A DNA stretch of 64,000 nucleotides, from NCBI RefSeq assembly GCF_028368995.1, contig NZ_JAQNDL010000004.1, positions 256,001 through 320,000 on the forward strand. Reading direction: 5' to 3'. Shown here piece after piece: positions 1 to 64,000 of the stretch. Numbering within the stretch: the first letter of the stretch is position 1; each line of letters opens with the position of its first letter. Made by a program: the position numbers and the translations under genes. The notes beneath the pieces were generated by a model that saw nothing but the letters and a program-made list of their open reading frames with translations, was not told where the DNA came from and did not search any database. The stretch comes from Nannocystis bainbridge (lineage in GTDB: Bacteria > Myxococcota_A > Polyangia > Nannocystales > Nannocystaceae).

Positions 1-746
1 CTGGCGCGGGCCAGCGGGCCGGCGCGCTGCTCGGGCGGGCGAGCGTCGGCCTCGGCCTCGAGCGCGCGCAGCATCAGCTCGGCGTTGCCGGCCGCCTCGG
101 CGACGCGGAACAGGTCTTGAATGAGGAGGAGGTTGCCGGGCTGCTCCTCGCCGGCGGCGATCAGCAGCGCGGCGGCGAGGTTGAGGTCGCCGCCCTGGCG
201 GGTCTCGAGCACGGCGAGGTCGCGCGCGACGGCGGCGACGGCCCGCGGGTCGTGGAGGACCTCGAGCTGGGCCTCGAGGTTGGCGACCAGGGCCATGAGG
301 TTGCCCTGCACGAGGGTGACGGCCTCGACCGAGCGCAGCACCGCGAGGTCCTTCGGGGTGGCGCGCAGGGCGGCCTGGTAACACTGCAAGGCGGCGGCGC
401 GATCCTTGAAGTGGGTCTCGACCAGCTGACCTCGCTCGCGGTAGAGCGCGGCCGCCTCGCGCGGGTGGCGAGTGGCGCGGATCTCGAGGTCGAGGTAGCG
501 GACGGAGTTGCGGATGTCGCCACGCCGGAGAAAGATCCGGTAGAGGAGGCGCATCGCCGGCCGCAGGTCCGGCACCAGCTCCAAGGCGTGGGCGAGCAGG
601 CGCTGGGCCTCGCCGTCCTCGCCGCGCACGACACACCAGCGCGCACACGTGACGGCGACCACGGCCCGGAGTTGCGGCTCACTCGTCGGTGTCCGCGACA
701 GCACCTGCAACATCTCGAGCAGGGGCATCTCGGCGGTTTCGGGCAT
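1..746 (-). CDS. TPR-repeat protein, N-terminal part (runs off window edge)
   Basis: Manually translated minus frame from ATG at 746 (MPETAEMPLLEMLQ...AAALYRERGQLVETHFKDRAAALQCYQAALRATPKD...) is open to position 1 with TPR-like helical pattern; not in ORF track because truncated. Confidence 0.75.
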   Translation of the reverse strand, partial: MPETAEMPLLEMLQVLSRTPTSEPQLRAVVAVTCARWCVVRGEDGEAQRLLAHALELVPDLRPAMRLLYRIFLRRGDIRNSVRYLDLEIRATRHPREAAALYRERGQLVETHFKDRAAALQCYQAALRATPKDLAVLRSVEAVTLVQGNLMALVANLEAQLEVLHDPRAVAAVARDLAVLETRQGGDLNLAAALLIAAGEEQPGNLLLIQDLFRVAEAAGNAELMLRALEAEADARPPEQRAGPLARA

Positions 747-788
747 CGCTCGGGCGGCAGTCTACACCGGGGCGCGCGGCCGGAATAC

Positions 789-1445
789 CTAGGACAGGGC
801 GTGGGAATAATCGCCGAGCGTGTAGGTGTGGGGCTCAGACCCGCCCTGCGCCCGCCGCTGCGCCAAAAGATCGACGATGAGGGCGATCGTCTCGAAGCGG
901 GTGGTCAGGGTGTAAAATTGATCCTCGGGGACCGGCGGGACCGCGATCAGCCGCTCCTCGATGAAAGCGGCGTCGCTCGCCCCGTCGGGCTCGGACCCGC
1001 CCCGGATGTCGAGGTGCAGGCCGCAGTCGATGTCCTCGTCGTCCGGCTCGCTGCCGAGGATCGCGGACAGCGCGAGCGCGACCGGCGTGAAGTGGAGGTA
1101 GGCGGCCCCGAGCAGCAGGCGGAAGCCTCGCGGATCGCCGGCGCGCCCGACCCACGTGCCGCCGAACTCGCGCCGCACCAGCTCGCCGAAGTACGCCCCG
1201 GCCGAGGCGGCCAGGAGATCGAGGATCGGCGCCCGCGTCTCGCTGCGGGCCAGCGAGAGGTAGTGATCGAGGAAGGCGAGCGAGGTGACGGAGCCGTCGA
1301 GCTCGACGCCGAGAGCGCGCTTGACCTGGTCGCGCAGCTGTCGTTCGAGATCGCCCACGGCGGCGTCGAGCGCGGCGGCGTCGGGGCCGGCGGTCCGGGG
1401 GGTCGCGTCCGGTGGGACCGGTGGGGTCGAAGGCGTGTCGGTCAT
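789..1445 (-). CDS. hypothetical protein
   Basis: 218 aa ORF with GC3-biased codons and globular composition (LDGSVTSLAFLDHYL...GAYFGELVRREFGGTW). Confidence 0.75.
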   Translation of the reverse strand: MTDTPSTPPVPPDATPRTAGPDAAALDAAVGDLERQLRDQVKRALGVELDGSVTSLAFLDHYLSLARSETRAPILDLLAASAGAYFGELVRREFGGTWVGRAGDPRGFRLLLGAAYLHFTPVALALSAILGSEPDDEDIDCGLHLDIRGGSEPDGASDAAFIEERLIAVPPVPEDQFYTLTTRFETIALIVDLLAQRRAQGGSEPHTYTLGDYSHALS

Positions 1446-1482
1446 CGGCGCGGCAGCTTTACACCGTCCGCGGGCGGACGCT

Positions 1483-4400
1483 ATGGTCGCGCGAGTGTCG
1501 AATCAAGGCGACTGGAGCTGGTCCGAAGAGGCCCTCTATGCGTGCCCGTGCGGCTCGCTGGTGGTGGCCCGAAGGTGGCGCTGGCTCGATCGTCAGGCAC
1601 GGCCCGAGCTGGTGGCGACGCTGCGGGCCAGCGGCCCCCTCGTGGGCGCGTGTTCGCGCTGCCGCCGCCCGGCGACCGGCGGCGGGGCGTGGCTCGAGGT
1701 CGACGCGGATCGCGGGGCCGCGACGCTGGTGCTCAGCGCCGATCGCCGCGGAGATCTGATCGCCGCGCTGCAGGCCCACCTGGTCGCGCTGCAGGCCCGG
1801 CCCGAGCAGGCGGCGCCGTGGCTGCTGCAGCCGGAGGTCGCGTTCGTGCCGGTGCCGCCGCCGTGGGCCGAGGAGGCCGGCGAGGCGGCGCCCGAGCTGT
1901 CGCCGTGGCCGGGCCCGGCGCTCGGCTCGCGGGCCCAGGACTCGGGCGTGCGGGTCAGCGAGCCGGCCCGCCTCGGCGACGAGCCGGCTGGCGCGGGGGC
2001 CAGGGCGGAAGAGACAGGTGCGAAGGGGCATGTCCCCGGGGCCAGGGCCGAAGAGCCAGGTTCGAAGGGACATGTCCCGGTGGCCAGGAGCGCAGGCTCC
2101 GGCGAGGCGCCGCGGGGCGCGGGCTCGGGGCCGAGCGAGGCGGCGCGGGGCGACGCAGTGCAGGCGCGGCGGCGCGAGGGCTCGGGCGCGGTGACGGCCG
2201 CGGGCCGCCGGCGCGAGGGCTCCGACCCGGCCGCGGCGGCCCAGGCGCGGCGGCGCGAGGGCTCCGACCCGGCCGCGGCGGCGCAGGCGCGGCGGCGCGA
2301 GGCTTCGGGGCCGAGCGAGGCGGCCCAGGCGCGGCTGCGCGAGGGCTCCGGGCCGAGCGAGGCCGAGGCCCGGGCGGTCCGGGCCAGCCGCGGCAACAGT
2401 GAGTCGGCGCTGCAGGACACGTTCCCGGGCCGTCGGCGCGGGCGCTCGGCCGAGGACGTCGGGCTCGAGGAGCAGGGCAGCCTGGTGTCGGCGGCGCGGC
2501 GCTCGTTCGAGGCCAGCGGCCAGGGCAAGCCGGGCGAGCCGGGCGGGCGGCGGCCGGGGGCGGTGCTCGAAGGGACAGGTACGAACGGACAGGACGCTTC
2601 GGCCATGTCCTCCGGGGCAGGTCGGCGCGACGAGCCGGGCGGCGGGCGGCGAGCCGACGCGGCCGCGGCGGGCCCCGGGGAGGCCGGTGGCGCCGGTCGG
2701 CGCGCGGGCGCGGAGGCGCGGCCCGAGGCGGCCGGCGCGAGCGGGCAGGACGCCGCGGGGCAGGCCGCGGGTCGGCGGCCGGCGGCGGTGCTCGAGCCCG
2801 GCGACGCGGTCCGGCGGCCGGGGGCGGTGCTGGAAGGTACAGGTTCGAACGGACAGGACGCTTCGGCCATGTCCGCAGGGACAGGTCGGCCGGGCGACGC
2901 GGTCCGGCGGCCGGCCGCGGTGATCGAGCCGGGCGACGCGGTCCGGCGGCCCGGGGCGGTGCTCGAGCCGGGCGACGCGGGGTCGCGCCGGGGCTTGCCC
3001 GAAGGGACAGGTTCGAACGGACAGGATGCTTCGGCCATGTCCTCCGGGGCAGGTCGGCGGCCGGGCGCGGTGCTGGAGCCCGGCGACGCGGCGCGGCGGC
3101 CGGGGCTCGAGGGCGCGAGCGGGCCGGACGCAGCGGCCTCCGGCCGGCGGCCCACGGTGGCGCTGGAGCCCGGCGACGGGGTCCGGCGGCCGGGGGCGGT
3201 GCTGGAGCCCGGCGAGGCGAACCGGCGGCCCGGGCTGAGCGAAGGGACAGGTGCAAACGGACAGGATGCTTCGGGCATGTCCTCAGGGCCAGGTCACCGC
3301 GCCGACGAGGGCGCGCGGCGGCCGGGGGCGGTGCTCGAGGGCCCGGGCGAGGGCGGCGCGCGGGCGATCGAGGATGCGACGACGCGGCGACCCGGGGCGG
3401 TGCTCGAAGGGACAGGTGCGAACCGACAGGAACCCGCGGCCATGTCCGCAGGGACAGGTCGGCGCGACGATCCGGGCGGCCGACGGGGGCCCGAGCCGGG
3501 CGCCGAGGGCGACCCGGAGCGGTCGGCCCTGCGCGCGGCGGTGGCCCGGGCGTTGACGCCGGCGGCGCCGCCGGAGAGCGGGCCGCCTCGGCCAGCGGCG
3601 GTGCTGCCAGGGCCGGCGGAGGCGAGCGCGGCCGAGAGCAGCGGGACGTGGTCGCGGCGCCAGGTCGAGGCGGCCGACGCGGCGGCCCGGCGCAACCTCG
3701 AGGGCAGCGACAGCCGGCAGGTCAGCGAGGCGGCGATCACCGGGACCTGGCCCAAGCGCCAGATCCTCGAGGGCCCGGCCGACAGCGGGCCGGGCTGGCG
3801 CCGCGAGGAGGAGCCGCGCACGGGGCGACCGAGCCGCGCCCCGGCGCCGCCGCCGGTGCGCCTCGGGGCCGATGTCCAGCGGACCGCGCTGGGCAGCCTC
3901 GGTCGCGACGGCGGGGTTGTGCAGCTGACGGCCAACGTCAACGAGGCGACGGCGCGGGTGTGGGCGACGGCGCCGGTCAAGGTCCGGCCGATCCACCTGC
4001 GCGGGCTCGGCTATCCGCTGGTTGGCGTGCGCGCGGTGGCCGAGGCCGGCGGCGAGCCGCTGGTGATCGACGCGGTGGTCGATGTCGGCGAGCCGATGAC
4101 GCTCGACCTCTTCAAGCAGCTGACCCGCGAGTTCAAGATCCGCCTGGCGCTGCCCGGCACGCATCGCGAGCTGGTGGCGCCGGAGCTGCAACGCAACGCG
4201 GCGTCGTGCCTCGAGAGCGCGCAAGCGCAGCTCGGCACCGGCGAGTTCCCGCCCGACGCGTACCGCACGGCCCGCGAGCTGCTGACCGGGCAGAGCGCGG
4301 CGCAGCGGCTCGAGCCGGCCCGCACGCCGATCGGCGAGTCGCTGGCCGAGACCAGCCGCGAGTCGGCGGCGGCGGCGTGGCTGGCGCTCGAGCGGCTCGA

Positions 4401-5505
4401 CCAGGGATCGCGCAAGGACAACCTGGGGCGTCTGCTCGAGGTCGACGGGCTGGGGGTCGAGACGTACGAGAAGATCCGCTCGACCGTGCTCGGCGCGGCG
4501 ATCGAATTCGGGCTGCCGGCCCCGGCCCGCTTCTGGCGCCGCTGGCTCGGCTCCGACCAGGCGCGCGACGTGGGGACCTTCGTGCAGAAGCTCATCGCAG
4601 CGCGCACGGCGTCGATCGCCCGCGGGGAGGACCTCGACGCCGACCAGGCCGAGGCCGCCTGGCGCGGGATCCTCGACCTGTGCCAGCACAAGAACCTGAC
4701 CCCGCCGCCGGAGCTGTCCAAGGCGCTCGGGCTCGGCAAGGTGACGACCGGCCGGCGCGCCAGCCAGCCGCAGATCAAGGCGGCGGCCGAGGTCCGGGAG
4801 GCGGCGCCGGTGCAGGAGGCGCGGTCGCAGGCCCGTCTGCGCGAGCTGACGGCCCGCCTGCGCGGCGCCCCGGCGGACAGCGATGTCCGGGCGGTGGTCG
4901 GCAGCTTGCCGGAATTGGCCGAAGCCGACGTCGCCAGTCTGATGCCGGTGCTGGCGGAGCTCGGTCCGCGCATCGGGCCGGAGCTGCTGGCCTGCCTGCG
5001 GGCGCCGCAGAGGCACGTGCGCCAGGCGGCGGCGATCCTGCTGGGCCACCTCGGCGAGCGCAAGGCCGAGGGTCCGCTGGTGACGATGCTCGGCGACGAA
5101 CCCAGCGGCGGGTGGGTCGATGCGGCCCGCGCGCTCGGCAACCTGGGGCCGCGGGTGGTCGGGCCGCTGTGCAACCTGCTCCGGAGCACCCCGAGCGGCC
5201 GCAAAGAGGCGGTCGGGGCGCGGGTCGCCCGCGCGCTGGCGGAGCTGATCAAGGCCGAGGGCGCGGGGCCGGGCGGGTCGGGCCGGGTCGCGGTCGAGAA
5301 TTTGCTGGAGGTCGCCGACCCGTCGGTATCCTCCGCGGCCCGCCGTGCGCTTGCTACACTGGGCGCCGTGCGGGACGAGGTCGACGGCGAAGAGGCCGAG
5401 GCGTCACGCCGGTTCTCTCGGCTGGCGTCCGACGCGATCGCGCCGGAGCTCGACGCCGCCGAGGACGACGAGGTCGACGAAGTCGAAGTGGAAGTCGGGG
5501 ACTGA
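1483..5505 (+). CDS. large protein: N-terminal Cys-motif (CpXC-like zinc ribbon) domain, low-complexity repeat region, C-terminal HEAT-like repeats
   Basis: CPCG...CSRC near N-terminus; VRQAAAILLGHLG, DAARALGNLG, AARRALATLG HEAT-like helices; acidic tail; start taken at ATG 1483 to avoid overlap with the divergent gene; TGATG coupling to next gene. Confidence 0.75.
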   Translation: MVARVSNQGDWSWSEEALYACPCGSLVVARRWRWLDRQARPELVATLRASGPLVGACSRCRRPATGGGAWLEVDADRGAATLVLSADRRGDLIAALQAHLVALQARPEQAAPWLLQPEVAFVPVPPPWAEEAGEAAPELSPWPGPALGSRAQDSGVRVSEPARLGDEPAGAGARAEETGAKGHVPGARAEEPGSKGHVPVARSAGSGEAPRGAGSGPSEAARGDAVQARRREGSGAVTAAGRRREGSDPAAAAQARRREGSDPAAAAQARRREASGPSEAAQARLREGSGPSEAEARAVRASRGNSESALQDTFPGRRRGRSAEDVGLEEQGSLVSAARRSFEASGQGKPGEPGGRRPGAVLEGTGTNGQDASAMSSGAGRRDEPGGGRRADAAAAGPGEAGGAGRRAGAEARPEAAGASGQDAAGQAAGRRPAAVLEPGDAVRRPGAVLEGTGSNGQDASAMSAGTGRPGDAVRRPAAVIEPGDAVRRPGAVLEPGDAGSRRGLPEGTGSNGQDASAMSSGAGRRPGAVLEPGDAARRPGLEGASGPDAAASGRRPTVALEPGDGVRRPGAVLEPGEANRRPGLSEGTGANGQDASGMSSGPGHRADEGARRPGAVLEGPGEGGARAIEDATTRRPGAVLEGTGANRQEPAAMSAGTGRRDDPGGRRGPEPGAEGDPERSALRAAVARALTPAAPPESGPPRPAAVLPGPAEASAAESSGTWSRRQVEAADAAARRNLEGSDSRQVSEAAITGTWPKRQILEGPADSGPGWRREEEPRTGRPSRAPAPPPVRLGADVQRTALGSLGRDGGVVQLTANVNEATARVWATAPVKVRPIHLRGLGYPLVGVRAVAEAGGEPLVIDAVVDVGEPMTLDLFKQLTREFKIRLALPGTHRELVAPELQRNAASCLESAQAQLGTGEFPPDAYRTARELLTGQSAAQRLEPARTPIGESLAETSRESAAAAWLALERLDQGSRKDNLGRLLEVDGLGVETYEKIRSTVLGAAIEFGLPAPARFWRRWLGSDQARDVGTFVQKLIAARTASIARGEDLDADQAEAAWRGILDLCQHKNLTPPPELSKALGLGKVTTGRRASQPQIKAAAEVREAAPVQEARSQARLRELTARLRGAPADSDVRAVVGSLPELAEADVASLMPVLAELGPRIGPELLACLRAPQRHVRQAAAILLGHLGERKAEGPLVTMLGDEPSGGWVDAARALGNLGPRVVGPLCNLLRSTPSGRKEAVGARVARALAELIKAEGAGPGGSGRVAVENLLEVADPSVSSAARRALATLGAVRDEVDGEEAEASRRFSRLASDAIAPELDAAEDDEVDEVEVEVGD
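2001..2088. repeat. 14-bp-phased GGACA(T/G)G array, 7 units, inside CDS
   Basis: CAGG/CATG cores at 2001, 2015, 2029, 2043, 2057, 2071, 2085. Confidence 0.85.
2158..2362 (+). repeat. in-frame ~39-nt tandem repeat (13-aa unit AQARRREGSDPAA)
   Basis: About five degenerate copies of gcaggcgcggcggcgcgagggctccgacccggccgcggc. Confidence 0.8.
2569..3462 (+). repeat. five copies of a ~56-nt block (EGTGxNGQDASAMSxGxG), each made of four 14-bp-phased units, interspersed with RRPGAVLEPGD repeats
   Basis: Blocks with first cores at 2576, 2840, 3008, 3248, 3413; cores at +14, +28, +42 in each. Confidence 0.85.
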
Positions 5506-6239
5506 TGCGCTACGGGATCTTCAGTGATGTCCACGCCAACCTGGATGCCCTCGAGGCGGTCCTCCGCTCGTTCGAACGCGAGAAGATCGACGCGCTGGTG
5601 TGCCTCGGCGACACCGTCGGGTACGGCTCGCAGCCGAACGACTGCTGCGACATCGTCAAGCGCGTCACTCGCTACACGATCCTCGGCAACCACGACGCGG
5701 CGGTCGCCGGCCGCATGGACTACAGCTACTACTACGACGCGGCCCGCGAGGCGCTCGACTGGCACTCGCGCCAGCTGACCGCCGAGAACATGGGCTGGCT
5801 GCGCAAGCTCAACTACTTCGAGCGCGACGGGGCGACCCACTTCTGCCACGGCTCGCCGGTCGACCTCGAGGAGTTCGAGTACATCTTCAGCGTCGAGCAG
5901 GCGGCCACGTGCATCCCGATCTGGGACAGCCTCGGCCAGATCACTTTCATCGGCCACTCGCACCTGTGCAAGGCGTTCGCCATCGGCCGCGAGCGCGTGT
6001 ACGAGGTGGTGACCAAGGAATTCGAGATCCACCCCGAGTTCCGCTACATCGTCTCGGTCGGCTCGGTCGGCCAGCCCCGCGACCACGACCCGCGCGCGAG
6101 CTACACGATCTACGACTCGGGCCGCGGCAAGTTCGAGTTCAAGCGCGTCGAGTACGATGTCGGCGCGGCGGCGCGGAAGATCTTCAACGACGCCCGCCTG
6201 TCCGACAGCTTCGGCGCGCGGCTGTTCGCCGGGGTGTGA
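5505..6239 (+). CDS. metallophosphoesterase (calcineurin-like phosphoesterase family)
   Basis: SDVHAN, LGDTVGYG, GNHD, HGSP, GHSH, GSVGQPRD motifs; ATG overlaps upstream TGA. Confidence 0.93.
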   Translation: MRYGIFSDVHANLDALEAVLRSFEREKIDALVCLGDTVGYGSQPNDCCDIVKRVTRYTILGNHDAAVAGRMDYSYYYDAAREALDWHSRQLTAENMGWLRKLNYFERDGATHFCHGSPVDLEEFEYIFSVEQAATCIPIWDSLGQITFIGHSHLCKAFAIGRERVYEVVTKEFEIHPEFRYIVSVGSVGQPRDHDPRASYTIYDSGRGKFEFKRVEYDVGAAARKIFNDARLSDSFGARLFAGV

Positions 6240-6305
6240 GGCTGTCCCCGCGGACATGTCCGCGGGGTCATGTGTGAGCGCTCGCGCCGCGCGGGCCGCC
6301 CGCGC

Positions 6306-6728
6306 TCAGTCGTCGTCGTTCGTGCCGCAGGGCTTCAGCGCGGCCTCGACGTCCGCCGGCAGCCTCGGGCACGCGTCGGGCCGGAGGAGCGGCTGGCAGC
6401 CCTCCCACGAGTCGGCTTCGTCGCAGACGAGCATGTCCTCGAGGCAGTCGTTGTACTCGCGGTGCTGGTCGACGAAGCACTCGAGCGACTTCTTGGAGGC
6501 CTTCTTGTCGACGGCGAGGGCGTCCTCGAGGCACTCGCGGTCGAACGGGCTGAGGAAGGAGCCGAACTGCGCCTCGCAGGCGGCGCGGTCGGGGAACACG
6601 TTGGTGCAGTCGCAGATGAGGTCGATCGACTTCTCCGACTCGGCGTCCATCTGGTTCAGCAGGGAGTTGACCGAACAGCCGGGGGCGAGCGCGACGAACA
6701 GGGCGAGCGTGGAGGCGCGGCGCTTCAT
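6306..6728 (-). CDS. Cys-rich lipoprotein
   Basis: MKRRASTLALFVALAPGC lipobox; about 10 Cys in mature part. Confidence 0.8.
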   Translation of the reverse strand: MKRRASTLALFVALAPGCSVNSLLNQMDAESEKSIDLICDCTNVFPDRAACEAQFGSFLSPFDRECLEDALAVDKKASKKSLECFVDQHREYNDCLEDMLVCDEADSWEGCQPLLRPDACPRLPADVEAALKPCGTNDDD

Positions 6729-6814
6729 GCCGGCATGGTAGGCGACGGGACCGGGCGATGGCGCGCCCTCGCGGGCCGACGCGGCGGGCCCGGGCTTGTT
6801 AGGCTGGACGGCGC

Positions 6815-7273
6815 ATGGGCAGCTACCGCCTGACCTGGCGGCCACTCGCGGGCGGCCACCTCGCCATCGGTCACAAGCCAGGACGCGACCTGCGACAGGC
6901 GCTGGCGGAGACCGGCTGCACGCACGTGCTGAGCCTGCTGGCCGACCACGAGGCGGGCGTGCCGGCGAGCGGGGTGCAACTGCGGCTGCCGCTGGCCTCG
7001 GCCGAGCCGCCAGGGCCGGAGCGCAGCGCGGAGGTGCGGGCCTGCTTCGCCGAATTGCAGGGGCTGCTGGCCGGCGGGGCGAAGATCTACGTCCACTGCT
7101 CGGCCGGGCTGCACCGCACGGGCATGGTGGCGCACGGGTTGCTGCGCTACCTGGGCCTGGGGCCCGCGGAGGCGCTGGCGCGCCTGGGGGAGCTGCGCGA
7201 GGCGACGGCGCAGGCGGCCACGGAGCCACGGCTGCGCTGGGGCGAGCAGTTCGCGGCGGACGAGCCGGGCTGA
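6815..7273 (+). CDS. protein-tyrosine/dual-specificity phosphatase
   Basis: P-loop HCSAGLHRTG (CX5R). Confidence 0.88.
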   Translation: MGSYRLTWRPLAGGHLAIGHKPGRDLRQALAETGCTHVLSLLADHEAGVPASGVQLRLPLASAEPPGPERSAEVRACFAELQGLLAGGAKIYVHCSAGLHRTGMVAHGLLRYLGLGPAEALARLGELREATAQAATEPRLRWGEQFAADEPG

Positions 7274-7451
7274 GGCGGGGTCGAGCGCCTCGCGGACGTG
7301 GGCGCGAGGGCTCGCGGCAGGCTGAGCACGCCGCCATGTCGGCGATGTCGAGGCGCCTGCCAGATAACGGACGCAGGCGAGGCGTGAAGTCCGACCGTCG
7401 GCGGACCGGCGTCGAGCGGCTTCGCGGGCTGCGATATCGTGGTGACCGATC

Positions 7452-7530
7452 GGGCATGTCTTCGGCGACATGCTCGTGAGGACATGCGCATACGGACATG
7501 TCAAAGAGGGCATGTCCCTGCGGACATGCT
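7452..7530. repeat. intergenic 14-bp-phased GGACATG(TCC) array, 6 units
   Basis: CATG at 7455, 7469, 7483, 7497, 7511, 7525 between convergent genes. Confidence 0.9.
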
Positions 7531-7535
7531 CGCGC

Positions 7536-8402
7536 TCACGCGTCGCCGAGGTTGAGCGGAATCTTCAAAAAGCTGCGGCCGCTCGGGCCCGGGCTCGGCA
7601 GGCGGCCGCCGGCGATGTTGACCTGGACGCTGGGGTAGAGCAGCTTGGGGGCGTCGAGGGTGGCGTCGCGGGCGGTGCGGAAGGCGACGAAGTCGTCCTC
7701 CTCGCGGCCGGCGGGCAGCTGGATGTTGTCGGCCTTTTGCTCGCCGACGGTGGTCTGCCAGGCGAGCGGGCGGCCGCCGGGCTGGTAGTCGTGGCACACG
7801 AACATGCGCGTGACGTCGGGGAGGGCGTAGAGGCGGCCGGTGATCGAGCGCCACAGGGCGCGCGCGCTGCCGGCCGGGAAGTCGCAGCGGCCGGCGCCGT
7901 AGTCGGGCATGAACATGGCGTCGCCGACGAACACGGCGTCGCCGATCCGGTAGCTCATGCAGGCGGGGGTGTGGCCGGGCGTGGCGATGGCCTCGACCTG
8001 GAGGGCGCCGACGGCGAAGCGCTCGCCGTCGCCGAGCAGGCGGTCGAACTGGCTGCCGTCGACGGGGAACCCGGGGCCGAGATCGTAGATGTCGCGGAAG
8101 ACGGCCTGGACCTCGGTGATGGCGGCGCCGATCGCCAGCGGGACGCCCGGGAACCGCCGCTTCAGCACCTGCGAGCCCGACAGGTGGTCGGCGTGGGCAT
8201 GCGTCTCGAGCAGCATGCCGAGCCGCAGATCGAGGGCGCGGATCCGGGTGGCGATCGCGGTGACCGACTCCTCCCACACCTTCGAGCCGACCGGCTCGTA
8301 GTCGAGGACGGGATCGATGACGAGGGCGTCGCGCGTGCGCGGGTCGTACACCAGGTACGAGAGGGTGTTGGTGCGAGCGTCGTAGAAGTGCTCGATCTTC
8401 AT
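7536..8402 (-). CDS. MBL-fold persulfide dioxygenase (ETHE1/Blh-like)
   Basis: [42 protein letters not shown] motifs; adjacent to YeeE/YedE genes. Confidence 0.9.
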
Positions 8403-8815
8403 GGCGAGGGCGCCTCCACGCGGGTGAAGAGGAACATGCCGGCGAGCATGGCGGCGACGAACAGGGCGAGGTCGCCGCTGCCGCCGGCGAGGCCGACGAG
8501 GGCCGGGCCGGGGCACAGGCCGACGAGGCCCCAGCCGAGGCCGAACAGGGCGGCGCCGGCGAGCAGCGAGCGGTCGACGCGGCTGCGCTGCGGCAGGTGA
8601 AAGCGCGGGGCCAGGAGCGGTCGCCCGCGGCGGAGCACGAGCGGGGCGGCGAGCATGTAGAGGCCGGCGGCGCCGCCGAGCACGAGCATCAAAGCGGGGT
8701 CCCAGGCGCCGGCGAGGTCGAGGAAGGCGAGCACGTTTTCGGGCCGCGTCATGCCGGCGAGGCCGAGGCCGAGCGCGAACACGAGGCCCGAGAGCAGCGC
8801 GACGAGGACGGTCAT
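8399..8815 (-). CDS. YeeE/YedE family sulfur transport membrane protein
   Basis: [13 protein letters not shown]...[18 protein letters not shown]. Confidence 0.9.
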
Positions 8816-8904
8816 GGGATGCCTCCGAGGATCACGGTCGTCCGGAGGATGACGATCGAGCGCGCGGCCTGACCGAAGAGACAGGTGATCGTCCGGGCCG
8901 TCAC
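8812..8904 (-). CDS. putative 30-aa micro-ORF, translationally coupled on both sides
   Basis: GTGA overlap with upstream stop, ATGA overlap with downstream YeeE start, GGAGG before each start; ends ILGGIP. Confidence 0.35.
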
Positions 8905-9035
8905 CGGATGCCTCCGAAGCCGAACAGGTAGAAGCACAGGGGGCCCGCGAACACGGCGAGCAGGGTGAGGCTCGGGCCCGCGGCGAGAGCGACGGGGACC
9001 ATCAGCAGGCCCGGGAGCAGGAGGACGAGCATCAT
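8901..9035 (-). CDS. putative 44-aa hydrophobic micro-protein
   Basis: [44 protein letters not shown]; TGATG overlap with YeeE stop and GGAGG upstream. Confidence 0.5.
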   Translation of the reverse strand: MMLVLLLPGLLMVPVALAAGPSLTLLAVFAGPLCFYLFGFGGIR

Positions 9036-9466
9036 CACGAGGCACCTCCGAGGACGTGGCGGGTCAGAAAGACGGTGACGAAGGCGACCGTCATGAAGGT
9101 GAGGACGGCGGCGAGCGAGCGCGGCGAGCGGCGGCCGAGGCCGCACACGCCGTGGCCGGAGGTGCAGCCGCCGCCGAGGCGGGCGCCGAAGCCGACCAGC
9201 AGGCCGGCGAGGGCGATGGTGAGGCCGGAGCCGGGCAGGTCTTTGGGCAATGTCTCGGAGGACAGGACCCGAAGGACAGCTCCGCCGGCGAGCAGGCCGA
9301 GCACGAAGGCGAGGCGCCAGGCGAGATCGCCCGCGCGAGGGCGGAGCGCGCCGCCGACGATGCCGCTGACGCCGGCGATCCGGCCGGCGCCGGCGAGCAG
9401 GAGGACCGCGGCGGCGCCGATCATGAGGCCGCCGAGGAGGGCGAGGAGCAGGGGAGAGCTGGCCAT
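9035..9466 (-). CDS. YeeE/YedE family sulfur transport membrane protein
   Basis: GGLMIG, GRIAGVSGI, GGGCTSGHGVCG motifs. Confidence 0.92.
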   Translation of the reverse strand: MASSPLLLALLGGLMIGAAAVLLLAGAGRIAGVSGIVGGALRPRAGDLAWRLAFVLGLLAGGAVLRVLSSETLPKDLPGSGLTIALAGLLVGFGARLGGGCTSGHGVCGLGRRSPRSLAAVLTFMTVAFVTVFLTRHVLGGAS

Positions 9467-9606
9467 GCGTCACGTCGGCGCCGCGGCGCCCGGGCCGACG
9501 TGGGCCCGCCTCCGAGCCTACGCGATGGGGACGCGCGGCCGTGCGTGTCGCACCCGCGACCGGCGTGCGCCGACGCGCGTCGCTCGGCCGGCGAAGATGG
9601 CCTACG

Positions 9607-10683
9607 ATGGCGATCCCCATGAAGCTGCTGCTGCGCCTGCTGTTGTTGCTGGTCCTCGGGCTCGGGCTGTTCGCGGCGTATCTGGCGGTGGCGCCGGCTC
9701 CGATCGATCCGCTGGCGTGGGAGCCGCCGCCGGTGCCGGCGATGTCCGGGCCGCTGGCGCCGAACGAGCGCCTGGCCGGGGCGACGCTGCTGGCCGCGGG
9801 CAAGATCGACGGGCCCGAAGACGTCGAGACCGACGCCGCGGGCCGCGTGTACGGGGGCACCAACGCGGGCGAGGTGCTGCGGCTCGACGGCGACGCGCTC
9901 GAGGTGTTCGCCAACACCGGCGGTCGGCCGCTCGGCCTCGAGTTCGCGCCGTCGGGCGCGCTGATCGTCGCCGACGCGAAGAAGGGCCTGCTGTCGATCG
10001 ACGCCGACGGGCAGGTGTCGACGCTGGTCGACACGGTCGACGGGGTGCGGCTCGGCTTCACCGACGACGTGGCGGTCGCCGCCGACGGGACGATCTTCTT
10101 CACCGACGCGAGCGACAAGTTCGGCTTCGGCGATCACATGCTCGACCTGCTCGAGGCGCGGCCGCACGGGCGCCTCATCAAGTACGACCCGCTGACCAAG
10201 ACCTCGACGGTGCTGGCCAAGGACCTCTACTTCGCCAACGGGGTGGCGCTCAGCGGCGACGAGTCGTTCCTCGCGGTCAACGAGACGTACCGCTACCGGA
10301 TCAGCCGCCACTGGCTCAAGGGCCCCAAGGCCGGCACCACCGACGTGCTGATCGAGGGCCTGCCCGGCTTCCCCGACGGGGTGGCCCAGAGCGGTCGCGG
10401 GACGTTTTGGATCGCGATGTTCACGGTGCGCAACGCGGCCGGCGATTTCCTGGCGCCGCGGCCGTTCCTCAAGCGCATGGTCGCCAACCTGCCGCGCGCG
10501 CTGTGGCCGAAGCCGGAGCCGTACGGGCTGGCGATCGAGATCGACGAGGACGGCAAGGTGCTGCAGAGCCTGCACGACACGGCGGGCGCGTCGGTCTATC
10601 AGGTGACGAGCGTGCACGAGCGCGACGGGGCGCTGTACCTCGGGCACCTGCACCGCGACCGGATCTCGAAGGTCGCGCTGTAG
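9607..10683 (+). CDS. strictosidine synthase-like / SMP-30 family beta-propeller (APMAP-like)
   Basis: N-terminal TM; GPED, GGRPLG, FTDAS, FANGVALS, LPGFPDG motifs. Confidence 0.9.
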   Translation: MAIPMKLLLRLLLLLVLGLGLFAAYLAVAPAPIDPLAWEPPPVPAMSGPLAPNERLAGATLLAAGKIDGPEDVETDAAGRVYGGTNAGEVLRLDGDALEVFANTGGRPLGLEFAPSGALIVADAKKGLLSIDADGQVSTLVDTVDGVRLGFTDDVAVAADGTIFFTDASDKFGFGDHMLDLLEARPHGRLIKYDPLTKTSTVLAKDLYFANGVALSGDESFLAVNETYRYRISRHWLKGPKAGTTDVLIEGLPGFPDGVAQSGRGTFWIAMFTVRNAAGDFLAPRPFLKRMVANLPRALWPKPEPYGLAIEIDEDGKVLQSLHDTAGASVYQVTSVHERDGALYLGHLHRDRISKVAL

Positions 10684-10718
10684 CTCGCGGGCGGCGACCG
10701 GGCGCCGGCTCACGGCGC

Positions 10719-10833
10719 AGCTCGGTCGCGGCGTCCGCGAGCACGCGAGCGGCGAGCTCGGTCGCGGCGTCCGCGAGCACGCGAGCGGCGAGCTCGGTCG
10801 CGGCGTCCGCGAGCACGCGAGCGGCGAGCTCGG
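10719..10833. repeat. perfect 36-bp tandem repeat x3 (plus partial)
   Basis: agctcggtcgcggcgtccgcgagcacgcgagcggcg at 10719, 10755, 10791. Confidence 0.95.
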
Positions 10834-11098
10834 CGGTCGGTGCTCGTGGACCGGCGCCCCCGGGCGGCCGCGCCGTCGCAGCGGCCGGACCGATCGGACA
10901 TGCCGGAGAGGACATGTCGCGGAGGACAGGTTGCGGCAGCGGGCTCGGCCATGGCCGGCTGTCCGCTGCAGGCCGTGCGAGCGTGCTATCGGCGCGAGTC
11001 GAGGCGGAGCGGACGAGGGGGCGCGCCGACGCGAGGAAATGCGAGGCATCGCGGCGGCCCGGGCGGCGGGTCGGGCCGACCCGTGCCAGCCTTGGCGC

Positions 11099-11725
11099 GT
11101 GACCCCGAGACGCTGCTCGTCCGTCCTGCTACTTGTTGCCGCCTGGTCCTGTGCGGCGCTGGCGAGCCCGCGGGCGCTCGCCGCCGACGGCCTGTCCGGC
11201 GTGGGGGGGCGCGTCGACACGCTGGTGAACAAGCAGGAGGGCCTGCGCGCGACCGGGGTGTACCTGCACCTGTCGCCGGCGCTCGGCTTCGACGTGCGCG
11301 CGCCGAGCTTTCGCGTGTACGGCTGGGGCGTCGGCGTGGGCCGCTACTGGACCCTGCGCAAGCGGCTGGCGCTGGCCTTCGGCGGCTTCTTCGAGCACTT
11401 GCTGTGGGTCAATACGATGAGCTCCGGGGCCAGCTGGAGCCCGAGCACGCTCAACTTCGTGCGCTTCGGCCCGGAGCTGCGGGTCGGCGCCAGCAACGAG
11501 CGGGTGTTCGCCTACGGGCTGGCCCGCGTGGGCCTCGATCTGTCGATCTCGACGCCGGCGGCTTCGGTGGCGCGCATGTTCCTCGCCGAGGCCGGCGTCG
11601 GCCTGCAGGGCGCGCCGGGCAAGGGGCGGCGGCTGCTGCTCGGGGTCGAGCCGACGTTCGACGTGTCGGTGCCGAACCCGTGGCTGCTGTTTCGCGTGCG
11701 GGCGATCGTCGGCGTGCGCTTCTGA
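11099..11725 (+). CDS. secreted/outer-membrane beta-barrel-like protein
   Basis: Signal-peptide-like N-terminus from GTG 11099, alternating beta-strand pattern, C-terminal Phe (VGVRF); start uncertain. Confidence 0.65.
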   Translation: MTPRRCSSVLLLVAAWSCAALASPRALAADGLSGVGGRVDTLVNKQEGLRATGVYLHLSPALGFDVRAPSFRVYGWGVGVGRYWTLRKRLALAFGGFFEHLLWVNTMSSGASWSPSTLNFVRFGPELRVGASNERVFAYGLARVGLDLSISTPAASVARMFLAEAGVGLQGAPGKGRRLLLGVEPTFDVSVPNPWLLFRVRAIVGVRF

Positions 11726-11740
11726 CAGCGAGTGCGTGAC

Positions 11741-11818
11741 GGCTCGATCCGCCGCTCCTGGATCGAGGTCGACCTCCGCCACGCCCCGCCGACGAAGCGG
11801 CCTTTCGACTCGCATCGG
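11741..11818. repeat. dispersed intergenic repeat shared with 60981-61066
   Basis: TTCGACTCGCATCGG at 11804 and 60981; 11741-11771 is a near inverted copy of 61036-61066. Confidence 0.7.
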
Positions 11819-11860
11819 CCCACGTGAAATTGCTGCGAGATCGCCGGGCCGCGGGCGCGA

Positions 11861-12394
11861 TCATTCGCCGAACCAAAACTCGCACGCGTGCGATTCGCCG
11901 GCGCGCTCGGGGGTGAAGCCGAGGACCGCGGCGAAGGCTTCGCCGCGCCAGGACGGCCACACGGCGGCGGCCCATCCGTCGTCGACGGCGAACAGCGCGA
12001 GGCCGGCGGAGAAGTCGGAGGACGCGTCGAACTCCTCGTCGAGCTGCTCGTGGGTGAAGCGCAGGTCGGCGACGATCCATTCGGCGCCGCCGAACCAGCG
12101 GCCGCTCGCCCGGGCGTTCCAGGTGCCGAGCAGCGGGGCGAACACCGGCAGGCGCGCGAGCCGGCGCGCATCGGTGAGCACGCCGGGCGGCGGCGCATCG
12201 AGCTCGGCGAGGGCGCAGTGCGGGGGAGGCCGGGGCCAGGTGTCGAGCGGCCCGAGGCCGAAGGCCCGGCGCGCGCCGTCCAGCGGCTGCGCGGGCGGCT
12301 GACGCCCGATCAGGGCCGAGAACGCGGCGAGGCAGGTGGCGAAGGGCCGCACCGCGAAGGTGGCGGCGAGCGGGGCAGGGTCGAGGGTCGTCAT
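11861..12394 (-). CDS. hypothetical protein
   Basis: MTTLDPAP... coding-like composition, Trp/Phe-rich C-terminus. Confidence 0.6.
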   Translation of the reverse strand: MTTLDPAPLAATFAVRPFATCLAAFSALIGRQPPAQPLDGARRAFGLGPLDTWPRPPPHCALAELDAPPPGVLTDARRLARLPVFAPLLGTWNARASGRWFGGAEWIVADLRFTHEQLDEEFDASSDFSAGLALFAVDDGWAAAVWPSWRGEAFAAVLGFTPERAGESHACEFWFGE

Positions 12395-12599
12395 GGCGAT
12401 CTTCGCGGGCCGCGGGTCGGCCGCGTCCCCTGCAATGCTCGCAGGCGGGCGGTCGCATCGGTGCGAGCCATGATTGCAGATCTGCGACGGGCCCGTCCTG
12501 CTCGCTGGGCGATCACGGGCGGACGGACCGCCGCGATTGTCGTCTGCCGCTCGCTGGACGGGGTATTGCCTGCGGCCATAGTTGCGGGACGAGGTGACC

Positions 12600-12962
12600 A
12601 TGATGTTGCAGATGTTGCTGAGTGCATTGTTGACAGTGCTGGCGGGGCCCGCCGACGAGGTGGCGGCCGAGCCCGAGGCGGCGGCCGAGCCCGGCGAGGC
12701 GCTCTCGGAGGCGCCGAACGCGACGCGCACGTGGGAGTGCGTGGTCGGGGACGAGGACGGCGCGGTCTCGACGTTCGGCGAGGGCGAGGTCCAGATCTAC
12801 TGTCTGGCCTACTGTGAGGGGTTCGAGGAGTACCGGCGCGCGTGGCGGTACCCGGTCGATCCGGTCGACAAGCCGTCCGGATGGTGCCGCAGCAAGGCGA
12901 ATCGATACTGCCACCGCTACAACCTCGACTACGGCGATTCTTGCTACGGCGAGAATTATTGA
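12600..12962 (+). CDS. small secreted Cys-rich protein
   Basis: GAGGTG RBS, signal peptide MMLQMLLSALLTVLAG, six Cys. Confidence 0.75.
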   Translation: MMLQMLLSALLTVLAGPADEVAAEPEAAAEPGEALSEAPNATRTWECVVGDEDGAVSTFGEGEVQIYCLAYCEGFEEYRRAWRYPVDPVDKPSGWCRSKANRYCHRYNLDYGDSCYGENY

Positions 12963-13065
12963 CGGGAGTCGCCCGGGCGGCCGTCAGGGCGTGCCGCCCT
13001 GGCGGGCGACTGTCATGATATGTCCTCGAGGACATGCAGCCGGGGTCGGTGCGCGCCCGGGTGAG

Positions 13066-13090
13066 GATGTCCTTCGGGACATCTTTTTTT
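13066..13090 (+). terminator. intrinsic terminator with cUUCGg tetraloop
   Basis: GATGTCC-TTCG-GGACATC followed by T7, about 100 nt after stop of 12600-12962. Confidence 0.75.
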
Positions 13091-13120
13091 CATCGGGGCG
13101 CTGCGACGGCGCCGGGTTGA

Positions 13121-13143
13121 GATGTCCTTCGGGACATTTTTTT
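13121..13143 (+). terminator. second tandem intrinsic terminator
   Basis: ATGTCC-TTCG-GGACAT followed by T run. Confidence 0.7.
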
Positions 13144-13263
13144 GCGAGCGGGGCGCTGCGACGGCGCGGGCTGGATGTCCTTCGGGATGTCTTTTGCGAT
13201 CGGACGCTGCGACGGCGCAGGCTGGATGACCCGGAGGACATGTCTTGACGCACCCGGGCGGCG

Positions 13264-14421
13264 TCAGGGCGAGGACGGCGTCGCGCTCACGACGAGGCGG
13301 CGCATGTCGTCGCCGAAGGCGGCGTGGAGGCGGGCCTCGAGGGTCGGGCCGGGCGGCAGGGCGATCTCGAGGGTCTCGTCGAGGCCGGCGAAGCCGCACG
13401 CTTCGCCCCTGCCCGAGTGGTAGCGGAGGTTGACGGCGAGGGCGAGCTCGGCGGACGCGTCGGACGGGCGCGGGGCGAGCACGAGGGTGTGGCAGCGCGC
13501 ACCGGGCCGGACCGGGCAGCTCGCTTGCAGGTGGCTGACGGCGTCGAAGAGCCGGGCCGCGCGCGGGGCGGCGCGCCGCAGCTCGGCGTCGGTCGGGTAC
13601 TCGGTGTGCGCGCGCGGGCCGGGGCGGTTGCGCAGCGAGCGGCCGAGGAGCCCGAGCGAGGCGATGCCGACGACGACGCCGCTGACGACGCCGACGACGT
13701 GAAGCGCCGACTCGACGGCGCCCGGCCCGACGGTGCGAGAGCCTGGCAGCCGCTCGCCGAACACCGCGGCGAGCTGCGGCAGGTCGGCCGGCTGCAGCGC
13801 GACGCGCTTTTGGGCCTGGGCGGCGAGCAGCGGCGAAGCGCCCGATGGGTCGGCGGTGGTCGGGCCCGTGGACGTGTCGCGCATCGCGTCGGTGGTCGGG
13901 CCGATGGACGGGTCGCCCTTCGGTTCGGTGGTCGGGCCGCCCTTCGCATCGGCGGGGGTCGAGCCTGGCGGTGCGTGATTCGTGGTAGCGACGGCGGCCG
14001 ACGAATCACTGGTCGCGTCGGCGGGGGTCGGGCCCGGGGGGGTCGCGTTCGTCGGCGTGGGTTCGCCGGCAGCGTTCGGCGTGGCGCCGAACGGGCGATC
14101 GCTGCGCAGGGTGAAGCTCGCGGTGAAGTAGTCGAGCGGGATGGTGTTCGAGTCGTGGGTGATCCGCAGCAAGACGAACCGCTGCAGCTCGGGGGCGTCG
14201 TCGCCGAGGGCGGCGACGAGCTGCGCGTGCGGGACGGCGGCGACGTGGACGGCGGGGTCGAGCGCTTCGCGGATGACCTTTGCGACCTGTCCTTCGGGGA
14301 AGGCGCCCTCGCGCGCGCCGCAGATCGCCTCGCCGTAGTGGTGCCCGCGTTCGAGCTGCGCGAGCGAGGGGCCGCAGGCGAGCGCGGGGACGAGGGCGAG
14401 CGAGGTGGCGCGGCGCAGCAT
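13264..14421 (-). CDS. lipoprotein with internal Pro/Thr-rich insertion
   Basis: MLRRATSLALVPALAC lipobox; starts 5 nt after upstream stop. Confidence 0.7.
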   Translation of the reverse strand: MLRRATSLALVPALACGPSLAQLERGHHYGEAICGAREGAFPEGQVAKVIREALDPAVHVAAVPHAQLVAALGDDAPELQRFVLLRITHDSNTIPLDYFTASFTLRSDRPFGATPNAAGEPTPTNATPPGPTPADATSDSSAAVATTNHAPPGSTPADAKGGPTTEPKGDPSIGPTTDAMRDTSTGPTTADPSGASPLLAAQAQKRVALQPADLPQLAAVFGERLPGSRTVGPGAVESALHVVGVVSGVVVGIASLGLLGRSLRNRPGPRAHTEYPTDAELRRAAPRAARLFDAVSHLQASCPVRPGARCHTLVLAPRPSDASAELALAVNLRYHSGRGEACGFAGLDETLEIALPPGPTLEARLHAAFGDDMRRLVVSATPSSP

Positions 14422-14426
14422 GGCGA

Positions 14427-15032
14427 TCACCTGGCCTTGAAGATCCGGATCAGGTCCATGCCGAACATCAGCCGCAGCTCGTGGCGGGGGCCGGTCGGGA
14501 GGTCGAGGTATTGATGGGCGATCTCGGGCACGAGGCCGAGGCGGCCGACGTCGAGCAGCAGCGAGGTGCGCACGCCCAGGACGAGCTGGCGCTCGGCGGC
14601 GCCGACGACGAGCGCCGGGACGACCGCGATGCCGGCGTCGTCCTTGCCGATGAAGCCGAGGCCGAGGCCGGCGAGCAGGAGGTGCTCGCGGGTGAATTTG
14701 CCGGCGCCGAGGCTGTAGCCGATCGTGGGGAACAGAGCGGCCTGGTTGCGGCCGCGATGGAGGCCGGCGCGGGCGAACAGGAGGCCGTCGAGGGCGAAGT
14801 GGGCGGTGTCGCTGCGCTGGCCGGCGAGCCGCGCGCCGAGGCCGAGGCCGAGCCGGAAGCCGAGCGAGACGCGCCGCCTGGAGAGGCCGTAGTAGGGCCG
14901 GCGCGGGGCTTCGGTGAGGGTGACCCGAGGGACAGGTCGCGGCTCGGGCAGGTCGATGCGCGCGGGCGCAGCGGGCGAGGGGTCGGCCGGTGCAGCCGCG
15001 ACGACGACGGCCAGGAGCTGCGCCGCGAACAT
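14427..15032 (-). CDS. secreted beta-strand-rich (outer-membrane-like) hypothetical protein
   Basis: Signal peptide MFAAQLLAVVVAAAPA, amphipathic strands. Confidence 0.65.
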   Translation of the reverse strand: MFAAQLLAVVVAAAPADPSPAAPARIDLPEPRPVPRVTLTEAPRRPYYGLSRRRVSLGFRLGLGLGARLAGQRSDTAHFALDGLLFARAGLHRGRNQAALFPTIGYSLGAGKFTREHLLLAGLGLGFIGKDDAGIAVVPALVVGAAERQLVLGVRTSLLLDVGRLGLVPEIAHQYLDLPTGPRHELRLMFGMDLIRIFKAR

Positions 15033-15081
15033 GCGGCGACACTACCACGGCGGGTCGCGGCCGGCGCCGCCGGTCGCCGGC

Positions 15082-17016
15082 TCAGCGGGCGGGCAGCTGG
15101 GCGGCGGGGGTCGGGCTCGACCTGGGGCGGCGCACCGATGGCAGACGATCGGCGGCGAGCCAGCGCCGGAGGTACTTGGCCATCAGCAGGCGATCGATCG
15201 GGGGGAACTCGATGTCGCTGCCCGACAGCGCCCAGGCGGCGTTGGCGACGTCATAGACCGGCGTGTCCTCGTGGAGCTCCCAGCGGGTCAGCTCGTCCTT
15301 GTAGACGCGCTCGGACAGCATCGGCAGCAGCGGATAGAGCGGGTTGTCGCGCTCGCGGCAGTCCTGGATCACGCGGTCCAGCCATTGATGGTAGGGCCAG
15401 CGCGACAGGCGGTAGCCGAAGCTGGCGACCAGGGCGAAGAAATCATTGATGTCGACCGAGAGCCGCGGGTCGCTCGGGAGCAAATGGTGGGCGCGGTTTT
15501 GATGCCCAGGCTGGCCGGCGATATGCAGGATCGCGCGGCTCACCTGATCGACCGGCACGAACTCCATGCGCTGACGCGGGAGGTCCGGGAAGGCGCCGAG
15601 CTGGATCGCGCCGCGCACCAGGCGGCCCATGAAGTCCTCGGGGTTGCCGGCGCCGGTCCGGCTGTCGCCGACGACGAGCCCGGGGCGGTACACCGTGACC
15701 GGCAGGCCCGCGCGCGCGGCCTCCCACACCATCGCCTCGGCGACCCACTTGCTGGCGGCGTGGCCGAAATCGAAGCTCAGGAGCTGCAGGTAGTCGTCGA
15801 GGTCGTCGTCCTCGTGCACGCGCGCGGCGCCACCGAAGAAGCCGCTCGGCCCGAACACGGCGATCGAGGACACGTGGTGCAGCGGCTTGGGCACGCCGGT
15901 GGCGGCCAGGCGCAGCACCTCGGCGGTGCCGCCGACGTTGGTCGCGCGGTGGCTCAGGTAGGGCTCGACGAAGTTGAGGTGGTCGCCGGCGTGGAACACG
16001 GCGTCGACGGTGTAGGCGAGCGCCTCGAAGCTGGCGGCGTCGAGGCCGAAGCGCGGCCGCCGGAGGTCGCCGGGCACGACGCGGATCCGCCGGGCGAACG
16101 ACTCGTGCCACAGGCCGTAGCGGGCGAGGGCCTGGCGCAGTCGCAGCATTCCGACCTGCAGGTTGTCGCCGCGCACCAGACAATGCACACAGGCGGTGGT
16201 GGTGGTGAGCAGGTCCCGCAGCATGAACGAGCCGAGGAAGCCGGTCGCGCCGGTGAGGAACACCTCGCCGGTCCGCCAGGCGTCGACCGCCGCGCGGGCC
16301 CGTTCGGCGGTGCCCGCGAGCGTGGCGCGGATGTCGGCCGGCAGGCGCGCGTCGGCCAGCCAGCGCTCGGGACCCGTGCCGCTCAGCGCGTCCTCGCCGC
16401 GCTGCGCCCGCTGCACCACCGCCGCGCACGCGCGCAGCGTGCGGGCCTCGTAGAGCGCGTGGACCGGGAACTGGACCCGGTAGGCCGCGGCGATGGCGAG
16501 GACCAGGCGCGCGGCCTTGAGCGAGTCGCCGCCGAGGTCGAAGAAATCGTCGTCGGGCAGGACCACGGCGACCCCGAGAGCCTCGGCCCACAGCGTCGCC
16601 AATTGCGCCGCGAGCGGGTCGTAGGTGGCCGCGATCATCGCCGTGGAGCTGAACATGCCCGACTGCGGCTGACCCTCGACGAGGGCCCGGCGATCGACCG
16701 CGCCGGCCGCGTCGAGCGGGAGCGCGTCGAGCAGGACGAACCGCGAGGGCTGCGGGCAGCCCGGGAGCTCGGCCTGCAAGCGCTCGAGCAGCGCGGTCGG
16801 GCGGAAATCGGCGGGCGTGGCCGGGACGAGGTGGGCGACGAGGATCGGGCCGCCGTGGGCCCCGTCGTGGACGGTCACGGCGGCGGCGGCGAGCAGACCG
16901 CTGGCGAGCAGCACGGTCTCGATCGCGTCGAGCAGGACGCGAGGGTCGTCGAATTCGAGGCGATCGGAGGCCGAACGCCAGACCGCTTCGATGGAATTAT
17001 CGCTCGACCTCGTCAT
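15082..17016 (-). CDS. stand-alone NRPS-like protein: degenerate A-domain C-subdomain, PCP, thioester reductase (R) domain
   Basis: DDFFDLGGDSL phosphopantetheine site; TGATGFLG NAD(P) motif; GDLRRPRFGL, HHVSS, YRPG; start at ATG 17016 inferred. Confidence 0.88.
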   Translation of the reverse strand: MTRSSDNSIEAVWRSASDRLEFDDPRVLLDAIETVLLASGLLAAAAVTVHDGAHGGPILVAHLVPATPADFRPTALLERLQAELPGCPQPSRFVLLDALPLDAAGAVDRRALVEGQPQSGMFSSTAMIAATYDPLAAQLATLWAEALGVAVVLPDDDFFDLGGDSLKAARLVLAIAAAYRVQFPVHALYEARTLRACAAVVQRAQRGEDALSGTGPERWLADARLPADIRATLAGTAERARAAVDAWRTGEVFLTGATGFLGSFMLRDLLTTTTACVHCLVRGDNLQVGMLRLRQALARYGLWHESFARRIRVVPGDLRRPRFGLDAASFEALAYTVDAVFHAGDHLNFVEPYLSHRATNVGGTAEVLRLAATGVPKPLHHVSSIAVFGPSGFFGGAARVHEDDDLDDYLQLLSFDFGHAASKWVAEAMVWEAARAGLPVTVYRPGLVVGDSRTGAGNPEDFMGRLVRGAIQLGAFPDLPRQRMEFVPVDQVSRAILHIAGQPGHQNRAHHLLPSDPRLSVDINDFFALVASFGYRLSRWPYHQWLDRVIQDCRERDNPLYPLLPMLSERVYKDELTRWELHEDTPVYDVANAAWALSGSDIEFPPIDRLLMAKYLRRWLAADRLPSVRRPRSSPTPAAQLPAR

Positions 17017-17547
17017 CGTCGTCCTCCTCGCGCCGGGGAGCCGGAGCGGCCGTGAAGGTGTTGGCAATGCGCGTCCAGACGCCGCGGGGAGCGGCGGGGG
17101 CTGCGCTGATCTTCGAGCTGACTATGATGATACACGTCCGTTTGAATATTGGTAGACACAAATTGCCGTGGCGCGGCGAAACAGCCCTGCCACCGCCACC
17201 CCGGTGTGGGTGCGCCGCCCGCGACCGTGCATGGCGATGATTCGTCATTGGCCACACCGGCGCACCCACGCTGTCACAGGCTTCGACCGAGGCCTCTTCC
17301 GTGGGACGCGAGGACGATGGACCCCAATCACGCCGGTGCGAGGCGCCCGCGCCGCGCGGACCCCCGGGCGCCGCCGGAGGTGCTGACGCGTGGATTGGTA
17401 GAATGTCCCGAAGGACAGGCGACGCGGGCCGCGATTTCGCCCGCGCAATTGAACCTCGACCGGTGACCCCGGTTCAACAGCGGCGCCGCGTGCTGCGATT
17501 CGCCGCGAAGAACGATGTGCGTCCGCGGCGAATCGTCGATATCGTAT

Positions 17548-19107
17548 TCACTGCAGGCGGATCAGCCGGATGTCTTCCTCGCCGACGTTGACCCACACGA
17601 GCGCGTGGATGTCGGGGAAGTACTCGAGCTTGGTCTCGGTGTTCCAGTTGACCTCGACGGGATAATCACCCGCGATCTCGGCGCGCTCGAGCGTCCAGGT
17701 GGCCTCGTCGATCCAGGCCCACAGCATGCCCTCGCCGATGGGATAGAAGTTGGTGAGGTACCGGCCGGTCTCGGCGATGTGGGCGAGGGTGCCGCCGTCG
17801 GAGCCGCCCTGCGGATCGAACATCAGCCCCTCGGTCGAAGGGCCGTAGGTGAGCTCCTGGTAGGTGACCTCGCGGGTGTCGAGATCGGTGAGGAGCATGG
17901 TGTGCGGCCGGCCGCCCTCGTACACGAGCGAGTGGAGGGCCTGACCGCGCTGATCCTGGGCGGTGCTGAGCGCTCCCCATCCGCCGATCGGGTAGCCGCC
18001 CTCCCAGCGGAATTCGCCGCCTCCGGCGAGCACCGACCACGTCTGTGATTGATTGTAGTTCTGCGTGGCCGCGACGTAGTAACGACCCTCGGCGGCGTTC
18101 CACCAGCCGTTCATGTTCTCGCCGGTGTAGCCGGTCTCCCCCGAGTAGTCGGCGGCGGCGTCGAACGGGAATTTGGGCAGGGACCAGGTCGCGGTGGCGA
18201 TGTCGTACTCCCAGTAACGGCGACAACCCATGAGGATCTTGCCGGCGTCGCCGAGCTCGGGGACGAACACGGTCGAACCATAGGTGTGGCGCGAGGTCGG
18301 GGTGCGGGTGGAGATGTCCGGGTTTTCGGGGTCGAAGAACTCGTCGCTGTACACGCCCTCGAGGTTGGCAGGGTCGTTCTCGTAGTAGGCGATGGCGGGG
18401 TTGAAGTTGGTGAAGCTGGCGCTGTACTCGGCGGGCCACTTGCTGCTGTCGCTGGGCAAGCGCTCGATGCTCCACTTCATGGCCCGTACGTCGAGCTTGT
18501 ACACGCCGTCGTTGGACGAGCCGTCGTGGCCGCCGCCGACGGTGACCCAGCCGCGCTCGCTGCCCTTGCGCGTGTCCCAGGCCATGCCGACCCAGTCGGC
18601 GAGCACGCCGTTCCAATCCTCGTTGCCGCGGTCCTCCCAGCCGGGGATGGCGGCCTTGACCTCGGCGTCGAGGGCGTCGAGCCGGGTGCCGACGACGCGG
18701 ACCCACCGGTTGAGCGGGACGGTCTGCCACGAGACGCAATTGACGCGGCCGTCGCGGTCGCGCCCGGGGGTCCAGGCGTCGCCGTCGAGGTCGCCGACGT
18801 CGTCGCCGAGGCCCCAGGCGCTGTCGACCTCCCCGTCGCAATCGAAGCCGGGCACGCCGGTGGTGCCGGTGGTCGGCTCGGGGCCGGTGGTCGGGGTGTC
18901 GGTGGTGGCGGCGCTCGTGGTGGTGCCGGTGGTGCCGGTGGTGCCGGTGGTGCCGGTGGGGAGTGGGTCCGCGGTCTCGCTGCCACCGCTGGTGCTGGCG
19001 GTCGAGGTGGCGTCGGTGCTGGCGGTGGTGGCACCACCGCCGCCGTTGCACGCGGCCGTCAATCCGAGGACCAGGCTCCACGCGCGTCGCGATGTTTCAT
19101 GGTTCAT
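17548..19107 (-). CDS. lipoprotein with Thr-rich linker and probable beta-propeller (Kelch-like) domain
   Basis: LTAAC lipobox; GTTGTT linker; GGGHDGSSNDGVYKLD, PTSRHTYG motifs. Confidence 0.75.
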   Translation of the reverse strand: MNHETSRRAWSLVLGLTAACNGGGGATTASTDATSTASTSGGSETADPLPTGTTGTTGTTGTTTSAATTDTPTTGPEPTTGTTGVPGFDCDGEVDSAWGLGDDVGDLDGDAWTPGRDRDGRVNCVSWQTVPLNRWVRVVGTRLDALDAEVKAAIPGWEDRGNEDWNGVLADWVGMAWDTRKGSERGWVTVGGGHDGSSNDGVYKLDVRAMKWSIERLPSDSSKWPAEYSASFTNFNPAIAYYENDPANLEGVYSDEFFDPENPDISTRTPTSRHTYGSTVFVPELGDAGKILMGCRRYWEYDIATATWSLPKFPFDAAADYSGETGYTGENMNGWWNAAEGRYYVAATQNYNQSQTWSVLAGGGEFRWEGGYPIGGWGALSTAQDQRGQALHSLVYEGGRPHTMLLTDLDTREVTYQELTYGPSTEGLMFDPQGGSDGGTLAHIAETGRYLTNFYPIGEGMLWAWIDEATWTLERAEIAGDYPVEVNWNTETKLEYFPDIHALVWVNVGEEDIRLIRLQ

Positions 19108-19595
19108 GGCCCGACTGTCCCGCAGGCAGGCGGAGATCGGGCGCGGCGAGGATGTTGGCCGGCGCGGGGGCCCGGGGCCTCGCGGACGATGGTGGTGGCA
19201 CGATTGCGCCCGGCCGCAAGCGGCGGCGAATCGACGGCGCGAATGTAAGCACCGGGCATGGCCCGCGAATTGGGGCGTGACGGGTGCGGGGCGGGTGCTG
19301 CCGCAATTCCCGAGGGGGGTCGGGCGCGGGCGCATGCGTTCGCGGGGCGGAGGCGAACCCTGGCGCGGGGGCATCACAATGGGTGGAGGATCGACGGCGA
19401 GGCGAGCGCGGCGGTCGGCGCGATATCGAGGATTCGCTGTGATCGTCTCGCGCTCGCGCGTGGCGCCGGGTTGTGGGCAGGCGCACCGCGGCTAGCCTGA
19501 TCGGATGGATCCGGGGCGCGCGTGCGGGCTCGCAGCGCGGCCGGCGGCGAGGTCGAAACATGCGGCGTCTCATCTTCTCGCGAGGGCACTCGAGC

Positions 19596-21338
<1,743 letters not shown>

Positions 21339-21384
21339 CGGCCCTCCCGCCGCCGGGGCGGGAGGACGCGCGCGCCGAATGCCG

Positions 21385-23586
21385 TCACAGCGGGATCGAG
21401 GCGACGGGGTGGGCGAGGTCGTCGATGTGCGCGACGTGGATCATGTCGCGGGCGATCGAATAGACCCAGTCTTCCATGAACACGGACCGCTGCACCTTGG
21501 AGTTGGAGTCGGTCCACCAATTGTTACACTTGCCGCTCGCGGTCTCGGGGGTCTCCGGGGCCTCGTGCGGCACGCCGCCGAGCAGCTCGAAGCCGCCGGC
21601 GATGGTCACGCGATAGACGAGCAGGCCGCTGAAGGTCATGAGGTCGCCGAAGTCGCCGCCGCTGCCGCCGGCGCAGATCGTCATCGGCACCGCGAGCAGG
21701 TCGCGGGAGCGGAAGTAGGTGAAGGCGAGGTGATTGGTGGCAGCCTCGGAGGTGGAGCCGCGGGTGCCGATGACCTCCTTGTCGAGCACCACGGGCTGGG
21801 AGAGGTCGGTGGTGTCGATGATCTGCAGCTGGAGGCCCTCGAACCACGCGAAGTCGCCTTGATCGGCGGCGTCGTAGCCCATGGTCAGGAGGTGGTCGTC
21901 GTCGAGGATGTGCATGTAGGTCGAGAAGCCGGGGATCTTGAGCTCGCCCGCGACGCTCGGGGCGCGCGGGTCGGACAGGTCGAGGACGAACAGCGGGTCG
22001 GTCTTCTTGAAGGTGACGACGAACCCGATGTCGCCCTTGTAGCGCACGGAGCGGATGTCCTCGCTCGGGGCCAGGTGGTCGACGCGGCCCTCCTCGCGCA
22101 GCCGCGAGCCCTTCTCGCGCAGCACGATCACGGTGCTGTGCACGTCGGGGTCGGGGAGCCAGCCGCTGGTGGTGGCGACCCGCAAGGCGCCCTCGTACTC
22201 GTCCATGGCGAACTGGTTGAGGATCCGGCCCTTGACGGCGCCGCTGGCCGCGTACTCGGAGGTGGCGCCGTCGAGGGCGAACTTGTGCACGCTGGTGGCC
22301 TCGTTGACGTCGGCGGCGAGCTCGGGGAACCAGGCGGCGGACTGGGCCTTGTCGTGTCGCACGGCGAGGTACAGCGAATCCTTGGAGGCGTAGACCGGGC
22401 CGGGCCGGCTCATGATGGTGGTGGTGGCGAGGGGCGCCAGCTTGCCGACGGCGAGCGAGACCAGCGAGACGAAGGAGCGGCTGTCGCCGGTCGAGGACAA
22501 GAAGACCTCATCGCAGGCGCTGAGCGGCCCCTGCATGGTCCAGGTGACGCCGCCGAGGTGCCAGGTGTCGCGCACCGAGGGCAGGAGGTCCTTGATCGGG
22601 GCTTGCTCGATCTGCTGGAGGTTGGCGAGGCGCAGCGCCTCGAATCGCTGGAGGACGTCCTGGGTGGTGAAGCCCTGCTGGCCGAGGCCGCACCAGGCGT
22701 CGGGCAGGCTCTGGGGCCAGTAGGTCATGCCGCCGACGTCGAGCTCGGGGAACACGAGGGCGGTGTGGACGGCGTCGCCGATCCGCCGCGAGTTGAGGTA
22801 CGAGCCGTTGAACTCGATCTCGCGCACGAGGCGAGGCTTGGCCCGATCGGCGAGGTCGAGGACGGTGACGAGCAGCTTGCGGCCGTCGCCGGTGAACTCG
22901 CAATCGTAGCCGTAGGTACAGTCGGGCTCGACGGCGGCGTCGGACCAGGGATCGCTGCCGAGAGAGGGGTCGACGTACTCGAGCGAGGCGTAAATGACGG
23001 CAGTGTCGCCGTGCACGTACATCCGCTTCGGGGTGCCCTGGAGCGGGACGGAGGCGAGCTCGTGGGCCTGGTCCGCGGGCCAGGCGTCGAGGACGCGAAA
23101 GCGGCCGCCGGCGAGGATGTAGAGGTAGCTGCCGTCGTTCTTGACGAAGTCGGCCTCGTCGACGTCGGCGACCTGGGTGTTGGTTTCGGAGTAGTCGCTG
23201 GCGGCGTCGCTGCCGGTCTCCTCCTCTTCTTCTTCCTCTTCCTCCTCCTCTTCTTCCTCGCCCCAATCGCCGCAGTCGCTGGCGACGGCCTGGAGGGCCA
23301 TGGTCAGGTTGTTGTGAAGGCTGGCCTCCATCTCCTGAATGGCGGTAGCCTTGAGGGCGGTCGCCAGGTCGTCGCACGAGTCGGCGCGATCGAGGGCGGC
23401 GGCGCCCTGGCGCGGGGCGTCGGCCGGCGAGGCGTCGCCGGCGAGGGCGGGCGACGCCGGCGGGCCGAACAGGCCCTCCGCGGGCGCTCCGGCGACCGGG
23501 TCGGCAGGCGCCGGGGAGTCGCAATGGAGAGAGATTGGCGTCAGCAGCGCCAGGGTGAGTGCAGCGATTCTTCGTGGTCCACGCAT
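21385..23586 (-). CDS. secreted beta-propeller domain protein (Beta_propel-like)
   Basis: SETNTQVADVDEADFVKNDG, LNQFAMDEY...LRVATT, VTFKKTDPLFVLDL, GELKIPGFSTYMH. Confidence 0.88.
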   Translation of the reverse strand: MRGPRRIAALTLALLTPISLHCDSPAPADPVAGAPAEGLFGPPASPALAGDASPADAPRQGAAALDRADSCDDLATALKATAIQEMEASLHNNLTMALQAVASDCGDWGEEEEEEEEEEEEEETGSDAASDYSETNTQVADVDEADFVKNDGSYLYILAGGRFRVLDAWPADQAHELASVPLQGTPKRMYVHGDTAVIYASLEYVDPSLGSDPWSDAAVEPDCTYGYDCEFTGDGRKLLVTVLDLADRAKPRLVREIEFNGSYLNSRRIGDAVHTALVFPELDVGGMTYWPQSLPDAWCGLGQQGFTTQDVLQRFEALRLANLQQIEQAPIKDLLPSVRDTWHLGGVTWTMQGPLSACDEVFLSSTGDSRSFVSLVSLAVGKLAPLATTTIMSRPGPVYASKDSLYLAVRHDKAQSAAWFPELAADVNEATSVHKFALDGATSEYAASGAVKGRILNQFAMDEYEGALRVATTSGWLPDPDVHSTVIVLREKGSRLREEGRVDHLAPSEDIRSVRYKGDIGFVVTFKKTDPLFVLDLSDPRAPSVAGELKIPGFSTYMHILDDDHLLTMGYDAADQGDFAWFEGLQLQIIDTTDLSQPVVLDKEVIGTRGSTSEAATNHLAFTYFRSRDLLAVPMTICAGGSGGDFGDLMTFSGLLVYRVTIAGGFELLGGVPHEAPETPETASGKCNNWWTDSNSKVQRSVFMEDWVYSIARDMIHVAHIDDLAHPVASIPL

Positions 23587-24008
23587 CGTGATCTCCTGCT
23601 CGAATCATCGAGCGGGGTCGAGGCGCGCGGGCGTATCAGACCGCGAGCGAGCAGCCGTTCGCCCCATTCGGCAGCGACGCGCGACCCGACCCCATTCGGC
23701 AATCGTGAGGAGGTCGGTCCTGTCGGCAAGCACGCTCGGCCACGAAAGGCGCGCGGCTGTCGTCCGGCGTACGCGTCTGCCGGCTCGCTCCTCACCGGCG
23801 GAGCGAAGGCGTCGATCTGTCGTCGAGGTCGTGTGGGATGTCCTCGGGGACAGGTCGAGAGCGGGGCGGAGAAGATGCGGAGCCGCCGCTGCGCGAGCAG
23901 GCGAGCGAGCGTCGTGGTCGGCGACGGTTCGCGTCGCGAGCGGGAGCGCGGTCGTGGAGCGCGCCTCCCCGGGTCCGCAACGGGCGTCTGGACCGGCGCA
24001 GGTAAGTG

Positions 24009-24033
24009 TGAGAAACATCTCAAATTAAGTGAG
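24009..24033. promoter_or_regulatory. AT-rich patch with overlapping inverted repeats upstream of ECF operon
   Basis: TGAGA-N4-TCTCA and CTCA-N7-TGAG, ending about 50 nt before ATG 24082. Confidence 0.35.
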
Positions 24034-24081
24034 CCCATCCGAGAACGATTCTCGGCGAGCTCGCGACGAAGGGCGGGAACC

Positions 24082-24666
24082 ATGACCACGGGCCGCGACC
24101 CAGACCTCGACCTCTTGCAGCGCTGGCGCAGCGGCGCGGCAGCGGCCGGCAATCAATTGTGCCGGCGCTTCGAGCCGAAGCTGCGCCGCTTCTTCGCCGC
24201 CAAGGTGCAGCCCGCCGACGTCGAGGAGATGGTCCAGCAGACCTGGTTGGCGCTGACCGGGGCCTGCCGCCGGGCCGACCTGCGGCCGGAGAGCGGCGGC
24301 CTGGATGCGATTCGCACGACGTTTCGCGCGTACCTGTACGGCATCGCCCGCCACACGCTGCTCGCGTATCACCGCAAGAACTACCGCGGCGGCCGCGACT
24401 TCGATCCGGAGGTCGAGAGCCTCGAGACGCTGGCGCCGTCGCTCAGCCAGCAGCTGTCGCTGCAGCGCCGGGTCAAGCAGCTCGAGCTGGCGCTGCGGAG
24501 CCTGCCGCTCGAGCTGCAGCTGTTGACCGAGGCGCGCTACGTCGAGGAGCTGTCCGGTCCGGAGCTGGCGGAGATGTTCGCGCTGCCCGAGGGCACGGTG
24601 CGCTCGCGCCTGTCGCGGGCGCGACGCTTGATGGACGAGGCGCTCGAGCGCCTGGAGCGGAAGTAG
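24082..24666 (+). CDS. ECF RNA polymerase sigma factor
   Basis: sigma2 (DVEEMVQQTW, FRAYLYGIA) and sigma4 (LSGPELAEMFALPEGTVRSRLSRAR). Confidence 0.92.
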   Translation: MTTGRDPDLDLLQRWRSGAAAAGNQLCRRFEPKLRRFFAAKVQPADVEEMVQQTWLALTGACRRADLRPESGGLDAIRTTFRAYLYGIARHTLLAYHRKNYRGGRDFDPEVESLETLAPSLSQQLSLQRRVKQLELALRSLPLELQLLTEARYVEELSGPELAEMFALPEGTVRSRLSRARRLMDEALERLERK

Positions 24667-24674
24667 GAGAGATC

Positions 24675-27494
24675 ATGCGCGAGCCGGAGCCCATCACCGA
24701 GCACGACAGCGGCGCGAGCGATCGTTTCATGCGCCTGTTCGCCGAGCACCGCGAGCAGGCCGCGACCGCCGATGCGTCGGCCGGGGGTGCCTTCGATTTC
24801 CCGGCCGAGGACGTCGCGGCCTTCAGCGCGCTGATCGGCGACCGCTACCGGATCGAGCGCGAGCTCGGACGCGGCGGCATGGGGGTCGTCTTCCTCGGCC
24901 ACGACCATCGGCTCGAGCGCTGCGTCGCGCTCAAGGTGTTGCCGCGCGCGCACGGCGAGAGCGCGGCGCATCAGCGCCGATTCCTGCGCGAGGCGCGGAC
25001 GGTGGCCAAGCTGTCGCACCCCCACATCGTGCCGATCCTGCACGCCGAGGAGGCCGGGCCGTTCGCCTACTTCACGATGGCCTACGTCGAGGGCGAGACG
25101 CTCGCCGAGCGGATCCGCCGCGCAGGTCGCATGCCGGTCGTCGAGGTGGTGAAGGTGCTGCGCGAGGTCGCGTGGGCGCTGGCGTACTCGCACGCGTGCG
25201 GGGTGGTGCACCGCGACGTCAAGCCCGAGAACATCCTGCTCGAGCGGGCCACGGGCCGCGCGCTGGTGTCGGACTTCGGCATCGCCCAGCAGGTCGGCGA
25301 CGCGGGCATCACCGGCGCCGATCACCTGGTCGGCACGGTCCTGTTCATGAGCCCGGAGCAGGCGCAGCGCGTCGAACTCGACGGGCGCAGCGATCTCTAT
25401 TCGCTGGGGGTGGTCGGCTTCTGGCTGCTGTCCGGCAAGTATCCGTTCGCCGCCGACACGGCGCTGGCGTCGTTGCTGCAGCGCGTAAATCGGCTCGCGC
25501 CGCCGCTGCGCTCGGTCGCCCCCGATGTCGCGCCGGCGATCGCGGCGGTGATCGATCGCTGCCTCGCGCGCGCGCCGGACGACCGCGTGCGCAGCGGCGA
25601 GGAGCTGGCGGAGGCGCTCGAGCGGGCGCTGCACGGCGAGCCGAAGAGCGGCCGCGACGAGCGTGCGCTGGGCGAGGCCGAGATCGGCGCGGCGCTGCTG
25701 CAGGCCGCCGAGCTGCGGCGGATGCTCCGCGAGCACGCGGAAGCGCCGGCGCCGATCGACCGGGTCTGCCGCGCGCTGGGCGAGCAGCTCGGCGTGCCCG
25801 GCGGCGTGGCGATCGACCTGTTCGAGCGGCTCGCGCTCATGTGCCCCGGCGACGCCGACGACCTGCGCGTGCTCGCTGCGGCGCACGGGCAGCTGTTGCC
25901 AGATCCGCAGCATTCCACGGCCGCCGACCTCGGCGCCATGTTCGCGACCCGGGACGACGCCTCGCTGTTCGAGCGGCTGCTCGGCCTGAGCCGCGGCTTG
26001 CCGCTGCACCACCCGCTGGTCCAGCGCCTGCATCTGCTGGCCGCGCGCGTGCGGGCGCATCGTGACGGGGCCGACGACGGCGAGGTCGCGGCGCGCTTGT
26101 TGCTCGAGATCCGCGACCTCGCCGCGCGCCTGCTCGAGCTGCGGCGCGAGGGCTTTGGCGAGCCGGTCGTCGACCACGAGAGCGCGACGCTCGGGCTCTA
26201 CCAGGAGGTGTTGGCGGAGGTCCGCCGCAACGACGGCGTGCGGGCATCGAAGCGGCTCCTGGACCTCGCGCGGGTGCGTGGGGCCTCGCGCTCGCAGCTC
26301 GCGGCGGTCGGCGCCCTCGCCGAGCAGGCGAGCCAGCACGCCGGCGTTCATGCCGCCCGCGGGAGCGACGACGCGTGGTTCGCCTTGCTGGCCGCGCTGC
26401 TCGAGTCGGCCGGCAGCCTGGTGTCGGCGGGTCCGGACGAGCTGGCGATCACCGCGCGCACCGACGAGCTGCGACGCGGCGACCTGCAGAGGGCGCGGCG
26501 ACTGTTCCTCGCGCGCCGCGGCGAAGAGCCTCCGCGAGCGAGCGACGCGATCTTCGTCGCCGAGGCGGTGGGCAAGTCGTACGGCCGCCGCAACCGCGCC
26601 GCCGATCAGGTGCTGGGCGACGTCTCGCTGGCGCTGCATCCCGGGACCATCACCGGGGTGGTCGGGCCCAACGGCTGCGGCAAGACCACGCTGCTGCGGA
26701 TCGTCGCCGGCCAGCTCGCGCCCGATGTCGGCCGCGTCGCCTATCCGCGGCTGGATCCGCCGGGCGTCGCGCGCGGGACGACCGACTGGCAGCGGGTGCT
26801 GCCGCAGATCGGCTACGTCGCGCAGCGCCCGGAGCGGTGGTTCGGCGGCCTCGGCGACAACCTGCACCGCTGGGCCGCGCTGCACGGGGTGGTCGGCGAG
26901 GACAACGCGATCGAGGTCGAGTTCTACCTCAACCGCCTCGACCTGCTGCGTTACCGCGACGCCCAGTGGCACGAGCTGTCGGGCGGCTATCGCATGCGCT
27001 TCGAGCTCGCGCGCGTCATGGTCGCGCGCCCGCGCCTGCTGGTGCTGGACGAGCCGCTGGCGCCGCTCGACATCAATTCGCAGGAGACCTTCCTGCGGGA
27101 CCTCCGCGACCTCGCCGACATGGACGGGCAACAGCTGCCGATCCTGCTCAGCTCGCAGCACATCGTCGAGGTCGAGTCGATCGCGGACACGCTGTTGTGC
27201 CTGCACCAGTCGGGTCGGCCGCGCTTCTGCGGCCCGGCCCGCGCAGTGGCGGGTCGCGGCGACGAGCGGGTGTACGAGCTCGGCGGCGCGATCTCGCAGG
27301 ACCTGCTCGACGCGGTGCGCCAGCAGTTCGCGCTCACGGCCCATCGCGCGGGCGAGCGCTGGATCGTGCGAGTGCCGGCAGATGTCCCGGAGGACAGGTT
27401 GCTGCGGGCGCTGCTGGCCCGCCACGGCAGCGTCGATTACTTCCGCAACATCACGCAATCTTGCGTGCGTTTTTTCAGGGGAGATGCGTCATGA
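24675..27494 (+). CDS. Ser/Thr kinase - helical repeat - ABC ATPase fusion
   Basis: GRGGMG, VALK, HRDVKPEN, DFG, MSPEQ; Walker A GPNGCGKT, signature LSGGY, Walker B LLVLDE; GGAGA RBS. Confidence 0.9.
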   Translation: MREPEPITEHDSGASDRFMRLFAEHREQAATADASAGGAFDFPAEDVAAFSALIGDRYRIERELGRGGMGVVFLGHDHRLERCVALKVLPRAHGESAAHQRRFLREARTVAKLSHPHIVPILHAEEAGPFAYFTMAYVEGETLAERIRRAGRMPVVEVVKVLREVAWALAYSHACGVVHRDVKPENILLERATGRALVSDFGIAQQVGDAGITGADHLVGTVLFMSPEQAQRVELDGRSDLYSLGVVGFWLLSGKYPFAADTALASLLQRVNRLAPPLRSVAPDVAPAIAAVIDRCLARAPDDRVRSGEELAEALERALHGEPKSGRDERALGEAEIGAALLQAAELRRMLREHAEAPAPIDRVCRALGEQLGVPGGVAIDLFERLALMCPGDADDLRVLAAAHGQLLPDPQHSTAADLGAMFATRDDASLFERLLGLSRGLPLHHPLVQRLHLLAARVRAHRDGADDGEVAARLLLEIRDLAARLLELRREGFGEPVVDHESATLGLYQEVLAEVRRNDGVRASKRLLDLARVRGASRSQLAAVGALAEQASQHAGVHAARGSDDAWFALLAALLESAGSLVSAGPDELAITARTDELRRGDLQRARRLFLARRGEEPPRASDAIFVAEAVGKSYGRRNRAADQVLGDVSLALHPGTITGVVGPNGCGKTTLLRIVAGQLAPDVGRVAYPRLDPPGVARGTTDWQRVLPQIGYVAQRPERWFGGLGDNLHRWAALHGVVGEDNAIEVEFYLNRLDLLRYRDAQWHELSGGYRMRFELARVMVARPRLLVLDEPLAPLDINSQETFLRDLRDLADMDGQQLPILLSSQHIVEVESIADTLLCLHQSGRPRFCGPARAVAGRGDERVYELGGAISQDLLDAVRQQFALTAHRAGERWIVRVPADVPEDRLLRALLARHGSVDYFRNITQSCVRFFRGDAS

Positions 27495-28765
27495 GAGGGA
27501 CCTATTCACGATATCGAATGGTGGCCGCGTGGGGGCGGCTCGACCGCTATTTGTTGCTCAACCGGCCGCACCTATGGACGATGCGCTTTCATGGGACGGT
27601 GGCGCTGGGGCTGCTGGCCACCGCCGCGGCGCTGGTCATCGCGGCGATGGTGCCGGTCGCGGTCGACAGCGTGCCGAGCCTGCGGCCGTTCTTTCTGTCG
27701 TTGCTGGCGCTGAGCACGATCGGATCGCTCTATTGGACGTGGCTGCAATTCCGGGTGCTGCGCCACGTCAGCGTGCGCGGCCGCGACGGCGGCGGGCTGA
27801 CGTTCGTGCTCAACCTGGTGTGCCTGGTGGCGATTCTCCTGCCGCCGCTGGCGGCGACGTCGCTGCTGCGCGCGCGCGTGGTCGAGCGGGTGCCGCAGGC
27901 GCAATATCAGGCGGATATGCGGAGCTTCAACGAGGGGGTGAATGCGCTGAGGGCGTTCGATCGTCCGCGGCAGACGTATCGCTGCTCGCCGAGGGACGAG
28001 GAGCGCATGTTCGGCAAGGATTTCTGCGCGGGACCGATGCCGTCGCCAGCGACCCTCGTGCCTGCGGAGTTCGTGGCGCTCGAGCGCGATGGTGACGAGT
28101 TCAACCGGATCGACTGCGACGAGTGCGGCGCCGTGAACACACGGCTGGAGGCATTCACGGCGGTGGTCGCCCGCTACGGCGAGTCGCGCGCCGGGGCCAA
28201 CCTGAGCAACCTGCAGGTCGCGCACGGGCTCGGCGCGATCGAGACCTATCCGAGCCGATCTCACCTCTTCTCGGTGTGGTTCATGGCCGTGATCGCGGCC
28301 ACTGGCCTCACGATCGCCCGCACGTGCTCGCTGCGCCTGCTGCTCGAATCGGCCGCCGCGCTCGGGGCGGTGTGGGTCGCGCTGACGTTCCTCAGCAGCG
28401 CCTACGCGGCCCACTCGGGGTTGTCGTCGCTGCTCACGGTGGCGGTGTGCGCGGGCGCGCTGCCGGTCGCGGTGCTGGGCCTCCTGACCCGTCCGACCGG
28501 GCTTCAGCTGCGCCTGCTGGTCGCAGCCTGCTTGCTCGCGCCGGCGGCCACGTTGATCGCCGGGATGGCGATCGCCACGTCGCGCGACCTGTTCGATCAC
28601 ACCGACGTAGTGGAGTCGATGAACTACTTCGCCACGCCGTGGTCGAGCCACGGCGATGGGTTCTTCTTCGGGATGATCGGGCTGACCACGCTGGTGGCGA
28701 TCGCGGCGCTGGCGATGTTCCGCCCGGTGGCGCAGCGCATGGCCGCGATCCCGCGGCGACGCTGA
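27491..28765 (+). CDS. polytopic membrane protein, probable partner/permease of the ABC domain
   Basis: About 8 hydrophobic segments around a Cys-containing loop; ATGA overlap with upstream gene. Confidence 0.8.
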   Translation: MRGTYSRYRMVAAWGRLDRYLLLNRPHLWTMRFHGTVALGLLATAAALVIAAMVPVAVDSVPSLRPFFLSLLALSTIGSLYWTWLQFRVLRHVSVRGRDGGGLTFVLNLVCLVAILLPPLAATSLLRARVVERVPQAQYQADMRSFNEGVNALRAFDRPRQTYRCSPRDEERMFGKDFCAGPMPSPATLVPAEFVALERDGDEFNRIDCDECGAVNTRLEAFTAVVARYGESRAGANLSNLQVAHGLGAIETYPSRSHLFSVWFMAVIAATGLTIARTCSLRLLLESAAALGAVWVALTFLSSAYAAHSGLSSLLTVAVCAGALPVAVLGLLTRPTGLQLRLLVAACLLAPAATLIAGMAIATSRDLFDHTDVVESMNYFATPWSSHGDGFFFGMIGLTTLVAIAALAMFRPVAQRMAAIPRRR

Positions 28766-28826
28766 TGGCTCACGAAGCTGCGCGCCGCGGCGGCCCGAAA
28801 CGGCGCGCCGCGGCTCGCTGCTGTGC

Positions 28827-30800
28827 TCAGGGCGTCTTGCAGATGTACGGCCGCGGCGAGTCGCAGGGCAGGTCGTTCCACAGGCCGGCGGACCAGGCGG
28901 GGAGGTTGGCGCAGTCCTCCTCGCCGGCGTTGTTGGGCTCGCCCTCGTTCCAGGCGGTGAAGCCGAGCGCGGTGCCGTCGGTCCACACGAAATCGTCCTC
29001 GCTGGCGATGTCGTTGAGGCCGATCCACCAGTCGCTGTTGGCGACCATGAACGCCTCGGCGGCGGCCCAGTCCTGGGTGGCCTGGTCGGGGATCGACAGC
29101 AGGTGGCCGCCCTGGGTCACGCAGTCGGCCTCGGCCTGGGCGAAGGGCAAGGCGACGAAGCAGAGCTGGGCGGTGCCGGGGCCGGGCAGGTCCTTCTCGA
29201 CGCAGTGGGGGCACAGGGGGTCGTCGTCCCAGACGCCGTCGCAGTCGTCGTCGTCGAGGTCGCAGGCCTCCTGGGCGCCGGGGTGGACGTCGGGGTCGTT
29301 GTCGTCGCAGTCGTCGGTGCAGGCGGAGAAGCCGTCGCCGTCGAGGTCGACGTCGCTGGGGATCGTGCAAGCGAGGCCGGCCTGGACAGAGGCGGCGCGC
29401 TGCATGAAGAAGGCGACGTTGCCGGCGATCTCGTTGGTGTTGTCGCCGTCGCTGCACTCCTTGCGCGGGTCGGCGGCGACGGCCGGGGCGATGCTGGCCC
29501 CGAGCTCGGCGGCGGCGCCGGCGAGGTCGAGGGCGTCGACGCGGGCGAGCACGTGGTCGAAGCTGTCGGCGAGCTGCTCGCGGCACGGCTGCGAGGCGGC
29601 GCACATCTGCGCCAGCCGCCCGTCGCCGCCGAACGGGTCGAGGTGGTCGCGCAAGATCTGGTCGATGCCCCACGGCATGAAGGTCCACAGCGCGCCGTCC
29701 TCCTGCGGGCGATGGACGTAGTAGTTGTTGCGGGTCCAGGCGTAGCCGTCCCAGTGGCCGAGGTAGATCTCGGTGGCGGCGAAATCGAGGTAGCGCCCGA
29801 GGTCGAGGACAGCGGCGACGTCGCTGGTAAAGGCGGCGGGGTCGAGCATGCCGTCGAGCGCGGTGGCGAAGTCGTAGAGGTCGGCGAATTCGAGGTCGTC
29901 GCCGTTGTCCTGATCGAAGGAGGGCACGAGGTCGGTGCGGATGTCGCTGCCGTAGGCGCCCTCGTAGATGCTGCCCTTGTCGCTGCCGTACCAGTGGTCG
30001 AGGTAGGGCTCGTTGTCGACGGACTCGACGGCGGTGTAGAGGCCGTAGGGCTCGCCGTTGACGCGCACGACGACGTGGCCGGCGCGGGGGGCCGCGATGC
30101 CGACGTCGCGGAAGAGCGAGTAGCCGAGGATCTCGCGCTGCATGCTGCAGTCCTGGACCATGTTGTTGACGGCGAGCTTCTCGAGGCCCAAGAGCCGCTG
30201 GTCGTCGACGTTGCGGTCGAAATTGAGGAGGAAGGCGGCCTTCTGATCGAGGGTGCGATAGGAGCCGTAGTTGCCCTTGAGGCGCACGCCGATCTCGGTC
30301 AGCTCGTAGACCTGGCCGTCGATCTTGGCCACGAGGTCGCCCTTGGTGTACTTCTTGCCATCGGCGTCGAGAGCGGCGATCGCCTCGTCGGAGAGGGTGA
30401 GGTCGAACTCGGCCATGGCGCCGAAGGCGAACAGCGGCTCGGCCTCGAGGTAGGGGTCCGGATCGCCGGTGGTGCCGCTGGTGGTGTCGGGTTCCTGCGT
30501 GGTCGCGGTGGCGTCGGTGGTGGTCGCGGTGGTGGTCGACGTCGCGTCGGTGGTGCTGGTGGTCACCGCGTCGGTGGTCGAGGTGTCGGTGGTGCCGGTG
30601 GTCGGGACGTCGGTGGTCGAGGTGGTGGTGCCGGGAGTGCCGGTGGTCGGCGCGGTCTCACTGGCGTCGGAGGTGGCGTCCGTCGTGGTGGCGTCGGTGG
30701 TGGTGGCGTCCGTGGTGGCGTCGGTGGTCTGAGCCGTGGGGCTGGTGCAGGCGGCGGCGAGGAGGAGCGGGACGGAGCGGTAAACGGCAGTGCGGGCCAT
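28827..30800 (-). CDS. CotH kinase family lipoprotein with Asp/Cys metal-binding repeat and C-type lectin domain
   Basis: LAAAC lipobox; GVRLKG, NNMVQD, HWDGY...NNYY, MPWGID; DCDDNDPDVHPGAQEACD; WIGL...EPN...WND..C. Confidence 0.88.
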   Translation of the reverse strand: MARTAVYRSVPLLLAAACTSPTAQTTDATTDATTTDATTTDATSDASETAPTTGTPGTTTSTTDVPTTGTTDTSTTDAVTTSTTDATSTTTATTTDATATTQEPDTTSGTTGDPDPYLEAEPLFAFGAMAEFDLTLSDEAIAALDADGKKYTKGDLVAKIDGQVYELTEIGVRLKGNYGSYRTLDQKAAFLLNFDRNVDDQRLLGLEKLAVNNMVQDCSMQREILGYSLFRDVGIAAPRAGHVVVRVNGEPYGLYTAVESVDNEPYLDHWYGSDKGSIYEGAYGSDIRTDLVPSFDQDNGDDLEFADLYDFATALDGMLDPAAFTSDVAAVLDLGRYLDFAATEIYLGHWDGYAWTRNNYYVHRPQEDGALWTFMPWGIDQILRDHLDPFGGDGRLAQMCAASQPCREQLADSFDHVLARVDALDLAGAAAELGASIAPAVAADPRKECSDGDNTNEIAGNVAFFMQRAASVQAGLACTIPSDVDLDGDGFSACTDDCDDNDPDVHPGAQEACDLDDDDCDGVWDDDPLCPHCVEKDLPGPGTAQLCFVALPFAQAEADCVTQGGHLLSIPDQATQDWAAAEAFMVANSDWWIGLNDIASEDDFVWTDGTALGFTAWNEGEPNNAGEEDCANLPAWSAGLWNDLPCDSPRPYICKTP

Positions 30801-30932
30801 GACCCGCGACGGTACGCCGACTGCAGACGGGTGGGAGGGTCGGCGTTTGCAGGTCCAGGGGCCGCGAGGGCGTGAGGGACGTGCTGGCCGGGGTTCCGCG
30901 GGGATCGAGGCGCTACGCAGGCGCGGCTCGGC

Positions 30933-31056
30933 GCTGTCCTTCGGGACATGTTGCGGGCGGCCGAGGGGCGAGAGAGCGCGCGGGCCGGGGCTGCCTCTCG
31001 GGACAGGTCATGGGGCGGGGGCGAGCCGGGGACGGCGGCTGTCTCTCGGGGCAGGT
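30933..31056. repeat. three 14-bp-phased doublets (GCTGTCCTTCGGGACATG-like)
   Basis: Core pairs 30933/30947, 30990/31004, 31038/31052. Confidence 0.8.
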
Positions 31057-31070
31057 TGGGGCCGCGCGGG

Positions 31071-31910
31071 TCAGCGGGCGGGGTCGAGCGATTGCAGGCG
31101 CAGCTCCTGCTTCTGCGCCCTCGTCTTGTTGCGGTCGTAGTTGAAGAGGGCGTCGTCCCACGAGCCGTACATCGGGTTCGGGATGACGAACCACCGCGCG
31201 CCCCACCAGGCGGCGTGCTCGCGCACGAGGCCGGCGCGCTCGGCCAGGGTGGCGTGGTCCTTGTCGACGAAATCGAACAGGTTGTCGCCGAACATGAGGA
31301 CGATGCGGTGCGTCTTGGCGACCTCGGCGCGGCGCGGGCTCTTCTCCTTCCAGCCGCGCTCGGGGTCGCGGAAGTAGAAGGTGTCGAGGTTGGCAGTGTC
31401 GGGGAAGCCGAGCCGCGCGAGGTTGTCGCGGGTGGGCTCGGCCTGCGGGAGGTCGCGGTTCGAGACGTAGAAGACGCGCACGCCCTTGCCAGCAGCAGCA
31501 GCGAGGAAGGCGGCGGCGCCCGGGACCCCGGTGGCCTTGCGCTCGTCGATCCAGGCGCCCCAGGTGTCGGGGGCGAACTCGCCGCCGCTGGCGATCAGGC
31601 GGGCCTGGTAGGCGCTGTTGTCGAGCACGGTCTCGTCGACGTCGACGATGATGGCGGGCGGGAGGCCGGCGAAATCACCCTGCTGCTCGACGGCGGCGGT
31701 CCAGGTGGTGTCGGCGAGGGCCCGCTCGAGCGCGGGGCCGGCGGCGCCGTAAGCCTGCAGCGCGGCGGCCTCGTACTCGGCGCTGGTCTGCAGCCAGGCG
31801 ACCGCGAACAACATGTCGTTGGCGGCCCCGCCCGCCGCGACCGGGGTGTGCTTGCAGGCCAGCGGCGCAGCGAGGGCGAGGGCGAGGGCGATGCGAGGCA
31901 GGAGGGACAT
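31071..31910 (-). CDS. class C acid phosphatase / 5'-nucleotidase lipoprotein e(P4) family (HAD)
   Basis: PLAC lipobox; DVDETVLDNS, YVSNR, GDNLFDF, PNPMYGSW. Confidence 0.92.
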   Translation of the reverse strand: MSLLPRIALALALAAPLACKHTPVAAGGAANDMLFAVAWLQTSAEYEAAALQAYGAAGPALERALADTTWTAAVEQQGDFAGLPPAIIVDVDETVLDNSAYQARLIASGGEFAPDTWGAWIDERKATGVPGAAAFLAAAAGKGVRVFYVSNRDLPQAEPTRDNLARLGFPDTANLDTFYFRDPERGWKEKSPRRAEVAKTHRIVLMFGDNLFDFVDKDHATLAERAGLVREHAAWWGARWFVIPNPMYGSWDDALFNYDRNKTRAQKQELRLQSLDPAR

Positions 31911-32058
31911 GGGTGGCCGGAGAGTAGCGGGAAATGGCCGGCAGACCCACGCTGTCGGGCGCCGGGCGAGGCGGAGCGGTGTGACGGCGGTGGGGCCGAA
32001 GCACGACGCGGGCGCTGCGGGATCGTGACGGGCTGCGCGCGAGGGAGGCGCGGCGGTT

Positions 32059-32907
32059 TCAGGCCGGGCGGACGTCGGCGAGGAAGCGCTCGACGCTGGC
32101 GCGCACGGCTTCGCCTTCGCGGCGGCCCATGTCGAAGGCCTTCCGCACGCGCGCGGGGCTGGTGTAGTCCCACTTGTGGATCGGGACCTCTTGCGAGGGC
32201 GCGAGGTAGCGGACGTTGCGGGTGCTCGGGAGCGCTTGCGGGCGGTTGAGGAGCACGAGCACGGCGCCGGCGCGGGCGGTGGGGCCGAGCGCGCGCACGG
32301 GGGCGGGGTCGACGAGGCAGCCGTCGAAGTAGATGCGATCGGCGGCGCGCAGGACAGGGGTCACCGGCGGGCTGGCCGAGGAGCGCATGACTCGCTCGGA
32401 CAGCTCGGCGACGTCGGTGGCCTCGTGGGCGGTGTCGACCTCGGCGAGGATGCCAGGGTGCGGGACGTCGGGGCCGTGAAGCTGGCCGCGGCGGCGCCTG
32501 TCGGCGTAGGCCCACCAGGCGCTGGCGACGGTGGGGACGACGCGCCAGCCGGGGGCGACGCAGGCCTGGAGGATCCGTACGCGCGGAGCGTCGACGAGGC
32601 GCCGCAAGCTGGCGCCGTCGAGCAGCTCCTTCATGGTGGCGCGGTACATGGCCTCCTGCGGGAAGGCGGGACGGCCGAGGATGAGGCGCTCGGGGTAGAC
32701 GTTGCGCGGGTTGACGGCGGTGCGGGCGCTGAAGGCGGTGACGAGGGCCTCCTCGAGGTCGAGCGCGGCGGCCAGCGCCATGGCAGCGCCGGCCGAGACG
32801 CCCGCGAGCTCGACGGTGGTGCCGAGCTCGCGCAGGGCGGCGTAAGCCCCGAGCGCCCAGAAGGTCCGACAGCCGCCGCCCGCGAACACGACCGAAAACT
32901 CGCGCAT
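32059..32907 (-). CDS. patatin-like phospholipase
   Basis: GGGCR oxyanion motif, GVSAG nucleophile elbow, FDGC. Confidence 0.85.
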   Translation of the reverse strand: MREFSVVFAGGGCRTFWALGAYAALRELGTTVELAGVSAGAAMALAAALDLEEALVTAFSARTAVNPRNVYPERLILGRPAFPQEAMYRATMKELLDGASLRRLVDAPRVRILQACVAPGWRVVPTVASAWWAYADRRRRGQLHGPDVPHPGILAEVDTAHEATDVAELSERVMRSSASPPVTPVLRAADRIYFDGCLVDPAPVRALGPTARAGAVLVLLNRPQALPSTRNVRYLAPSQEVPIHKWDYTSPARVRKAFDMGRREGEAVRASVERFLADVRPA

Positions 32908-33094
32908 GGGCGGCAGCTAACACCGGGGCGCGGCGCGGTCAAGGGGACGGCGGCGAAGGGCGATGCGGGCTGCGCCGGACGATGCGCGCGATGGCGTGGA
33001 TGCGAGCGAGCAGCGGGCGGGGCCGGCGATCGTGAAGCGTCGCGCGGCGCGGCGAGGCGAGTGATGCGGAGGCCAGTGACATTGAACTTCGACA

Positions 33095-33585
33095 GGCGTG
33101 ATGCGAGTCGACGAAGCTTCAGCATCGACGACGAGAGTTGCGGGCGCCAGTGACGCGACGACATGGCCTTCGCACGTAGGATGCGAATCGGTGAGGGCTC
33201 GAGCCGCGACGACAGGAGGCGCTGGAGGTCCGCGATGCAAACGCGAGCGACGAGCGCGGCGCTCCAGCATCTAAGACGGGAGGTGCGGGAGGTCGGCGAT
33301 GCGATCGCTAACGATGAGGCGCGCGGAGAGAATCGGTGAGGCTCAGCATCGCGAAAGGTCGGCGATGCGGCATCGAACCTCGGAGCACGTGATGCGAATC
33401 GGTGGGGCTCCCGTATTGGGGTGCGGATGTCGGCGACGCGACATCGAAACTCGATTGCACGATGTGAATCGACGGGGCTCCCCATCGAGGCGCGTGAGGT
33501 CGGCGACGCGGCATCGAACCTCGGAGCGCGTGATGCGAAGCGGCTCCGCTCCGACATCGCGGCGCGGAGGTCAGCGATGGGGCAC
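33095..33585. repeat. degenerate ~64-71-bp tandem repeat array
   Basis: GGTCGGCGA-like anchors at 33227, 33291, 33357, 33428, 33498, 33569; GATGCGAATCG-like anchors at 33100, 33180, 33391, 33461, 33532. Confidence 0.8.
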
Positions 33586-33649
33586 GCAACCCCTCGACGT
33601 TTGCGCGCGTGACAATGTCTTCGGCGCGAGGGGTCACGCCGAGCTGCGA

Positions 33650-35745
<2,096 letters not shown>

Positions 35746-36603
35746 TCAGTCGCGCGCGGCCGTCAGGTAGTACTGCCACGGGGTCGGGGAGGTGAGCACC
35801 ACCTTCGAGCGGTAGTCGCTCGCGGTGATCGAGGTGCTGGTGTACACGACCCACTCGTTGGGGGTCATGGAGATGCTCGTGCCCGAGACCACGCCCCACA
35901 CGTTGGCCAGCGACTCGACCTGGACCTGCCAGTCCCAGTCCTCGTTGCACGTGGTGCCGCCGAGCCACCGCTGACCCGCGACGCCGGTGTGGGCGTACGC
36001 GAGGGAGGCGCTGGCGTAGCTCGAGGCGCAGGCGTCATACCCGCCCTGGTTGGCGTCGATGTCCGGGCAGAAGGCTTGCGACCAGGCGTAACAAGTGACG
36101 GTGACGTGCAGCCCGTCGACGGTCTGGGCGAACAGCGGCTCGGGGGCGCGGGCGGCGAAGGCCTCGACCGCCGCGGGGACCAGCGCGCCTTGCTCGAGCC
36201 GGAACGCGCGCGGGGTCGGGGAGGCGGCGAGCCGGGCGTGGTCCTCCCACAGCCGCGCCGGGGCGTCGTTCTCGGGCGCGAGCGCCAGGTACAGCTCGAG
36301 CGGCGTCAGCTCGAGCGAGTGCACCGCCTCGGCGAAGCGCGGGATCCCGAGCGCCAGCATGCCGATGCCGCCGTCGGCGATCGAGACCCGCTCGTCGACG
36401 AAGCGCACGCGCACGCCTTCGGCCAGGACGAGCTCGTCGAGGATGGCGTCGGCGTCGTCGGCGTCGGCGACGAGCGCCTCGTCGGCGACGGCATCGGCCG
36501 CTTCGACGACTTCGGGGCCGCTGTCCACGTCACACGCCATTGTCGTCAGCGCGCCGAGAGCCATCAATGTCAGGGTGTATGCATTCGTCCGATTGGTCTT
36601 CAT
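35746..36603 (-). CDS. hypothetical lipoprotein
   Basis: MKTNRTNAYTLTLMALGALTTMAC lipobox; LTPLELYLAL segment; Cys-paired C-domain. Confidence 0.75.
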   Translation of the reverse strand: MKTNRTNAYTLTLMALGALTTMACDVDSGPEVVEAADAVADEALVADADDADAILDELVLAEGVRVRFVDERVSIADGGIGMLALGIPRFAEAVHSLELTPLELYLALAPENDAPARLWEDHARLAASPTPRAFRLEQGALVPAAVEAFAARAPEPLFAQTVDGLHVTVTCYAWSQAFCPDIDANQGGYDACASSYASASLAYAHTGVAGQRWLGGTTCNEDWDWQVQVESLANVWGVVSGTSISMTPNEWVVYTSTSITASDYRSKVVLTSPTPWQYYLTAARD

Positions 36604-36839
36604 GATCGTAGGTCCGTCGTTCGCGGTGCATCGAACGCGGTCGGCGCGGGACATCCGCGCTGGGCTCGTCGATGCTTCCATGGACGGAGCTCGCATCAGC
36701 AAGCGACGGGCCCGCGAATTTGTCGTGGAGTTCCGCGAACCGGCGGCGCGGAGTCAGCGCGGGAGCCCCCTCGCTGCCCCGGGGTGCCCCGGGGTGCCCC
36801 ATGGGGCCGCGGGCGCGCCCTTGCGAGCGACGAATGCCC

Positions 36840-37442
36840 TCACTCGGCGGCGCGCTGGAACGCGGGCCGCTGGCGCAGGCGGGCCAGGTAGGCCTCGGCG
36901 ACCGTGGCTCCGCGCAGCTGGCCGCAGGTGTCGGCCCATTCGAGCAGGCCGCCGAGGACGATGTCGGCGACCGTGAATTGCTCGCCGAGGATCCAGCCGC
37001 CGGCGATGCGATCGCCGACGAGGTCGAGGTAGCGGCGCAGGGCGGCCCGCTCGTCGTCGGTGGCGGTGCCGCGGCGCAGCTCGGGCGGGCGCGGGAAGGC
37101 GCGCAGGTAGGGGCCGTGCACGACGCTGTCGAGGTTCGTCATGCTGAAGAGGATCCATTGATAGTAGTGCGCGCGGGCGATCGTGCCCTCCGCCGGGACC
37201 AGGCGCCGCTCGGGGTCCTTCTCGCCGACGTACATGCAGATCGCGGCCGATTCGAGCACGACCTGATCGCCGTCGACGAGCGCGGGGATGCTGCCGAGCG
37301 GATGGACCTTGAGGTAATCGGCCGACTTGTGCTCGGCCCGCGCGAGGCTGAGGCGGACGAGCTCGTGCGGCAGTCCGGCCTCCTCCAGGGCCCAGCGGCA
37401 GCGAAAGGCCGAGGTCATGGCGGCGTAGTAGAGCCTGAGCAT
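36840..37442 (-). CDS. glutathione S-transferase
   Basis: HPLGSIPALVDG..VLESAAI, FTVADI. Confidence 0.92.
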   Translation of the reverse strand: MLRLYYAAMTSAFRCRWALEEAGLPHELVRLSLARAEHKSADYLKVHPLGSIPALVDGDQVVLESAAICMYVGEKDPERRLVPAEGTIARAHYYQWILFSMTNLDSVVHGPYLRAFPRPPELRRGTATDDERAALRRYLDLVGDRIAGGWILGEQFTVADIVLGGLLEWADTCGQLRGATVAEAYLARLRQRPAFQRAAE

Positions 37443-37461
37443 GATCGCAGGATACCCGGTT

Positions 37462-40400
37462 TCACGCGCTCGCGGGCGCGGCCGGGCCCGCGGCCGGGAG
37501 CTCGATCGTGAACACGGAGCCCTGTCCCGGGGTGCTGACGACCGAGACGCGGCCGCCCAGCAGCTCGCACAGGCGCCGGGTGATCGTCAGCCCGAGGCCG
37601 GTGCCGCCGGCGCGCCGGGCGGCGGAGCTGTCGGCCTGATGGAAGGCCTCGAACACGCGCTGGGTCTCCTCGGCGGTCATGCCGATGCCGGTGTCGTCGA
37701 CGGCGAACACCATGCGCTCGCCGTCGCGGCGCACCCGCAGGCTGACGGTGCCGGCCTGGGTGAACTTGGCGGCGTTGCTGAGCAGGTTGAGCAGCACCTG
37801 GCGCAGGCGCACCGGGTCGCTGTGCATGTCGCCGAGGTCGTCCGCGACCTCGACGACGAAGTCGTTGGCGGCGCGCTGCATCAAGGGCCGCACGGCCTCG
37901 GCGACCTCGTGGACCAGCGGGGCGACGGCGAACGACTGCAGGCTGATCTCGAGCTTGTCGGCCTCGATCTTCGACAGGTCGAGGATGTCGCTGATGACCC
38001 CGAGCAGGTGCGAGCCGGCGCGCTGGACCCGGCCGATGTCGGCCTGCAGCTCGCCGTCGCCGCGGTCCTCGGCGACCTCGGCGAGCAGCTCGGCGTAGCC
38101 GATGATCGCGTTGAGCGGGGTGCGCAGCTCGTGGCTCATGTTGGCGAGGAAGGTGCTCTTGGCCCGGCTGGCCGACTCGGCGGCCTCGCGCGCCTCCTGC
38201 AGGCGGGCGACCAGGCGCGCGTGCTCGATCGAGGTGGCGATCTGCGAGCTGAGGAGGTGGAGCGTCTCGATGCGCGCGGGGGTGAAGGCGCCGGCGGTGA
38301 CGCGGTTCTCGAGGTAGAGCGCGCCGAGCCGCTGGCCCCGGAGCACCAGCGGCAGGCACACCAGCGACTGTGGGCGCAGCTCGGCGAACACCGGGTCGGC
38401 GGCCAGCGCGGCGGCGATGTCGGGGTCGTCGAGGGTGACGATCTCGCCTGTCCGAAAGGCCAGGCGAATGGGGACCGCGGGGACGCGCGGGCTGGCCTCG
38501 AGCGGCTGGAGGGCCAGCTGGGTGCGGGCGTCGCCGTCGGCCGCGAACTCGCCGACGACGGCGAGGCCGTGGTGCTCCTGCAGCACGAGCACGCCGCGGC
38601 TGGCGCCGGCGGTGAGCACGACGATCCGCATGACGGTGTGGATCAGGTCCTCGAACCGCAGCTCGGCGGCGAACGCCTGCGAGGCGCGCAGGACGCTGCG
38701 GAGGTCGAGCTCGGCCTGGGCGGCGCGCGGGACGAAGGCGGCCATGGGCTCGAGCGCGGCGGCGTGGGGCAGCTCGCGCCGCAGCTGCGCGGCCTTGGGG
38801 TGCGCGCCCCAGCGGGCGTAGCGCTCGCTGGCGTCGCGCAGCAGCATCTGGCTGACGTGGGTCCTGCCGATCGCGGCGTAGTAGCGACCCGCGAGCTCGG
38901 CGGCGAGGGCGGCGTGCCAGGCGAAGCCGTGGTCGACGGCGAGGCGGAGCGCCTGGTCGTAGGCGACGCCGGCGCCGTCGTGGTCGCCGCACAGGCGCGC
39001 GCGCTCGGCCTCGACGAGGCGGGCGCGGTGCTCGTAGGTCTCGGGCGCGGACTCGGACCACTCGACGAGCTGCTCGTGGAACGGATCGATCCAGCGGCGC
39101 AGGGCCTCGTCGCGGGCGATCGAGCGGCCGGCGGCGGCGGCGGCGACGAGGGCGCCGAACAGCGGCAGCTCGGTGGTGAAGTAGAAGCCGTAGCCGGCCT
39201 GAATCCCGGGGCCGACCTCTTCGAGCAAGGCGAGCGCCTCCTCGGTGCGGCCGAACAGCACGCCGAGCTGGAGGCGGGCGAGGTAGTACCAGCGCAGCGC
39301 GAAGGTCAGGCTGTCGCGGCGCAGGCGCTCGCAGAAGGAGGTCTCGTCGAAGCCGGGGTCCGACAGGGCGTGCGGGGCGACGGTGTCGCCGACCAGGGCG
39401 GCGACGAATTGACGGGCGACGGTCAGCACGGCTCGCGAGGAGGCGACGCGGGTCCGCTCCATCAGCAGCAGCGCCTCGTCGGCCGCGGCCGCGACCTCGG
39501 CCAGCGGGCGCCCGAGGCTCAACATGGCGATGATCTGGTGGCTGCAGGCGAAGGATAAATAGTTGTAGTCGCCCGACTCGAGGCCGTCGCGGCGCGAGCG
39601 CTGGAGGTCCTCGACGACCTCGACGAGCGGGCGCGAGAAGTGGGTGTAGGAGGCGAACACGAAGCCGAGCCGGCAGCGCAGCTCGGGGCTGCCGCGGCGC
39701 TCGTTGAGCTCGCGGGCGAACCGCCCGAACGCCTCGGCCTCGCCGTAGCTGCGGCGCACGGTGGCGAGGAAGAAGCCGAAGATCACGTAGGTGAAGGCCG
39801 AGAGGTCGGTGTGGCCGTGATCGATGGTGATCCGCACCTGCTTGGTGATGAGCAGGGCGTAGAGGTCCGGCATCGTCATGTTGGCCGGCGTGAGCAGCTC
39901 TTGCAGGATCTCGAGCGCGGCCCGATGACCGGGGTCCTGCAGCGGCGGGGCGTCCATCAGCGCGAGGAAGGGCCGGCTCGAGAGGTCGTCATGCAGCGCC
40001 GACAGCTCGCTGGCGATCGCGGCCCGGCGCGCGTCCTCGCCTTCGGGCAGGTCGACGCCGAGCAGCCGCAGGCCCTCGCGCCCGGCCTCGATCGCGGCGT
40101 GGATCCGGCCGGCGGTGACGTGCACGGTGACGCGCAGCGCCTGCACGTGGGCTCGCTCGCGCGTGGAGAGCTCGCGGTCGGCGAGGGCGTCGAGGCAGGC
40201 GTCGGCGCGGTCGATGGCGCCGCGCAGGTACTCGCAGGTGGCGCGCTCGAACTGCAGATCGAAGCCGAGCGGATCGCCGGGGACCCAGGTCGCGACGTCG
40301 ACGGGCGATACGCCGTCGGACGGGTCGCCGAGCAGCAGCAGGCCGCCGAGGACGTGGGCGAGCGCGGCGTCGTGGCTGGTGCTGGCGCGGGCGCGGCGGG

Positions 40401-42609
40401 CGGCCTGCAGGTGGAGCTCGGCGGCGCGGCGGCGCAGGGCGGGGTCGTGAAGGCGCGGCTCGGCGCGGCGGAGGTGAGCGACCCGATCGAACAGGACCTC
40501 GCTGGCGTCGCCGCCGTCGCGCGCGAGCAGGACGTGGGCGATGGCGAGGTGCAGCGCGGGGCGATCGTCGGGGTCGACCAGGGCGTCGGCGGTCTGGCGC
40601 ACGCGGTCGTGGAAGAAGCGCATGAGGCCGGGGCCGGCGGCGGCGACGAGGTCGAGGTCGAGGGCGGGGCGCAGGCGCACGACGGCCTCGTCGCGGTCGC
40701 AGCCGAGGACGCTGGCGAGCAGGGCGAGGTCGAAGCGAGCGCCGATGCAGGCGGCGACCTTCAGGGCCTGCAGGGTGGGCGCGGGCAGCTTGCGCAGGGT
40801 GGCGCCGAACAGGTCGGCGACGGTCTCGGGCACGCTGGCGGCGTCGACCCCGGCGAGGGCCCAGGTCCAGGCGCCGGCGGCGGCGTCGAAGCGCAGGCGG
40901 GCCTCGCGGTGGAGGAAGCGCAGGTACTCGCGCACGAACAGCGGGTTGCCGCCGGTGCGCCGCAGCAGCTCGTCGGCGAGCGGGCGCACGGGACCGCCGC
41001 CGAGCACGTCGCGCAGCAGGTGCTCGACCTCGTCGACGCCGAGCGAGCCGAGCGCGACCTCCACCGGCGCCGGCGTGAGGCCGCGCAGCGCGGTCAGGTG
41101 GGCGTGCAGCGGCGTACCGGGCGCGGCCTCGTTGTCGCGGAAGGCCTCGATCAGCAGCAGGTGGCGGACCTCGACGCTGGCCGCCAGGGCCTCGCACAGG
41201 CGCAGGCTGGCGGCGTCGGCCCACTGCACGTCGTCGAGGAACAGCACGAGCGGGCAGTCGGCGGCGGCGAAGCAGGCGACGAAGCGCTGCAGGGTCAGCT
41301 GCAGCCGCTGCAGCCGCTCGCCGGCCGACAGCGGGGCGGGCGGGGGCTGGGCGCCGACGATCGCCTGCAGCTCGGGCAAGAGCTCGGCGATGACCGGCAG
41401 GCCAGGGCCGACGCCGCGCCGCAGCCGCTCGCGCCACTTCGCGACCTCGGACTCGCGGCCCGAGAGCGCGTGCCGCAACAGGCCGCCGAACGCCTGGGAC
41501 AGGGCCGAGAACGGCTCGCTGCTGCGCTGCGGCTCGAACTTGCCGGCGGCGAAGCGGGCCCGCTCGGCCAGCTCGCCGGCCAGCTCCTGCACCAGCGCCG
41601 TCTTGCCGCCGCCCGAGGGCGCTGCCAGCAGGCACACGGCGCTGTCGCCCTCGCTCGCGCGGGTGAAGGCCTGCCGCAGCCGCAGCAGCGCCTCGTCGCG
41701 CCCGTAGAGGCTGTCGGGCAGGCGCAGCGGCGCGTCGCGGCGGGGCTCGAACGGGGCGCCCTCGGGGTGGGCGCAGGCGGCCCGCAGGTCGAGCAGCAAT
41801 GCCGCGGCGCTGGCGTAGCGGTCCTCGCGGTTCTTGGCCAGCAGCGTGTGCACGATCGCCGCCAGCGCCGGCGAGACCGTCGGCGCCATGTCCTTCAGCG
41901 GCGCGGGCAGGCGGGTCAGGTGGGCGTGCAGCAGCTCGAGCGGATCGTCGTCGACGAACGGCGGGGCGCCGCTCAGCAGGGCGTAGAGCACCGCGCCGAG
42001 CGCGTAGAGGTCGGCGCGCGCGTCGGGCGGGTGACGCGTGCGGCCGCTCTGCTCGGGCGCGAGGAAGCCGATCGGACCCGTCAGCGCGTCGGCCGGCGCC
42101 GGCCCGATCGCGCCGGCCACCTCGGCGCGCGCGAGCTCGCCGAGCTTGACCGTCCCGCTCGAGTCGATCCAGATGGCCGCGGGGCTCAGGCCGGCGTGGA
42201 TCGCCCCGGCCGCGTGCACGCGCACCAGCGTCTCCGTCACCGCGATCGCAAGGGCCAGCGTCGCCGCCTCGTCGCGCCAGCGCGGATCTTCGACGCGGAC
42301 CGGCACCCCGGCGAAGGGCTCGTAGATCAGGGCCAGCCGCGAGCCGTGCCACTCGAGCCCGGGAGTCTGAAGAATGCCCGGATCGGCGAGCACCCCCGCG
42401 ACGGCGTGCTCCCGCTCGAGCTCGGCGAAGACGCCCGCGCCGGCGTCGCCGATGGACAGCTTGAGCAGCATGAGCGTGCCGTCCTCGCGAGTGGCGCGTA
42501 CGACCTGCCATTGCGGAGTCGCGACGAGCGACTCGACGACGCGAAATCCCGGCATGCCCAGGCGCTCTTCGGCTCGGCGTTCGTGCACGCGGAACCCCGA
42601 TTGTGCCAT
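37462..42609 (-). CDS. hybrid pseudokinase - AAA ATPase - TPR-like - GAF - histidine kinase
   Basis: APEQSGR/DLYALG kinase C-lobe; APSGGGKT and FLDDVQWAD; LYLEN GAF; [30 protein letters not shown]; start uncertain (42630/42609/42555). Confidence 0.9.
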
Positions 42610-42924
42610 GGAAGGCCCGCCCGCATGCATCGGCGGCGCGGCCGCCAGCAGGTTTGCCGGGCGGGGCTCACGGGGGCGCTACGGCCGAGCCCGAGGCGGG
42701 GGCGACGAACCCGAGCGCGCGTGGGCAGATATTGCTGTCGCATACGTCGGCCGGGGTCCCACCTGCGTGGCCCGATCGCGGCGGAGGTGCCCCGGTGGCG
42801 CGAAATGTGGCCCGCGGACGCGCATGGCGAATACGAGCGCGGCGCGGTTTGGCCCCGAATCGTGGCACTCGGGACTCGTTGCATTCATCGGCCCGCGGAG
42901 CGGGTGCATGCGATCGGCCGATCG

Positions 42925-44427
42925 CTACAGCCGGAGCACGGTGACGCCCTTGCCGTCGGCGACGCCGGCGACGAGGTCGAGGCGACCGTCGCCGTCGAGG
43001 TCGCCGGTGACGAGCAACCCGGGCGAGGTGTCGGCGGCGACCTCGAGCACGATCTCGCAGGTGAAGCCGCCGAGGCCGTCGCCGACCAGCACGGCGACGT
43101 CGTCCGAGCCGGTCGCGGCCACGAGATCGAGGGCGCCGTCGGCGGTGACGTCGGCGAAATGCCCGCCCGTCAGCGGCGAGGCGGTGGTGTAGAGGTCCGG
43201 TCGCTCGCGCCAGCCGTCGGCGTCGAGGCTGGTCCACACGTGGGCCCACCCGCCGAATTGGTCGGGGCGGACGATCGCCAGCTCGGCGGCGCCAGATCCG
43301 TCGAGGTCGGCCGCGAGCGCCGGGCCCCACACGCTGGTGTCGATCGAGAATTCACGCACGAGGCTCCACGAGGCGGCCGGATCGCCGCGCAGCAGCCTGA
43401 GGCCGAGGCGCGTGACCGTCGGCGTCAGGAGGTCGGGCACGCCGTCGTGGTCGACGTCGACGACGGTGGTCTCGAGCGCGTCGACGAGGTCGGGCACGAA
43501 GGTCTCGCCGGCGAACTCGCCGAGGCCGTCGCCGGACCACACCGACACGCCGAGGAAGACGCCGACGGTGACGAGGTCGGTGTGGCCGTCGAGGTTCACG
43601 TCGGCGGCGGTGACCGTCCACGGCGCGTTCTGACCGGTCAGCACCGGGCCCGGCGTGAACGCGCCGTCCTGGCCGAACAGCAGCACCAGCTCGCCGCTGT
43701 CGGGCGCGGCGACGGCGAGGTCGCTGTCGCCGTCGCCGTCGAGGTCGGCCGCTGTCGCGTGCATCGCCGCCTGCGGCCCGCCGACTTCGACCAGGGTGCC
43801 GCCGGTGAAGCTGCCGGCGCCGTCGTTGAACGCGAGCTCGATCGCGCCGCTCGCCGGCAGCGCGGCGAACAGGTCGAGGTCGCCGTCACCGTCGAGATCG
43901 GCGAGGCCGAACGCGCCGGGGTTGTCCGTGAGGTCCCACTGCGCGGCCCGGATCGGCTGCTGCGCGCATGACGGCAGCGCTTGCGGCAGATCGGCGACGC
44001 AGGCGCTGTCCTCGCAGACGTAGTCGTAGAAGCAGTCGTCGTCGGTGAAGCACTCGTCCCCGGGATCGGGATCCGGATTGCACCGCGGTCGCTGCAGTCC
44101 GGTGGCGTACTGGCAGCACGACTCGACGGGCACGCATTGGCCGGACTGACATTCGTGGCAATAGGAGCAGTCGGCGAACGACTCGCACTCGGGCGCGGGC
44201 CCGCCGGTGTCAGTGGTGTCGGTGGTGCCGGTGGTGCCGGTGCTGGTGGGGCCGGTGCTGGTCGGACCGGACGGATCGACGGTGGTGGTCTCGCCGGCGC
44301 TGCCGGTGTCGGTGTCGGGGCCGTCGGTGGTGGCGGGGGTCGGACCGCAGGCGAGCAGGCCGAGGCCGGCGAGCCAGGCGCGGTCGATGGCGCGCAAGGT
44401 CCAGGTGGGTAACGTTAAGCGACGCAT
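42925..44427 (-). CDS. FG-GAP/VCBS repeat lipoprotein
   Basis: LLAC lipobox, Thr-rich linker, Cys-rich segment, about seven DLDGDGxxD repeats. Confidence 0.87.
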   Translation of the reverse strand: MRRLTLPTWTLRAIDRAWLAGLGLLACGPTPATTDGPDTDTGSAGETTTVDPSGPTSTGPTSTGTTGTTDTTDTGGPAPECESFADCSYCHECQSGQCVPVESCCQYATGLQRPRCNPDPDPGDECFTDDDCFYDYVCEDSACVADLPQALPSCAQQPIRAAQWDLTDNPGAFGLADLDGDGDLDLFAALPASGAIELAFNDGAGSFTGGTLVEVGGPQAAMHATAADLDGDGDSDLAVAAPDSGELVLLFGQDGAFTPGPVLTGQNAPWTVTAADVNLDGHTDLVTVGVFLGVSVWSGDGLGEFAGETFVPDLVDALETTVVDVDHDGVPDLLTPTVTRLGLRLLRGDPAASWSLVREFSIDTSVWGPALAADLDGSGAAELAIVRPDQFGGWAHVWTSLDADGWRERPDLYTTASPLTGGHFADVTADGALDLVAATGSDDVAVLVGDGLGGFTCEIVLEVAADTSPGLLVTGDLDGDGRLDLVAGVADGKGVTVLRL

Positions 44428-44561
44428 GTTCGCCAGCGTCGCACGCGGCGGCGAGCGCGGCAACCACCGCACGATCGAGGGGCCGCGGGCGAACGGCGTC
44501 TCGCGCGAGAGGGGGCTTCCCGGAATCGCGTTCTGCGGCGCATGATGTCGGCGGACGCCGC

Positions 44562-46013
44562 ATGACCGCCACGATCCACCGCACCTGGAAGTCACTCCTC
44601 CCGCCCGACGACGCGCACCCGTACCGCACCGGCGCCTGGCGGCCGCAGTGCAACGAGTGGGACGCCGACGACCTCGAGGTGGTGGCGGGCGCCATTCCGC
44701 ACGACCTCGCCGGGCTCTACGTGCGCAACACCGAGAACCCGCTGGTGCCCGCGTTCGAGCGCTACCACCCGTTCGACGGCGACGGCATGCTGCACGCGAT
44801 CCGCTTCGCCGGCGGGCGCGCCCGCTACCGCAACCGCATGGTGCCGACGCGGGCGCTGGCGCAGGAGCTCGCGGCCGGCGGGCCGCAGTACGCCGGCATC
44901 GCCGAGGATCCGCGGCTGTCGCAGCACCCGGGCTGGGGCGCGCGCGGCGGGATGAAGGACGCCTCGAGCACCGACGTGATCGTCCACCGCGGGCGCGTGC
45001 TTTCGACGCATTACCAGTGCGGCGACGCCTATGCGTTCGACGCCGAGACGCTGGCGCCGCTCGGCGCCGAGCCGTGGGTGCCGCAGGACACCGGGGTCTC
45101 GGCGCACCCGAAGGTGTGCGCACGGACCGGCGAGCTGCACTACTTCCGCTACGGCAAGGCCGCGCCGTACCTGCATTACGGGGTCGTCGACGGCCGCGGC
45201 GAGCGGGTGCACGACGTGGCGATCCCGCTGCCGGGCCCGCGCCTGCCGCACGACATGGCGCTGTCGCAGCGGTTCGTGGTGTTCAACGATTTCCCGATCT
45301 TCTGGGACCCGGCGCTGCTGGCCCGCGGGATCCACCGGCCGCGCTGGGACCCGTCGATGCCGTCGCGCTTCGCCGTGCTGCCGCGCCGCGGCAACACCGA
45401 CGAGGTGCGGTGGTTCGAGGCGGCCGCGACCTACGCGCTGCACTTCACCAACGCGTTCGAGGCCGGCGACGAGCTGGTGCTCGACGGCTACGCCCAGCGC
45501 GACCCGATGCCGCGCCCGCAGCCGGAGCTGCACGGCGAGCACGCCTGGCTCATGCGCCAGGTCGACCTCGCCAGCCTGCGCCCGTCGCTGCGCCGCTGGC
45601 GGATGAACCTGATCACCGGGGCCTGCCGCGAGGAGGACCTGTCGCCGACGCTGACCGAGTTCCCGACGATCGACCCACGCGCGGCCGGGGTCCGCAACCG
45701 CCACGTGTGGTCGATGACGGCCCGGCCCGGGTGGTTCCTGTTCGACGGCATCCTCCACACGGATCTCGAGACGGGCACGGAGCGCCGCTTCGGCTTCGAG
45801 GAGGGGGTCTACGCCAGCGAGGTCGCGGTGGCGCCGCGCGGCGCGGGCGAGGAGGGCGAGGCGTGGGTGGTGACGTTCGTCAGCGATACGGTCCGCGATG
45901 TGTCGGAGTGCTGGATCTTCGCGGCGAAGGACATCGCGGCCGGGCCGGTGGCGCGCGTGCGCCTGCCGGAGCGGATCGCCAGCGGGACGCACGCGGCGTG
46001 GTGCCCGATGTGA
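44562..46013 (+). CDS. carotenoid cleavage oxygenase family (RPE65/CCD/LSD-like)
   Basis: HPFDGDGM; four Fe-ligand His in SAHPK, PHDM, LHFTN, GTHAAW; EFP. Confidence 0.92.
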   Translation: MTATIHRTWKSLLPPDDAHPYRTGAWRPQCNEWDADDLEVVAGAIPHDLAGLYVRNTENPLVPAFERYHPFDGDGMLHAIRFAGGRARYRNRMVPTRALAQELAAGGPQYAGIAEDPRLSQHPGWGARGGMKDASSTDVIVHRGRVLSTHYQCGDAYAFDAETLAPLGAEPWVPQDTGVSAHPKVCARTGELHYFRYGKAAPYLHYGVVDGRGERVHDVAIPLPGPRLPHDMALSQRFVVFNDFPIFWDPALLARGIHRPRWDPSMPSRFAVLPRRGNTDEVRWFEAAATYALHFTNAFEAGDELVLDGYAQRDPMPRPQPELHGEHAWLMRQVDLASLRPSLRRWRMNLITGACREEDLSPTLTEFPTIDPRAAGVRNRHVWSMTARPGWFLFDGILHTDLETGTERRFGFEEGVYASEVAVAPRGAGEEGEAWVVTFVSDTVRDVSECWIFAAKDIAAGPVARVRLPERIASGTHAAWCPM

Positions 46014-46102
46014 CGCGGCGATGAAGAGCGAGCGGTGACGCGGACGGGCGTCGAACTCGAGCGGTGGTTGCGACGAGCGACCCGAGCGAGCGGGTGACGC
46101 CG

Positions 46103-46966
46103 TCAGCGCTCCTGCGGCAGGTCGGGGCGCGCGCTCCACTCGTTCCACGAGCCGTCGTACACGCGCACGTCGGCGTGGCCGAGCGCCCGCAGCACCAGCC
46201 AGGTCACGCTCGCGCGCATGCCCGAGGCGCAGTACACCGCGACCGTCGGGCTCGTCAGCGCCCGCGCGTACAGCTCGCGCAGTTCGGCGTCGGATCGCAG
46301 GCGGCCATCGCTCGCGCGCGCCGCTTGCCACGGCAGGTGCTGCGCGCCGGGGATCCGTCCGGCCGCCCACTCGTCGTCGCCGCGGACGTCGAGCAGCAGC
46401 ACTTTCGGGTCGCCCAGGTGCGCATTCATCCACGCCGCGTCGACGCGCAGCGCTGGCTCCTCCGCGCCGAGCGGCGCGTCCCCGGGCTGCGGCGCGCCGG
46501 GGTCCGAGCTCTGCGGCGCGCCGGCGGCGACCCACGCGGCCCAGCCGCCGTCGAGCACGTGCAGCCGCTCCGGCGCGTGCCCGAACGACTGCAGCGTCCA
46601 CACCAGCCGCGCCGCCGACGGGCCAGCGTCGGCGTCGATGACGAAGACCTCGTCGCCGATGTCGATGCCCACCGCGCGCAGCGATGCCTCGAGCTGCGGA
46701 CGCGGGGCGCGCTGACCCTTGACGCCGTCGACCTCCGCCCGCAGCGCGGCGACTTCGAGGTGCACGGCCCCGGGCGCGTGTCCCGAGCGATAGGCGTCGG
46801 CAGGTCGCAGATCGACGAGCACGTGGGTGGCGTCGGGGCGCACGCCGCGGACCTCGTCGACCTGCACGAAGGCCGAGGTCCCCGACGCCGCCGGCTCGAC
46901 GGCGTCCGGGGGGCCGGCGGCGCAGCTCACGAGAGAGACGGCGAGGACGAGCGAGGCAGGCCGCAT
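46103..46966 (-). CDS. tandem-domain rhodanese/sulfurtransferase lipoprotein
   Basis: LVSC lipobox; GHAPGA, LDGGWAAW, GRIPGA, YCASGMRA, YDGSWNEW. Confidence 0.9.
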   Translation of the reverse strand: MRPASLVLAVSLVSCAAGPPDAVEPAASGTSAFVQVDEVRGVRPDATHVLVDLRPADAYRSGHAPGAVHLEVAALRAEVDGVKGQRAPRPQLEASLRAVGIDIGDEVFVIDADAGPSAARLVWTLQSFGHAPERLHVLDGGWAAWVAAGAPQSSDPGAPQPGDAPLGAEEPALRVDAAWMNAHLGDPKVLLLDVRGDDEWAAGRIPGAQHLPWQAARASDGRLRSDAELRELYARALTSPTVAVYCASGMRASVTWLVLRALGHADVRVYDGSWNEWSARPDLPQER

Positions 46967-47060
46967 GCTCGCAGTCTTGCATGTTTTGAGTCCAGCCGTC
47001 GGCGGCCGCTGCCGCTCGTGGCGCAGTCGCAAAACACGAAGGTCCCGGGGCACCGTCGAG

Positions 47061-48758
47061 TCAGGGCATGAGGTCGAGCAGTGAAGCGGGACGCAGCGCC
47101 TCGAGCTCGTGGGCATCGAGCGCTCGCTCCCATAGCTGCATCAAGCCCATGTCGCCGGCGAGCGACCACGACCACGGCGCTCGGAGGTGGTCCTCGTCGT
47201 CGAGCCAGCGGGGCGCGAGGTCGGTGCGCGCGCTCGAGGCCTCGATGCCTTGAAGCTCTCCGTCGAGCCACAACTCGAGCGCCGCGTCGCCGTCGTCGCC
47301 GAAGCGGCGGACCAGCGTGACGTTGTGCCAGCGCGAGTCCAGCACGCCGCCCTCGTGAGGCGCAGGAGCTTCGACGGACCAGGCCCGGCCGGGCCCGGCA
47401 TCCGCCCCGTCCTCGACGATCCAGCGCAAGCCTCCGTCGACCGTGACGAGCACGGCGAAGCGAGGGGCATCGCCGCACGCCCCGCTGGCGTCGGCGAGGA
47501 GCGGCTGTTCGTCGCGCCACCAGCAGTCGTCGGCGTACGGCTCGACGGGCCGCGAGAGCGTCGGCGGATCGATCGCCTCGAACCGAAGGTTGAGAGAAAA
47601 GCTGAACTCGCCGAGGCGCGTGCCCTCCGGCAATCGCACCGTGCTGGCGCATGGTTCGTCCCAGCGCGTGCAGTCATGCGCCGATCTCGGCTGCTCTTTG
47701 GCGAAGGATTGATTCTCTTCCATGAGAATGAATCCGACCTCCGGGATCGGTGTGCCGACCTGGGGTTCGCCGTCGACGGTGGGGGGCGCCGGCTTGGCGT
47801 TGGGCGGCGAAGGGGCGCCCAGGGGCGCCTGGAGGTTGAACTTCGTCTCGGCCCGGGACGGCGCGGTGGTTCGCACGGGGGAAGGTGGCGCGCGAGCGAC
47901 GTGCGAGGCGACCGAGGTCCCGGTGCCGGAGCACCGATCGAGGGCGCACAGCTTGAAGGCCGCGCCTTCGAAGAGGAGCCGTTGCTCCGGGTCACCGCGC
48001 AAGAAATGATCGAGGAAGACGTGGCGCGCAGCGTCGCCGCTGTCGAGGTCGGCAGGGAACGTCACGAGCTCCGCCCGATTCCGCGGGCGCTTCGACGTGA
48101 CGATGAGCTCGAGCGACTGCTCCTGCGAAGCCGCGTGGACCTCGGGATGCGCGCAAGCTGCCTCGGGCGGCCGCGGAGGCAGAGGGACCGCGGGCATGGT
48201 CGCCTGGGGAGCTTCCGCTCGCTGGTTCGCGGTCGTCCCCGTCGAAGCCGGGACCATCGCGGCCGCAAGCATCACCGGCGGCGGTGGGGCGAGCAACGCC
48301 TGGATGACCCCGCCTGCGACGTGGGCGACGGCGCCGAGCCCGACCGCGAACATCCCGACCACGAGCAGCGAGGTCGACGTGTGAGTCCGGGGGAGCGGCG
48401 CAGGCCTCATGCGGCTCGACCTCCGGGAGCGCGTGGACGCGGCGGACGAGGGGGAGAGCTGGATCTCGAAGCGTCGCGCGACGGCAGCGATGGCCGTGAA
48501 CTGTCGCGGCCGCATGCGGAGCAGCTCTTCGAACAGCTCGCGGTCGACACCCCGGTGGTGGATCAGCGTGATGAGCTGACCGGCGACGCTGCTCACGCTC
48601 CCCCGACCGAGCGCGTGCGCGAGGTCGTCGTCTCCGCAGCGCTCCGCGAGCGCGCGAGCCATTCGATGCAGGTCTTGCGAAGCGAGGGTGGCACACAGCA
48701 GTCGCCGCAGCGCTTCGTCACGCGGCCGGGTCGGCGCTCCGGGGGCAGAGTCCTGCAT
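47061..48758 (-). CDS. EAD/Death-like N-domain - TM - Pro-rich linker - LamG-like C-domain protein
   Basis: N-terminal helical LITLIHHRG..ELFEELLRMRP; TM LLVVGMFAVGLGAVA; WHNVTLVR...LWLDG...QLWERAL LamG pattern; codon usage looks less GC3-biased than neighbours. Confidence 0.62.
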   Translation of the reverse strand: MQDSAPGAPTRPRDEALRRLLCATLASQDLHRMARALAERCGDDDLAHALGRGSVSSVAGQLITLIHHRGVDRELFEELLRMRPRQFTAIAAVARRFEIQLSPSSAASTRSRRSSRMRPAPLPRTHTSTSLLVVGMFAVGLGAVAHVAGGVIQALLAPPPPVMLAAAMVPASTGTTANQRAEAPQATMPAVPLPPRPPEAACAHPEVHAASQEQSLELIVTSKRPRNRAELVTFPADLDSGDAARHVFLDHFLRGDPEQRLLFEGAAFKLCALDRCSGTGTSVASHVARAPPSPVRTTAPSRAETKFNLQAPLGAPSPPNAKPAPPTVDGEPQVGTPIPEVGFILMEENQSFAKEQPRSAHDCTRWDEPCASTVRLPEGTRLGEFSFSLNLRFEAIDPPTLSRPVEPYADDCWWRDEQPLLADASGACGDAPRFAVLVTVDGGLRWIVEDGADAGPGRAWSVEAPAPHEGGVLDSRWHNVTLVRRFGDDGDAALELWLDGELQGIEASSARTDLAPRWLDDEDHLRAPWSWSLAGDMGLMQLWERALDAHELEALRPASLLDLMP

Positions 48759-49324
48759 CACTCCGGCATATAGAAAGCCCCGCAAATCAGCAATGGGTGC
48801 AATGCTCCTGTCATGCGAACGGAGTTATCGTCGGTATCGGCTTTTGTATGCGCACGTGCTGCAATCTTCGAATGAGGGAACTGAAGGCATGCACAGGGTT
48901 ACCGGGTGGTTGCATGCGATGCACGAAAGATGCACGACCGCTCGAATCCTGCCACCACGACGCAATTCGGAAGCGCAGAAGCTGCGCATGGTTTGAGTCG
49001 CCGAGAAACGGCGGGACCGAACCCATACGCGCCTCGACCGCCCGATAGGGCGTTCCGAGGAAATCGGAGGAGTCCATGCGGCGCGCGCCGCGGCGACGCG
49101 TCCGGCAGTCGAGAAGGTCAGGTGCTTCGCCATATCGAGTCGACAGTGGGGGAGCGCGGCGCGCGAGCGCGGGCTGTGGACCGCAGCCTCGGTCGCCGGG
49201 CTGTAATTCGCCGGTAAGGATCAACCGGCCGCGCGCGAACCACTCATGGCTCGGGCCGCGACGATGGCCCGGCGCTCGGCACGGGCGTCGGGTCGTCCCT
49301 GCGCCCGGAAAGTCACGACCTGAC

Positions 49325-52099
49325 ATGACCCGTCTCATCGTCTCCAAGCTCCTCCCTCGCATCGCCTTGCTCTCCACTTCGCTCGCCATCGGCTGCGACG
49401 AGCCCGAGGCCGGCGAGACCGCCGATCTCGCCGCCGACCTGCAGGAGTTCGTCGTCGGCGCGCCGGTGGAGGTCTCGCTCGCCCCGGCCGACGCCTCGCC
49501 GATCACCCTCATCACATGTCCCGAAGGACAGGCATGCGGCGCCGAGCTGCCGGCGCCGGCCGCCACCTTCGTCACCCCGCAGATCGACGCGCGCCCCGAC
49601 CTGCGTGCGCGGGTCGGTTACGCCGCGCGCAAGCGCGTGCTCGCGGTCGCCGACCTCGGCGAGCGGTTCAAGAACGCTATCGACATCAAGTTCGTCGAGG
49701 GCAGCGGGGTTCAGGCCCGCGGCGGCGCGCTGGTCCTCGATTCCGCGGCGCCCGCCGCGAGTCGGGCCGGCCTCGCCGAGGTCCAGCGGCTGCTCGACGG
49801 CCAGGCCCGCGCCGCCGCGGTCGCCATGCACACCGTCGATCCCGAGCTGCTGCGCGCGTGGAAACGCGACGGCGAGCGGGCCACCGGCGAGGAGCTGCCC
49901 GACCTCACCTTGTGGCAGCAACTGTTCGTCGAGGCCGCCGACGATCGCGCCTTCGTGGCGCTGATCAACGACCTCAATCGGCTGCCGATCGTCGAGCTGG
50001 CGAGCGCCACGCCGTTGCCGGCGGCGCCGCCCGGGCTGGCCGGGGAGGCCGCCGAGGCGTTCGCCGCCGCGGCGCGCGAGCACGATCGGCTGCCGTGGCC
50101 CGACGCCGAGCGCTTCACCGCGAAGATCGGCAGCACCACCGCCGCCGTCGGGCCCGGGCTCGTCGATCCGACCCCGCCGACAGCGCTGCTCGCGGACGAC
50201 GACGACGCGACGCGCAGCGGCCACGCCGGCGCGCCCGCGACGCTCGCCGCTCCCGGAGCCGATCCGAGCGCGGTCGTCGGCGACTACCGACCGCTGCAGA
50301 CGTACACCGTCTCGGCGCCGTTCGGGATGGACTTCGACTATCTGCGCAGCTCGTTCTGGAACGCCTGGGGCAACGGCTGGGGCTACACCGACGTCGAGTT
50401 CAACTGGAACCGCAACCACGCCGATCTCGGGGCGATCGCCGGCAATGAGGTGCTCGCCAACTTGGTGCCGACGCGGGTGTGGAGCGGCTGGCAGAACGTC
50501 GTCGATCACGGCACCGGCGTGGTCGGCATCCTCAGCAGCACCGACGACGCCGTCGGCACCACCGGCCTGGTCCCGAGCGCGACCGTGCGGCTGTCGACCG
50601 AGGAGAACGTGTGGGGCTGGAACCGCGTCGCCTCGATCACCGCCGCCGCGGCGCAGTTCTGGCCGGGCGCGGTCATCCTGCTCGAGATGCAGACGAGCGC
50701 CGGCTTCGACTGCAACTTCAACGGCGCGGCCGACGGCAACGACCTCGTGCCCGCCGAGTGGGACCCCGCGGTCAAGGACGCCATCCGCACCGCCGTCGCC
50801 AACGGGCGGATCGTCGTCGAGGCCGCCGGTAACGGCGATGGTTGCGACATCGGCCACTTCGGCTTCAGCGGCGCCTTCTCGGCCACCGATCCGGCCCAGG
50901 ACTCGGGCGCGATCATCGTCGGCGCCGGCGTGCCGAGCACGCGCGCGCCCGAGGGCTTCAGCACCACCGGCGCGCGCGTCGACGTCCAGGGTCAGGGCTC
51001 GGGCATCGTCACCACCGGCTACGGCTCGCTGCACAACAGCGACGGCTACGACCGCGAGTACGCCAACGGCTTCAACGGCACCTCGGGCGCCTCGCCGATG
51101 ATCACCGGCGTCGCGGTCGCGCTGTCGGGCGTGCTCAACTTCCAGTTCGGCTCGACCTTCGCGCCGCGCGAGCTGCGGGCGCTGCTGCGCCGCGTGGGCA
51201 CGCCCCAGGGCCCCGGCGCGCACATCGGCCCGCGGCCCGACCTGCGACTTCAATCGCAGTACCTCACCGCGCGCCACGTCCAGATCCGCAACTCCGACTT
51301 CGACGGCGACGGCCGCGACGATCTGGTGTCGTGGCGGCCCGAGAACGGCACCTGGTACATCCTGTTCTCTGCCACCGGGCAGACCGCGTCGTACCAGTGG
51401 GGCCTGCTGGGCGACATCCCGGTGCCCGCCAACATGGCCGGCGACGCGCGGGCCGATCTGGTGGTGTTCCGCCCGGCCGACGGCACCTGGCACGTGCGCC
51501 CGTGGGACGCGCCGGCCTACTGGCTGTCGTACGGCCTGAACGGCGACATCCCGGTGCCGATGGATCACGACGGCGACGGCCTCGCCTCGCCGGCGGTGTT
51601 CCGCCAGGCCGTGATGAACGGGACCTCGCTGTCGCGCTGGTACATCCGCACCAGCGCGACCACCTCGACCACGTTCGACTGGGGCGAGCAGGGCGACATC
51701 CCGCTGACCGGCGATTTCGACCTCGACGGCCGCGACGATTTCGCCATCTATCGCGGCAACACCGGGACGTGGTGGATCTATCCGTGGACCGGGCAATGGT
51801 TCACGAAGAGCTGGGGCCTCCGCGGCGACATCCCGCTCGTCGACCGCGTCGCCAGCCGCGACCAGATCGCCGTGTGGCGCCCGAGCAACGGCACGTTCTA
51901 TCGCATGAACCTGCAGACGAGCGCCAATTCGTCGGCGCAGTGGGGCGCCGCCGGCGACCTGCCGCGCCTGGCCGACACCGACGGCAACGGCACCAGCGAA
52001 CGCATCTATTATCACCCGGAGACGGGCGTTTGGTACAACCTCGATCGCTGGACGGGCATCAGCTGGGGCCTGCCCAACGACGTGCCGCTGGCGCGCTGA
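49325..52099 (+). CDS. S8 subtilisin-like protease lipoprotein with C-terminal FG-GAP-like repeats
   Basis: LAIGC lipobox; triad YTDVE, HGTGVVG, GTSGASP; EAAGNG; DFDGDGRDD..WRP..WG..GDIP repeats. Confidence 0.9.
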   Translation: MTRLIVSKLLPRIALLSTSLAIGCDEPEAGETADLAADLQEFVVGAPVEVSLAPADASPITLITCPEGQACGAELPAPAATFVTPQIDARPDLRARVGYAARKRVLAVADLGERFKNAIDIKFVEGSGVQARGGALVLDSAAPAASRAGLAEVQRLLDGQARAAAVAMHTVDPELLRAWKRDGERATGEELPDLTLWQQLFVEAADDRAFVALINDLNRLPIVELASATPLPAAPPGLAGEAAEAFAAAAREHDRLPWPDAERFTAKIGSTTAAVGPGLVDPTPPTALLADDDDATRSGHAGAPATLAAPGADPSAVVGDYRPLQTYTVSAPFGMDFDYLRSSFWNAWGNGWGYTDVEFNWNRNHADLGAIAGNEVLANLVPTRVWSGWQNVVDHGTGVVGILSSTDDAVGTTGLVPSATVRLSTEENVWGWNRVASITAAAAQFWPGAVILLEMQTSAGFDCNFNGAADGNDLVPAEWDPAVKDAIRTAVANGRIVVEAAGNGDGCDIGHFGFSGAFSATDPAQDSGAIIVGAGVPSTRAPEGFSTTGARVDVQGQGSGIVTTGYGSLHNSDGYDREYANGFNGTSGASPMITGVAVALSGVLNFQFGSTFAPRELRALLRRVGTPQGPGAHIGPRPDLRLQSQYLTARHVQIRNSDFDGDGRDDLVSWRPENGTWYILFSATGQTASYQWGLLGDIPVPANMAGDARADLVVFRPADGTWHVRPWDAPAYWLSYGLNGDIPVPMDHDGDGLASPAVFRQAVMNGTSLSRWYIRTSATTSTTFDWGEQGDIPLTGDFDLDGRDDFAIYRGNTGTWWIYPWTGQWFTKSWGLRGDIPLVDRVASRDQIAVWRPSNGTFYRMNLQTSANSSAQWGAAGDLPRLADTDGNGTSERIYYHPETGVWYNLDRWTGISWGLPNDVPLAR

Positions 52100-52742
52100 C
52101 GCGACCGCGCCGCTCACACGCATTCGGTTGATTGACGATCCATGACGCATGGGGCCTTGCAGGCGTCATTCACGATGAGCTCCAGCCCGCGCGCGGCAAG
52201 ACGGCCGCGCGCGGGCCCTTGCCATTTGCATTGTCAGCAACAGACATGAGATGCAAGTCGAAGCGGCCGATTTCGTCGTTCGCCGCGGACCTTGCGGGCT
52301 GATGTCTGTTGCAATGTCAGCCACGCCCAGTGGAAGTGCGAGCGCGCATCGCCGCGTCGCGGGGCTCACGGAGATCGCCCGGCGACGTCGGCCGCTGCGC
52401 CCCGCTCACGCTCGAGGAACGTGCCAGCGCTTCGAGGTGCGTGCCCCTCCCTCGAGGCAGGCTCCTGATCTCGGTGCACGAGGAGGGCACCGGGATGGCT
52501 TCGATGACATGGCGTGAAGGACATGTCCAAAAGAACATCACCTGAGCGCCTCGCGGACGCGACAGCGCCGTTCGGCGCGAGCGGCTGCGCGCGGTCGCTC
52601 GCGCCGCCGCCGTCCCTTCGCGGCCGGGGCTTGCGGAACAGCTCGCTGACGGATCTCCGACAGGGGCGTCCCCGCTGACCTCGGTGCGGGCGGGCGTGTT
52701 AGGTTCGCCGCGCATGCGAAGGGCGCAGCGAGGGGGCGGCTG

Positions 52743-53654
52743 ATGGGCGTCTTGCGCGGGCCTGACGGCGACCTCGAGCTGCCCGATCGCTGCCTTGTCG
52801 GCCGCTCGCGCGGCTGCGACCTCGTGCTCGCCGCCCGCGACGTCTCGAGCGAGCACGCGGTGCTGCAGTGGTCGGCGACGCACTGGGAGCTGCGGGACCT
52901 CGGCAGCCGCAACGGCTCGTACGTCGGCGAGGTGCGGCTCGGGCCGGGCGGGCGGGCGCCGCTGGCGGTCGGCGCGGTGCTGCGATTCGGCCGCGAGGCG
53001 GGGCCGTGGCAGCTCGCCTGTGCCGCCGGGCCGCGGGCGCAGGCGGTCGCGCTGGCCGACGGGGCGCGGCGGATCGCCGAGGGCGGCTATCTGGCGCTGC
53101 CGCACGAGACGGAGCCGCGCGCCGCTCTCTACCAGGAGGGCGACGGTCGCTGGTGGCTCGAGCAGGACGGGGCGACGCGGGAGGTCGACGACCGCGCGGT
53201 GATCGAGGCCGGCGGGCTGTGGCGCGTGCACCTGCCGCGGGCGGCCGCCGGCACGTGGGAGGACGGCGCGACGCTGCTGGTGGTCGCGCAGCTGCGCCTG
53301 CGCTTCGCGGTCAGCCGCGACGAGGAGCAGGTCGAGCTGGTGGCCCAGGTCGGCGAGCGCCGCCTCGACCTGCAGGTGCGCGCGCATCATTACCCGCTGC
53401 TGCTGCTGGCGCGTCAGCGGCAGGCCGACGCGGCCGCCGGGGTGGCCGCGGCGGAGCAGGGCTGGCTGCGGCAGGACGACCTGCTGACGATGCTGCGAAT
53501 GAAGGAGGACCACCTGGGCGTCGCCATCCATCGCGCGCGCGCCCAGCTGGCCCGCGCCGGGGTGGCCGACGCCGCGGCGTTGATCGAGCGGCGCCCCGGG
53601 ACGCGGCTGTTGCGGCTCGGAGTGGCGGCGATCGAGGTCGTGCCGCTGGCGTAA
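52743..53654 (+). CDS. FHA-domain protein with putative C-terminal HTH
   Basis: VGRS...VSSEHA...DLGSRNGS FHA motifs; HLGVAIHRARAQL winged-helix-like end. Confidence 0.85.
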   Translation: MGVLRGPDGDLELPDRCLVGRSRGCDLVLAARDVSSEHAVLQWSATHWELRDLGSRNGSYVGEVRLGPGGRAPLAVGAVLRFGREAGPWQLACAAGPRAQAVALADGARRIAEGGYLALPHETEPRAALYQEGDGRWWLEQDGATREVDDRAVIEAGGLWRVHLPRAAAGTWEDGATLLVVAQLRLRFAVSRDEEQVELVAQVGERRLDLQVRAHHYPLLLLARQRQADAAAGVAAAEQGWLRQDDLLTMLRMKEDHLGVAIHRARAQLARAGVADAAALIERRPGTRLLRLGVAAIEVVPLA

Positions 53655-54156
53655 GCGCCAGCGAGCGCGAGCGTGACCCGCGGCACACTCTGCGAACGGC
53701 GGATGGCCGATTGTCGCCAGTTCCGCCGGTGCCAATCAGTGTGGCGACGCACCGGCCGATGCCTCGAGCGCGCACGGCGCCGTCCGCGGCCGTCGTGATT
53801 CGCGGACGTCCGACAGACCTGCTGGACCATGGTCACGTGTCCACCGCGAATCATGCGAGCGTCCGCGCCGGCGGGCCGTGCCGCGAATGTCGGCGCCGCG
53901 GGGCTGCTGCGCGCGCGCTGGCCCTGCGGGGCGTTCCCGAGCAGACGTCGACCGTCTGCGGCGCGTGAGGACAGGAAAAATCGCAAGTCTCTTCGGACAT
54001 GTCCGATCTACCAGGTGCAATGTCACTGGTGACAACGACGCGGACGGTGCACCCGCGAGCGTGAGGTTCGGCGGCGCGCAATTGTCGACGCCCCGCTCCG
54101 CGATCCGCGACGATTGACAGCGAGCGAGCGCCGACCCTACGGTCCGACTCGTAGCC

Positions 54157-54945
54157 GTGGCAATCGCTCATGAGGCATCCGGGATGAGGAACGACCAGCG
54201 CGACGAACAAGCGAGGGGCGAGGCGAGGCATTTCGTGCTGGTCCACGGGGCCTGGCACGGGGCCTGGTGCTGGGTGACGACGGCCCGGCTGCTGGCGTCC
54301 CGCGGCCATCGGGTGACCACGCTCGACTTGCCGTCGCACGGCGCCGACGAGACGGCGCCCGCGTCGGTGACGCTGGACCACTACGCCGGGCGGGTGATCG
54401 CGGCGCTCGACGCGATCGAGGGCACGGTCGTGCTGGTCGGTCACAGCATGGGCGGCATCGTGATCTCGACGGTGGCCGAAGCGCGGCCGACGAAGGTCGA
54501 GAAGCTGGTCTATCTGACAGCATTCCTGCTGCCGAACGGCACGTCGCTGCTCGACGTGGCGCTGCAGGACGCCGAGTCGCTGGCGACCTCGAACCTGCGC
54601 GTCCGGGCCGACGAGGGCGTGGTCGACGTCAACCTCGACGCGGTCCAGGAGATCTTCTACGCCGATTGCGAGCGCGCGGACATCGACCGCGCCCGCTCGC
54701 TGCTGAAGCCGAACCCGCTGGCGCCGTTCGCCACGCCGCTGGCCCTGACGGACGCGGGCTACGGCAGCGTGCGCCGCTTCTACGTGTCGTGCGCGCGCGA
54801 CCGGGCGATCTCGCCGGCGCTGCAGCGCTCGATGCTGTCGGCGATGCCGTGCGAGGCGGTCCACGAGCTCCACACCGATCATTCGCCGTTCTTCTCCAAG
54901 CCCGAGCGGCTGCACGACGTGCTGGTGGCGATCGCCCGCTCGTGA
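54157..54945 (+). CDS. alpha/beta hydrolase (methylesterase/SABP2-like)
   Basis: FVLVHGAWHGAWCW, GHSMGG, DRAI, DHSPF; start may be 54184. Confidence 0.9.
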   Translation: MAIAHEASGMRNDQRDEQARGEARHFVLVHGAWHGAWCWVTTARLLASRGHRVTTLDLPSHGADETAPASVTLDHYAGRVIAALDAIEGTVVLVGHSMGGIVISTVAEARPTKVEKLVYLTAFLLPNGTSLLDVALQDAESLATSNLRVRADEGVVDVNLDAVQEIFYADCERADIDRARSLLKPNPLAPFATPLALTDAGYGSVRRFYVSCARDRAISPALQRSMLSAMPCEAVHELHTDHSPFFSKPERLHDVLVAIARS

Positions 54946-55150
54946 GCCGGCGGTGTCGCTGCGCTGCATCGATTCGCAGCGCAGCGCACGACGCGTGTCG
55001 TGATTGACGTGGTGCCATTATTCGCCACGCATGCGGTGATTGTCGCGATGCCATGATTGCCGCCGCGAATGAAGGTCGCGCCGAGGGACCGCGATTCATG
55101 GCATCGCGTCGCGCGGTGATTCGCGCCCTCGCGGGCACCGCCGCGCGTCG

Positions 55151-57910
<2,760 letters not shown>

Positions 57911-58229
57911 GCGCTCGCGCAGCGAGGGGCGAGCAGGCCAGGCGAGCGTGGTCGCGGTGAGGTTGCGGCAGATCGGTGGCCGTGCGCCGACGACACCCGC
58001 TCTGCCGGATCTGCCACCGATGGGGCGGCCCGCGAGCCGGCCATAGGCGACGCGCCAGCCCGTGCATGGCCGACCTCGGCGCAGACACGCTGTGAGATGA
58101 TGAATGACCGAGACGACATGTCGATAGGGACATGTCCTCCGGGCTATGTCATCAGTGCATTCTCGTGCGTGAGGCGACGACGATCGCCTCGCATTGCGTG
58201 CGACCTGGCGGTCAGGCCCGGCGACGAAG

Positions 58230-58787
58230 TCAGGACGACGGGCCGAGGTCGGTGCGGCCGGTGATGAGGCCGGTCTTGCTGCCGTCGAGCAGGGCCAGCA
58301 ACTCGCGCTCGATGACGCCGCCCGCCACGCTCTCGACGATCCGGCCGACCTCGCGACCTTCGCGCGAGACGATGATGGTCGGGACGTAGCGCAGATCGAT
58401 CGCGGCCTTGTCGATCTGGGGGGCGGTCTTCTGGGTGTCGACGCCGATCTGCTTGAGCGTGAACGGCAGGGGGGCGCCGGCGGCGTCGAACGCCCGCCAC
58501 AGCCGCGGGACCTCGCGGCGCGAGTCGCCGCACCAGGTGCCGAAGATGATGGTGACCTCGGCTCCGGGCGGCACGCTGGCGAGCTTCGCCGCCGCCTCGC
58601 CGTCGATCTCGGCGTCGCTGATCCACCCGGGGACCTGCTTCTCGACGTCGGCGCGCTCGACCGGTCCGACGAGCACCGGTGGGGCCTGATCCTGGGCGGA
58701 GGAGGGCGGGGTCGTCGCGTCGGAGCGACAGGCCGAGGTGGCGAGCACGACGGCGACGGCGAGGGAACGAGGATGCACCACGGACAT
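58230..58787 (-). CDS. thioredoxin-fold lipoprotein (CxxS)
   Basis: TSAC lipobox; GTWCGDSRREVP; cis-Pro VPTII; GRIVE. Confidence 0.85.
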   Translation of the reverse strand: MSVVHPRSLAVAVVLATSACRSDATTPPSSAQDQAPPVLVGPVERADVEKQVPGWISDAEIDGEAAAKLASVPPGAEVTIIFGTWCGDSRREVPRLWRAFDAAGAPLPFTLKQIGVDTQKTAPQIDKAAIDLRYVPTIIVSREGREVGRIVESVAGGVIERELLALLDGSKTGLITGRTDLGPSS

Positions 58788-59060
58788 ATCCCGCGGACCG
58801 TAGCAGACTCGCGCGCGCGCGCCGAGACGCGACGCAGGGTCGCGGGTCGGCCGACGCGACGCGTCGTCGGGGGCCGGCCGGCGACGAACCGTGTGCCGTC
58901 GCTTCGAACGTCATTTCGCTGGTGTCGTCCGTCGCTACGGGGTCGCCGGGCATCGCCCCGGCATCGCGTGGATCCTCGCGTGGCGCACGGGAGGACCCGC
59001 GCGGTGTGGAGGTTCGTCGCGGAGATGTCGGGGGCGACGAGGCGTGTCGCGGAGATTGCC

Positions 59061-59400
59061 GGGAAGACGTCGGATGCTGCGCAAGTACTCGCGGTGCCGA
59101 GGCGCAGCCGCCTCGCGCATCGCTGCGTGGCACAAGCGCCAGGGAATTCGTTGCTGCCAGGTCTTCGCGTTGCCGACGCGTGCCGCGCAGACGGGAGGAA
59201 GACGGCAGGTGCTGCGAAGGTATCCGTTCCGCCGAGGCATTGCCGTCCGCGAGCATCGTCCCGCCATCGCGCCGCCGCGTCGCGTAGACGGTAGGGGAAA
59301 TGTCGGGTGCTCGCGTCGCCGCTGCGTGTCGCGCAGACGTGAGCCGGGTGCTGCGAGGGTGCTCGCGCTGCCGAGTGTCGGAGTCCGCGAGATCCGCCAG
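59061..59400. repeat. degenerate ~135-bp tandem repeat x3 in long intergenic region
   Basis: AGACG...TGCTGCG...GCCGAG anchors near 59065, 59200, 59335. Confidence 0.55.
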
Positions 59401-59527
59401 CGCCCGGACCCTCGCGTCGCCGAGGTGCGCCGCGTCGACCTCGCCGGCTGCGGGCCCGGCGAGGCTGACGACGACGCGGTAGCGCGACCTCGGCGACGCG
59501 ACGGCCATGGCGCGAGCCGGTCGCGGC

Positions 59528-59830
59528 TCAGGCGTGCAGCTTGGCCGCCAGCACATCGACCTGGTCGATGCGCGGCGGCTCGGCCAGCAGCTCGCCCGCG
59601 CGGGCCATCAGCGCCGCGGCGATCGAGCCCTCGAGGTGGGCGCGGCGGCCGGCGTCGTCGGCGAACGCGTCGAAGATGCCGAACTCTTGCGGGCCGAGGC
59701 GGATGGCGAACCACACAGCGGTGGCCTCCTCGCGCTGCGCCAGCGGCAGCGCGCCGGCGAGGAATCCGGCGACCTCCTCTTCCTTGCCAGGTTTTGCGAC
59801 GATACGAGCCAACAGTCCGACCTTCACCAT
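59528..59830 (-). CDS. antibiotic biosynthesis monooxygenase (ABM) family protein
   Basis: AKPGKEEEV, FGIFDAF..DAGRRAHL; GGAG RBS. Confidence 0.88.
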   Translation of the reverse strand: MVKVGLLARIVAKPGKEEEVAGFLAGALPLAQREEATAVWFAIRLGPQEFGIFDAFADDAGRRAHLEGSIAAALMARAGELLAEPPRIDQVDVLAAKLHA

Positions 59831-59934
59831 GTGCGTGCTCCTTTGTGCGTGACGCCCGGTCACGTTCGTCACCGTAGCGATCTGGCACGCAACGCGCTAT
59901 TGGCGGAACCGACAACGATGGTATCGTTTCCGCC

Positions 59935-60879
59935 ATGCAGGTCCAGGTGCTCGTCCTCGACGGGGTGTTCGACGCGGGGCTCGCTCTGGTGCTCGACACG
60001 CTCGACACCGCCAACGCGCTGGCGAGCGCGCCGGAGCAGCGGGCCCGCGTGGCGGTGGTCGGGGTGCGGCGACGGGTCCGGACGCACCTCGGCTTCGGGG
60101 TGCCGGTGGTGGAGCGGCCGCGGGCGCGGCCCGACGTCGTGATCGTGCCGGCGCTCGGGGCCAAGACGCCCGACGCGCTCGAGCGGGCGCTGGCGCGGCG
60201 CGACGTCGTCGACGCGACGGCGAGGCTGCAGGCCGCGGCCGCCGCGGGCACGCGGGTGACGGCGGCCTGCACCGCCACCTTCGTGCTCGGCGACGCCGGC
60301 CTGCTGGCGGGCCGCCGCGCGACCACGACCTGGTGGCTGGCGCCGTTCTTTCGCGCGCGCTTCCCCGCGGTCGCGCTGGACGACGCGCAGATGATCGTCG
60401 AGTCCGACAACATCGTCACCGCCGGCTCGGCCCTGGCGCACCTCGACCTCGCGCTGTGGCTGGTCCGCCGCCGCAGCCCGGCGCTCGCGCGCACGGTCGC
60501 CAATCACCTGCTCTACGACTCGCGCCCGTCGCAGGCGCCCTACGTGATGCCCGATCACCTGGCTCACGCCGATCCGCTGGTGGCCCGCTTCGAGGACTGG
60601 GCGCGCGGCCACCTGCGCGGCTTCACCATGGGCGCGGCGGCGCGGGCCGTCGGCGCGACCGAGCGCACGCTCGAGCGACGCGTGCGCGCGGTGCTCGGCA
60701 AGTCGCCGCTGTCGTTCGTGCAGGATCTGCGGGTGGCCCACGCGGTGCATTGCCTGCAGACGAGCGACGCGTCGCTCGACGCGATCGCTACCGAGGTCGG
60801 CTACAGCGAGGCGACGACGCTGCGCACGCTGCTGCGCCGTCGCACGGGCCGCGGGGTGCGAGAGCTGCGGCGGGCCTGA
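59935..60879 (+). CDS. GlxA-family AraC regulator (DJ-1/PfpI + HTH)
   Basis: ACTATFVL..AGLL.GRRATT; ERTLERR; IATEVGYSE; divergent from ABM gene. Confidence 0.92.
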   Translation: MQVQVLVLDGVFDAGLALVLDTLDTANALASAPEQRARVAVVGVRRRVRTHLGFGVPVVERPRARPDVVIVPALGAKTPDALERALARRDVVDATARLQAAAAAGTRVTAACTATFVLGDAGLLAGRRATTTWWLAPFFRARFPAVALDDAQMIVESDNIVTAGSALAHLDLALWLVRRRSPALARTVANHLLYDSRPSQAPYVMPDHLAHADPLVARFEDWARGHLRGFTMGAAARAVGATERTLERRVRAVLGKSPLSFVQDLRVAHAVHCLQTSDASLDAIATEVGYSEATTLRTLLRRRTGRGVRELRRA

Positions 60880-60980
60880 CAGCAGGCGCGGGGCGGCTCG
60901 CTCCGCGATCGTGGCGTGGGGGCTGCTTTCGTTCCGGGCGTGTCACGCGGCGATGCGGCGGGTCGTTCAATCGCTGCCGC

Positions 60981-61066
60981 TTCGACTCGCATCGGATCGA
61001 CAATGCGCCTCGCCGGGGCGGACGACGCGAATCGACGACCTCGATGCGGTCGCGGCGGATCGAGCC
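60981..61066. repeat. dispersed intergenic repeat shared with 11741-11818
   Basis: TTCGACTCGCATCGG and GCGGCGGATCGAGCC segments. Confidence 0.7.
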
Positions 61067-61138
61067 ATCGCGCAATTGCTGGGTCCGCCGATTCGATCGC
61101 GCAGCGCCGCGGCTCGTCGCCGCGACGCTCGCTCGTCG

Positions 61139-61855
61139 TCAGGGCACGTACTTCTCGCGCAGCGCCACGGCCTCCTGGCGCGCGGCCTGCAGCGGCGGGT
61201 CGTCGCAGAAGGTCGTCGTCGCGTCGTGCAGCGTGCCGCCGAGCTCGAGCTCCATCGTCTCGAAGACGTCGGACGGCGGGTTGCAAAGCGGCTCGGGGCT
61301 GTCGAGCACGGCGACGAGGGCAGGGTCGGTGAACACTTCGAGGGCCAGCGCGAAGTCCTCGGCGCTGATCTCGACCTCGGTCACCGGGTTGCCGAGGTCG
61401 CCGACCTTTTCGACCCGCAAGATCCGCGTCGAGAGCAGCTCCACGAAGCCGTCGCAGTCGGCTTCGGGGGGGCACAGGCCCGCGACCGAGCGCACGTTGA
61501 AGCGCTCGAACTCGCCGGGGTCGACGGTGGTGCCGGTGGTGTCGTCGGCGGTGGTGCCGGTGGTGTCGACGGCGGTGGTGCCGGTGGTCTCTTCGCCGGT
61601 GGTGGAGTGGCTGACCGCGCCGGTGGTGCCGTGGCTGTCGTCACCCGTGGTGGCGAGGGTCTCGCCGCCGTCGTCGCCGGTCTGACTCTCGCTGACCGAA
61701 GTGCTGGGGGTCGGATCGTCCGTGGTGGCCGCGCTGGTGGCGGTCGAGTCGCTGTCGCCGCCGAGGGTGTCGCCGATGTTCTTCGAGTCGGGCAAGCAGC
61801 CGGCGAGCAGCGTGGTGACGACGAGGCAAGGAGAGAGGAGGCGTGCGAAGTGCAT
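61139..61855 (-). CDS. lipoprotein with Thr-rich linker
   Basis: LAGC lipobox; TTG repeats; small Cys-paired C-domain. Confidence 0.82.
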   Translation of the reverse strand: MHFARLLSPCLVVTTLLAGCLPDSKNIGDTLGGDSDSTATSAATTDDPTPSTSVSESQTGDDGGETLATTGDDSHGTTGAVSHSTTGEETTGTTAVDTTGTTADDTTGTTVDPGEFERFNVRSVAGLCPPEADCDGFVELLSTRILRVEKVGDLGNPVTEVEISAEDFALALEVFTDPALVAVLDSPEPLCNPPSDVFETMELELGGTLHDATTTFCDDPPLQAARQEAVALREKYVP

Positions 61856-62031
61856 GCGCCTGAGTGCCCGGGTGCCGGGGCGGCCATCACGGGGGCGGCG
61901 AATTTTTTCGCAGGTGGGGTCGGGCACGGCGGTTCTCGTCGTGGCGTCGGCTCGTGCTCGCGCTCGGGGCCCCGGTCATGCGTCGGCGCAGGTTCGTGCG
62001 CGATGCGGAGCGGTCGAAGCGTGGGGACGCC

Positions 62032-63462
62032 TCATGGCGTCGGTTCGCGGTCGGGCGAGTTCGTGGCGGGGAGGGTGCAATCGAGGCGCACGCGGGCTGC
62101 GAGCGCGCTGTCCGGGTGCGCGTGCAGAAAGGCTTCGCCCTCGCGCTGACCCTCGCGCGTGCGGCCCGACCGGCACAGCGCGATCGCCCGCAGGCCGAGG
62201 CGCTCGCGCTGCAAGACGCCGGTCGGGAATTCGCGCTGGTGGCGTCGCAGCTCGGCGAGGGCCTCGTCGGTGCGGCCGGCCTCGATCGCGGCGCGCGCGG
62301 CGGTGATCCGCGCCGCTTCGCGGGCGAGGTCCTCTGCGGAGAGGGCGGCGGACGGCTGCGAGGGGGCATGCGCGCGGGTCGACGCGTGCGCGGGGTCGCG
62401 GGCATGCGCGGATGAATCACCCTCATCGAGATCGGCGGCGTCGCTCTGTCGGTGCACGTGCCGGGGCGCGACGGCGGGTGGAGCTTCGGGGGACGCTCCG
62501 GCGGCGCGCGCATCGGGGGGTGAAAGATCGGCGGGGGGAAGGGGCGCTTCGCTTTCGCCGGAATTCTTGCGAGAGGGAGCAGCGGGCGGTGCTTCGGCGC
62601 CGCGTGCATCGACATGAGAGGCAGTGGTGGCGTGGGTGTCGCCGCTATCCGAGCGCGAGTCGGGCCGCGCTGCGGCGTCGCCGGCTCTTGTGTGCGAGGG
62701 CGCCGAGCTGCGATCGGCAGCCTCCGCGGTGGTCGGAGCTGCGGGGCGGGCTGCGACGATCACCAGAGTACCGGCGACCGCCAGTCCCAGCGTCCAGGCG
62801 GCTGCAGAGTGGCCAGCCGCGGCGGCCCCCTGCGCGAGCGCGGCGCCGGGGGCAGCCGAGGCAGCGCCGAGGGCCAGCAGCAGCGCCGCCCACACGCGCG
62901 CCTGGGCGCCTCGCGGCGGGGCCTCGGGGGTCCTCGCGCTCCGCAGCGCGGTCGGGGCGACGGCGGCGAACGTGCGATCGAACTGCTCACGGACCAGCCG
63001 GATCCGCGAATACACGGTGTTGACATTCACGCCGAGGGTCTGTGCAATCTCGGTTGCCGACATTTCCTCGTAGAGATGGAGCACGAACACGGCGCGGCGG
63101 TCGTCGTCGAGGCCGTCGAGAAATTCGGCGAGCCGCCGCCGGGCCTCGCGGCGCGCCAGCTCGTCGTCGGTGTGCGCGGGCGCGTCGTCGGGGACGGCGG
63201 CCAGGCGCGCGTGCCGTCGCAGCCGCCGCGCCTCGGTCCGGCGGTGGCGCGCGGCGACCCGGCGGGCGACGCCGAAGATCCAGGTCTTGAGGCTCGAGCG
63301 GCCGGCGAACTCGGGCAGGCGGCGGTAGACGACGAGGAAGAGGTCCTGGACGGCGTCTTCCTGGGCCTCGGGCGGGACGCCGAGGCGGCGCAGGCTGGCC
63401 CAGGCGTACTCGAACTGGGCCTGGTAGAGCTCGGGGAACGAGGGCGAGTTCGGGCCGCTCAC
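62032..63462 (-). CDS. ECF sigma factor fused to TM/anti-sigma-like C-terminal extension
   Basis: GGAG-N4-GTG start; EDAVQDLFLVV, TWIFGVA, GVNVNTVYSRIR; then TM, Pro/Ala linker and FPTG.L..ER...ALC TPR-like domain with no stop in between. Confidence 0.85.
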   Translation of the reverse strand: MSGPNSPSFPELYQAQFEYAWASLRRLGVPPEAQEDAVQDLFLVVYRRLPEFAGRSSLKTWIFGVARRVAARHRRTEARRLRRHARLAAVPDDAPAHTDDELARREARRRLAEFLDGLDDDRRAVFVLHLYEEMSATEIAQTLGVNVNTVYSRIRLVREQFDRTFAAVAPTALRSARTPEAPPRGAQARVWAALLLALGAASAAPGAALAQGAAAAGHSAAAWTLGLAVAGTLVIVAARPAAPTTAEAADRSSAPSHTRAGDAAARPDSRSDSGDTHATTASHVDARGAEAPPAAPSRKNSGESEAPLPPADLSPPDARAAGASPEAPPAVAPRHVHRQSDAADLDEGDSSAHARDPAHASTRAHAPSQPSAALSAEDLAREAARITAARAAIEAGRTDEALAELRRHQREFPTGVLQRERLGLRAIALCRSGRTREGQREGEAFLHAHPDSALAARVRLDCTLPATNSPDREPTP

Positions 63463-63496
63463 GGTGCTCCTGGGTGCCCGGCTGCCAGCCCGCCCA

Positions 63497-64000
63497 TCAC
63501 GGGAATCGGGCTTCGATGCCGAGCATGGGCCGGAGCCCGACGGCCTCGGCGCGCGCGAGCTCGCCGAGGCCGGCGACGTGGAAGCCGGGGCGCCGCAGGG
63601 CGACCAGGACGTCGAGGGTGAAGCTGACGGCAATGACGCGAGAGGGCGCCCAGACGAGGCCCGGGCTGAGCTGGGCGGCGAGCCAGAGATCGCCGGCGGG
63701 CTGCGGGGCGGCGACGCCACGGGCGACGGCGCGCACGAAGCCGAGCTCGAGGCCGCCGCAGACCGGGAACTCCAGCCGGCGCCAGCGCGGGACGCCGCAG
63801 GCGCGCACGGCCCCGGCGGCGAGCAGAAGGCGGGCGCCGACGCCGGCCGGCTCGGGGTAGGCGAGGGCCCGCGCGGCATAGGTGCCGCCGAGCTCGACGC
63901 GCCACGGGCCGCGGAAGACGGCGAAGGCGAGGCCAGCGGCGGGCGCAAAGGCCGGGATGCCACCAATTTCGCCGCCGCCGGCGATCCGCACCGCCCCTCG
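63497..64000 (-). CDS. outer-membrane beta-barrel-like protein, C-terminal part (truncated by window)
   Basis: Amphipathic strands, PVCGGLELG, ends GIEARFP; directly upstream of ECF gene. Confidence 0.7.
   Translation of the reverse strand, partial: RGAVRIAGGGEIGGIPAFAPAAGLAFAVFRGPWRVELGGTYAARALAYPEPAGVGARLLLAAGAVRACGVPRWRRLEFPVCGGLELGFVRAVARGVAAPQPAGDLWLAAQLSPGLVWAPSRVIAVSFTLDVLVALRRPGFHVAGLGELARAEAVGLRPMLGIEARFP

Follow-up and report, generated by a model that had tools for sequence, protein, structure and literature searches.

The 64,000-nucleotide stretch of Nannocystis bainbridge DNA analysed here (the window) carries a family of short inverted repeats that lie in one long reading frame (ORF 1285-5505, the repeat gene), in spacers between genes and at a few sites within other genes (Table 1). 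In its basic form the module is an inverted repeat of 14 bp, (A)TGTCC-N4-GGACA(K). Where two modules abut they have a CAKG junction in common: the first module's right arm runs into the left arm of the second to make the decamer GGACAKGTCC, and the array is thereby locked to a 14-bp period in exact phase. Many of the doublets that the original prediction took for two head-to-tail units are single inverted repeats, TGTCC-N4-GGACA. Among the core coordinates it gave (52 that can be expanded, hand count), 33 indeed read CA[TG]G; the other 19 read NATG or similar and are the left arm of an inverted module. A module with at most one mismatch, or a CAKG pair at 14 bp, is present at 18 of its 20 loci and absent from two weak ones, 8868/8882 and 14286/14300.

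Table 1 Module-bearing features of the window and the genes named with them
Feature	Position	Strand	Remarks
7-unit array, 42-nt (3-unit) super-period	1998..2095	+	in ORF 1285-5505; period 42, 2.2 copies; encodes GARAEExGxKGHVP repeats; orthologues hold 9, 6, 6, 7 and 4 units
4-unit block 1	2573..2628	+	in ORF 1285-5505; encodes EGTGxNGQDASAMSSGAGRR
4-unit block 2	2837..2892	+	in ORF 1285-5505; exact module at 2870
4-unit block 3	3005..3060	+	in ORF 1285-5505
4-unit block 4	3245..3300	+	in ORF 1285-5505
4-unit block 5	3410..3465	+	in ORF 1285-5505; exact module at 3443
Modules between convergent genes	6243..6279		4 nt past the 5508-6239 gene's stop codon; folded RNA -31.6 kcal/mol, z -3.8
Perfect 22-bp palindrome, CATG-centred	6246-6267		part of the 6243..6279 modules
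6-unit array, convergent spacer	7452..7535		ends one base before the MBL-fold stop codon; folds into a single long hairpin, z -4.2 (+), -2.8 (-)
MBL-fold gene stop codon	7536-7538	minus
Sulphur-transport gene	9035-9466	minus
One inverted module and one in-phase direct GGACAG unit	9249..9290		inside the sulphur-transport gene
3-unit array	10896..10937	+	spacer after a strictosidine-synthase-like gene
Exact module, TCGA spacer	13019..13046
55-bp tandem repeat, three copies	13063..13252	+	copies 1 and 2: modules 13068 and 13123, TTCG loop then 7-T run; copy 3 at 13173 degenerate, then 4 T; extra module at 13227; fold z -3.3
Exact module, CGAA on + / UUCG on -	17402..17422		144 nt past the stop of a minus-strand gene
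Exact module, divergent spacer	23837..23857
Exact module	27381..27401		last 111 nt of a plus-strand kinase/ABC ORF; about 100 nt upstream of the next start codon
Three module-bearing copies of a ~50-nt repeat	30933..31058	+	between two minus-strand genes; one exact module at 30935, two degenerate
Exact module in an S8 peptidase ORF	49515..49535		encodes conserved CPEGQ with rare codons
Degenerate 4-unit run with one perfect decamer	52494..52545		in a spacer
Perfect decamer GGACATGTCC and degenerate neighbours	53984..54020		about 145 nt upstream of a hydrolase gene
3-unit array between convergent genes	58114..58155		fold z -2.3

The module family is real and not a product of chance. CA[TG]G pairs at distances of 14, 28 and 42 bp number 35, 23 and 25, against 3.6, 4.1 and 3.8 in 30 dinucleotide shuffles, confirming the predicted 14-bp periodicity; for the longer G[GA][AC]CA[TG]G, 12 pairs at 14 bp compare with 0.1 in dinucleotide shuffles. 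Exact matches to TGTCC-N(3..8)-GGACA in the window have N=4 in 12 of 12 cases. With at most one mismatch there are 26 modules at N4 and 0-3 at each of 11 other spacers (0-11), while 100 dinucleotide shuffles gave 1.47 +/- 1.13 modules and a maximum of 5. Twenty-four of the 26 fall inside loci listed by the original prediction, and the remaining two (14921 and 38449) are one-mismatch modules within genes, at about chance level. Over six Nannocystis sequences the count rises to 85 at N4 and 1-6 per other spacer; all counts rest on these 165 kb, which are largely orthologous, with orthologous copies counted separately. Among intergenic 7-mers ACATGTC shows the strongest over-representation (58 where 5.2 are expected), and GACATGTC occurs 9 times in the window where base composition predicts about 0.4 by our own arithmetic. 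Outside the repeat gene the six sequences hold 32 GGACAGG and 11 CCTGTCC; because a GC skew of about 0.1 would lead one to expect about 28 to 15 (own arithmetic), we claim no replication-oriented bias for GGACAGG.

Similarity between loci is confined to the repeat itself. BLAST of 13 array segments with their flanks aligned only an 11-21-nt core, and no longer mobile element or terminal repeats were seen around them. At the 18 exact GTCC-N4-GGAC sites, base frequencies next to the arms reveal nothing beyond (G)(A/C)T and A(T/G)G. The module at 27381..27401 matches positions 10914-10934 at 20 of 21 bases, and that at 49515..49535 is identical over 18 of 18 to the reverse complement of the copy at 30935. 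ARAGORN found 0 tRNA or tmRNA genes.

Modules are concentrated between genes. Outside the repeat gene 41 of 53 are intergenic, intergenic sequence being 19% of the DNA (hand count), and modules are densest a short way from stop codons, at distances between a few bases and a few tens. Their density per kb is 2.56 in convergent spacers, 1.65 and 0.96 in the two co-directional classes and 1.37 in divergent ones; 9 of 22 convergent and 4 of 23 divergent spacers are occupied, the divergent figure being inflated by gene-call errors. In ordinary genes, CAKG pairs at 14 bp give no signal (6 against 6.8 in synonymous-codon shuffles). Exact modules there number 2 where such shuffles give 0.02, and modules in all 5 against 1.3, with conservation seen only at a few coding sites. 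One of these, 9249..9290 (module at 9251), is kept in 5 of 5 species and has A/T at 4 of 15 third codon positions, compared with 4 of 97 in its flanks. At 49517 an in-frame insertion is ruled out, CPEGQ being present in homologues of 84% and 61% identity; at the protein level its P and E never vary (4 of 4). Neither coding site is an insertion, and simple selfish copying does not explain them.

Constraint on the modules acts on nucleotides, not protein, as the original prediction had argued. In five orthologues of the repeat gene from five species, GC3 is 0.62-0.69 in the arrays and 0.92-0.94 elsewhere, and without the CAKG bases it is 0.70 in the arrays and 0.93 outside. Histidine is encoded by CAT and CAC in a ratio of 10:1 in the arrays and 6:35 outside them, and a synonymous-codon shuffle of the gene leaves 0.4 modules where 8 are observed. 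The 42-nt triple unit of this gene is present in 3, 2 or 1 copies depending on the species; thus arrays expand and contract, which bears out the unit expansion that had been proposed. The arrays occupy a linker of about 500 residues found only in Nannocystis: homologues outside the genus (794-844 aa) have no counterpart of residues ~200-700 of the 1406-aa protein, and 3 of 3 Nannocystis proteins have the array peptides, whereas 0 of 6 others do. From these comparisons the arrays appear to have invaded a tolerant protein linker, which we offer in support of the explanation given below.

The comparison of orthologues that had been proposed as a check placed the family in 5 of 5 syntenic Nannocystis loci. 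Two spacers carry modules in each of the six species, with unit numbers and linkers that differ. The predicted combination of fixed spacing and variable linkers is supported. The spacer of the 7452..7535 array holds arrays in 5 of 5 Nannocystis loci, in sequences that are not alignable, and the orthologous arrays of 10896..10937 (L001-L005) directly follow the same stop codon. Ten loci from outside Nannocystis, two of them 69% GC, hold 0-1 modules each, near background.

We explain these observations by a short palindromic repeat family of the REP/BIME kind that spans the genus Nannocystis, and give this explanation a probability of roughly 0.5. The original prediction had dismissed REP; we disagree, on the grounds of copy density, extragenic 3′-end bias, imperfect palindromy without covariation and genus-wide vertical persistence. 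In our reading the family is also HIP1-like, read at the DNA level and able to form hairpins. From a spacing that stays strict across linkers, from arms that do not covary and from an orientation independent of transcription we infer that the arms are kept through DNA recognition by a putative trans-acting protein. The palindromes could fold into stable hairpins in transcripts or in extruded DNA, and such hairpins may act at 3′ ends and, where a T-run adjoins, as terminators. New units would most likely come from in-register slippage or duplication together with point substitution towards the motif, and insertion of a long mobile element is an unlikely origin. Arrays in the coding linker change in 42-nt steps of three units, with whole units gained or lost between species.

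Alternatively, and possible though short of probable, the modules may form a phased operator lattice for a dimeric, sequence-specific DNA-binding protein whose dimers pack against each other every 14 bp. They would then be selected binding sites, as HIP1 sites are thought to be for chromosome structure, and not copying repeats; the protein could be of the nucleoid-associated or roadblock type, three units (42 bp) making about four helical turns. Such a protein would account for an N4 kept strictly across differing spacer sequences (85 against 1-6), whereas a hairpin loop would tolerate 3-8 nt, and for arms without covariation. It would likewise fit the in-phase direct GGACAKG units that have no complementary arm (9263/9277, the 10896 array, the coding blocks), an orientation independent of transcription (hand count), synonymous codon choices that create or keep motifs in conserved peptides, and exact 16-18-mers, spacer included, shared between unrelated loci. 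As a lead only, ATGTCC-N4-GGACAT fits the shape ATGT-N8-ACAT, which we take to be the PadR-family operator consensus; the sites are not promoter-centred. What such a lattice would not lead one to expect is an extrapolated density of about 1 per 2 kb, which no ordinary regulon approaches, an asymmetric spacer preference (TTCG/TCCG) at the site of a symmetric dimer, a preference for gene 3′ ends over promoters, or near absence from ordinary coding DNA, unlike HIP1. No candidate protein is known. Among the 57 ORF translations of the window we found no candidate binding protein and no transposase, reverse transcriptase, RAYT or PadR domain, consistent with the predicted lack of a trans-acting gene in the window, whose sole DNA-binding domain is an AraC-type HTH (59878-60879). 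Its only methyltransferase domain is Methyltransf_30, presumably of the tRNA-modification type.

An RNA element is unlikely. Modules would here be stable UNCG-capped stem-loops in 3′ untranslated regions, with a role in transcript ending or protection, or else would offer an RNA-binding protein multiple target sites, with conservation of the DNA as a by-product. Arrays give much more stable folds than shuffled sequence does (z from -2.3 to -4.2), modules lie near stop codons with their highest density in convergent spacers, and UNCG-type spacers number 13 of 53 by hand count where composition predicts about 2. Among six terminator-like matches in positions 1-20000, one lies on a motif, at 13063, and is canonical; a second copy with a sense-strand T7 tail, at 13121, was found by eye, and other modules have no tail. 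However, compensatory changes are absent: in 42 pairs of triplets beside neighbouring CATG cores, all taken outside the repeat gene, 60 of 126 base pairs are Watson-Crick compared with 56.1 in permutations (p = 0.22), or 81 compared with 83.1 when G-U is allowed. The sixth stem pair is not kept, ATGTCC standing opposite GGACAG at many sites; modules also lie in divergent spacers and antisense within genes; and Rfam 15 gives 0 matches in the window at gathering score. UNCG loops are in sense at 8 sites and antisense to the local gene at 5 (hand count), and most single modules fold weakly (z -0.4 to -1.1); with orientation mixed and folding weak, an RNA hairpin role is unproven.

Several known element types were also considered and rejected. 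The modules are not canonical intrinsic terminators, with one motif match in 1-20000 and most copies devoid of a T-run. A CsrA/Rsm sponge is excluded by a GGA that lies in the stem and not the loop, with unfit flanks, and a Rho rut array, in which 6 x 14 nt would approximate one hexamer footprint, by arrays that are G-rich and structured. GG-N10-GC of a Sigma-54 promoter matches only three GGACAGGTTGC sites, Shine-Dalgarno mimicry would concern only the CGGA-spacer copies, and a LacI-type 14-bp operator fails for want of a central CG rule.

Very unlikely, in our view, is an active writer, a HUH/Y1-type single-strand enzyme or another that adds a 14-nt unit beside an existing one and uses the unit's own end as target, which would yield the exact head-to-tail phase. 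That phase is exact despite differing linkers, unit number varies between species, and in the alignment of 10896..10937 a 7-nt indel creates the third, in-phase core of this array in the window relative to L002 and L003; the indel is nevertheless smaller than a whole unit, and a deletion in the other lineage is equally possible. Neighbouring units are non-identical, unlike fresh insertions, the coding sites arose without insertion, and the 57 ORF translations contain no such gene. Hardly tenable at all is a compositional artefact of a 72% GC genome, or a set of ordinary unrelated terminator hairpins: two of the 20 claimed loci do fail both criteria and ordinary genes show no 14-bp excess, yet shuffle and spacer-length controls refute it, GC-matched foreign loci hold 0-1 modules and one arm sequence recurs at every locus.

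Beyond the preferred explanation, a REP-like family kept by DNA recognition, we tentatively raise a doubtful but consequential possibility: the modules could be the cis half of a hitherto undescribed chromosome-level system, in which a putative Nannocystis protein reads TGTCC-N4-GGACA, polymerises in 14-bp register and marks or insulates gene ends. If so, three dimers would sit on every four helical turns and could form a barrier to transcription or supercoils between convergent genes, and selection for the sites would be powerful enough to outweigh codon usage and to make a 500-residue protein linker out of their arrays.

Dispersed palindromic repeats such as REP, BIME and HIP1 are common in bacteria, and their function and spread are disputed. 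The Nannocystis family offers an unusually clean geometry, with a bipartite 14-bp module, exact phasing and unit turnover between sister species. Against surroundings at 93% GC3 the nucleotide-level selection can be made out, and arrays have been turned into a protein linker. Whether such repeats are kept up by protein binding, RNA hairpins or copying, which protein binds them and whether new protein can arise from non-coding repeats thus become testable questions in culturable Nannocystis. For annotation, the arrays can hide, or pass for, gene ends and small ORFs in Nannocystis genomes.

Among known systems, a CRISPR array does not fit: its repeats of 23-50 nt with unique spacers of similar length differ from 10-nt units with 4-nt linkers at about 20 dispersed loci, as the original prediction had concluded. 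Intrinsic (Rho-independent) terminators are likewise stem-loops past a stop codon, and the copies at 13063 and 13121 with UUCG loop and T7 tail resemble them; unlike terminators, most modules have no T-run, pair over only 5-6 bases, use one arm sequence and include antisense and divergent copies. Rickettsia palindromic elements (RPE) are single insertions of 100-150 bp placed in frame inside protein-coding genes. They too add peptide to a tolerant region, the parallel being the Nannocystis-only linker, although here a 14-nt unit is multiplied in 42-nt steps. Neisseria has the dRS3/NIME repeats, very short inverted repeats whose spacer is of constant length (6-N8-6); hundreds of copies lie between genes, and they build mosaic arrays. 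Fixed-spacer inverted repeats that build arrays are common to both, while spacer and arms differ, and dRS3 flanks longer repeat units and serves phage integration, neither of which is seen here.

REP, BIME and REPIN elements are hosted by enterobacteria, Pseudomonas and Stenotrophomonas, and RAYT is a Y1 transposase whose gene is usually flanked by the repeats; no RAYT was seen among the 57 ORF translations of the window. HIP1 (GCGATCGC) of cyanobacteria is, in the accessible sections of PMC5861425, a lineage-wide hyper-abundant short palindrome under nucleotide-level selection even inside ORFs, without an RNA or peptide role and perhaps related to chromosome structure, and in these respects it resembles the Nannocystis family. 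HIP1 is, however, an 8-mer found in genes and spacers alike with 10-90 kb periodicity, while the Nannocystis module is bipartite (5-N4-5), set in 14-bp lattices and almost excluded from ordinary genes. The available part of PMC4390886 gives HIP1 cognate methyltransferases; none is known for the Nannocystis motif, though its core is CATG.

The closest likeness is to REP/BIME/REPIN elements, which, in the available parts of PMC3733652, PMC3116915 and PMC3337134 and more generally, are short imperfect palindromes in many copies, placed outside genes and mostly at gene 3′ ends, clustered, occupying the same spacers across related species, able to form stem-loops and presumed to be recognised by protein. 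Differences are that the Nannocystis unit, while palindromic and folding, has 14-18 nt and a stem of 5-6 bp where REPs have 20-40 nt; that the GTAG or CGTC tetranucleotide tag which REPs carry at one end, according to the accessible text of PMC3733652, is missing from the 18 exact GTCC-N4-GGAC sites; that arrays run in exact 14-bp register with shared junctions, whereas BIMEs alternate REPs and linker motifs; and that some copies lie in frame within a coding linker. A match to an already described myxobacterial repeat, which the original prediction had named as refuting it, did not turn up in our literature search, where no account of such an element was found for Nannocystis or any other myxobacterium, and six myxobacterial names are not mentioned in the part of PMC3733652 available. 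The family, though apparently undescribed in Nannocystis, is of the same kind as REP-type repeats.

The 14-bp phasing put forward in the original prediction is well above background: pairs of CA[TG]G separated by 14, 28 and 42 bp occur 35, 23 and 25 times, where 30 dinucleotide-preserving shuffles give about 3.6-4.1. For the seven-base core G[GA][AC]CA[TG]G, the window has 12 recurrences at 14 bp against an expectation of 0.1. Tandem Repeats Finder detects a period of 14 at 6243, 7493 and 10896, and one of 42 nt at 1996-2088. The underlying module has the form (A)TGTCC-N4-GGACA(K), an inverted repeat whose spacer measures four bases in all 12 exact TGTCC-N(3-8)-GGACA matches of the window. Allowing one mismatch, the window contains 26 modules at N4, against 0-3 at each other spacer within 0-11 and 1.47 +/- 1.13 modules (maximum 5) in 100 shuffles.

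Flanking bases were counted at the 18 exact GTCC-N4-GGAC sites outside the array-bearing repeat gene, an unbiased set. T precedes the left arm and A follows the right arm at 16 sites each, and the next position outward is A or C on the left (11 and 6 sites) and T or G on the right (11 and 7). Modules that abut create a CAKG junction and the decamer GGACAKGTCC; the window's five perfect decamers are all part of arrays or doublets. The consensus of 41 non-genic array units reads RRR-CATG-YYN followed by four variable, relatively A/T-rich bases. Similarity between loci ends at a core of 11-21 nt, and therefore no longer element was found around the modules. Of the 20 loci originally listed, 18 satisfy one of two simple criteria, the exceptions being 8868/8882 and 14286/14300. 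Among the 52 core coordinates into which that list expands, 33 are CAKG at the exact base and the rest are left-arm NATG; many of the supposed head-to-tail doublets are therefore one inverted repeat rather than two direct units.

For comparison, 15 loci were retrieved using the MBL-fold protein of 7536-8516 as query. Five (L001-L005) come from Nannocystis, namely N. punicea, N. sp. RBIL2, N. pusilla, N. exedens and N. radixulma, and the other ten, from unrelated bacteria, serve as controls. The MBL-fold protein is 87-92 % identical in the five Nannocystis loci, which are syntenic with window positions 1-11725 at a DNA identity of about 80-92 %. All counts are based on the 64 kb and five 20-kb loci, most of whose sequence is orthologous to the window's first 12 kb, with our own GC3-based gene calls. 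The window has a GC content of 70-82 %, a GC skew that is positive almost throughout, and a typical myxobacterial gene content (Ser/Thr kinases, a large hybrid histidine kinase, FG-GAP proteins, an S8 peptidase).

The module family is present at all five Nannocystis loci. None of the ten foreign loci, of which two are 20 kb long with 69 % GC, has more than one module (range 0-1). In 165 kb of Nannocystis DNA, with orthologous copies counted separately, we find 85 modules at N4 versus 1-6 for any other spacer. By hand count, 32 of the 85 lie in the repeat gene and its orthologues, and 41 of the remaining 53 are intergenic, intergenic DNA being 19 % of the total. The most over-represented intergenic 7-mer is ACATGTC (58 versus 5.2). 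Module density is 2.56 per kb between convergent genes, where 9 of 22 spacers are occupied, and 1.65 and 0.96 per kb between co-directional genes. Two miscalled sites in L004 and a long, partly coding-looking L002/L003 spacer inflate the density of 1.37 per kb in divergent spacers, of which only 4 of 23 are occupied. Arrays often begin a few bases from a stop codon, with a gap of 4 nt at 6243 and none at 7535; in the orthologues the gap is between a few and about 30 nt.

On its sense strand the repeat gene, which encodes 1406 aa from a GTG start, has one array of seven units and five blocks of four units. In the orthologues the first array has 9, 6, 6, 7 and 4 units, made up of a degenerate flank and a 42-nt triple unit in 3, 2, 2, 2 and 1 copies, and there are one to five 4-unit blocks. 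Block-to-block distances are multiples of three for all four intervals of the window and most of those in orthologues, and by our own gene calls the frame is open in five of six species, L004 being split by the crude caller. The original prediction held that the constraint acts on nucleotides rather than protein, and this gene bears it out. GC3 falls to 0.62-0.69 inside arrays from 0.92-0.94 elsewhere in each of five species, and is still 0.70 (246/350) versus 0.93 once the four selection-forced CAKG bases are removed. His codons are CAT 10 to CAC 1 within arrays and 6 to 35 outside, and eight modules are observed where synonymous-codon shuffling leaves 0.4. Non-Nannocystis homologues of 780-844 aa, from Paraliomyxa, a Nannocystaceae MAG and other records, match the first ~200 and the last ~700 residues and have no counterpart of residues ~200-700, which coincide exactly with the array region. 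Peptides encoded by the arrays (GHVP, xMSxG, NGQD) are present in three of three Nannocystis proteins and none of six others. Thus the arrays have built a genus-specific linker, probably disordered, whose codons are explained by the DNA word and not by the peptide.

The protein itself combines a Cys-rich N-terminal domain with C-terminal HEAT repeats, and homologues occur widely in Myxococcota-like records. The precomputed annotation of one distant homologue is CpXC (PF14353), but a Pfam scan of residues 1-238 gave no match.

Ordinary genes are essentially without the 14-bp signal (6 pairs versus 6.8 expected) and hold two exact modules versus 0.02 expected. The site at 49517 matches the reverse complement of 30935 at 18 of 18 bases and encodes CPEGQ through rare codons; homologues that are 84 % and 61 % identical keep this peptide, so an insertion is ruled out. 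The site at 9251, antisense-neutral within a gene for a membrane protein, is kept in all five species. Its third positions are A/T in 4 of 15 cases versus 4 of 97 in the flanks, and third-base identity is 11/15 versus 55/97, which alone is not significant. In L005 the module at this site became perfect while the amino acids changed.

In the spacers, arrays persist while their sequences turn over. All six species have arrays between the phosphatase-like and MBL genes, none alignable with another. All six likewise have arrays directly after the stop codon of the strictosidine-synthase-like gene, where a recognisable module pair is common to L002, L003 and L004 and two window units align to L002/L003 with cores better conserved than linkers. 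A 7-nt indel (GACAGGT) at window 10917-10937 relative to L002/L003, less than a whole 14-nt unit, accounts for the window's third in-phase GGACAGG core, either as a gain in the window or as a loss in the other lineage.

The element could instead act as an RNA hairpin. Arrays do fold far better than shuffles (z of -3.8 at 6232-6285, -3.3 at 13058-13100, and -4.2 and -2.8 on the two strands of 7445-7540), but single modules do not (z of -0.4 to -1.1), and in-phase direct units exist without a partner arm. Of 53 modules, 13 have a UNCG-type spacer on one strand, versus about 2 expected from base composition, yet that strand is sense at eight sites and antisense at five (hand count), and the spacer is invariably four bases of any sequence. 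Two module copies have T7 tails; against this, the arms show no compensatory covariation and the sixth stem pair is not conserved. On these sequence features we place the primary constraint on DNA, hairpin formation being a likely property but a secondary one.

Several further features were observed (see table). An intergenic stretch of ~70 nt (GCCCTGTCCTAGGTATTCC...GGTGTAGACTG...) hardly differs among the six Nannocystis sequences and is far better conserved than the adjoining genes; it could represent a promoter, a leader or a small RNA. The orthologous spacers in L001-L005 show no copy of the 36-bp repeat, which the window has between the array at 10896 and the strictosidine-synthase-like gene. 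The two spacers with ~50-55-nt units have one motif hairpin per unit, the units being unrelated outside it, and no 14-bp motif was noticed in the 71-bp repeat. In a comparison of window 6240-6305 with L001, L003 and L005, the DNA that separates the metallophosphoesterase gene from the next conserved gene is longer than in the window by ~0.9 kb in L001 and ~2.6 kb in L003, and L003 has a classical GC-stem + T8 terminator at the counterpart of the window's 22-bp motif palindrome. The kinase-ABC frame has its gene start called at 24675 and may be a fusion or two genes.

Coordinates of the repeat gene and of additional features in the window, with counterparts in the Nannocystis loci
Feature	Window	Strand	Counterparts
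Conserved intergenic stretch, ~70 nt	~730-800	minus	L001 ~2940, L002 ~3630, L003 ~623, L004 ~2548, L005 ~2737
Repeat gene (ORF)	1285-5505	plus	
Spacer after metallophosphoesterase gene	6240-6305		
Tandem repeat, 36 bp, 3.3 copies, 98 % identity	10713-10833		
Spacer, three tandem copies of ~50-55-nt unit	13065-13228		
Single stop-free frame, Ser/Thr kinase domain + ABC-transporter ATPase domain	24033-27494		
Spacer, three tandem copies of ~50-55-nt unit	30925-31060		
Tandem repeat in a spacer, 71 bp, 3.2 copies, 75 % matches	33356-33584		

We found no published description of such repeats in Nannocystis or myxobacteria in openly accessible main texts, and the survey PMC3733652 makes no mention of six myxobacterial names. 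Among known dispersed palindromes, the module family resembles REP/BIME elements in copy density, placement, imperfect palindromy, clustering and persistence, but differs in end tag and size. Like HIP1 (PMC5861425), it is a lineage-wide palindromic word kept by selection; unlike HIP1, it is avoided by ordinary ORFs. We therefore file it as a family of the dispersed-palindrome kind that stands outside both REP/BIME and HIP1.

Follow-up and report, generated by a model that had tools for sequence, protein, structure and literature searches.

An operon of Nannocystis bainbridge, located within the 64-kb window that we analyzed (the whole stretch of DNA), encodes an ECF σ factor (P0001), a protein that joins a Ser/Thr kinase and an ABC ATPase in one chain (P0002), and a polytopic membrane protein (P0003). 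The kinase-ATPase fusion is real, and a gene of the P0003 family accompanies related ATPase genes in at least 5 phyla. Because the same pair is found elsewhere in gene clusters that look immune, the ATPase and the membrane protein together are probably a membrane sensor of a new type. We tentatively read the operon, at somewhat less than an even chance, as a membrane signaling device built on an ATP-gated sensor core, in which the fused kinase probably signals to the ECF σ factor.

Operon organization and the kinase-ATPase fusion

The preliminary description of this region had reported 3 tightly coupled genes, and the coordinates of the open reading frames agree with it. The ECF gene (24082-24666, + strand) ends in TAG and is followed, after an 8-nt gap containing GGAGAG, by the ATG of P0002 at position 24675; a ribosome-binding site is present inside the end of the ECF gene. 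The TGA stop codon of P0002 (27492-27494) overlaps the ATG of P0003 at 27491 (ATGA). Both flanking genes, a Beta_propel gene (21385-23586) and a CotH/lectin gene (28827-31007), lie on the opposite strand. As described earlier, neither an anti-σ domain nor a solute-binding domain was found in the operon or in these 2 flanking genes, and the domain search found no histidine kinase in the operon. The operon promoter is presumably located between the ECF gene and the divergently oriented Beta_propel gene (23587..24081, + strand, sequence reading). No σ70-like promoter was found upstream of the ECF gene; a 7-bp inverted repeat (CCGAGAA-cga-TTCTCGG) occurs 5' of it at 24039-24055. In addition, a terminator-like hairpin with a T-run is present in the last codons of P0002, directly before the P0003 start (27452..27476, + strand). 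This hairpin may attenuate transcription, and its occurrence is within chance (4 terminator-like sites in 5.5 kb versus 1.6 ± 1.7 in shuffled sequences).

P0002 (24675..27494, + strand) is a protein of 939 amino acids in which Pfam, frame plot, hydropathy, and homologues delimit a Hanks kinase, a linker, and an ABC ATPase. The kinase domain comprises residues 58-306 (24846..25592; Pfam Pkinase, E 5.7e-45) and has the kinase domains of PknB and PknA as its closest solved relatives (E about 1e-49). All catalytic motifs are in place (GRGGMG at 65, the VALK Lys at 87, HRD at 179, DFG at 200, and SPE at 226), so that the domain is an intact Hanks-type kinase, as had been proposed. The protein contains zero hydrophobic segments, in line with the earlier statement that it lacks a TM helix. 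The C-terminal part, residues 626-939 (26550..27491; Pfam, NCBIfam, alignment), consists of the ABC nucleotide-binding domain and a C-terminal domain. ABC_tran matches residues 648-796 (Pfam, E 1.7e-24), and every motif of an ABC ATPase is present: Walker A at 664, Q-loop Q717, LSGGY at 768, Walker B at 788-793 with its catalytic Glu (E793), the D-loop at 796, and SSQH with His 829. This agrees with the complete domain with variant LSGGY and SSQH motifs described earlier. The best NCBIfam matches of the ATPase were exporter subunits of the CcmA, DrrA, NodI, and GldA types, every one of them below cut-off, and when this region was compared with the sequences in the PDB, it gave generic ABC matches only (70-96 bits).

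The linker between both enzymes, residues 331-625 (25665..26549, defined by alignment with kinase-less relatives), corresponds by homology to the N-terminal region of proteins that lack a kinase (P0023, P0159, P0027, and that of locus L001). Local phmmer matches of the linker scored 164 bits with P0008 and 49-52 bits with P0023 and P0027; an ESM Atlas search with the linker gave no usable match. Within it, hhalign identified a putative degenerate EAD11-like stretch (residues 509-555, containing NDGVRASKRLLDLAR, 26199..26339). The match to the EAD11 alignment made in this work covers only the first half of the domain, its hhalign probability was 32% for the set of 3 fusions and 88% for a set of 6 sequences, and the stretch had no direct HMM match at E<=0.05 and no Pfam match.

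Several observations bear on the authenticity of the fusion. Third-position GC stays at 0.88-1.00 in one frame for plot-window starts from 24700 to 27250, and because it is constant in one frame, a lost stop or a frameshift in the 939-amino acid gene is not suggested; the ECF and P0003 genes on either side each have their own coding frame. It had been proposed that the fusion would be discredited if it were unique to this assembly, and it is not: 2 other protein clusters have the same architecture. P0008 (953 amino acids) is 55% identical to P0002 and aligns with it from end to end (residues 10-938 with 11-952), and P0158 of Nannocystis radixulma (823 amino acids) contains both the kinase and the ATPase domains. 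The single hint of an assembly or annotation artefact, in which 2 genes would have been joined via a lost stop, is that P0158 is annotated 116 amino acids shorter and, as annotated, misses the kinase N-lobe. Against this stand the continuous one-frame coding signal, the alignment of P0008, the homology of the linker itself to the N-terminal region of kinase-less relatives, and an independent second kinase-containing architecture (L008, P0135), which make an artefact hardly credible.

The ATPase clade and its membrane partner

The ATPase of P0002 falls into a separate clade, which is characterized by the motifs LSGGY/F, DEPLAPLD (LDEPLAPLD in P0002), and SSQH and which a quick tree places apart from ordinary ABC ATPases (SH-aLRT 96). 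A gene of the P0003 family lies directly 3' of the ATPase gene in 33 of the 36 related loci, and 15 of these 33 had not been used in building the HMM. An independent hydropathy check covered the downstream ORFs of 33 loci; in 25 of them the ORF had at least 5 hydrophobic segments, arranged as 3 helices, a large loop, and 4-5 helices. The usual form in this clade is an EAD11 adaptor followed by the ATPase. In the relatives the ATPase is C-terminal, after nSTAND1 or after the EAD11 adaptor; in the kinase-TIR-nSTAND1-ATPase proteins (L008, P0135) it follows nSTAND1, the position held by a sensor domain in described nSTAND1 proteins. The same quick tree groups the 3 fusions in one clade, which lies within the long forms that lack a kinase. 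Because the kinase-TIR-nSTAND1 forms are a clade separate from the fusions, kinases joined the ATPase of this clade twice according to the tree, and the kinase in P0002 is a derived output. Kinase genes also occur near the module in loci L001, L005, and L007. They were not counted as evidence and carry no weight because kinases are dense in these genomes; 3 Pkinase proteins are encoded within the 64-kb window.

A second EAD11 domain is present on a neighboring gene in 6 related loci, on a trypsin gene in 4 (L002, L005 from Archangium gephyra, L007, and L011) and on a TIR gene in 2 (L003 and L004). The occurrence of EAD11 on the ATPase and of a second copy on the trypsin or TIR genes agrees with the published EAD principle that one copy sits on the core and the remaining copies on the effectors (Kaur et al. 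2020, 2021, eLife). Judged from sequence, the pattern of these loci is that of EAD-coupled conflict systems. The EAD11 adaptor of the two-protein core would recruit trypsin-like proteases or TIR enzymes that are themselves tagged with EAD11. Moreover, loci L001, L009, and L027 are surrounded by restriction-modification genes. The preliminary description had missed this apparent ancestry of the ATPase-membrane pair in EAD11-coupled, immune-looking systems, which opens a defense reading that competes with plain stress signaling.

P0003 (27491..28765, + strand) is a protein of 424 amino acids for which hydropathy and an AlphaFold model (pLDDT 86.2, pTM 0.82) predict 3 helices, a periplasmic domain, and 5 further helices. 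An earlier fold obtained from 4 sequences (pLDDT 53) was discarded and not used for searching. The 7-8 hydrophobic segments and the loop at about 134-255 bear out the polytopic protein with a Cys-containing loop noted before. P0003 matched no Pfam or NCBIfam family and has no FtsX domain. A Foldseek comparison of the model with the PDB, which can miss distant likeness among helical bundles, returned 0 matches at E<=0.001 (best TM about 0.27); by both family and fold searches P0003 thus does not present a known ABC transporter membrane fold. In the ESM Atlas it matched unnamed, mostly Bacteroidota clusters, and a tblastn search of plasmids with P0003 gave zero matches. Topology was assigned via the positive-inside rule. 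In an alignment of 22 sequences, the N-terminal cytoplasmic helix (residues 1-32, 27491..27586, + strand) shows the motif LDxxLLxNxPxLW; P26 is invariant in this family, and W29, W82, R88, and P421 are nearly invariant. Alignment and model place the predicted periplasmic domain at residues 134-255 (27890..28255, + strand). Its length in the family varies from about 130 to about 450 amino acids, and loop cysteines 165, 179, 209, and 212 are invariant in 4 of 4 sequences (P0003 and 3 close homologues). This domain is the candidate sensing part of the protein.

Modeling of the ATPase in complex with P0003 gave an ipSAE of 0.64 (0.62-0.64 in 3 runs), compared with 0.01 for the best control; of 157 solved complexes, 116 attained this mark, as against 2 of 215 mismatched pairs. 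The docking runs shared at least 96% of their contacts, and the pLDDT of the partner was at least 76. On the P0003 side the modeled interface comprises residues 22-30, 88-96, and 415-424, including P26, W29, R88, and P421. On the ATPase side it comprises residues 676-684, 705-710, and 720-745, which flank the Q-loop, and the modeled geometry is that of a transporter-type coupling element in the Q-loop groove. Residues 1-32 and 88-96 of P0003, together with the tail 415-424, are therefore predicted to form an ATPase-docking element.

The ECF σ factor and the proposed signaling route

P0001 (24082..24666, + strand; 194 amino acids) is an ECF σ factor according to Pfam (Sigma70_r2, Sigma70_r4_2, and Sigma70_ECF), NCBIfam (TIGR02937), frame plot, and an alignment of 21 ECFs. 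Its σ2.2 region (PADVEEMVQQTW) keeps the acidic motif DVEE, at which the homologues in the alignment have V(D/E)E(L/M), and the σ2-σ4 linker PSLSxQLSL is conserved. In ECF43, the DAED motif of σ2.2 is replaced by Ser/Thr and phosphorylation takes place there. P0001 with its DVEE is not a phosphorylation-dependent ECF of the ECF43 type. Because the acidic motif is retained, the mechanism of ECF43, the only kinase-to-ECF mechanism demonstrated, does not apply and P0001 would not be intrinsically inactive in the manner of ECF43. Assignment to ECF267 was also considered; this group (Sorangium, Chondromyces) has nearby kinases and a FecR-TPR anti-σ factor at +1, which is missing here, and P0001 was assigned to no ECF group.

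The signature published for kinase-controlled ECF groups is a neighboring kinase and no anti-σ factor. P0001 adjoins a kinase and no anti-σ factor was seen in the operon or its flanking genes; conservation of this arrangement would extend to one inferred extra contig. This contig, of 8789 nt, is given as the location of an ECF homologue 64% identical to P0001 (P0280) and also of the fusion P0008, which has the same source, and from the two listings it probably holds a second case of ECF plus fusion. About 30 ECF clusters are more than 50% identical to P0001, on short contigs, and there are only 3 fusion clusters, so that most of the P0001 subfamily may have other partners. Among the 120 matches listed, none was an ECF from the 2 named Nannocystis genomes that carry P0158 (N. 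radixulma) or P0007 (Nannocystis sp. SCPEA4). A related ECF occurs in only 1 of the 36 related loci (L008; 37% identical). It is probably unrelated to the module because it is encoded on the other strand and shares its operon with a dehydrogenase gene.

In the mechanism that we propose, the ATPase of P0002 would dock, as modeled, on the cytoplasmic face of P0003, and in the Nannocystis lineage a Hanks kinase would have been added N-terminally to the long-linker form, which would thereby have its output built in. An event in the envelope or periplasm would be sensed by P0003 and alter the ATP-dependent closing of 2 ATPase domains. Closing would pair 2 kinase domains and lead to their trans-autophosphorylation, assuming a dimer-driven activation. 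The active kinase would then phosphorylate its targets, foremost among the candidates the co-translated ECF or a regulator of it, and the ECF would bring about a transcriptional response. The preliminary description had suggested an ABC-type membrane sensor that drives the fused kinase, which in turn signals to the ECF. The first part of this suggestion agrees with all observations made here and gains support from the pairing in 33 of 36 loci, the docking score (0.64 versus 0.01), the C-terminal position of the ATPase in the relatives, and the occurrence of the fusion outside this assembly. The term ABC-type fits less well with P0003, which is not a recognizable ABC permease and has no match to a Pfam family or a solved fold. 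The link to the ECF is the weak part of the reading: it is based on operon structure and, probably, on one further contig, the inferred one of 8789 nt, and the DVEE motif is kept.

Two other readings have to be weighed against signaling. The operon could be a defense (conflict) system whose core detects infection or envelope damage and whose kinase is an effector that halts the cell by broad phosphorylation, like known defense kinases, with the ECF setting expression of the operon or adding a transcriptional arm. This appears unlikely to us. In its favor are the EAD11-trypsin and EAD11-TIR genes or TIR-nSTAND1 fusions of the relatives, the restriction-modification genes around 3 of their loci, and the ECF-like HTH reported in effector position in TRADD-N conflict systems by Kaur et al. 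The kinase domain also scores 280 bits with the PADLOC PD-T4-6 kinase models; however, PADLOC kinase models match ordinary PknB-like kinases too. All matches from PADLOC were generic, either to kinase models (PD-T4-6, mad6) or to ABC-like ones (mad3, mad8, AriA, PtuA); the P0002 ATPase had no system-specific match, and P0003 and its family were unmatched. Further arguments against defense come from the locus itself: no defense genes were found among the neighbors of the operon in the window, which are non-defense genes, the third-position GC of the operon is that of the genome, and no ORF of the whole 64 kb matched EAD11 at E<=0.05, leaving the window with neither an EAD11 partner nor an EAD11-coupled effector gene.

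The operon could also encode a working ABC exporter or importer of unspecified substrate, in which the kinase regulates the ATPase in cis and the ECF induces the operon under envelope stress. The ATPase is complete and its NCBIfam matches are exporter subunits, all of them below cut-offs; the modeled docking resembles a coupling element in the Q-loop groove; and one of the structural-neighbor clusters of P0003 in the ESM Atlas is auto-named 'putative ABC transporter permease'. However, P0003 matches ABC membrane domains neither by Pfam family nor by solved fold, the recurrent partners of the pair are adaptor-tagged proteases, TIR, and STAND modules rather than transport-related genes, and both a binding protein and a second permease are absent from the operon and its flanks. 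We consider transport unlikely.

We also put forward a bolder proposal, which we consider less likely than not: the ATPase and the 8-helix protein would be an undescribed ATP-gated sensor core that arms EAD11-tagged proteases and TIR enzymes in at least 5 phyla, a new immune or cell-death class, and domestication of this core in Nannocystis would have created a third way of controlling an ECF, from an ABC-type sensor via a fused Hanks kinase to the σ factor, with neither an anti-σ factor nor an ECF43 phospho-switch.

Comparison with known systems

The closest precedents for the proposed output are the kinase-activated ECFs of the ECF43 group, PknT/EcfP of Vibrio parahaemolyticus and PknS/EcfK of Xanthomonas citri (PMC13147305). 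In these pairs, as here, the ECF adjoins a Hanks kinase gene, there is no anti-σ factor, and the kinase presumably transmits a signal from the envelope. They differ in that their kinases are described as transmembrane proteins (for PknS in PMC13147305), whereas P0002 is soluble and would reach the membrane via its ABC ATPase and a separate protein, and in that the DAED motif is missing and its site phosphorylated in ECF43, whereas P0001 keeps DVEE.

The relatives of P0002 resemble the EAD-coupled NTP-dependent conflict systems (Kaur et al. 2020, 2021) and also the EAD8-nSTAND1 systems that have an EAD8-trypsin. One EAD11 is found on the NTPase core of these relatives and a second on a trypsin or TIR gene of the same operon; some relatives are fused to nSTAND1, TIR, and a kinase, and some lie beside restriction-modification genes. 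In contrast to the described systems, the core NTPase is here an ABC ATPase accompanied by a polytopic membrane protein, which it binds in the model. A count of 'ABC' gave 0 for the main text of either paper and 0 for the supplementary files examined, and EAD11 is given a single architecture there. The copy in the window differs further: of EAD11 it keeps a putative degenerate remnant, and in place of an effector gene it has an ECF.

If the reading as a signaling device is correct, a soluble Hanks kinase would be linked to the membrane by an ABC ATPase, a wiring that our literature search did not find among characterized bacterial kinase or ECF pathways. The gene pair is widespread, its membrane half has no Pfam name or solved fold, and it recurs with protease, TIR, and STAND partners; it is thus a testable candidate for a new defense system in which the NTPase switch is a membrane ABC ATPase. 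The same core with a trans-recruited effector, a cis-fused STAND, or a cis-fused kinase plus σ factor would then offer a natural series in which to study how immune modules turn into ordinary signaling.

ABC complexes are known as sensors of signaling pathways from BceAB, in which a permease of the FtsX/MacB type is used and the signal goes to a histidine kinase. The operon shares with it the proposed use of an ABC complex as a sensor, but P0003 lacks an FtsX domain, a histidine kinase is missing from the operon, and a Hanks kinase is fused to the ATPase, so that it is not a BceAB-type system. Ser/Thr phospho-signaling is likewise tied to an ABC ATPase in the FHA-ABC transporters of the Rv1747 type, in which the Ser/Thr kinase acts in trans and has the transporter as its target, and the membrane domain has a standard exporter fold. 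In P0002, by contrast, kinase and ATPase share one chain, and the family context favors the ATPase as the switch rather than as the target.

Gene organization and the kinase-ATPase fusion

The 3 genes are tightly coupled exactly as the preliminary description had it, all on the forward strand: the ECF sigma factor gene (P0001, 24082-24666) is followed after an 8-nt gap by the 939-codon kinase-ATPase gene (P0002, 24675-27494), which overlaps by ATGA with the 424-codon membrane protein gene (P0003, 27491-28765). Each gene occupied a separate frame in the third-position GC plot. Both flanking genes, a Beta_propel gene (21385-23586) and a convergent CotH kinase-like/MopE metal-binding/C-type lectin gene (28827-31007), lie on the opposite (reverse) strand, which indicates a three-gene operon. 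The ECF start codon is preceded at a distance of 27 nt by an inverted repeat (CCGAGAA-cga-TTCTCGG, 24039-24055, forward strand), where the sequence is locally richer in A+T; this repeat could serve as an operator or form an RNA hairpin. Within the last codons of the P0002 gene, 15-25 nt before the P0003 start, a G+C-rich hairpin precedes a TTTTTT run (27452-27476, forward strand); the T-run looks unusual at approximately 72% G+C, but the number of such sites is within chance.

Pfam placed a Pkinase domain at residues 58-306 of P0002 and an ABC_tran domain at residues 648-796. The kinase had been described as intact and the ABC domain as complete with a variant signature, and every catalytic motif is indeed present, the signature being LSGGY. 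The reported lack of a TM helix also held, with no hydrophobic segments found in this protein. P0002 was searched against 1.84 billion cluster representatives, and the best 150 matches were compared locally with its kinase, linker, and ATPase parts. Among these 150 matches, 145 covered the kinase only, 2 the linker and ATPase without the kinase (P0023 and P0027), 1 an ATPase fragment, 1 a kinase and an ATPase separated by a different middle part (P0135), and 1 all 3 parts. The latter, P0008 (953 aa, 55% identity, aligned over residues 10-938), was the single full-length relative in this set. Using residues 335-939 as query added P0158 from Nannocystis radixulma (823 aa, Pkinase plus ABC_tran), the annotated start of which falls within the kinase, and 10 kinase-less relatives of 526-740 aa. 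The fusion is therefore present elsewhere, yet rare, and the concern that it might be unique to this assembly does not hold because P0008 and P0158 have both domains. Third-position GC over the P0002 gene stayed at 0.88-1.00 in one frame from end to end, giving no sign of 2 genes joined by error. With this continuous coding frame and the 2 fusion relatives, an artefactual origin of the fusion was rejected.

The window has a G+C content of 70-82%, its best protein matches come from Nannocystis, and it encodes 3 Pkinase proteins, P0002 included. The 1737-aa product of 37462-42678 (reverse strand) is a kinase/NTPase/histidine-kinase hybrid with partial Pkinase, AAA_16 (STAND-like) ATPase, GAF, HisKA, and HATPase_c domains. 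A Ser/Thr kinase of 945 aa that carries NPHP3-like TPR repeats (55073-57910, forward strand) is encoded in an 82% G+C stretch, 1.4 kb past the gene of an FHA-domain protein (52650-53654, forward strand). Positions 2001-4000 combine 81% G+C with a strong AT skew (0.24), and a 156-aa ORF (6803-7273, forward strand) gave a sub-threshold match to the polymorphic-toxin-system DSP-PTPase phosphatase family (26.5 bits, cut-off 27).

The ATPase clade and its membrane partner

Alignment of the ATPases gave LSGG(Y/F), LDEPLAPLD, and SSQH as clade motifs. We scanned one genome per species using 2 clade motifs as probes, close Nannocystis genomes not being among those the scan gave; 417 matching stretches led to 339 confirmed and 80 kept loci, of which 36 (L001-L036) match the clade at E<=1e-30 and the others are ordinary ABC genes. 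These 36 loci come mostly from Bacteroidota, the others belonging to Myxococcota, Acidobacteriota, Planctomycetota, and Verrucomicrobiota. In a quick maximum-likelihood tree of the ATPase domains of 14 proteins, the 36 loci, and 6 outgroup loci from L037-L080, the clade split from the outgroup with an SH-aLRT of 96. The 3 kinase fusions formed one group (93) nested within kinase-less long-linker forms, with P0027 as sister (95) and an enclosing clade at 98; the long forms have, at their N-terminus, a region homologous to the P0002 linker. A Pkinase-TIR-nSTAND1-ATPase is encoded by L008 (a Nannocystaceae genome) and P0135, with the membrane gene next, and P0164/L006 is an nSTAND1-ATPase closely preceded by a kinase ORF. 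Because the kinase-TIR-nSTAND1 forms grouped separately from the fusions (support 100), a kinase was joined to this ATPase on at least 2 occasions. L015 and L030, labelled Agrobacterium sp. and Burkholderiales, have 42-43% G+C and fall inside the Bacteroidota clade of the tree, and their bin assignment is probably wrong.

P0003, described beforehand as polytopic, has 7 to 8 hydrophobic segments and no Pfam family; a Pfam scan of 12 membrane partner proteins likewise gave no family above the cut-off. Of the 33 loci examined by hydropathy, 25 carry after the ATPase gene an ORF with 5 or more hydrophobic segments, in P0003's own layout of 3 helices, a large loop, and 4 or 5 helices. P0003 found this downstream ORF by tblastn in 6 loci, and a 22-protein HMM detected a P0003-family gene directly downstream of the ATPase gene in 33 of the 36 loci (15 of them outside the HMM seed), the exceptions being L016, L017, and L027. 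The partner in L013 (10948-14424) has 1158 aa and approximately 15 hydrophobic segments, suggestive of a duplication or fusion, and the loop domain is enlarged to approximately 340-450 aa in L009, L026, and L028.

The P0003 model built with 22 sequences, a confident one (pLDDT 86.2, pTM 0.82), predicts an N-terminal helix, 3 membrane helices, a mixed domain (residues 134-255), and 5 further helices. When P0002 residues 620-939 were modelled in complex with P0003, the score was 0.64 (0.62-0.64 in 3 runs), against 0.01 for the best of 3 controls. Of 157 solved complexes, 116 attained the docking mark, as did 2 of 215 mismatched pairs; because own alignments were used, this calibration applies only approximately. 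The runs shared at least 96% of contacts, with a partner pLDDT of at least 76. Predicted P0003 contacts (residues 22-30, 88-96, and 415-424) include P26, which is invariant, and W29, R88, and P421, which are nearly so, and those predicted on the ATPase side flank the Q-loop.

Adaptor domains and competing readings

At E<=0.01, Pfam detected the adaptor domain EAD11 (PF19964) in P0163, a relative, and in 6 locus-encoded ATPase proteins out of 13 scanned. An iterated EAD11 HMM was positive at E<=1e-14 for the ATPase gene of 15 loci; it also recognized the small ORF just upstream of this gene in L028 and L029, and gave one weak match in L035. A second EAD11 gene lies right after the membrane gene in 6 loci, joined to Trypsin_2 (L002, L005, L007, and L011) or TIR_2 (L003 and L004). 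L001 comes after type I restriction-modification genes, L009 is flanked by a D12 methylase and by a HindIII endonuclease plus methylase, and L027 sits between HsdS and HsdR; these scans covered 41 of 89 and 32 of 56 listed ORFs, those nearest the module. The usual N-terminus of the clade is thus an EAD11 adaptor, and the neighbours are immune-like. In 6 high-G+C loci (L001, L002, L004, L005, L007, and L011) the ATPase and/or membrane gene did not reach the third-position GC filter passed by the neighbours, a hint of horizontal acquisition; the window operon is without this drop.

The best-supported reading is that the ATPase and P0003 form an ATP-gated membrane sensor core, the output of which in this lineage is the fused Hanks kinase. 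The chief alternatives are a defence system with the kinase as effector and a true transporter under kinase regulation. For the former, immune-like neighbourhoods occur in the related loci. In P0002 itself, residues 509-555 align weakly with the first half of EAD11 (hhalign 32% with 3 fusions, 88% with 6 sequences), no direct EAD11 match was obtained by HMM or Pfam, and the HMM found no other EAD11 anywhere in the 64-kb window. Docking in the ATPase groove is textbook geometry, so part of the docking pass may reflect likeness to solved complexes; P0003, the predicted docking partner, is without a solved relative. Foldseek of its model against the PDB gave no match at E<=0.001 (best TM approximately 0.27), which makes P0003 unlike any solved ABC membrane domain. 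Under the sensor reading, the signal would pass from the core to the fused kinase and then to the co-translated ECF, the most likely candidate for a downstream element.

The sigma factor and known systems

Clusters with over 50% identity to P0001 number approximately 30, and short metagenome contigs carry nearly all of them. Among them is P0280 (64% identical), whose listed contig of 8789 nt shares its source with that of the fusion P0008, which suggests a second ECF-fusion pair. Among the 36 loci, a related ECF (37% identical) occurs in L008 only, on the opposite strand, where it shares an operon with a dehydrogenase gene. In P0001 and its homologues alike an acidic sigma-2.2 motif is retained (PADVEEMVQQTW in P0001), whereas ECF43 factors are described as having Ser/Thr in its place and as requiring phosphorylation there. 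A comparison with described ECF groups yielded no group assignment for P0001.

The word 'ABC' is absent from the main text of both Kaur et al. papers (2020 and 2021, eLife) and from the supplementary files searched, although other supplements could mention it, and a single architecture is listed for EAD11 in that work. Under the EAD principle outlined there, a core NTPase bears one adaptor copy and effectors bear additional ones, and the related loci resemble it in carrying EAD11 on the ATPase core and again on trypsin or TIR genes.
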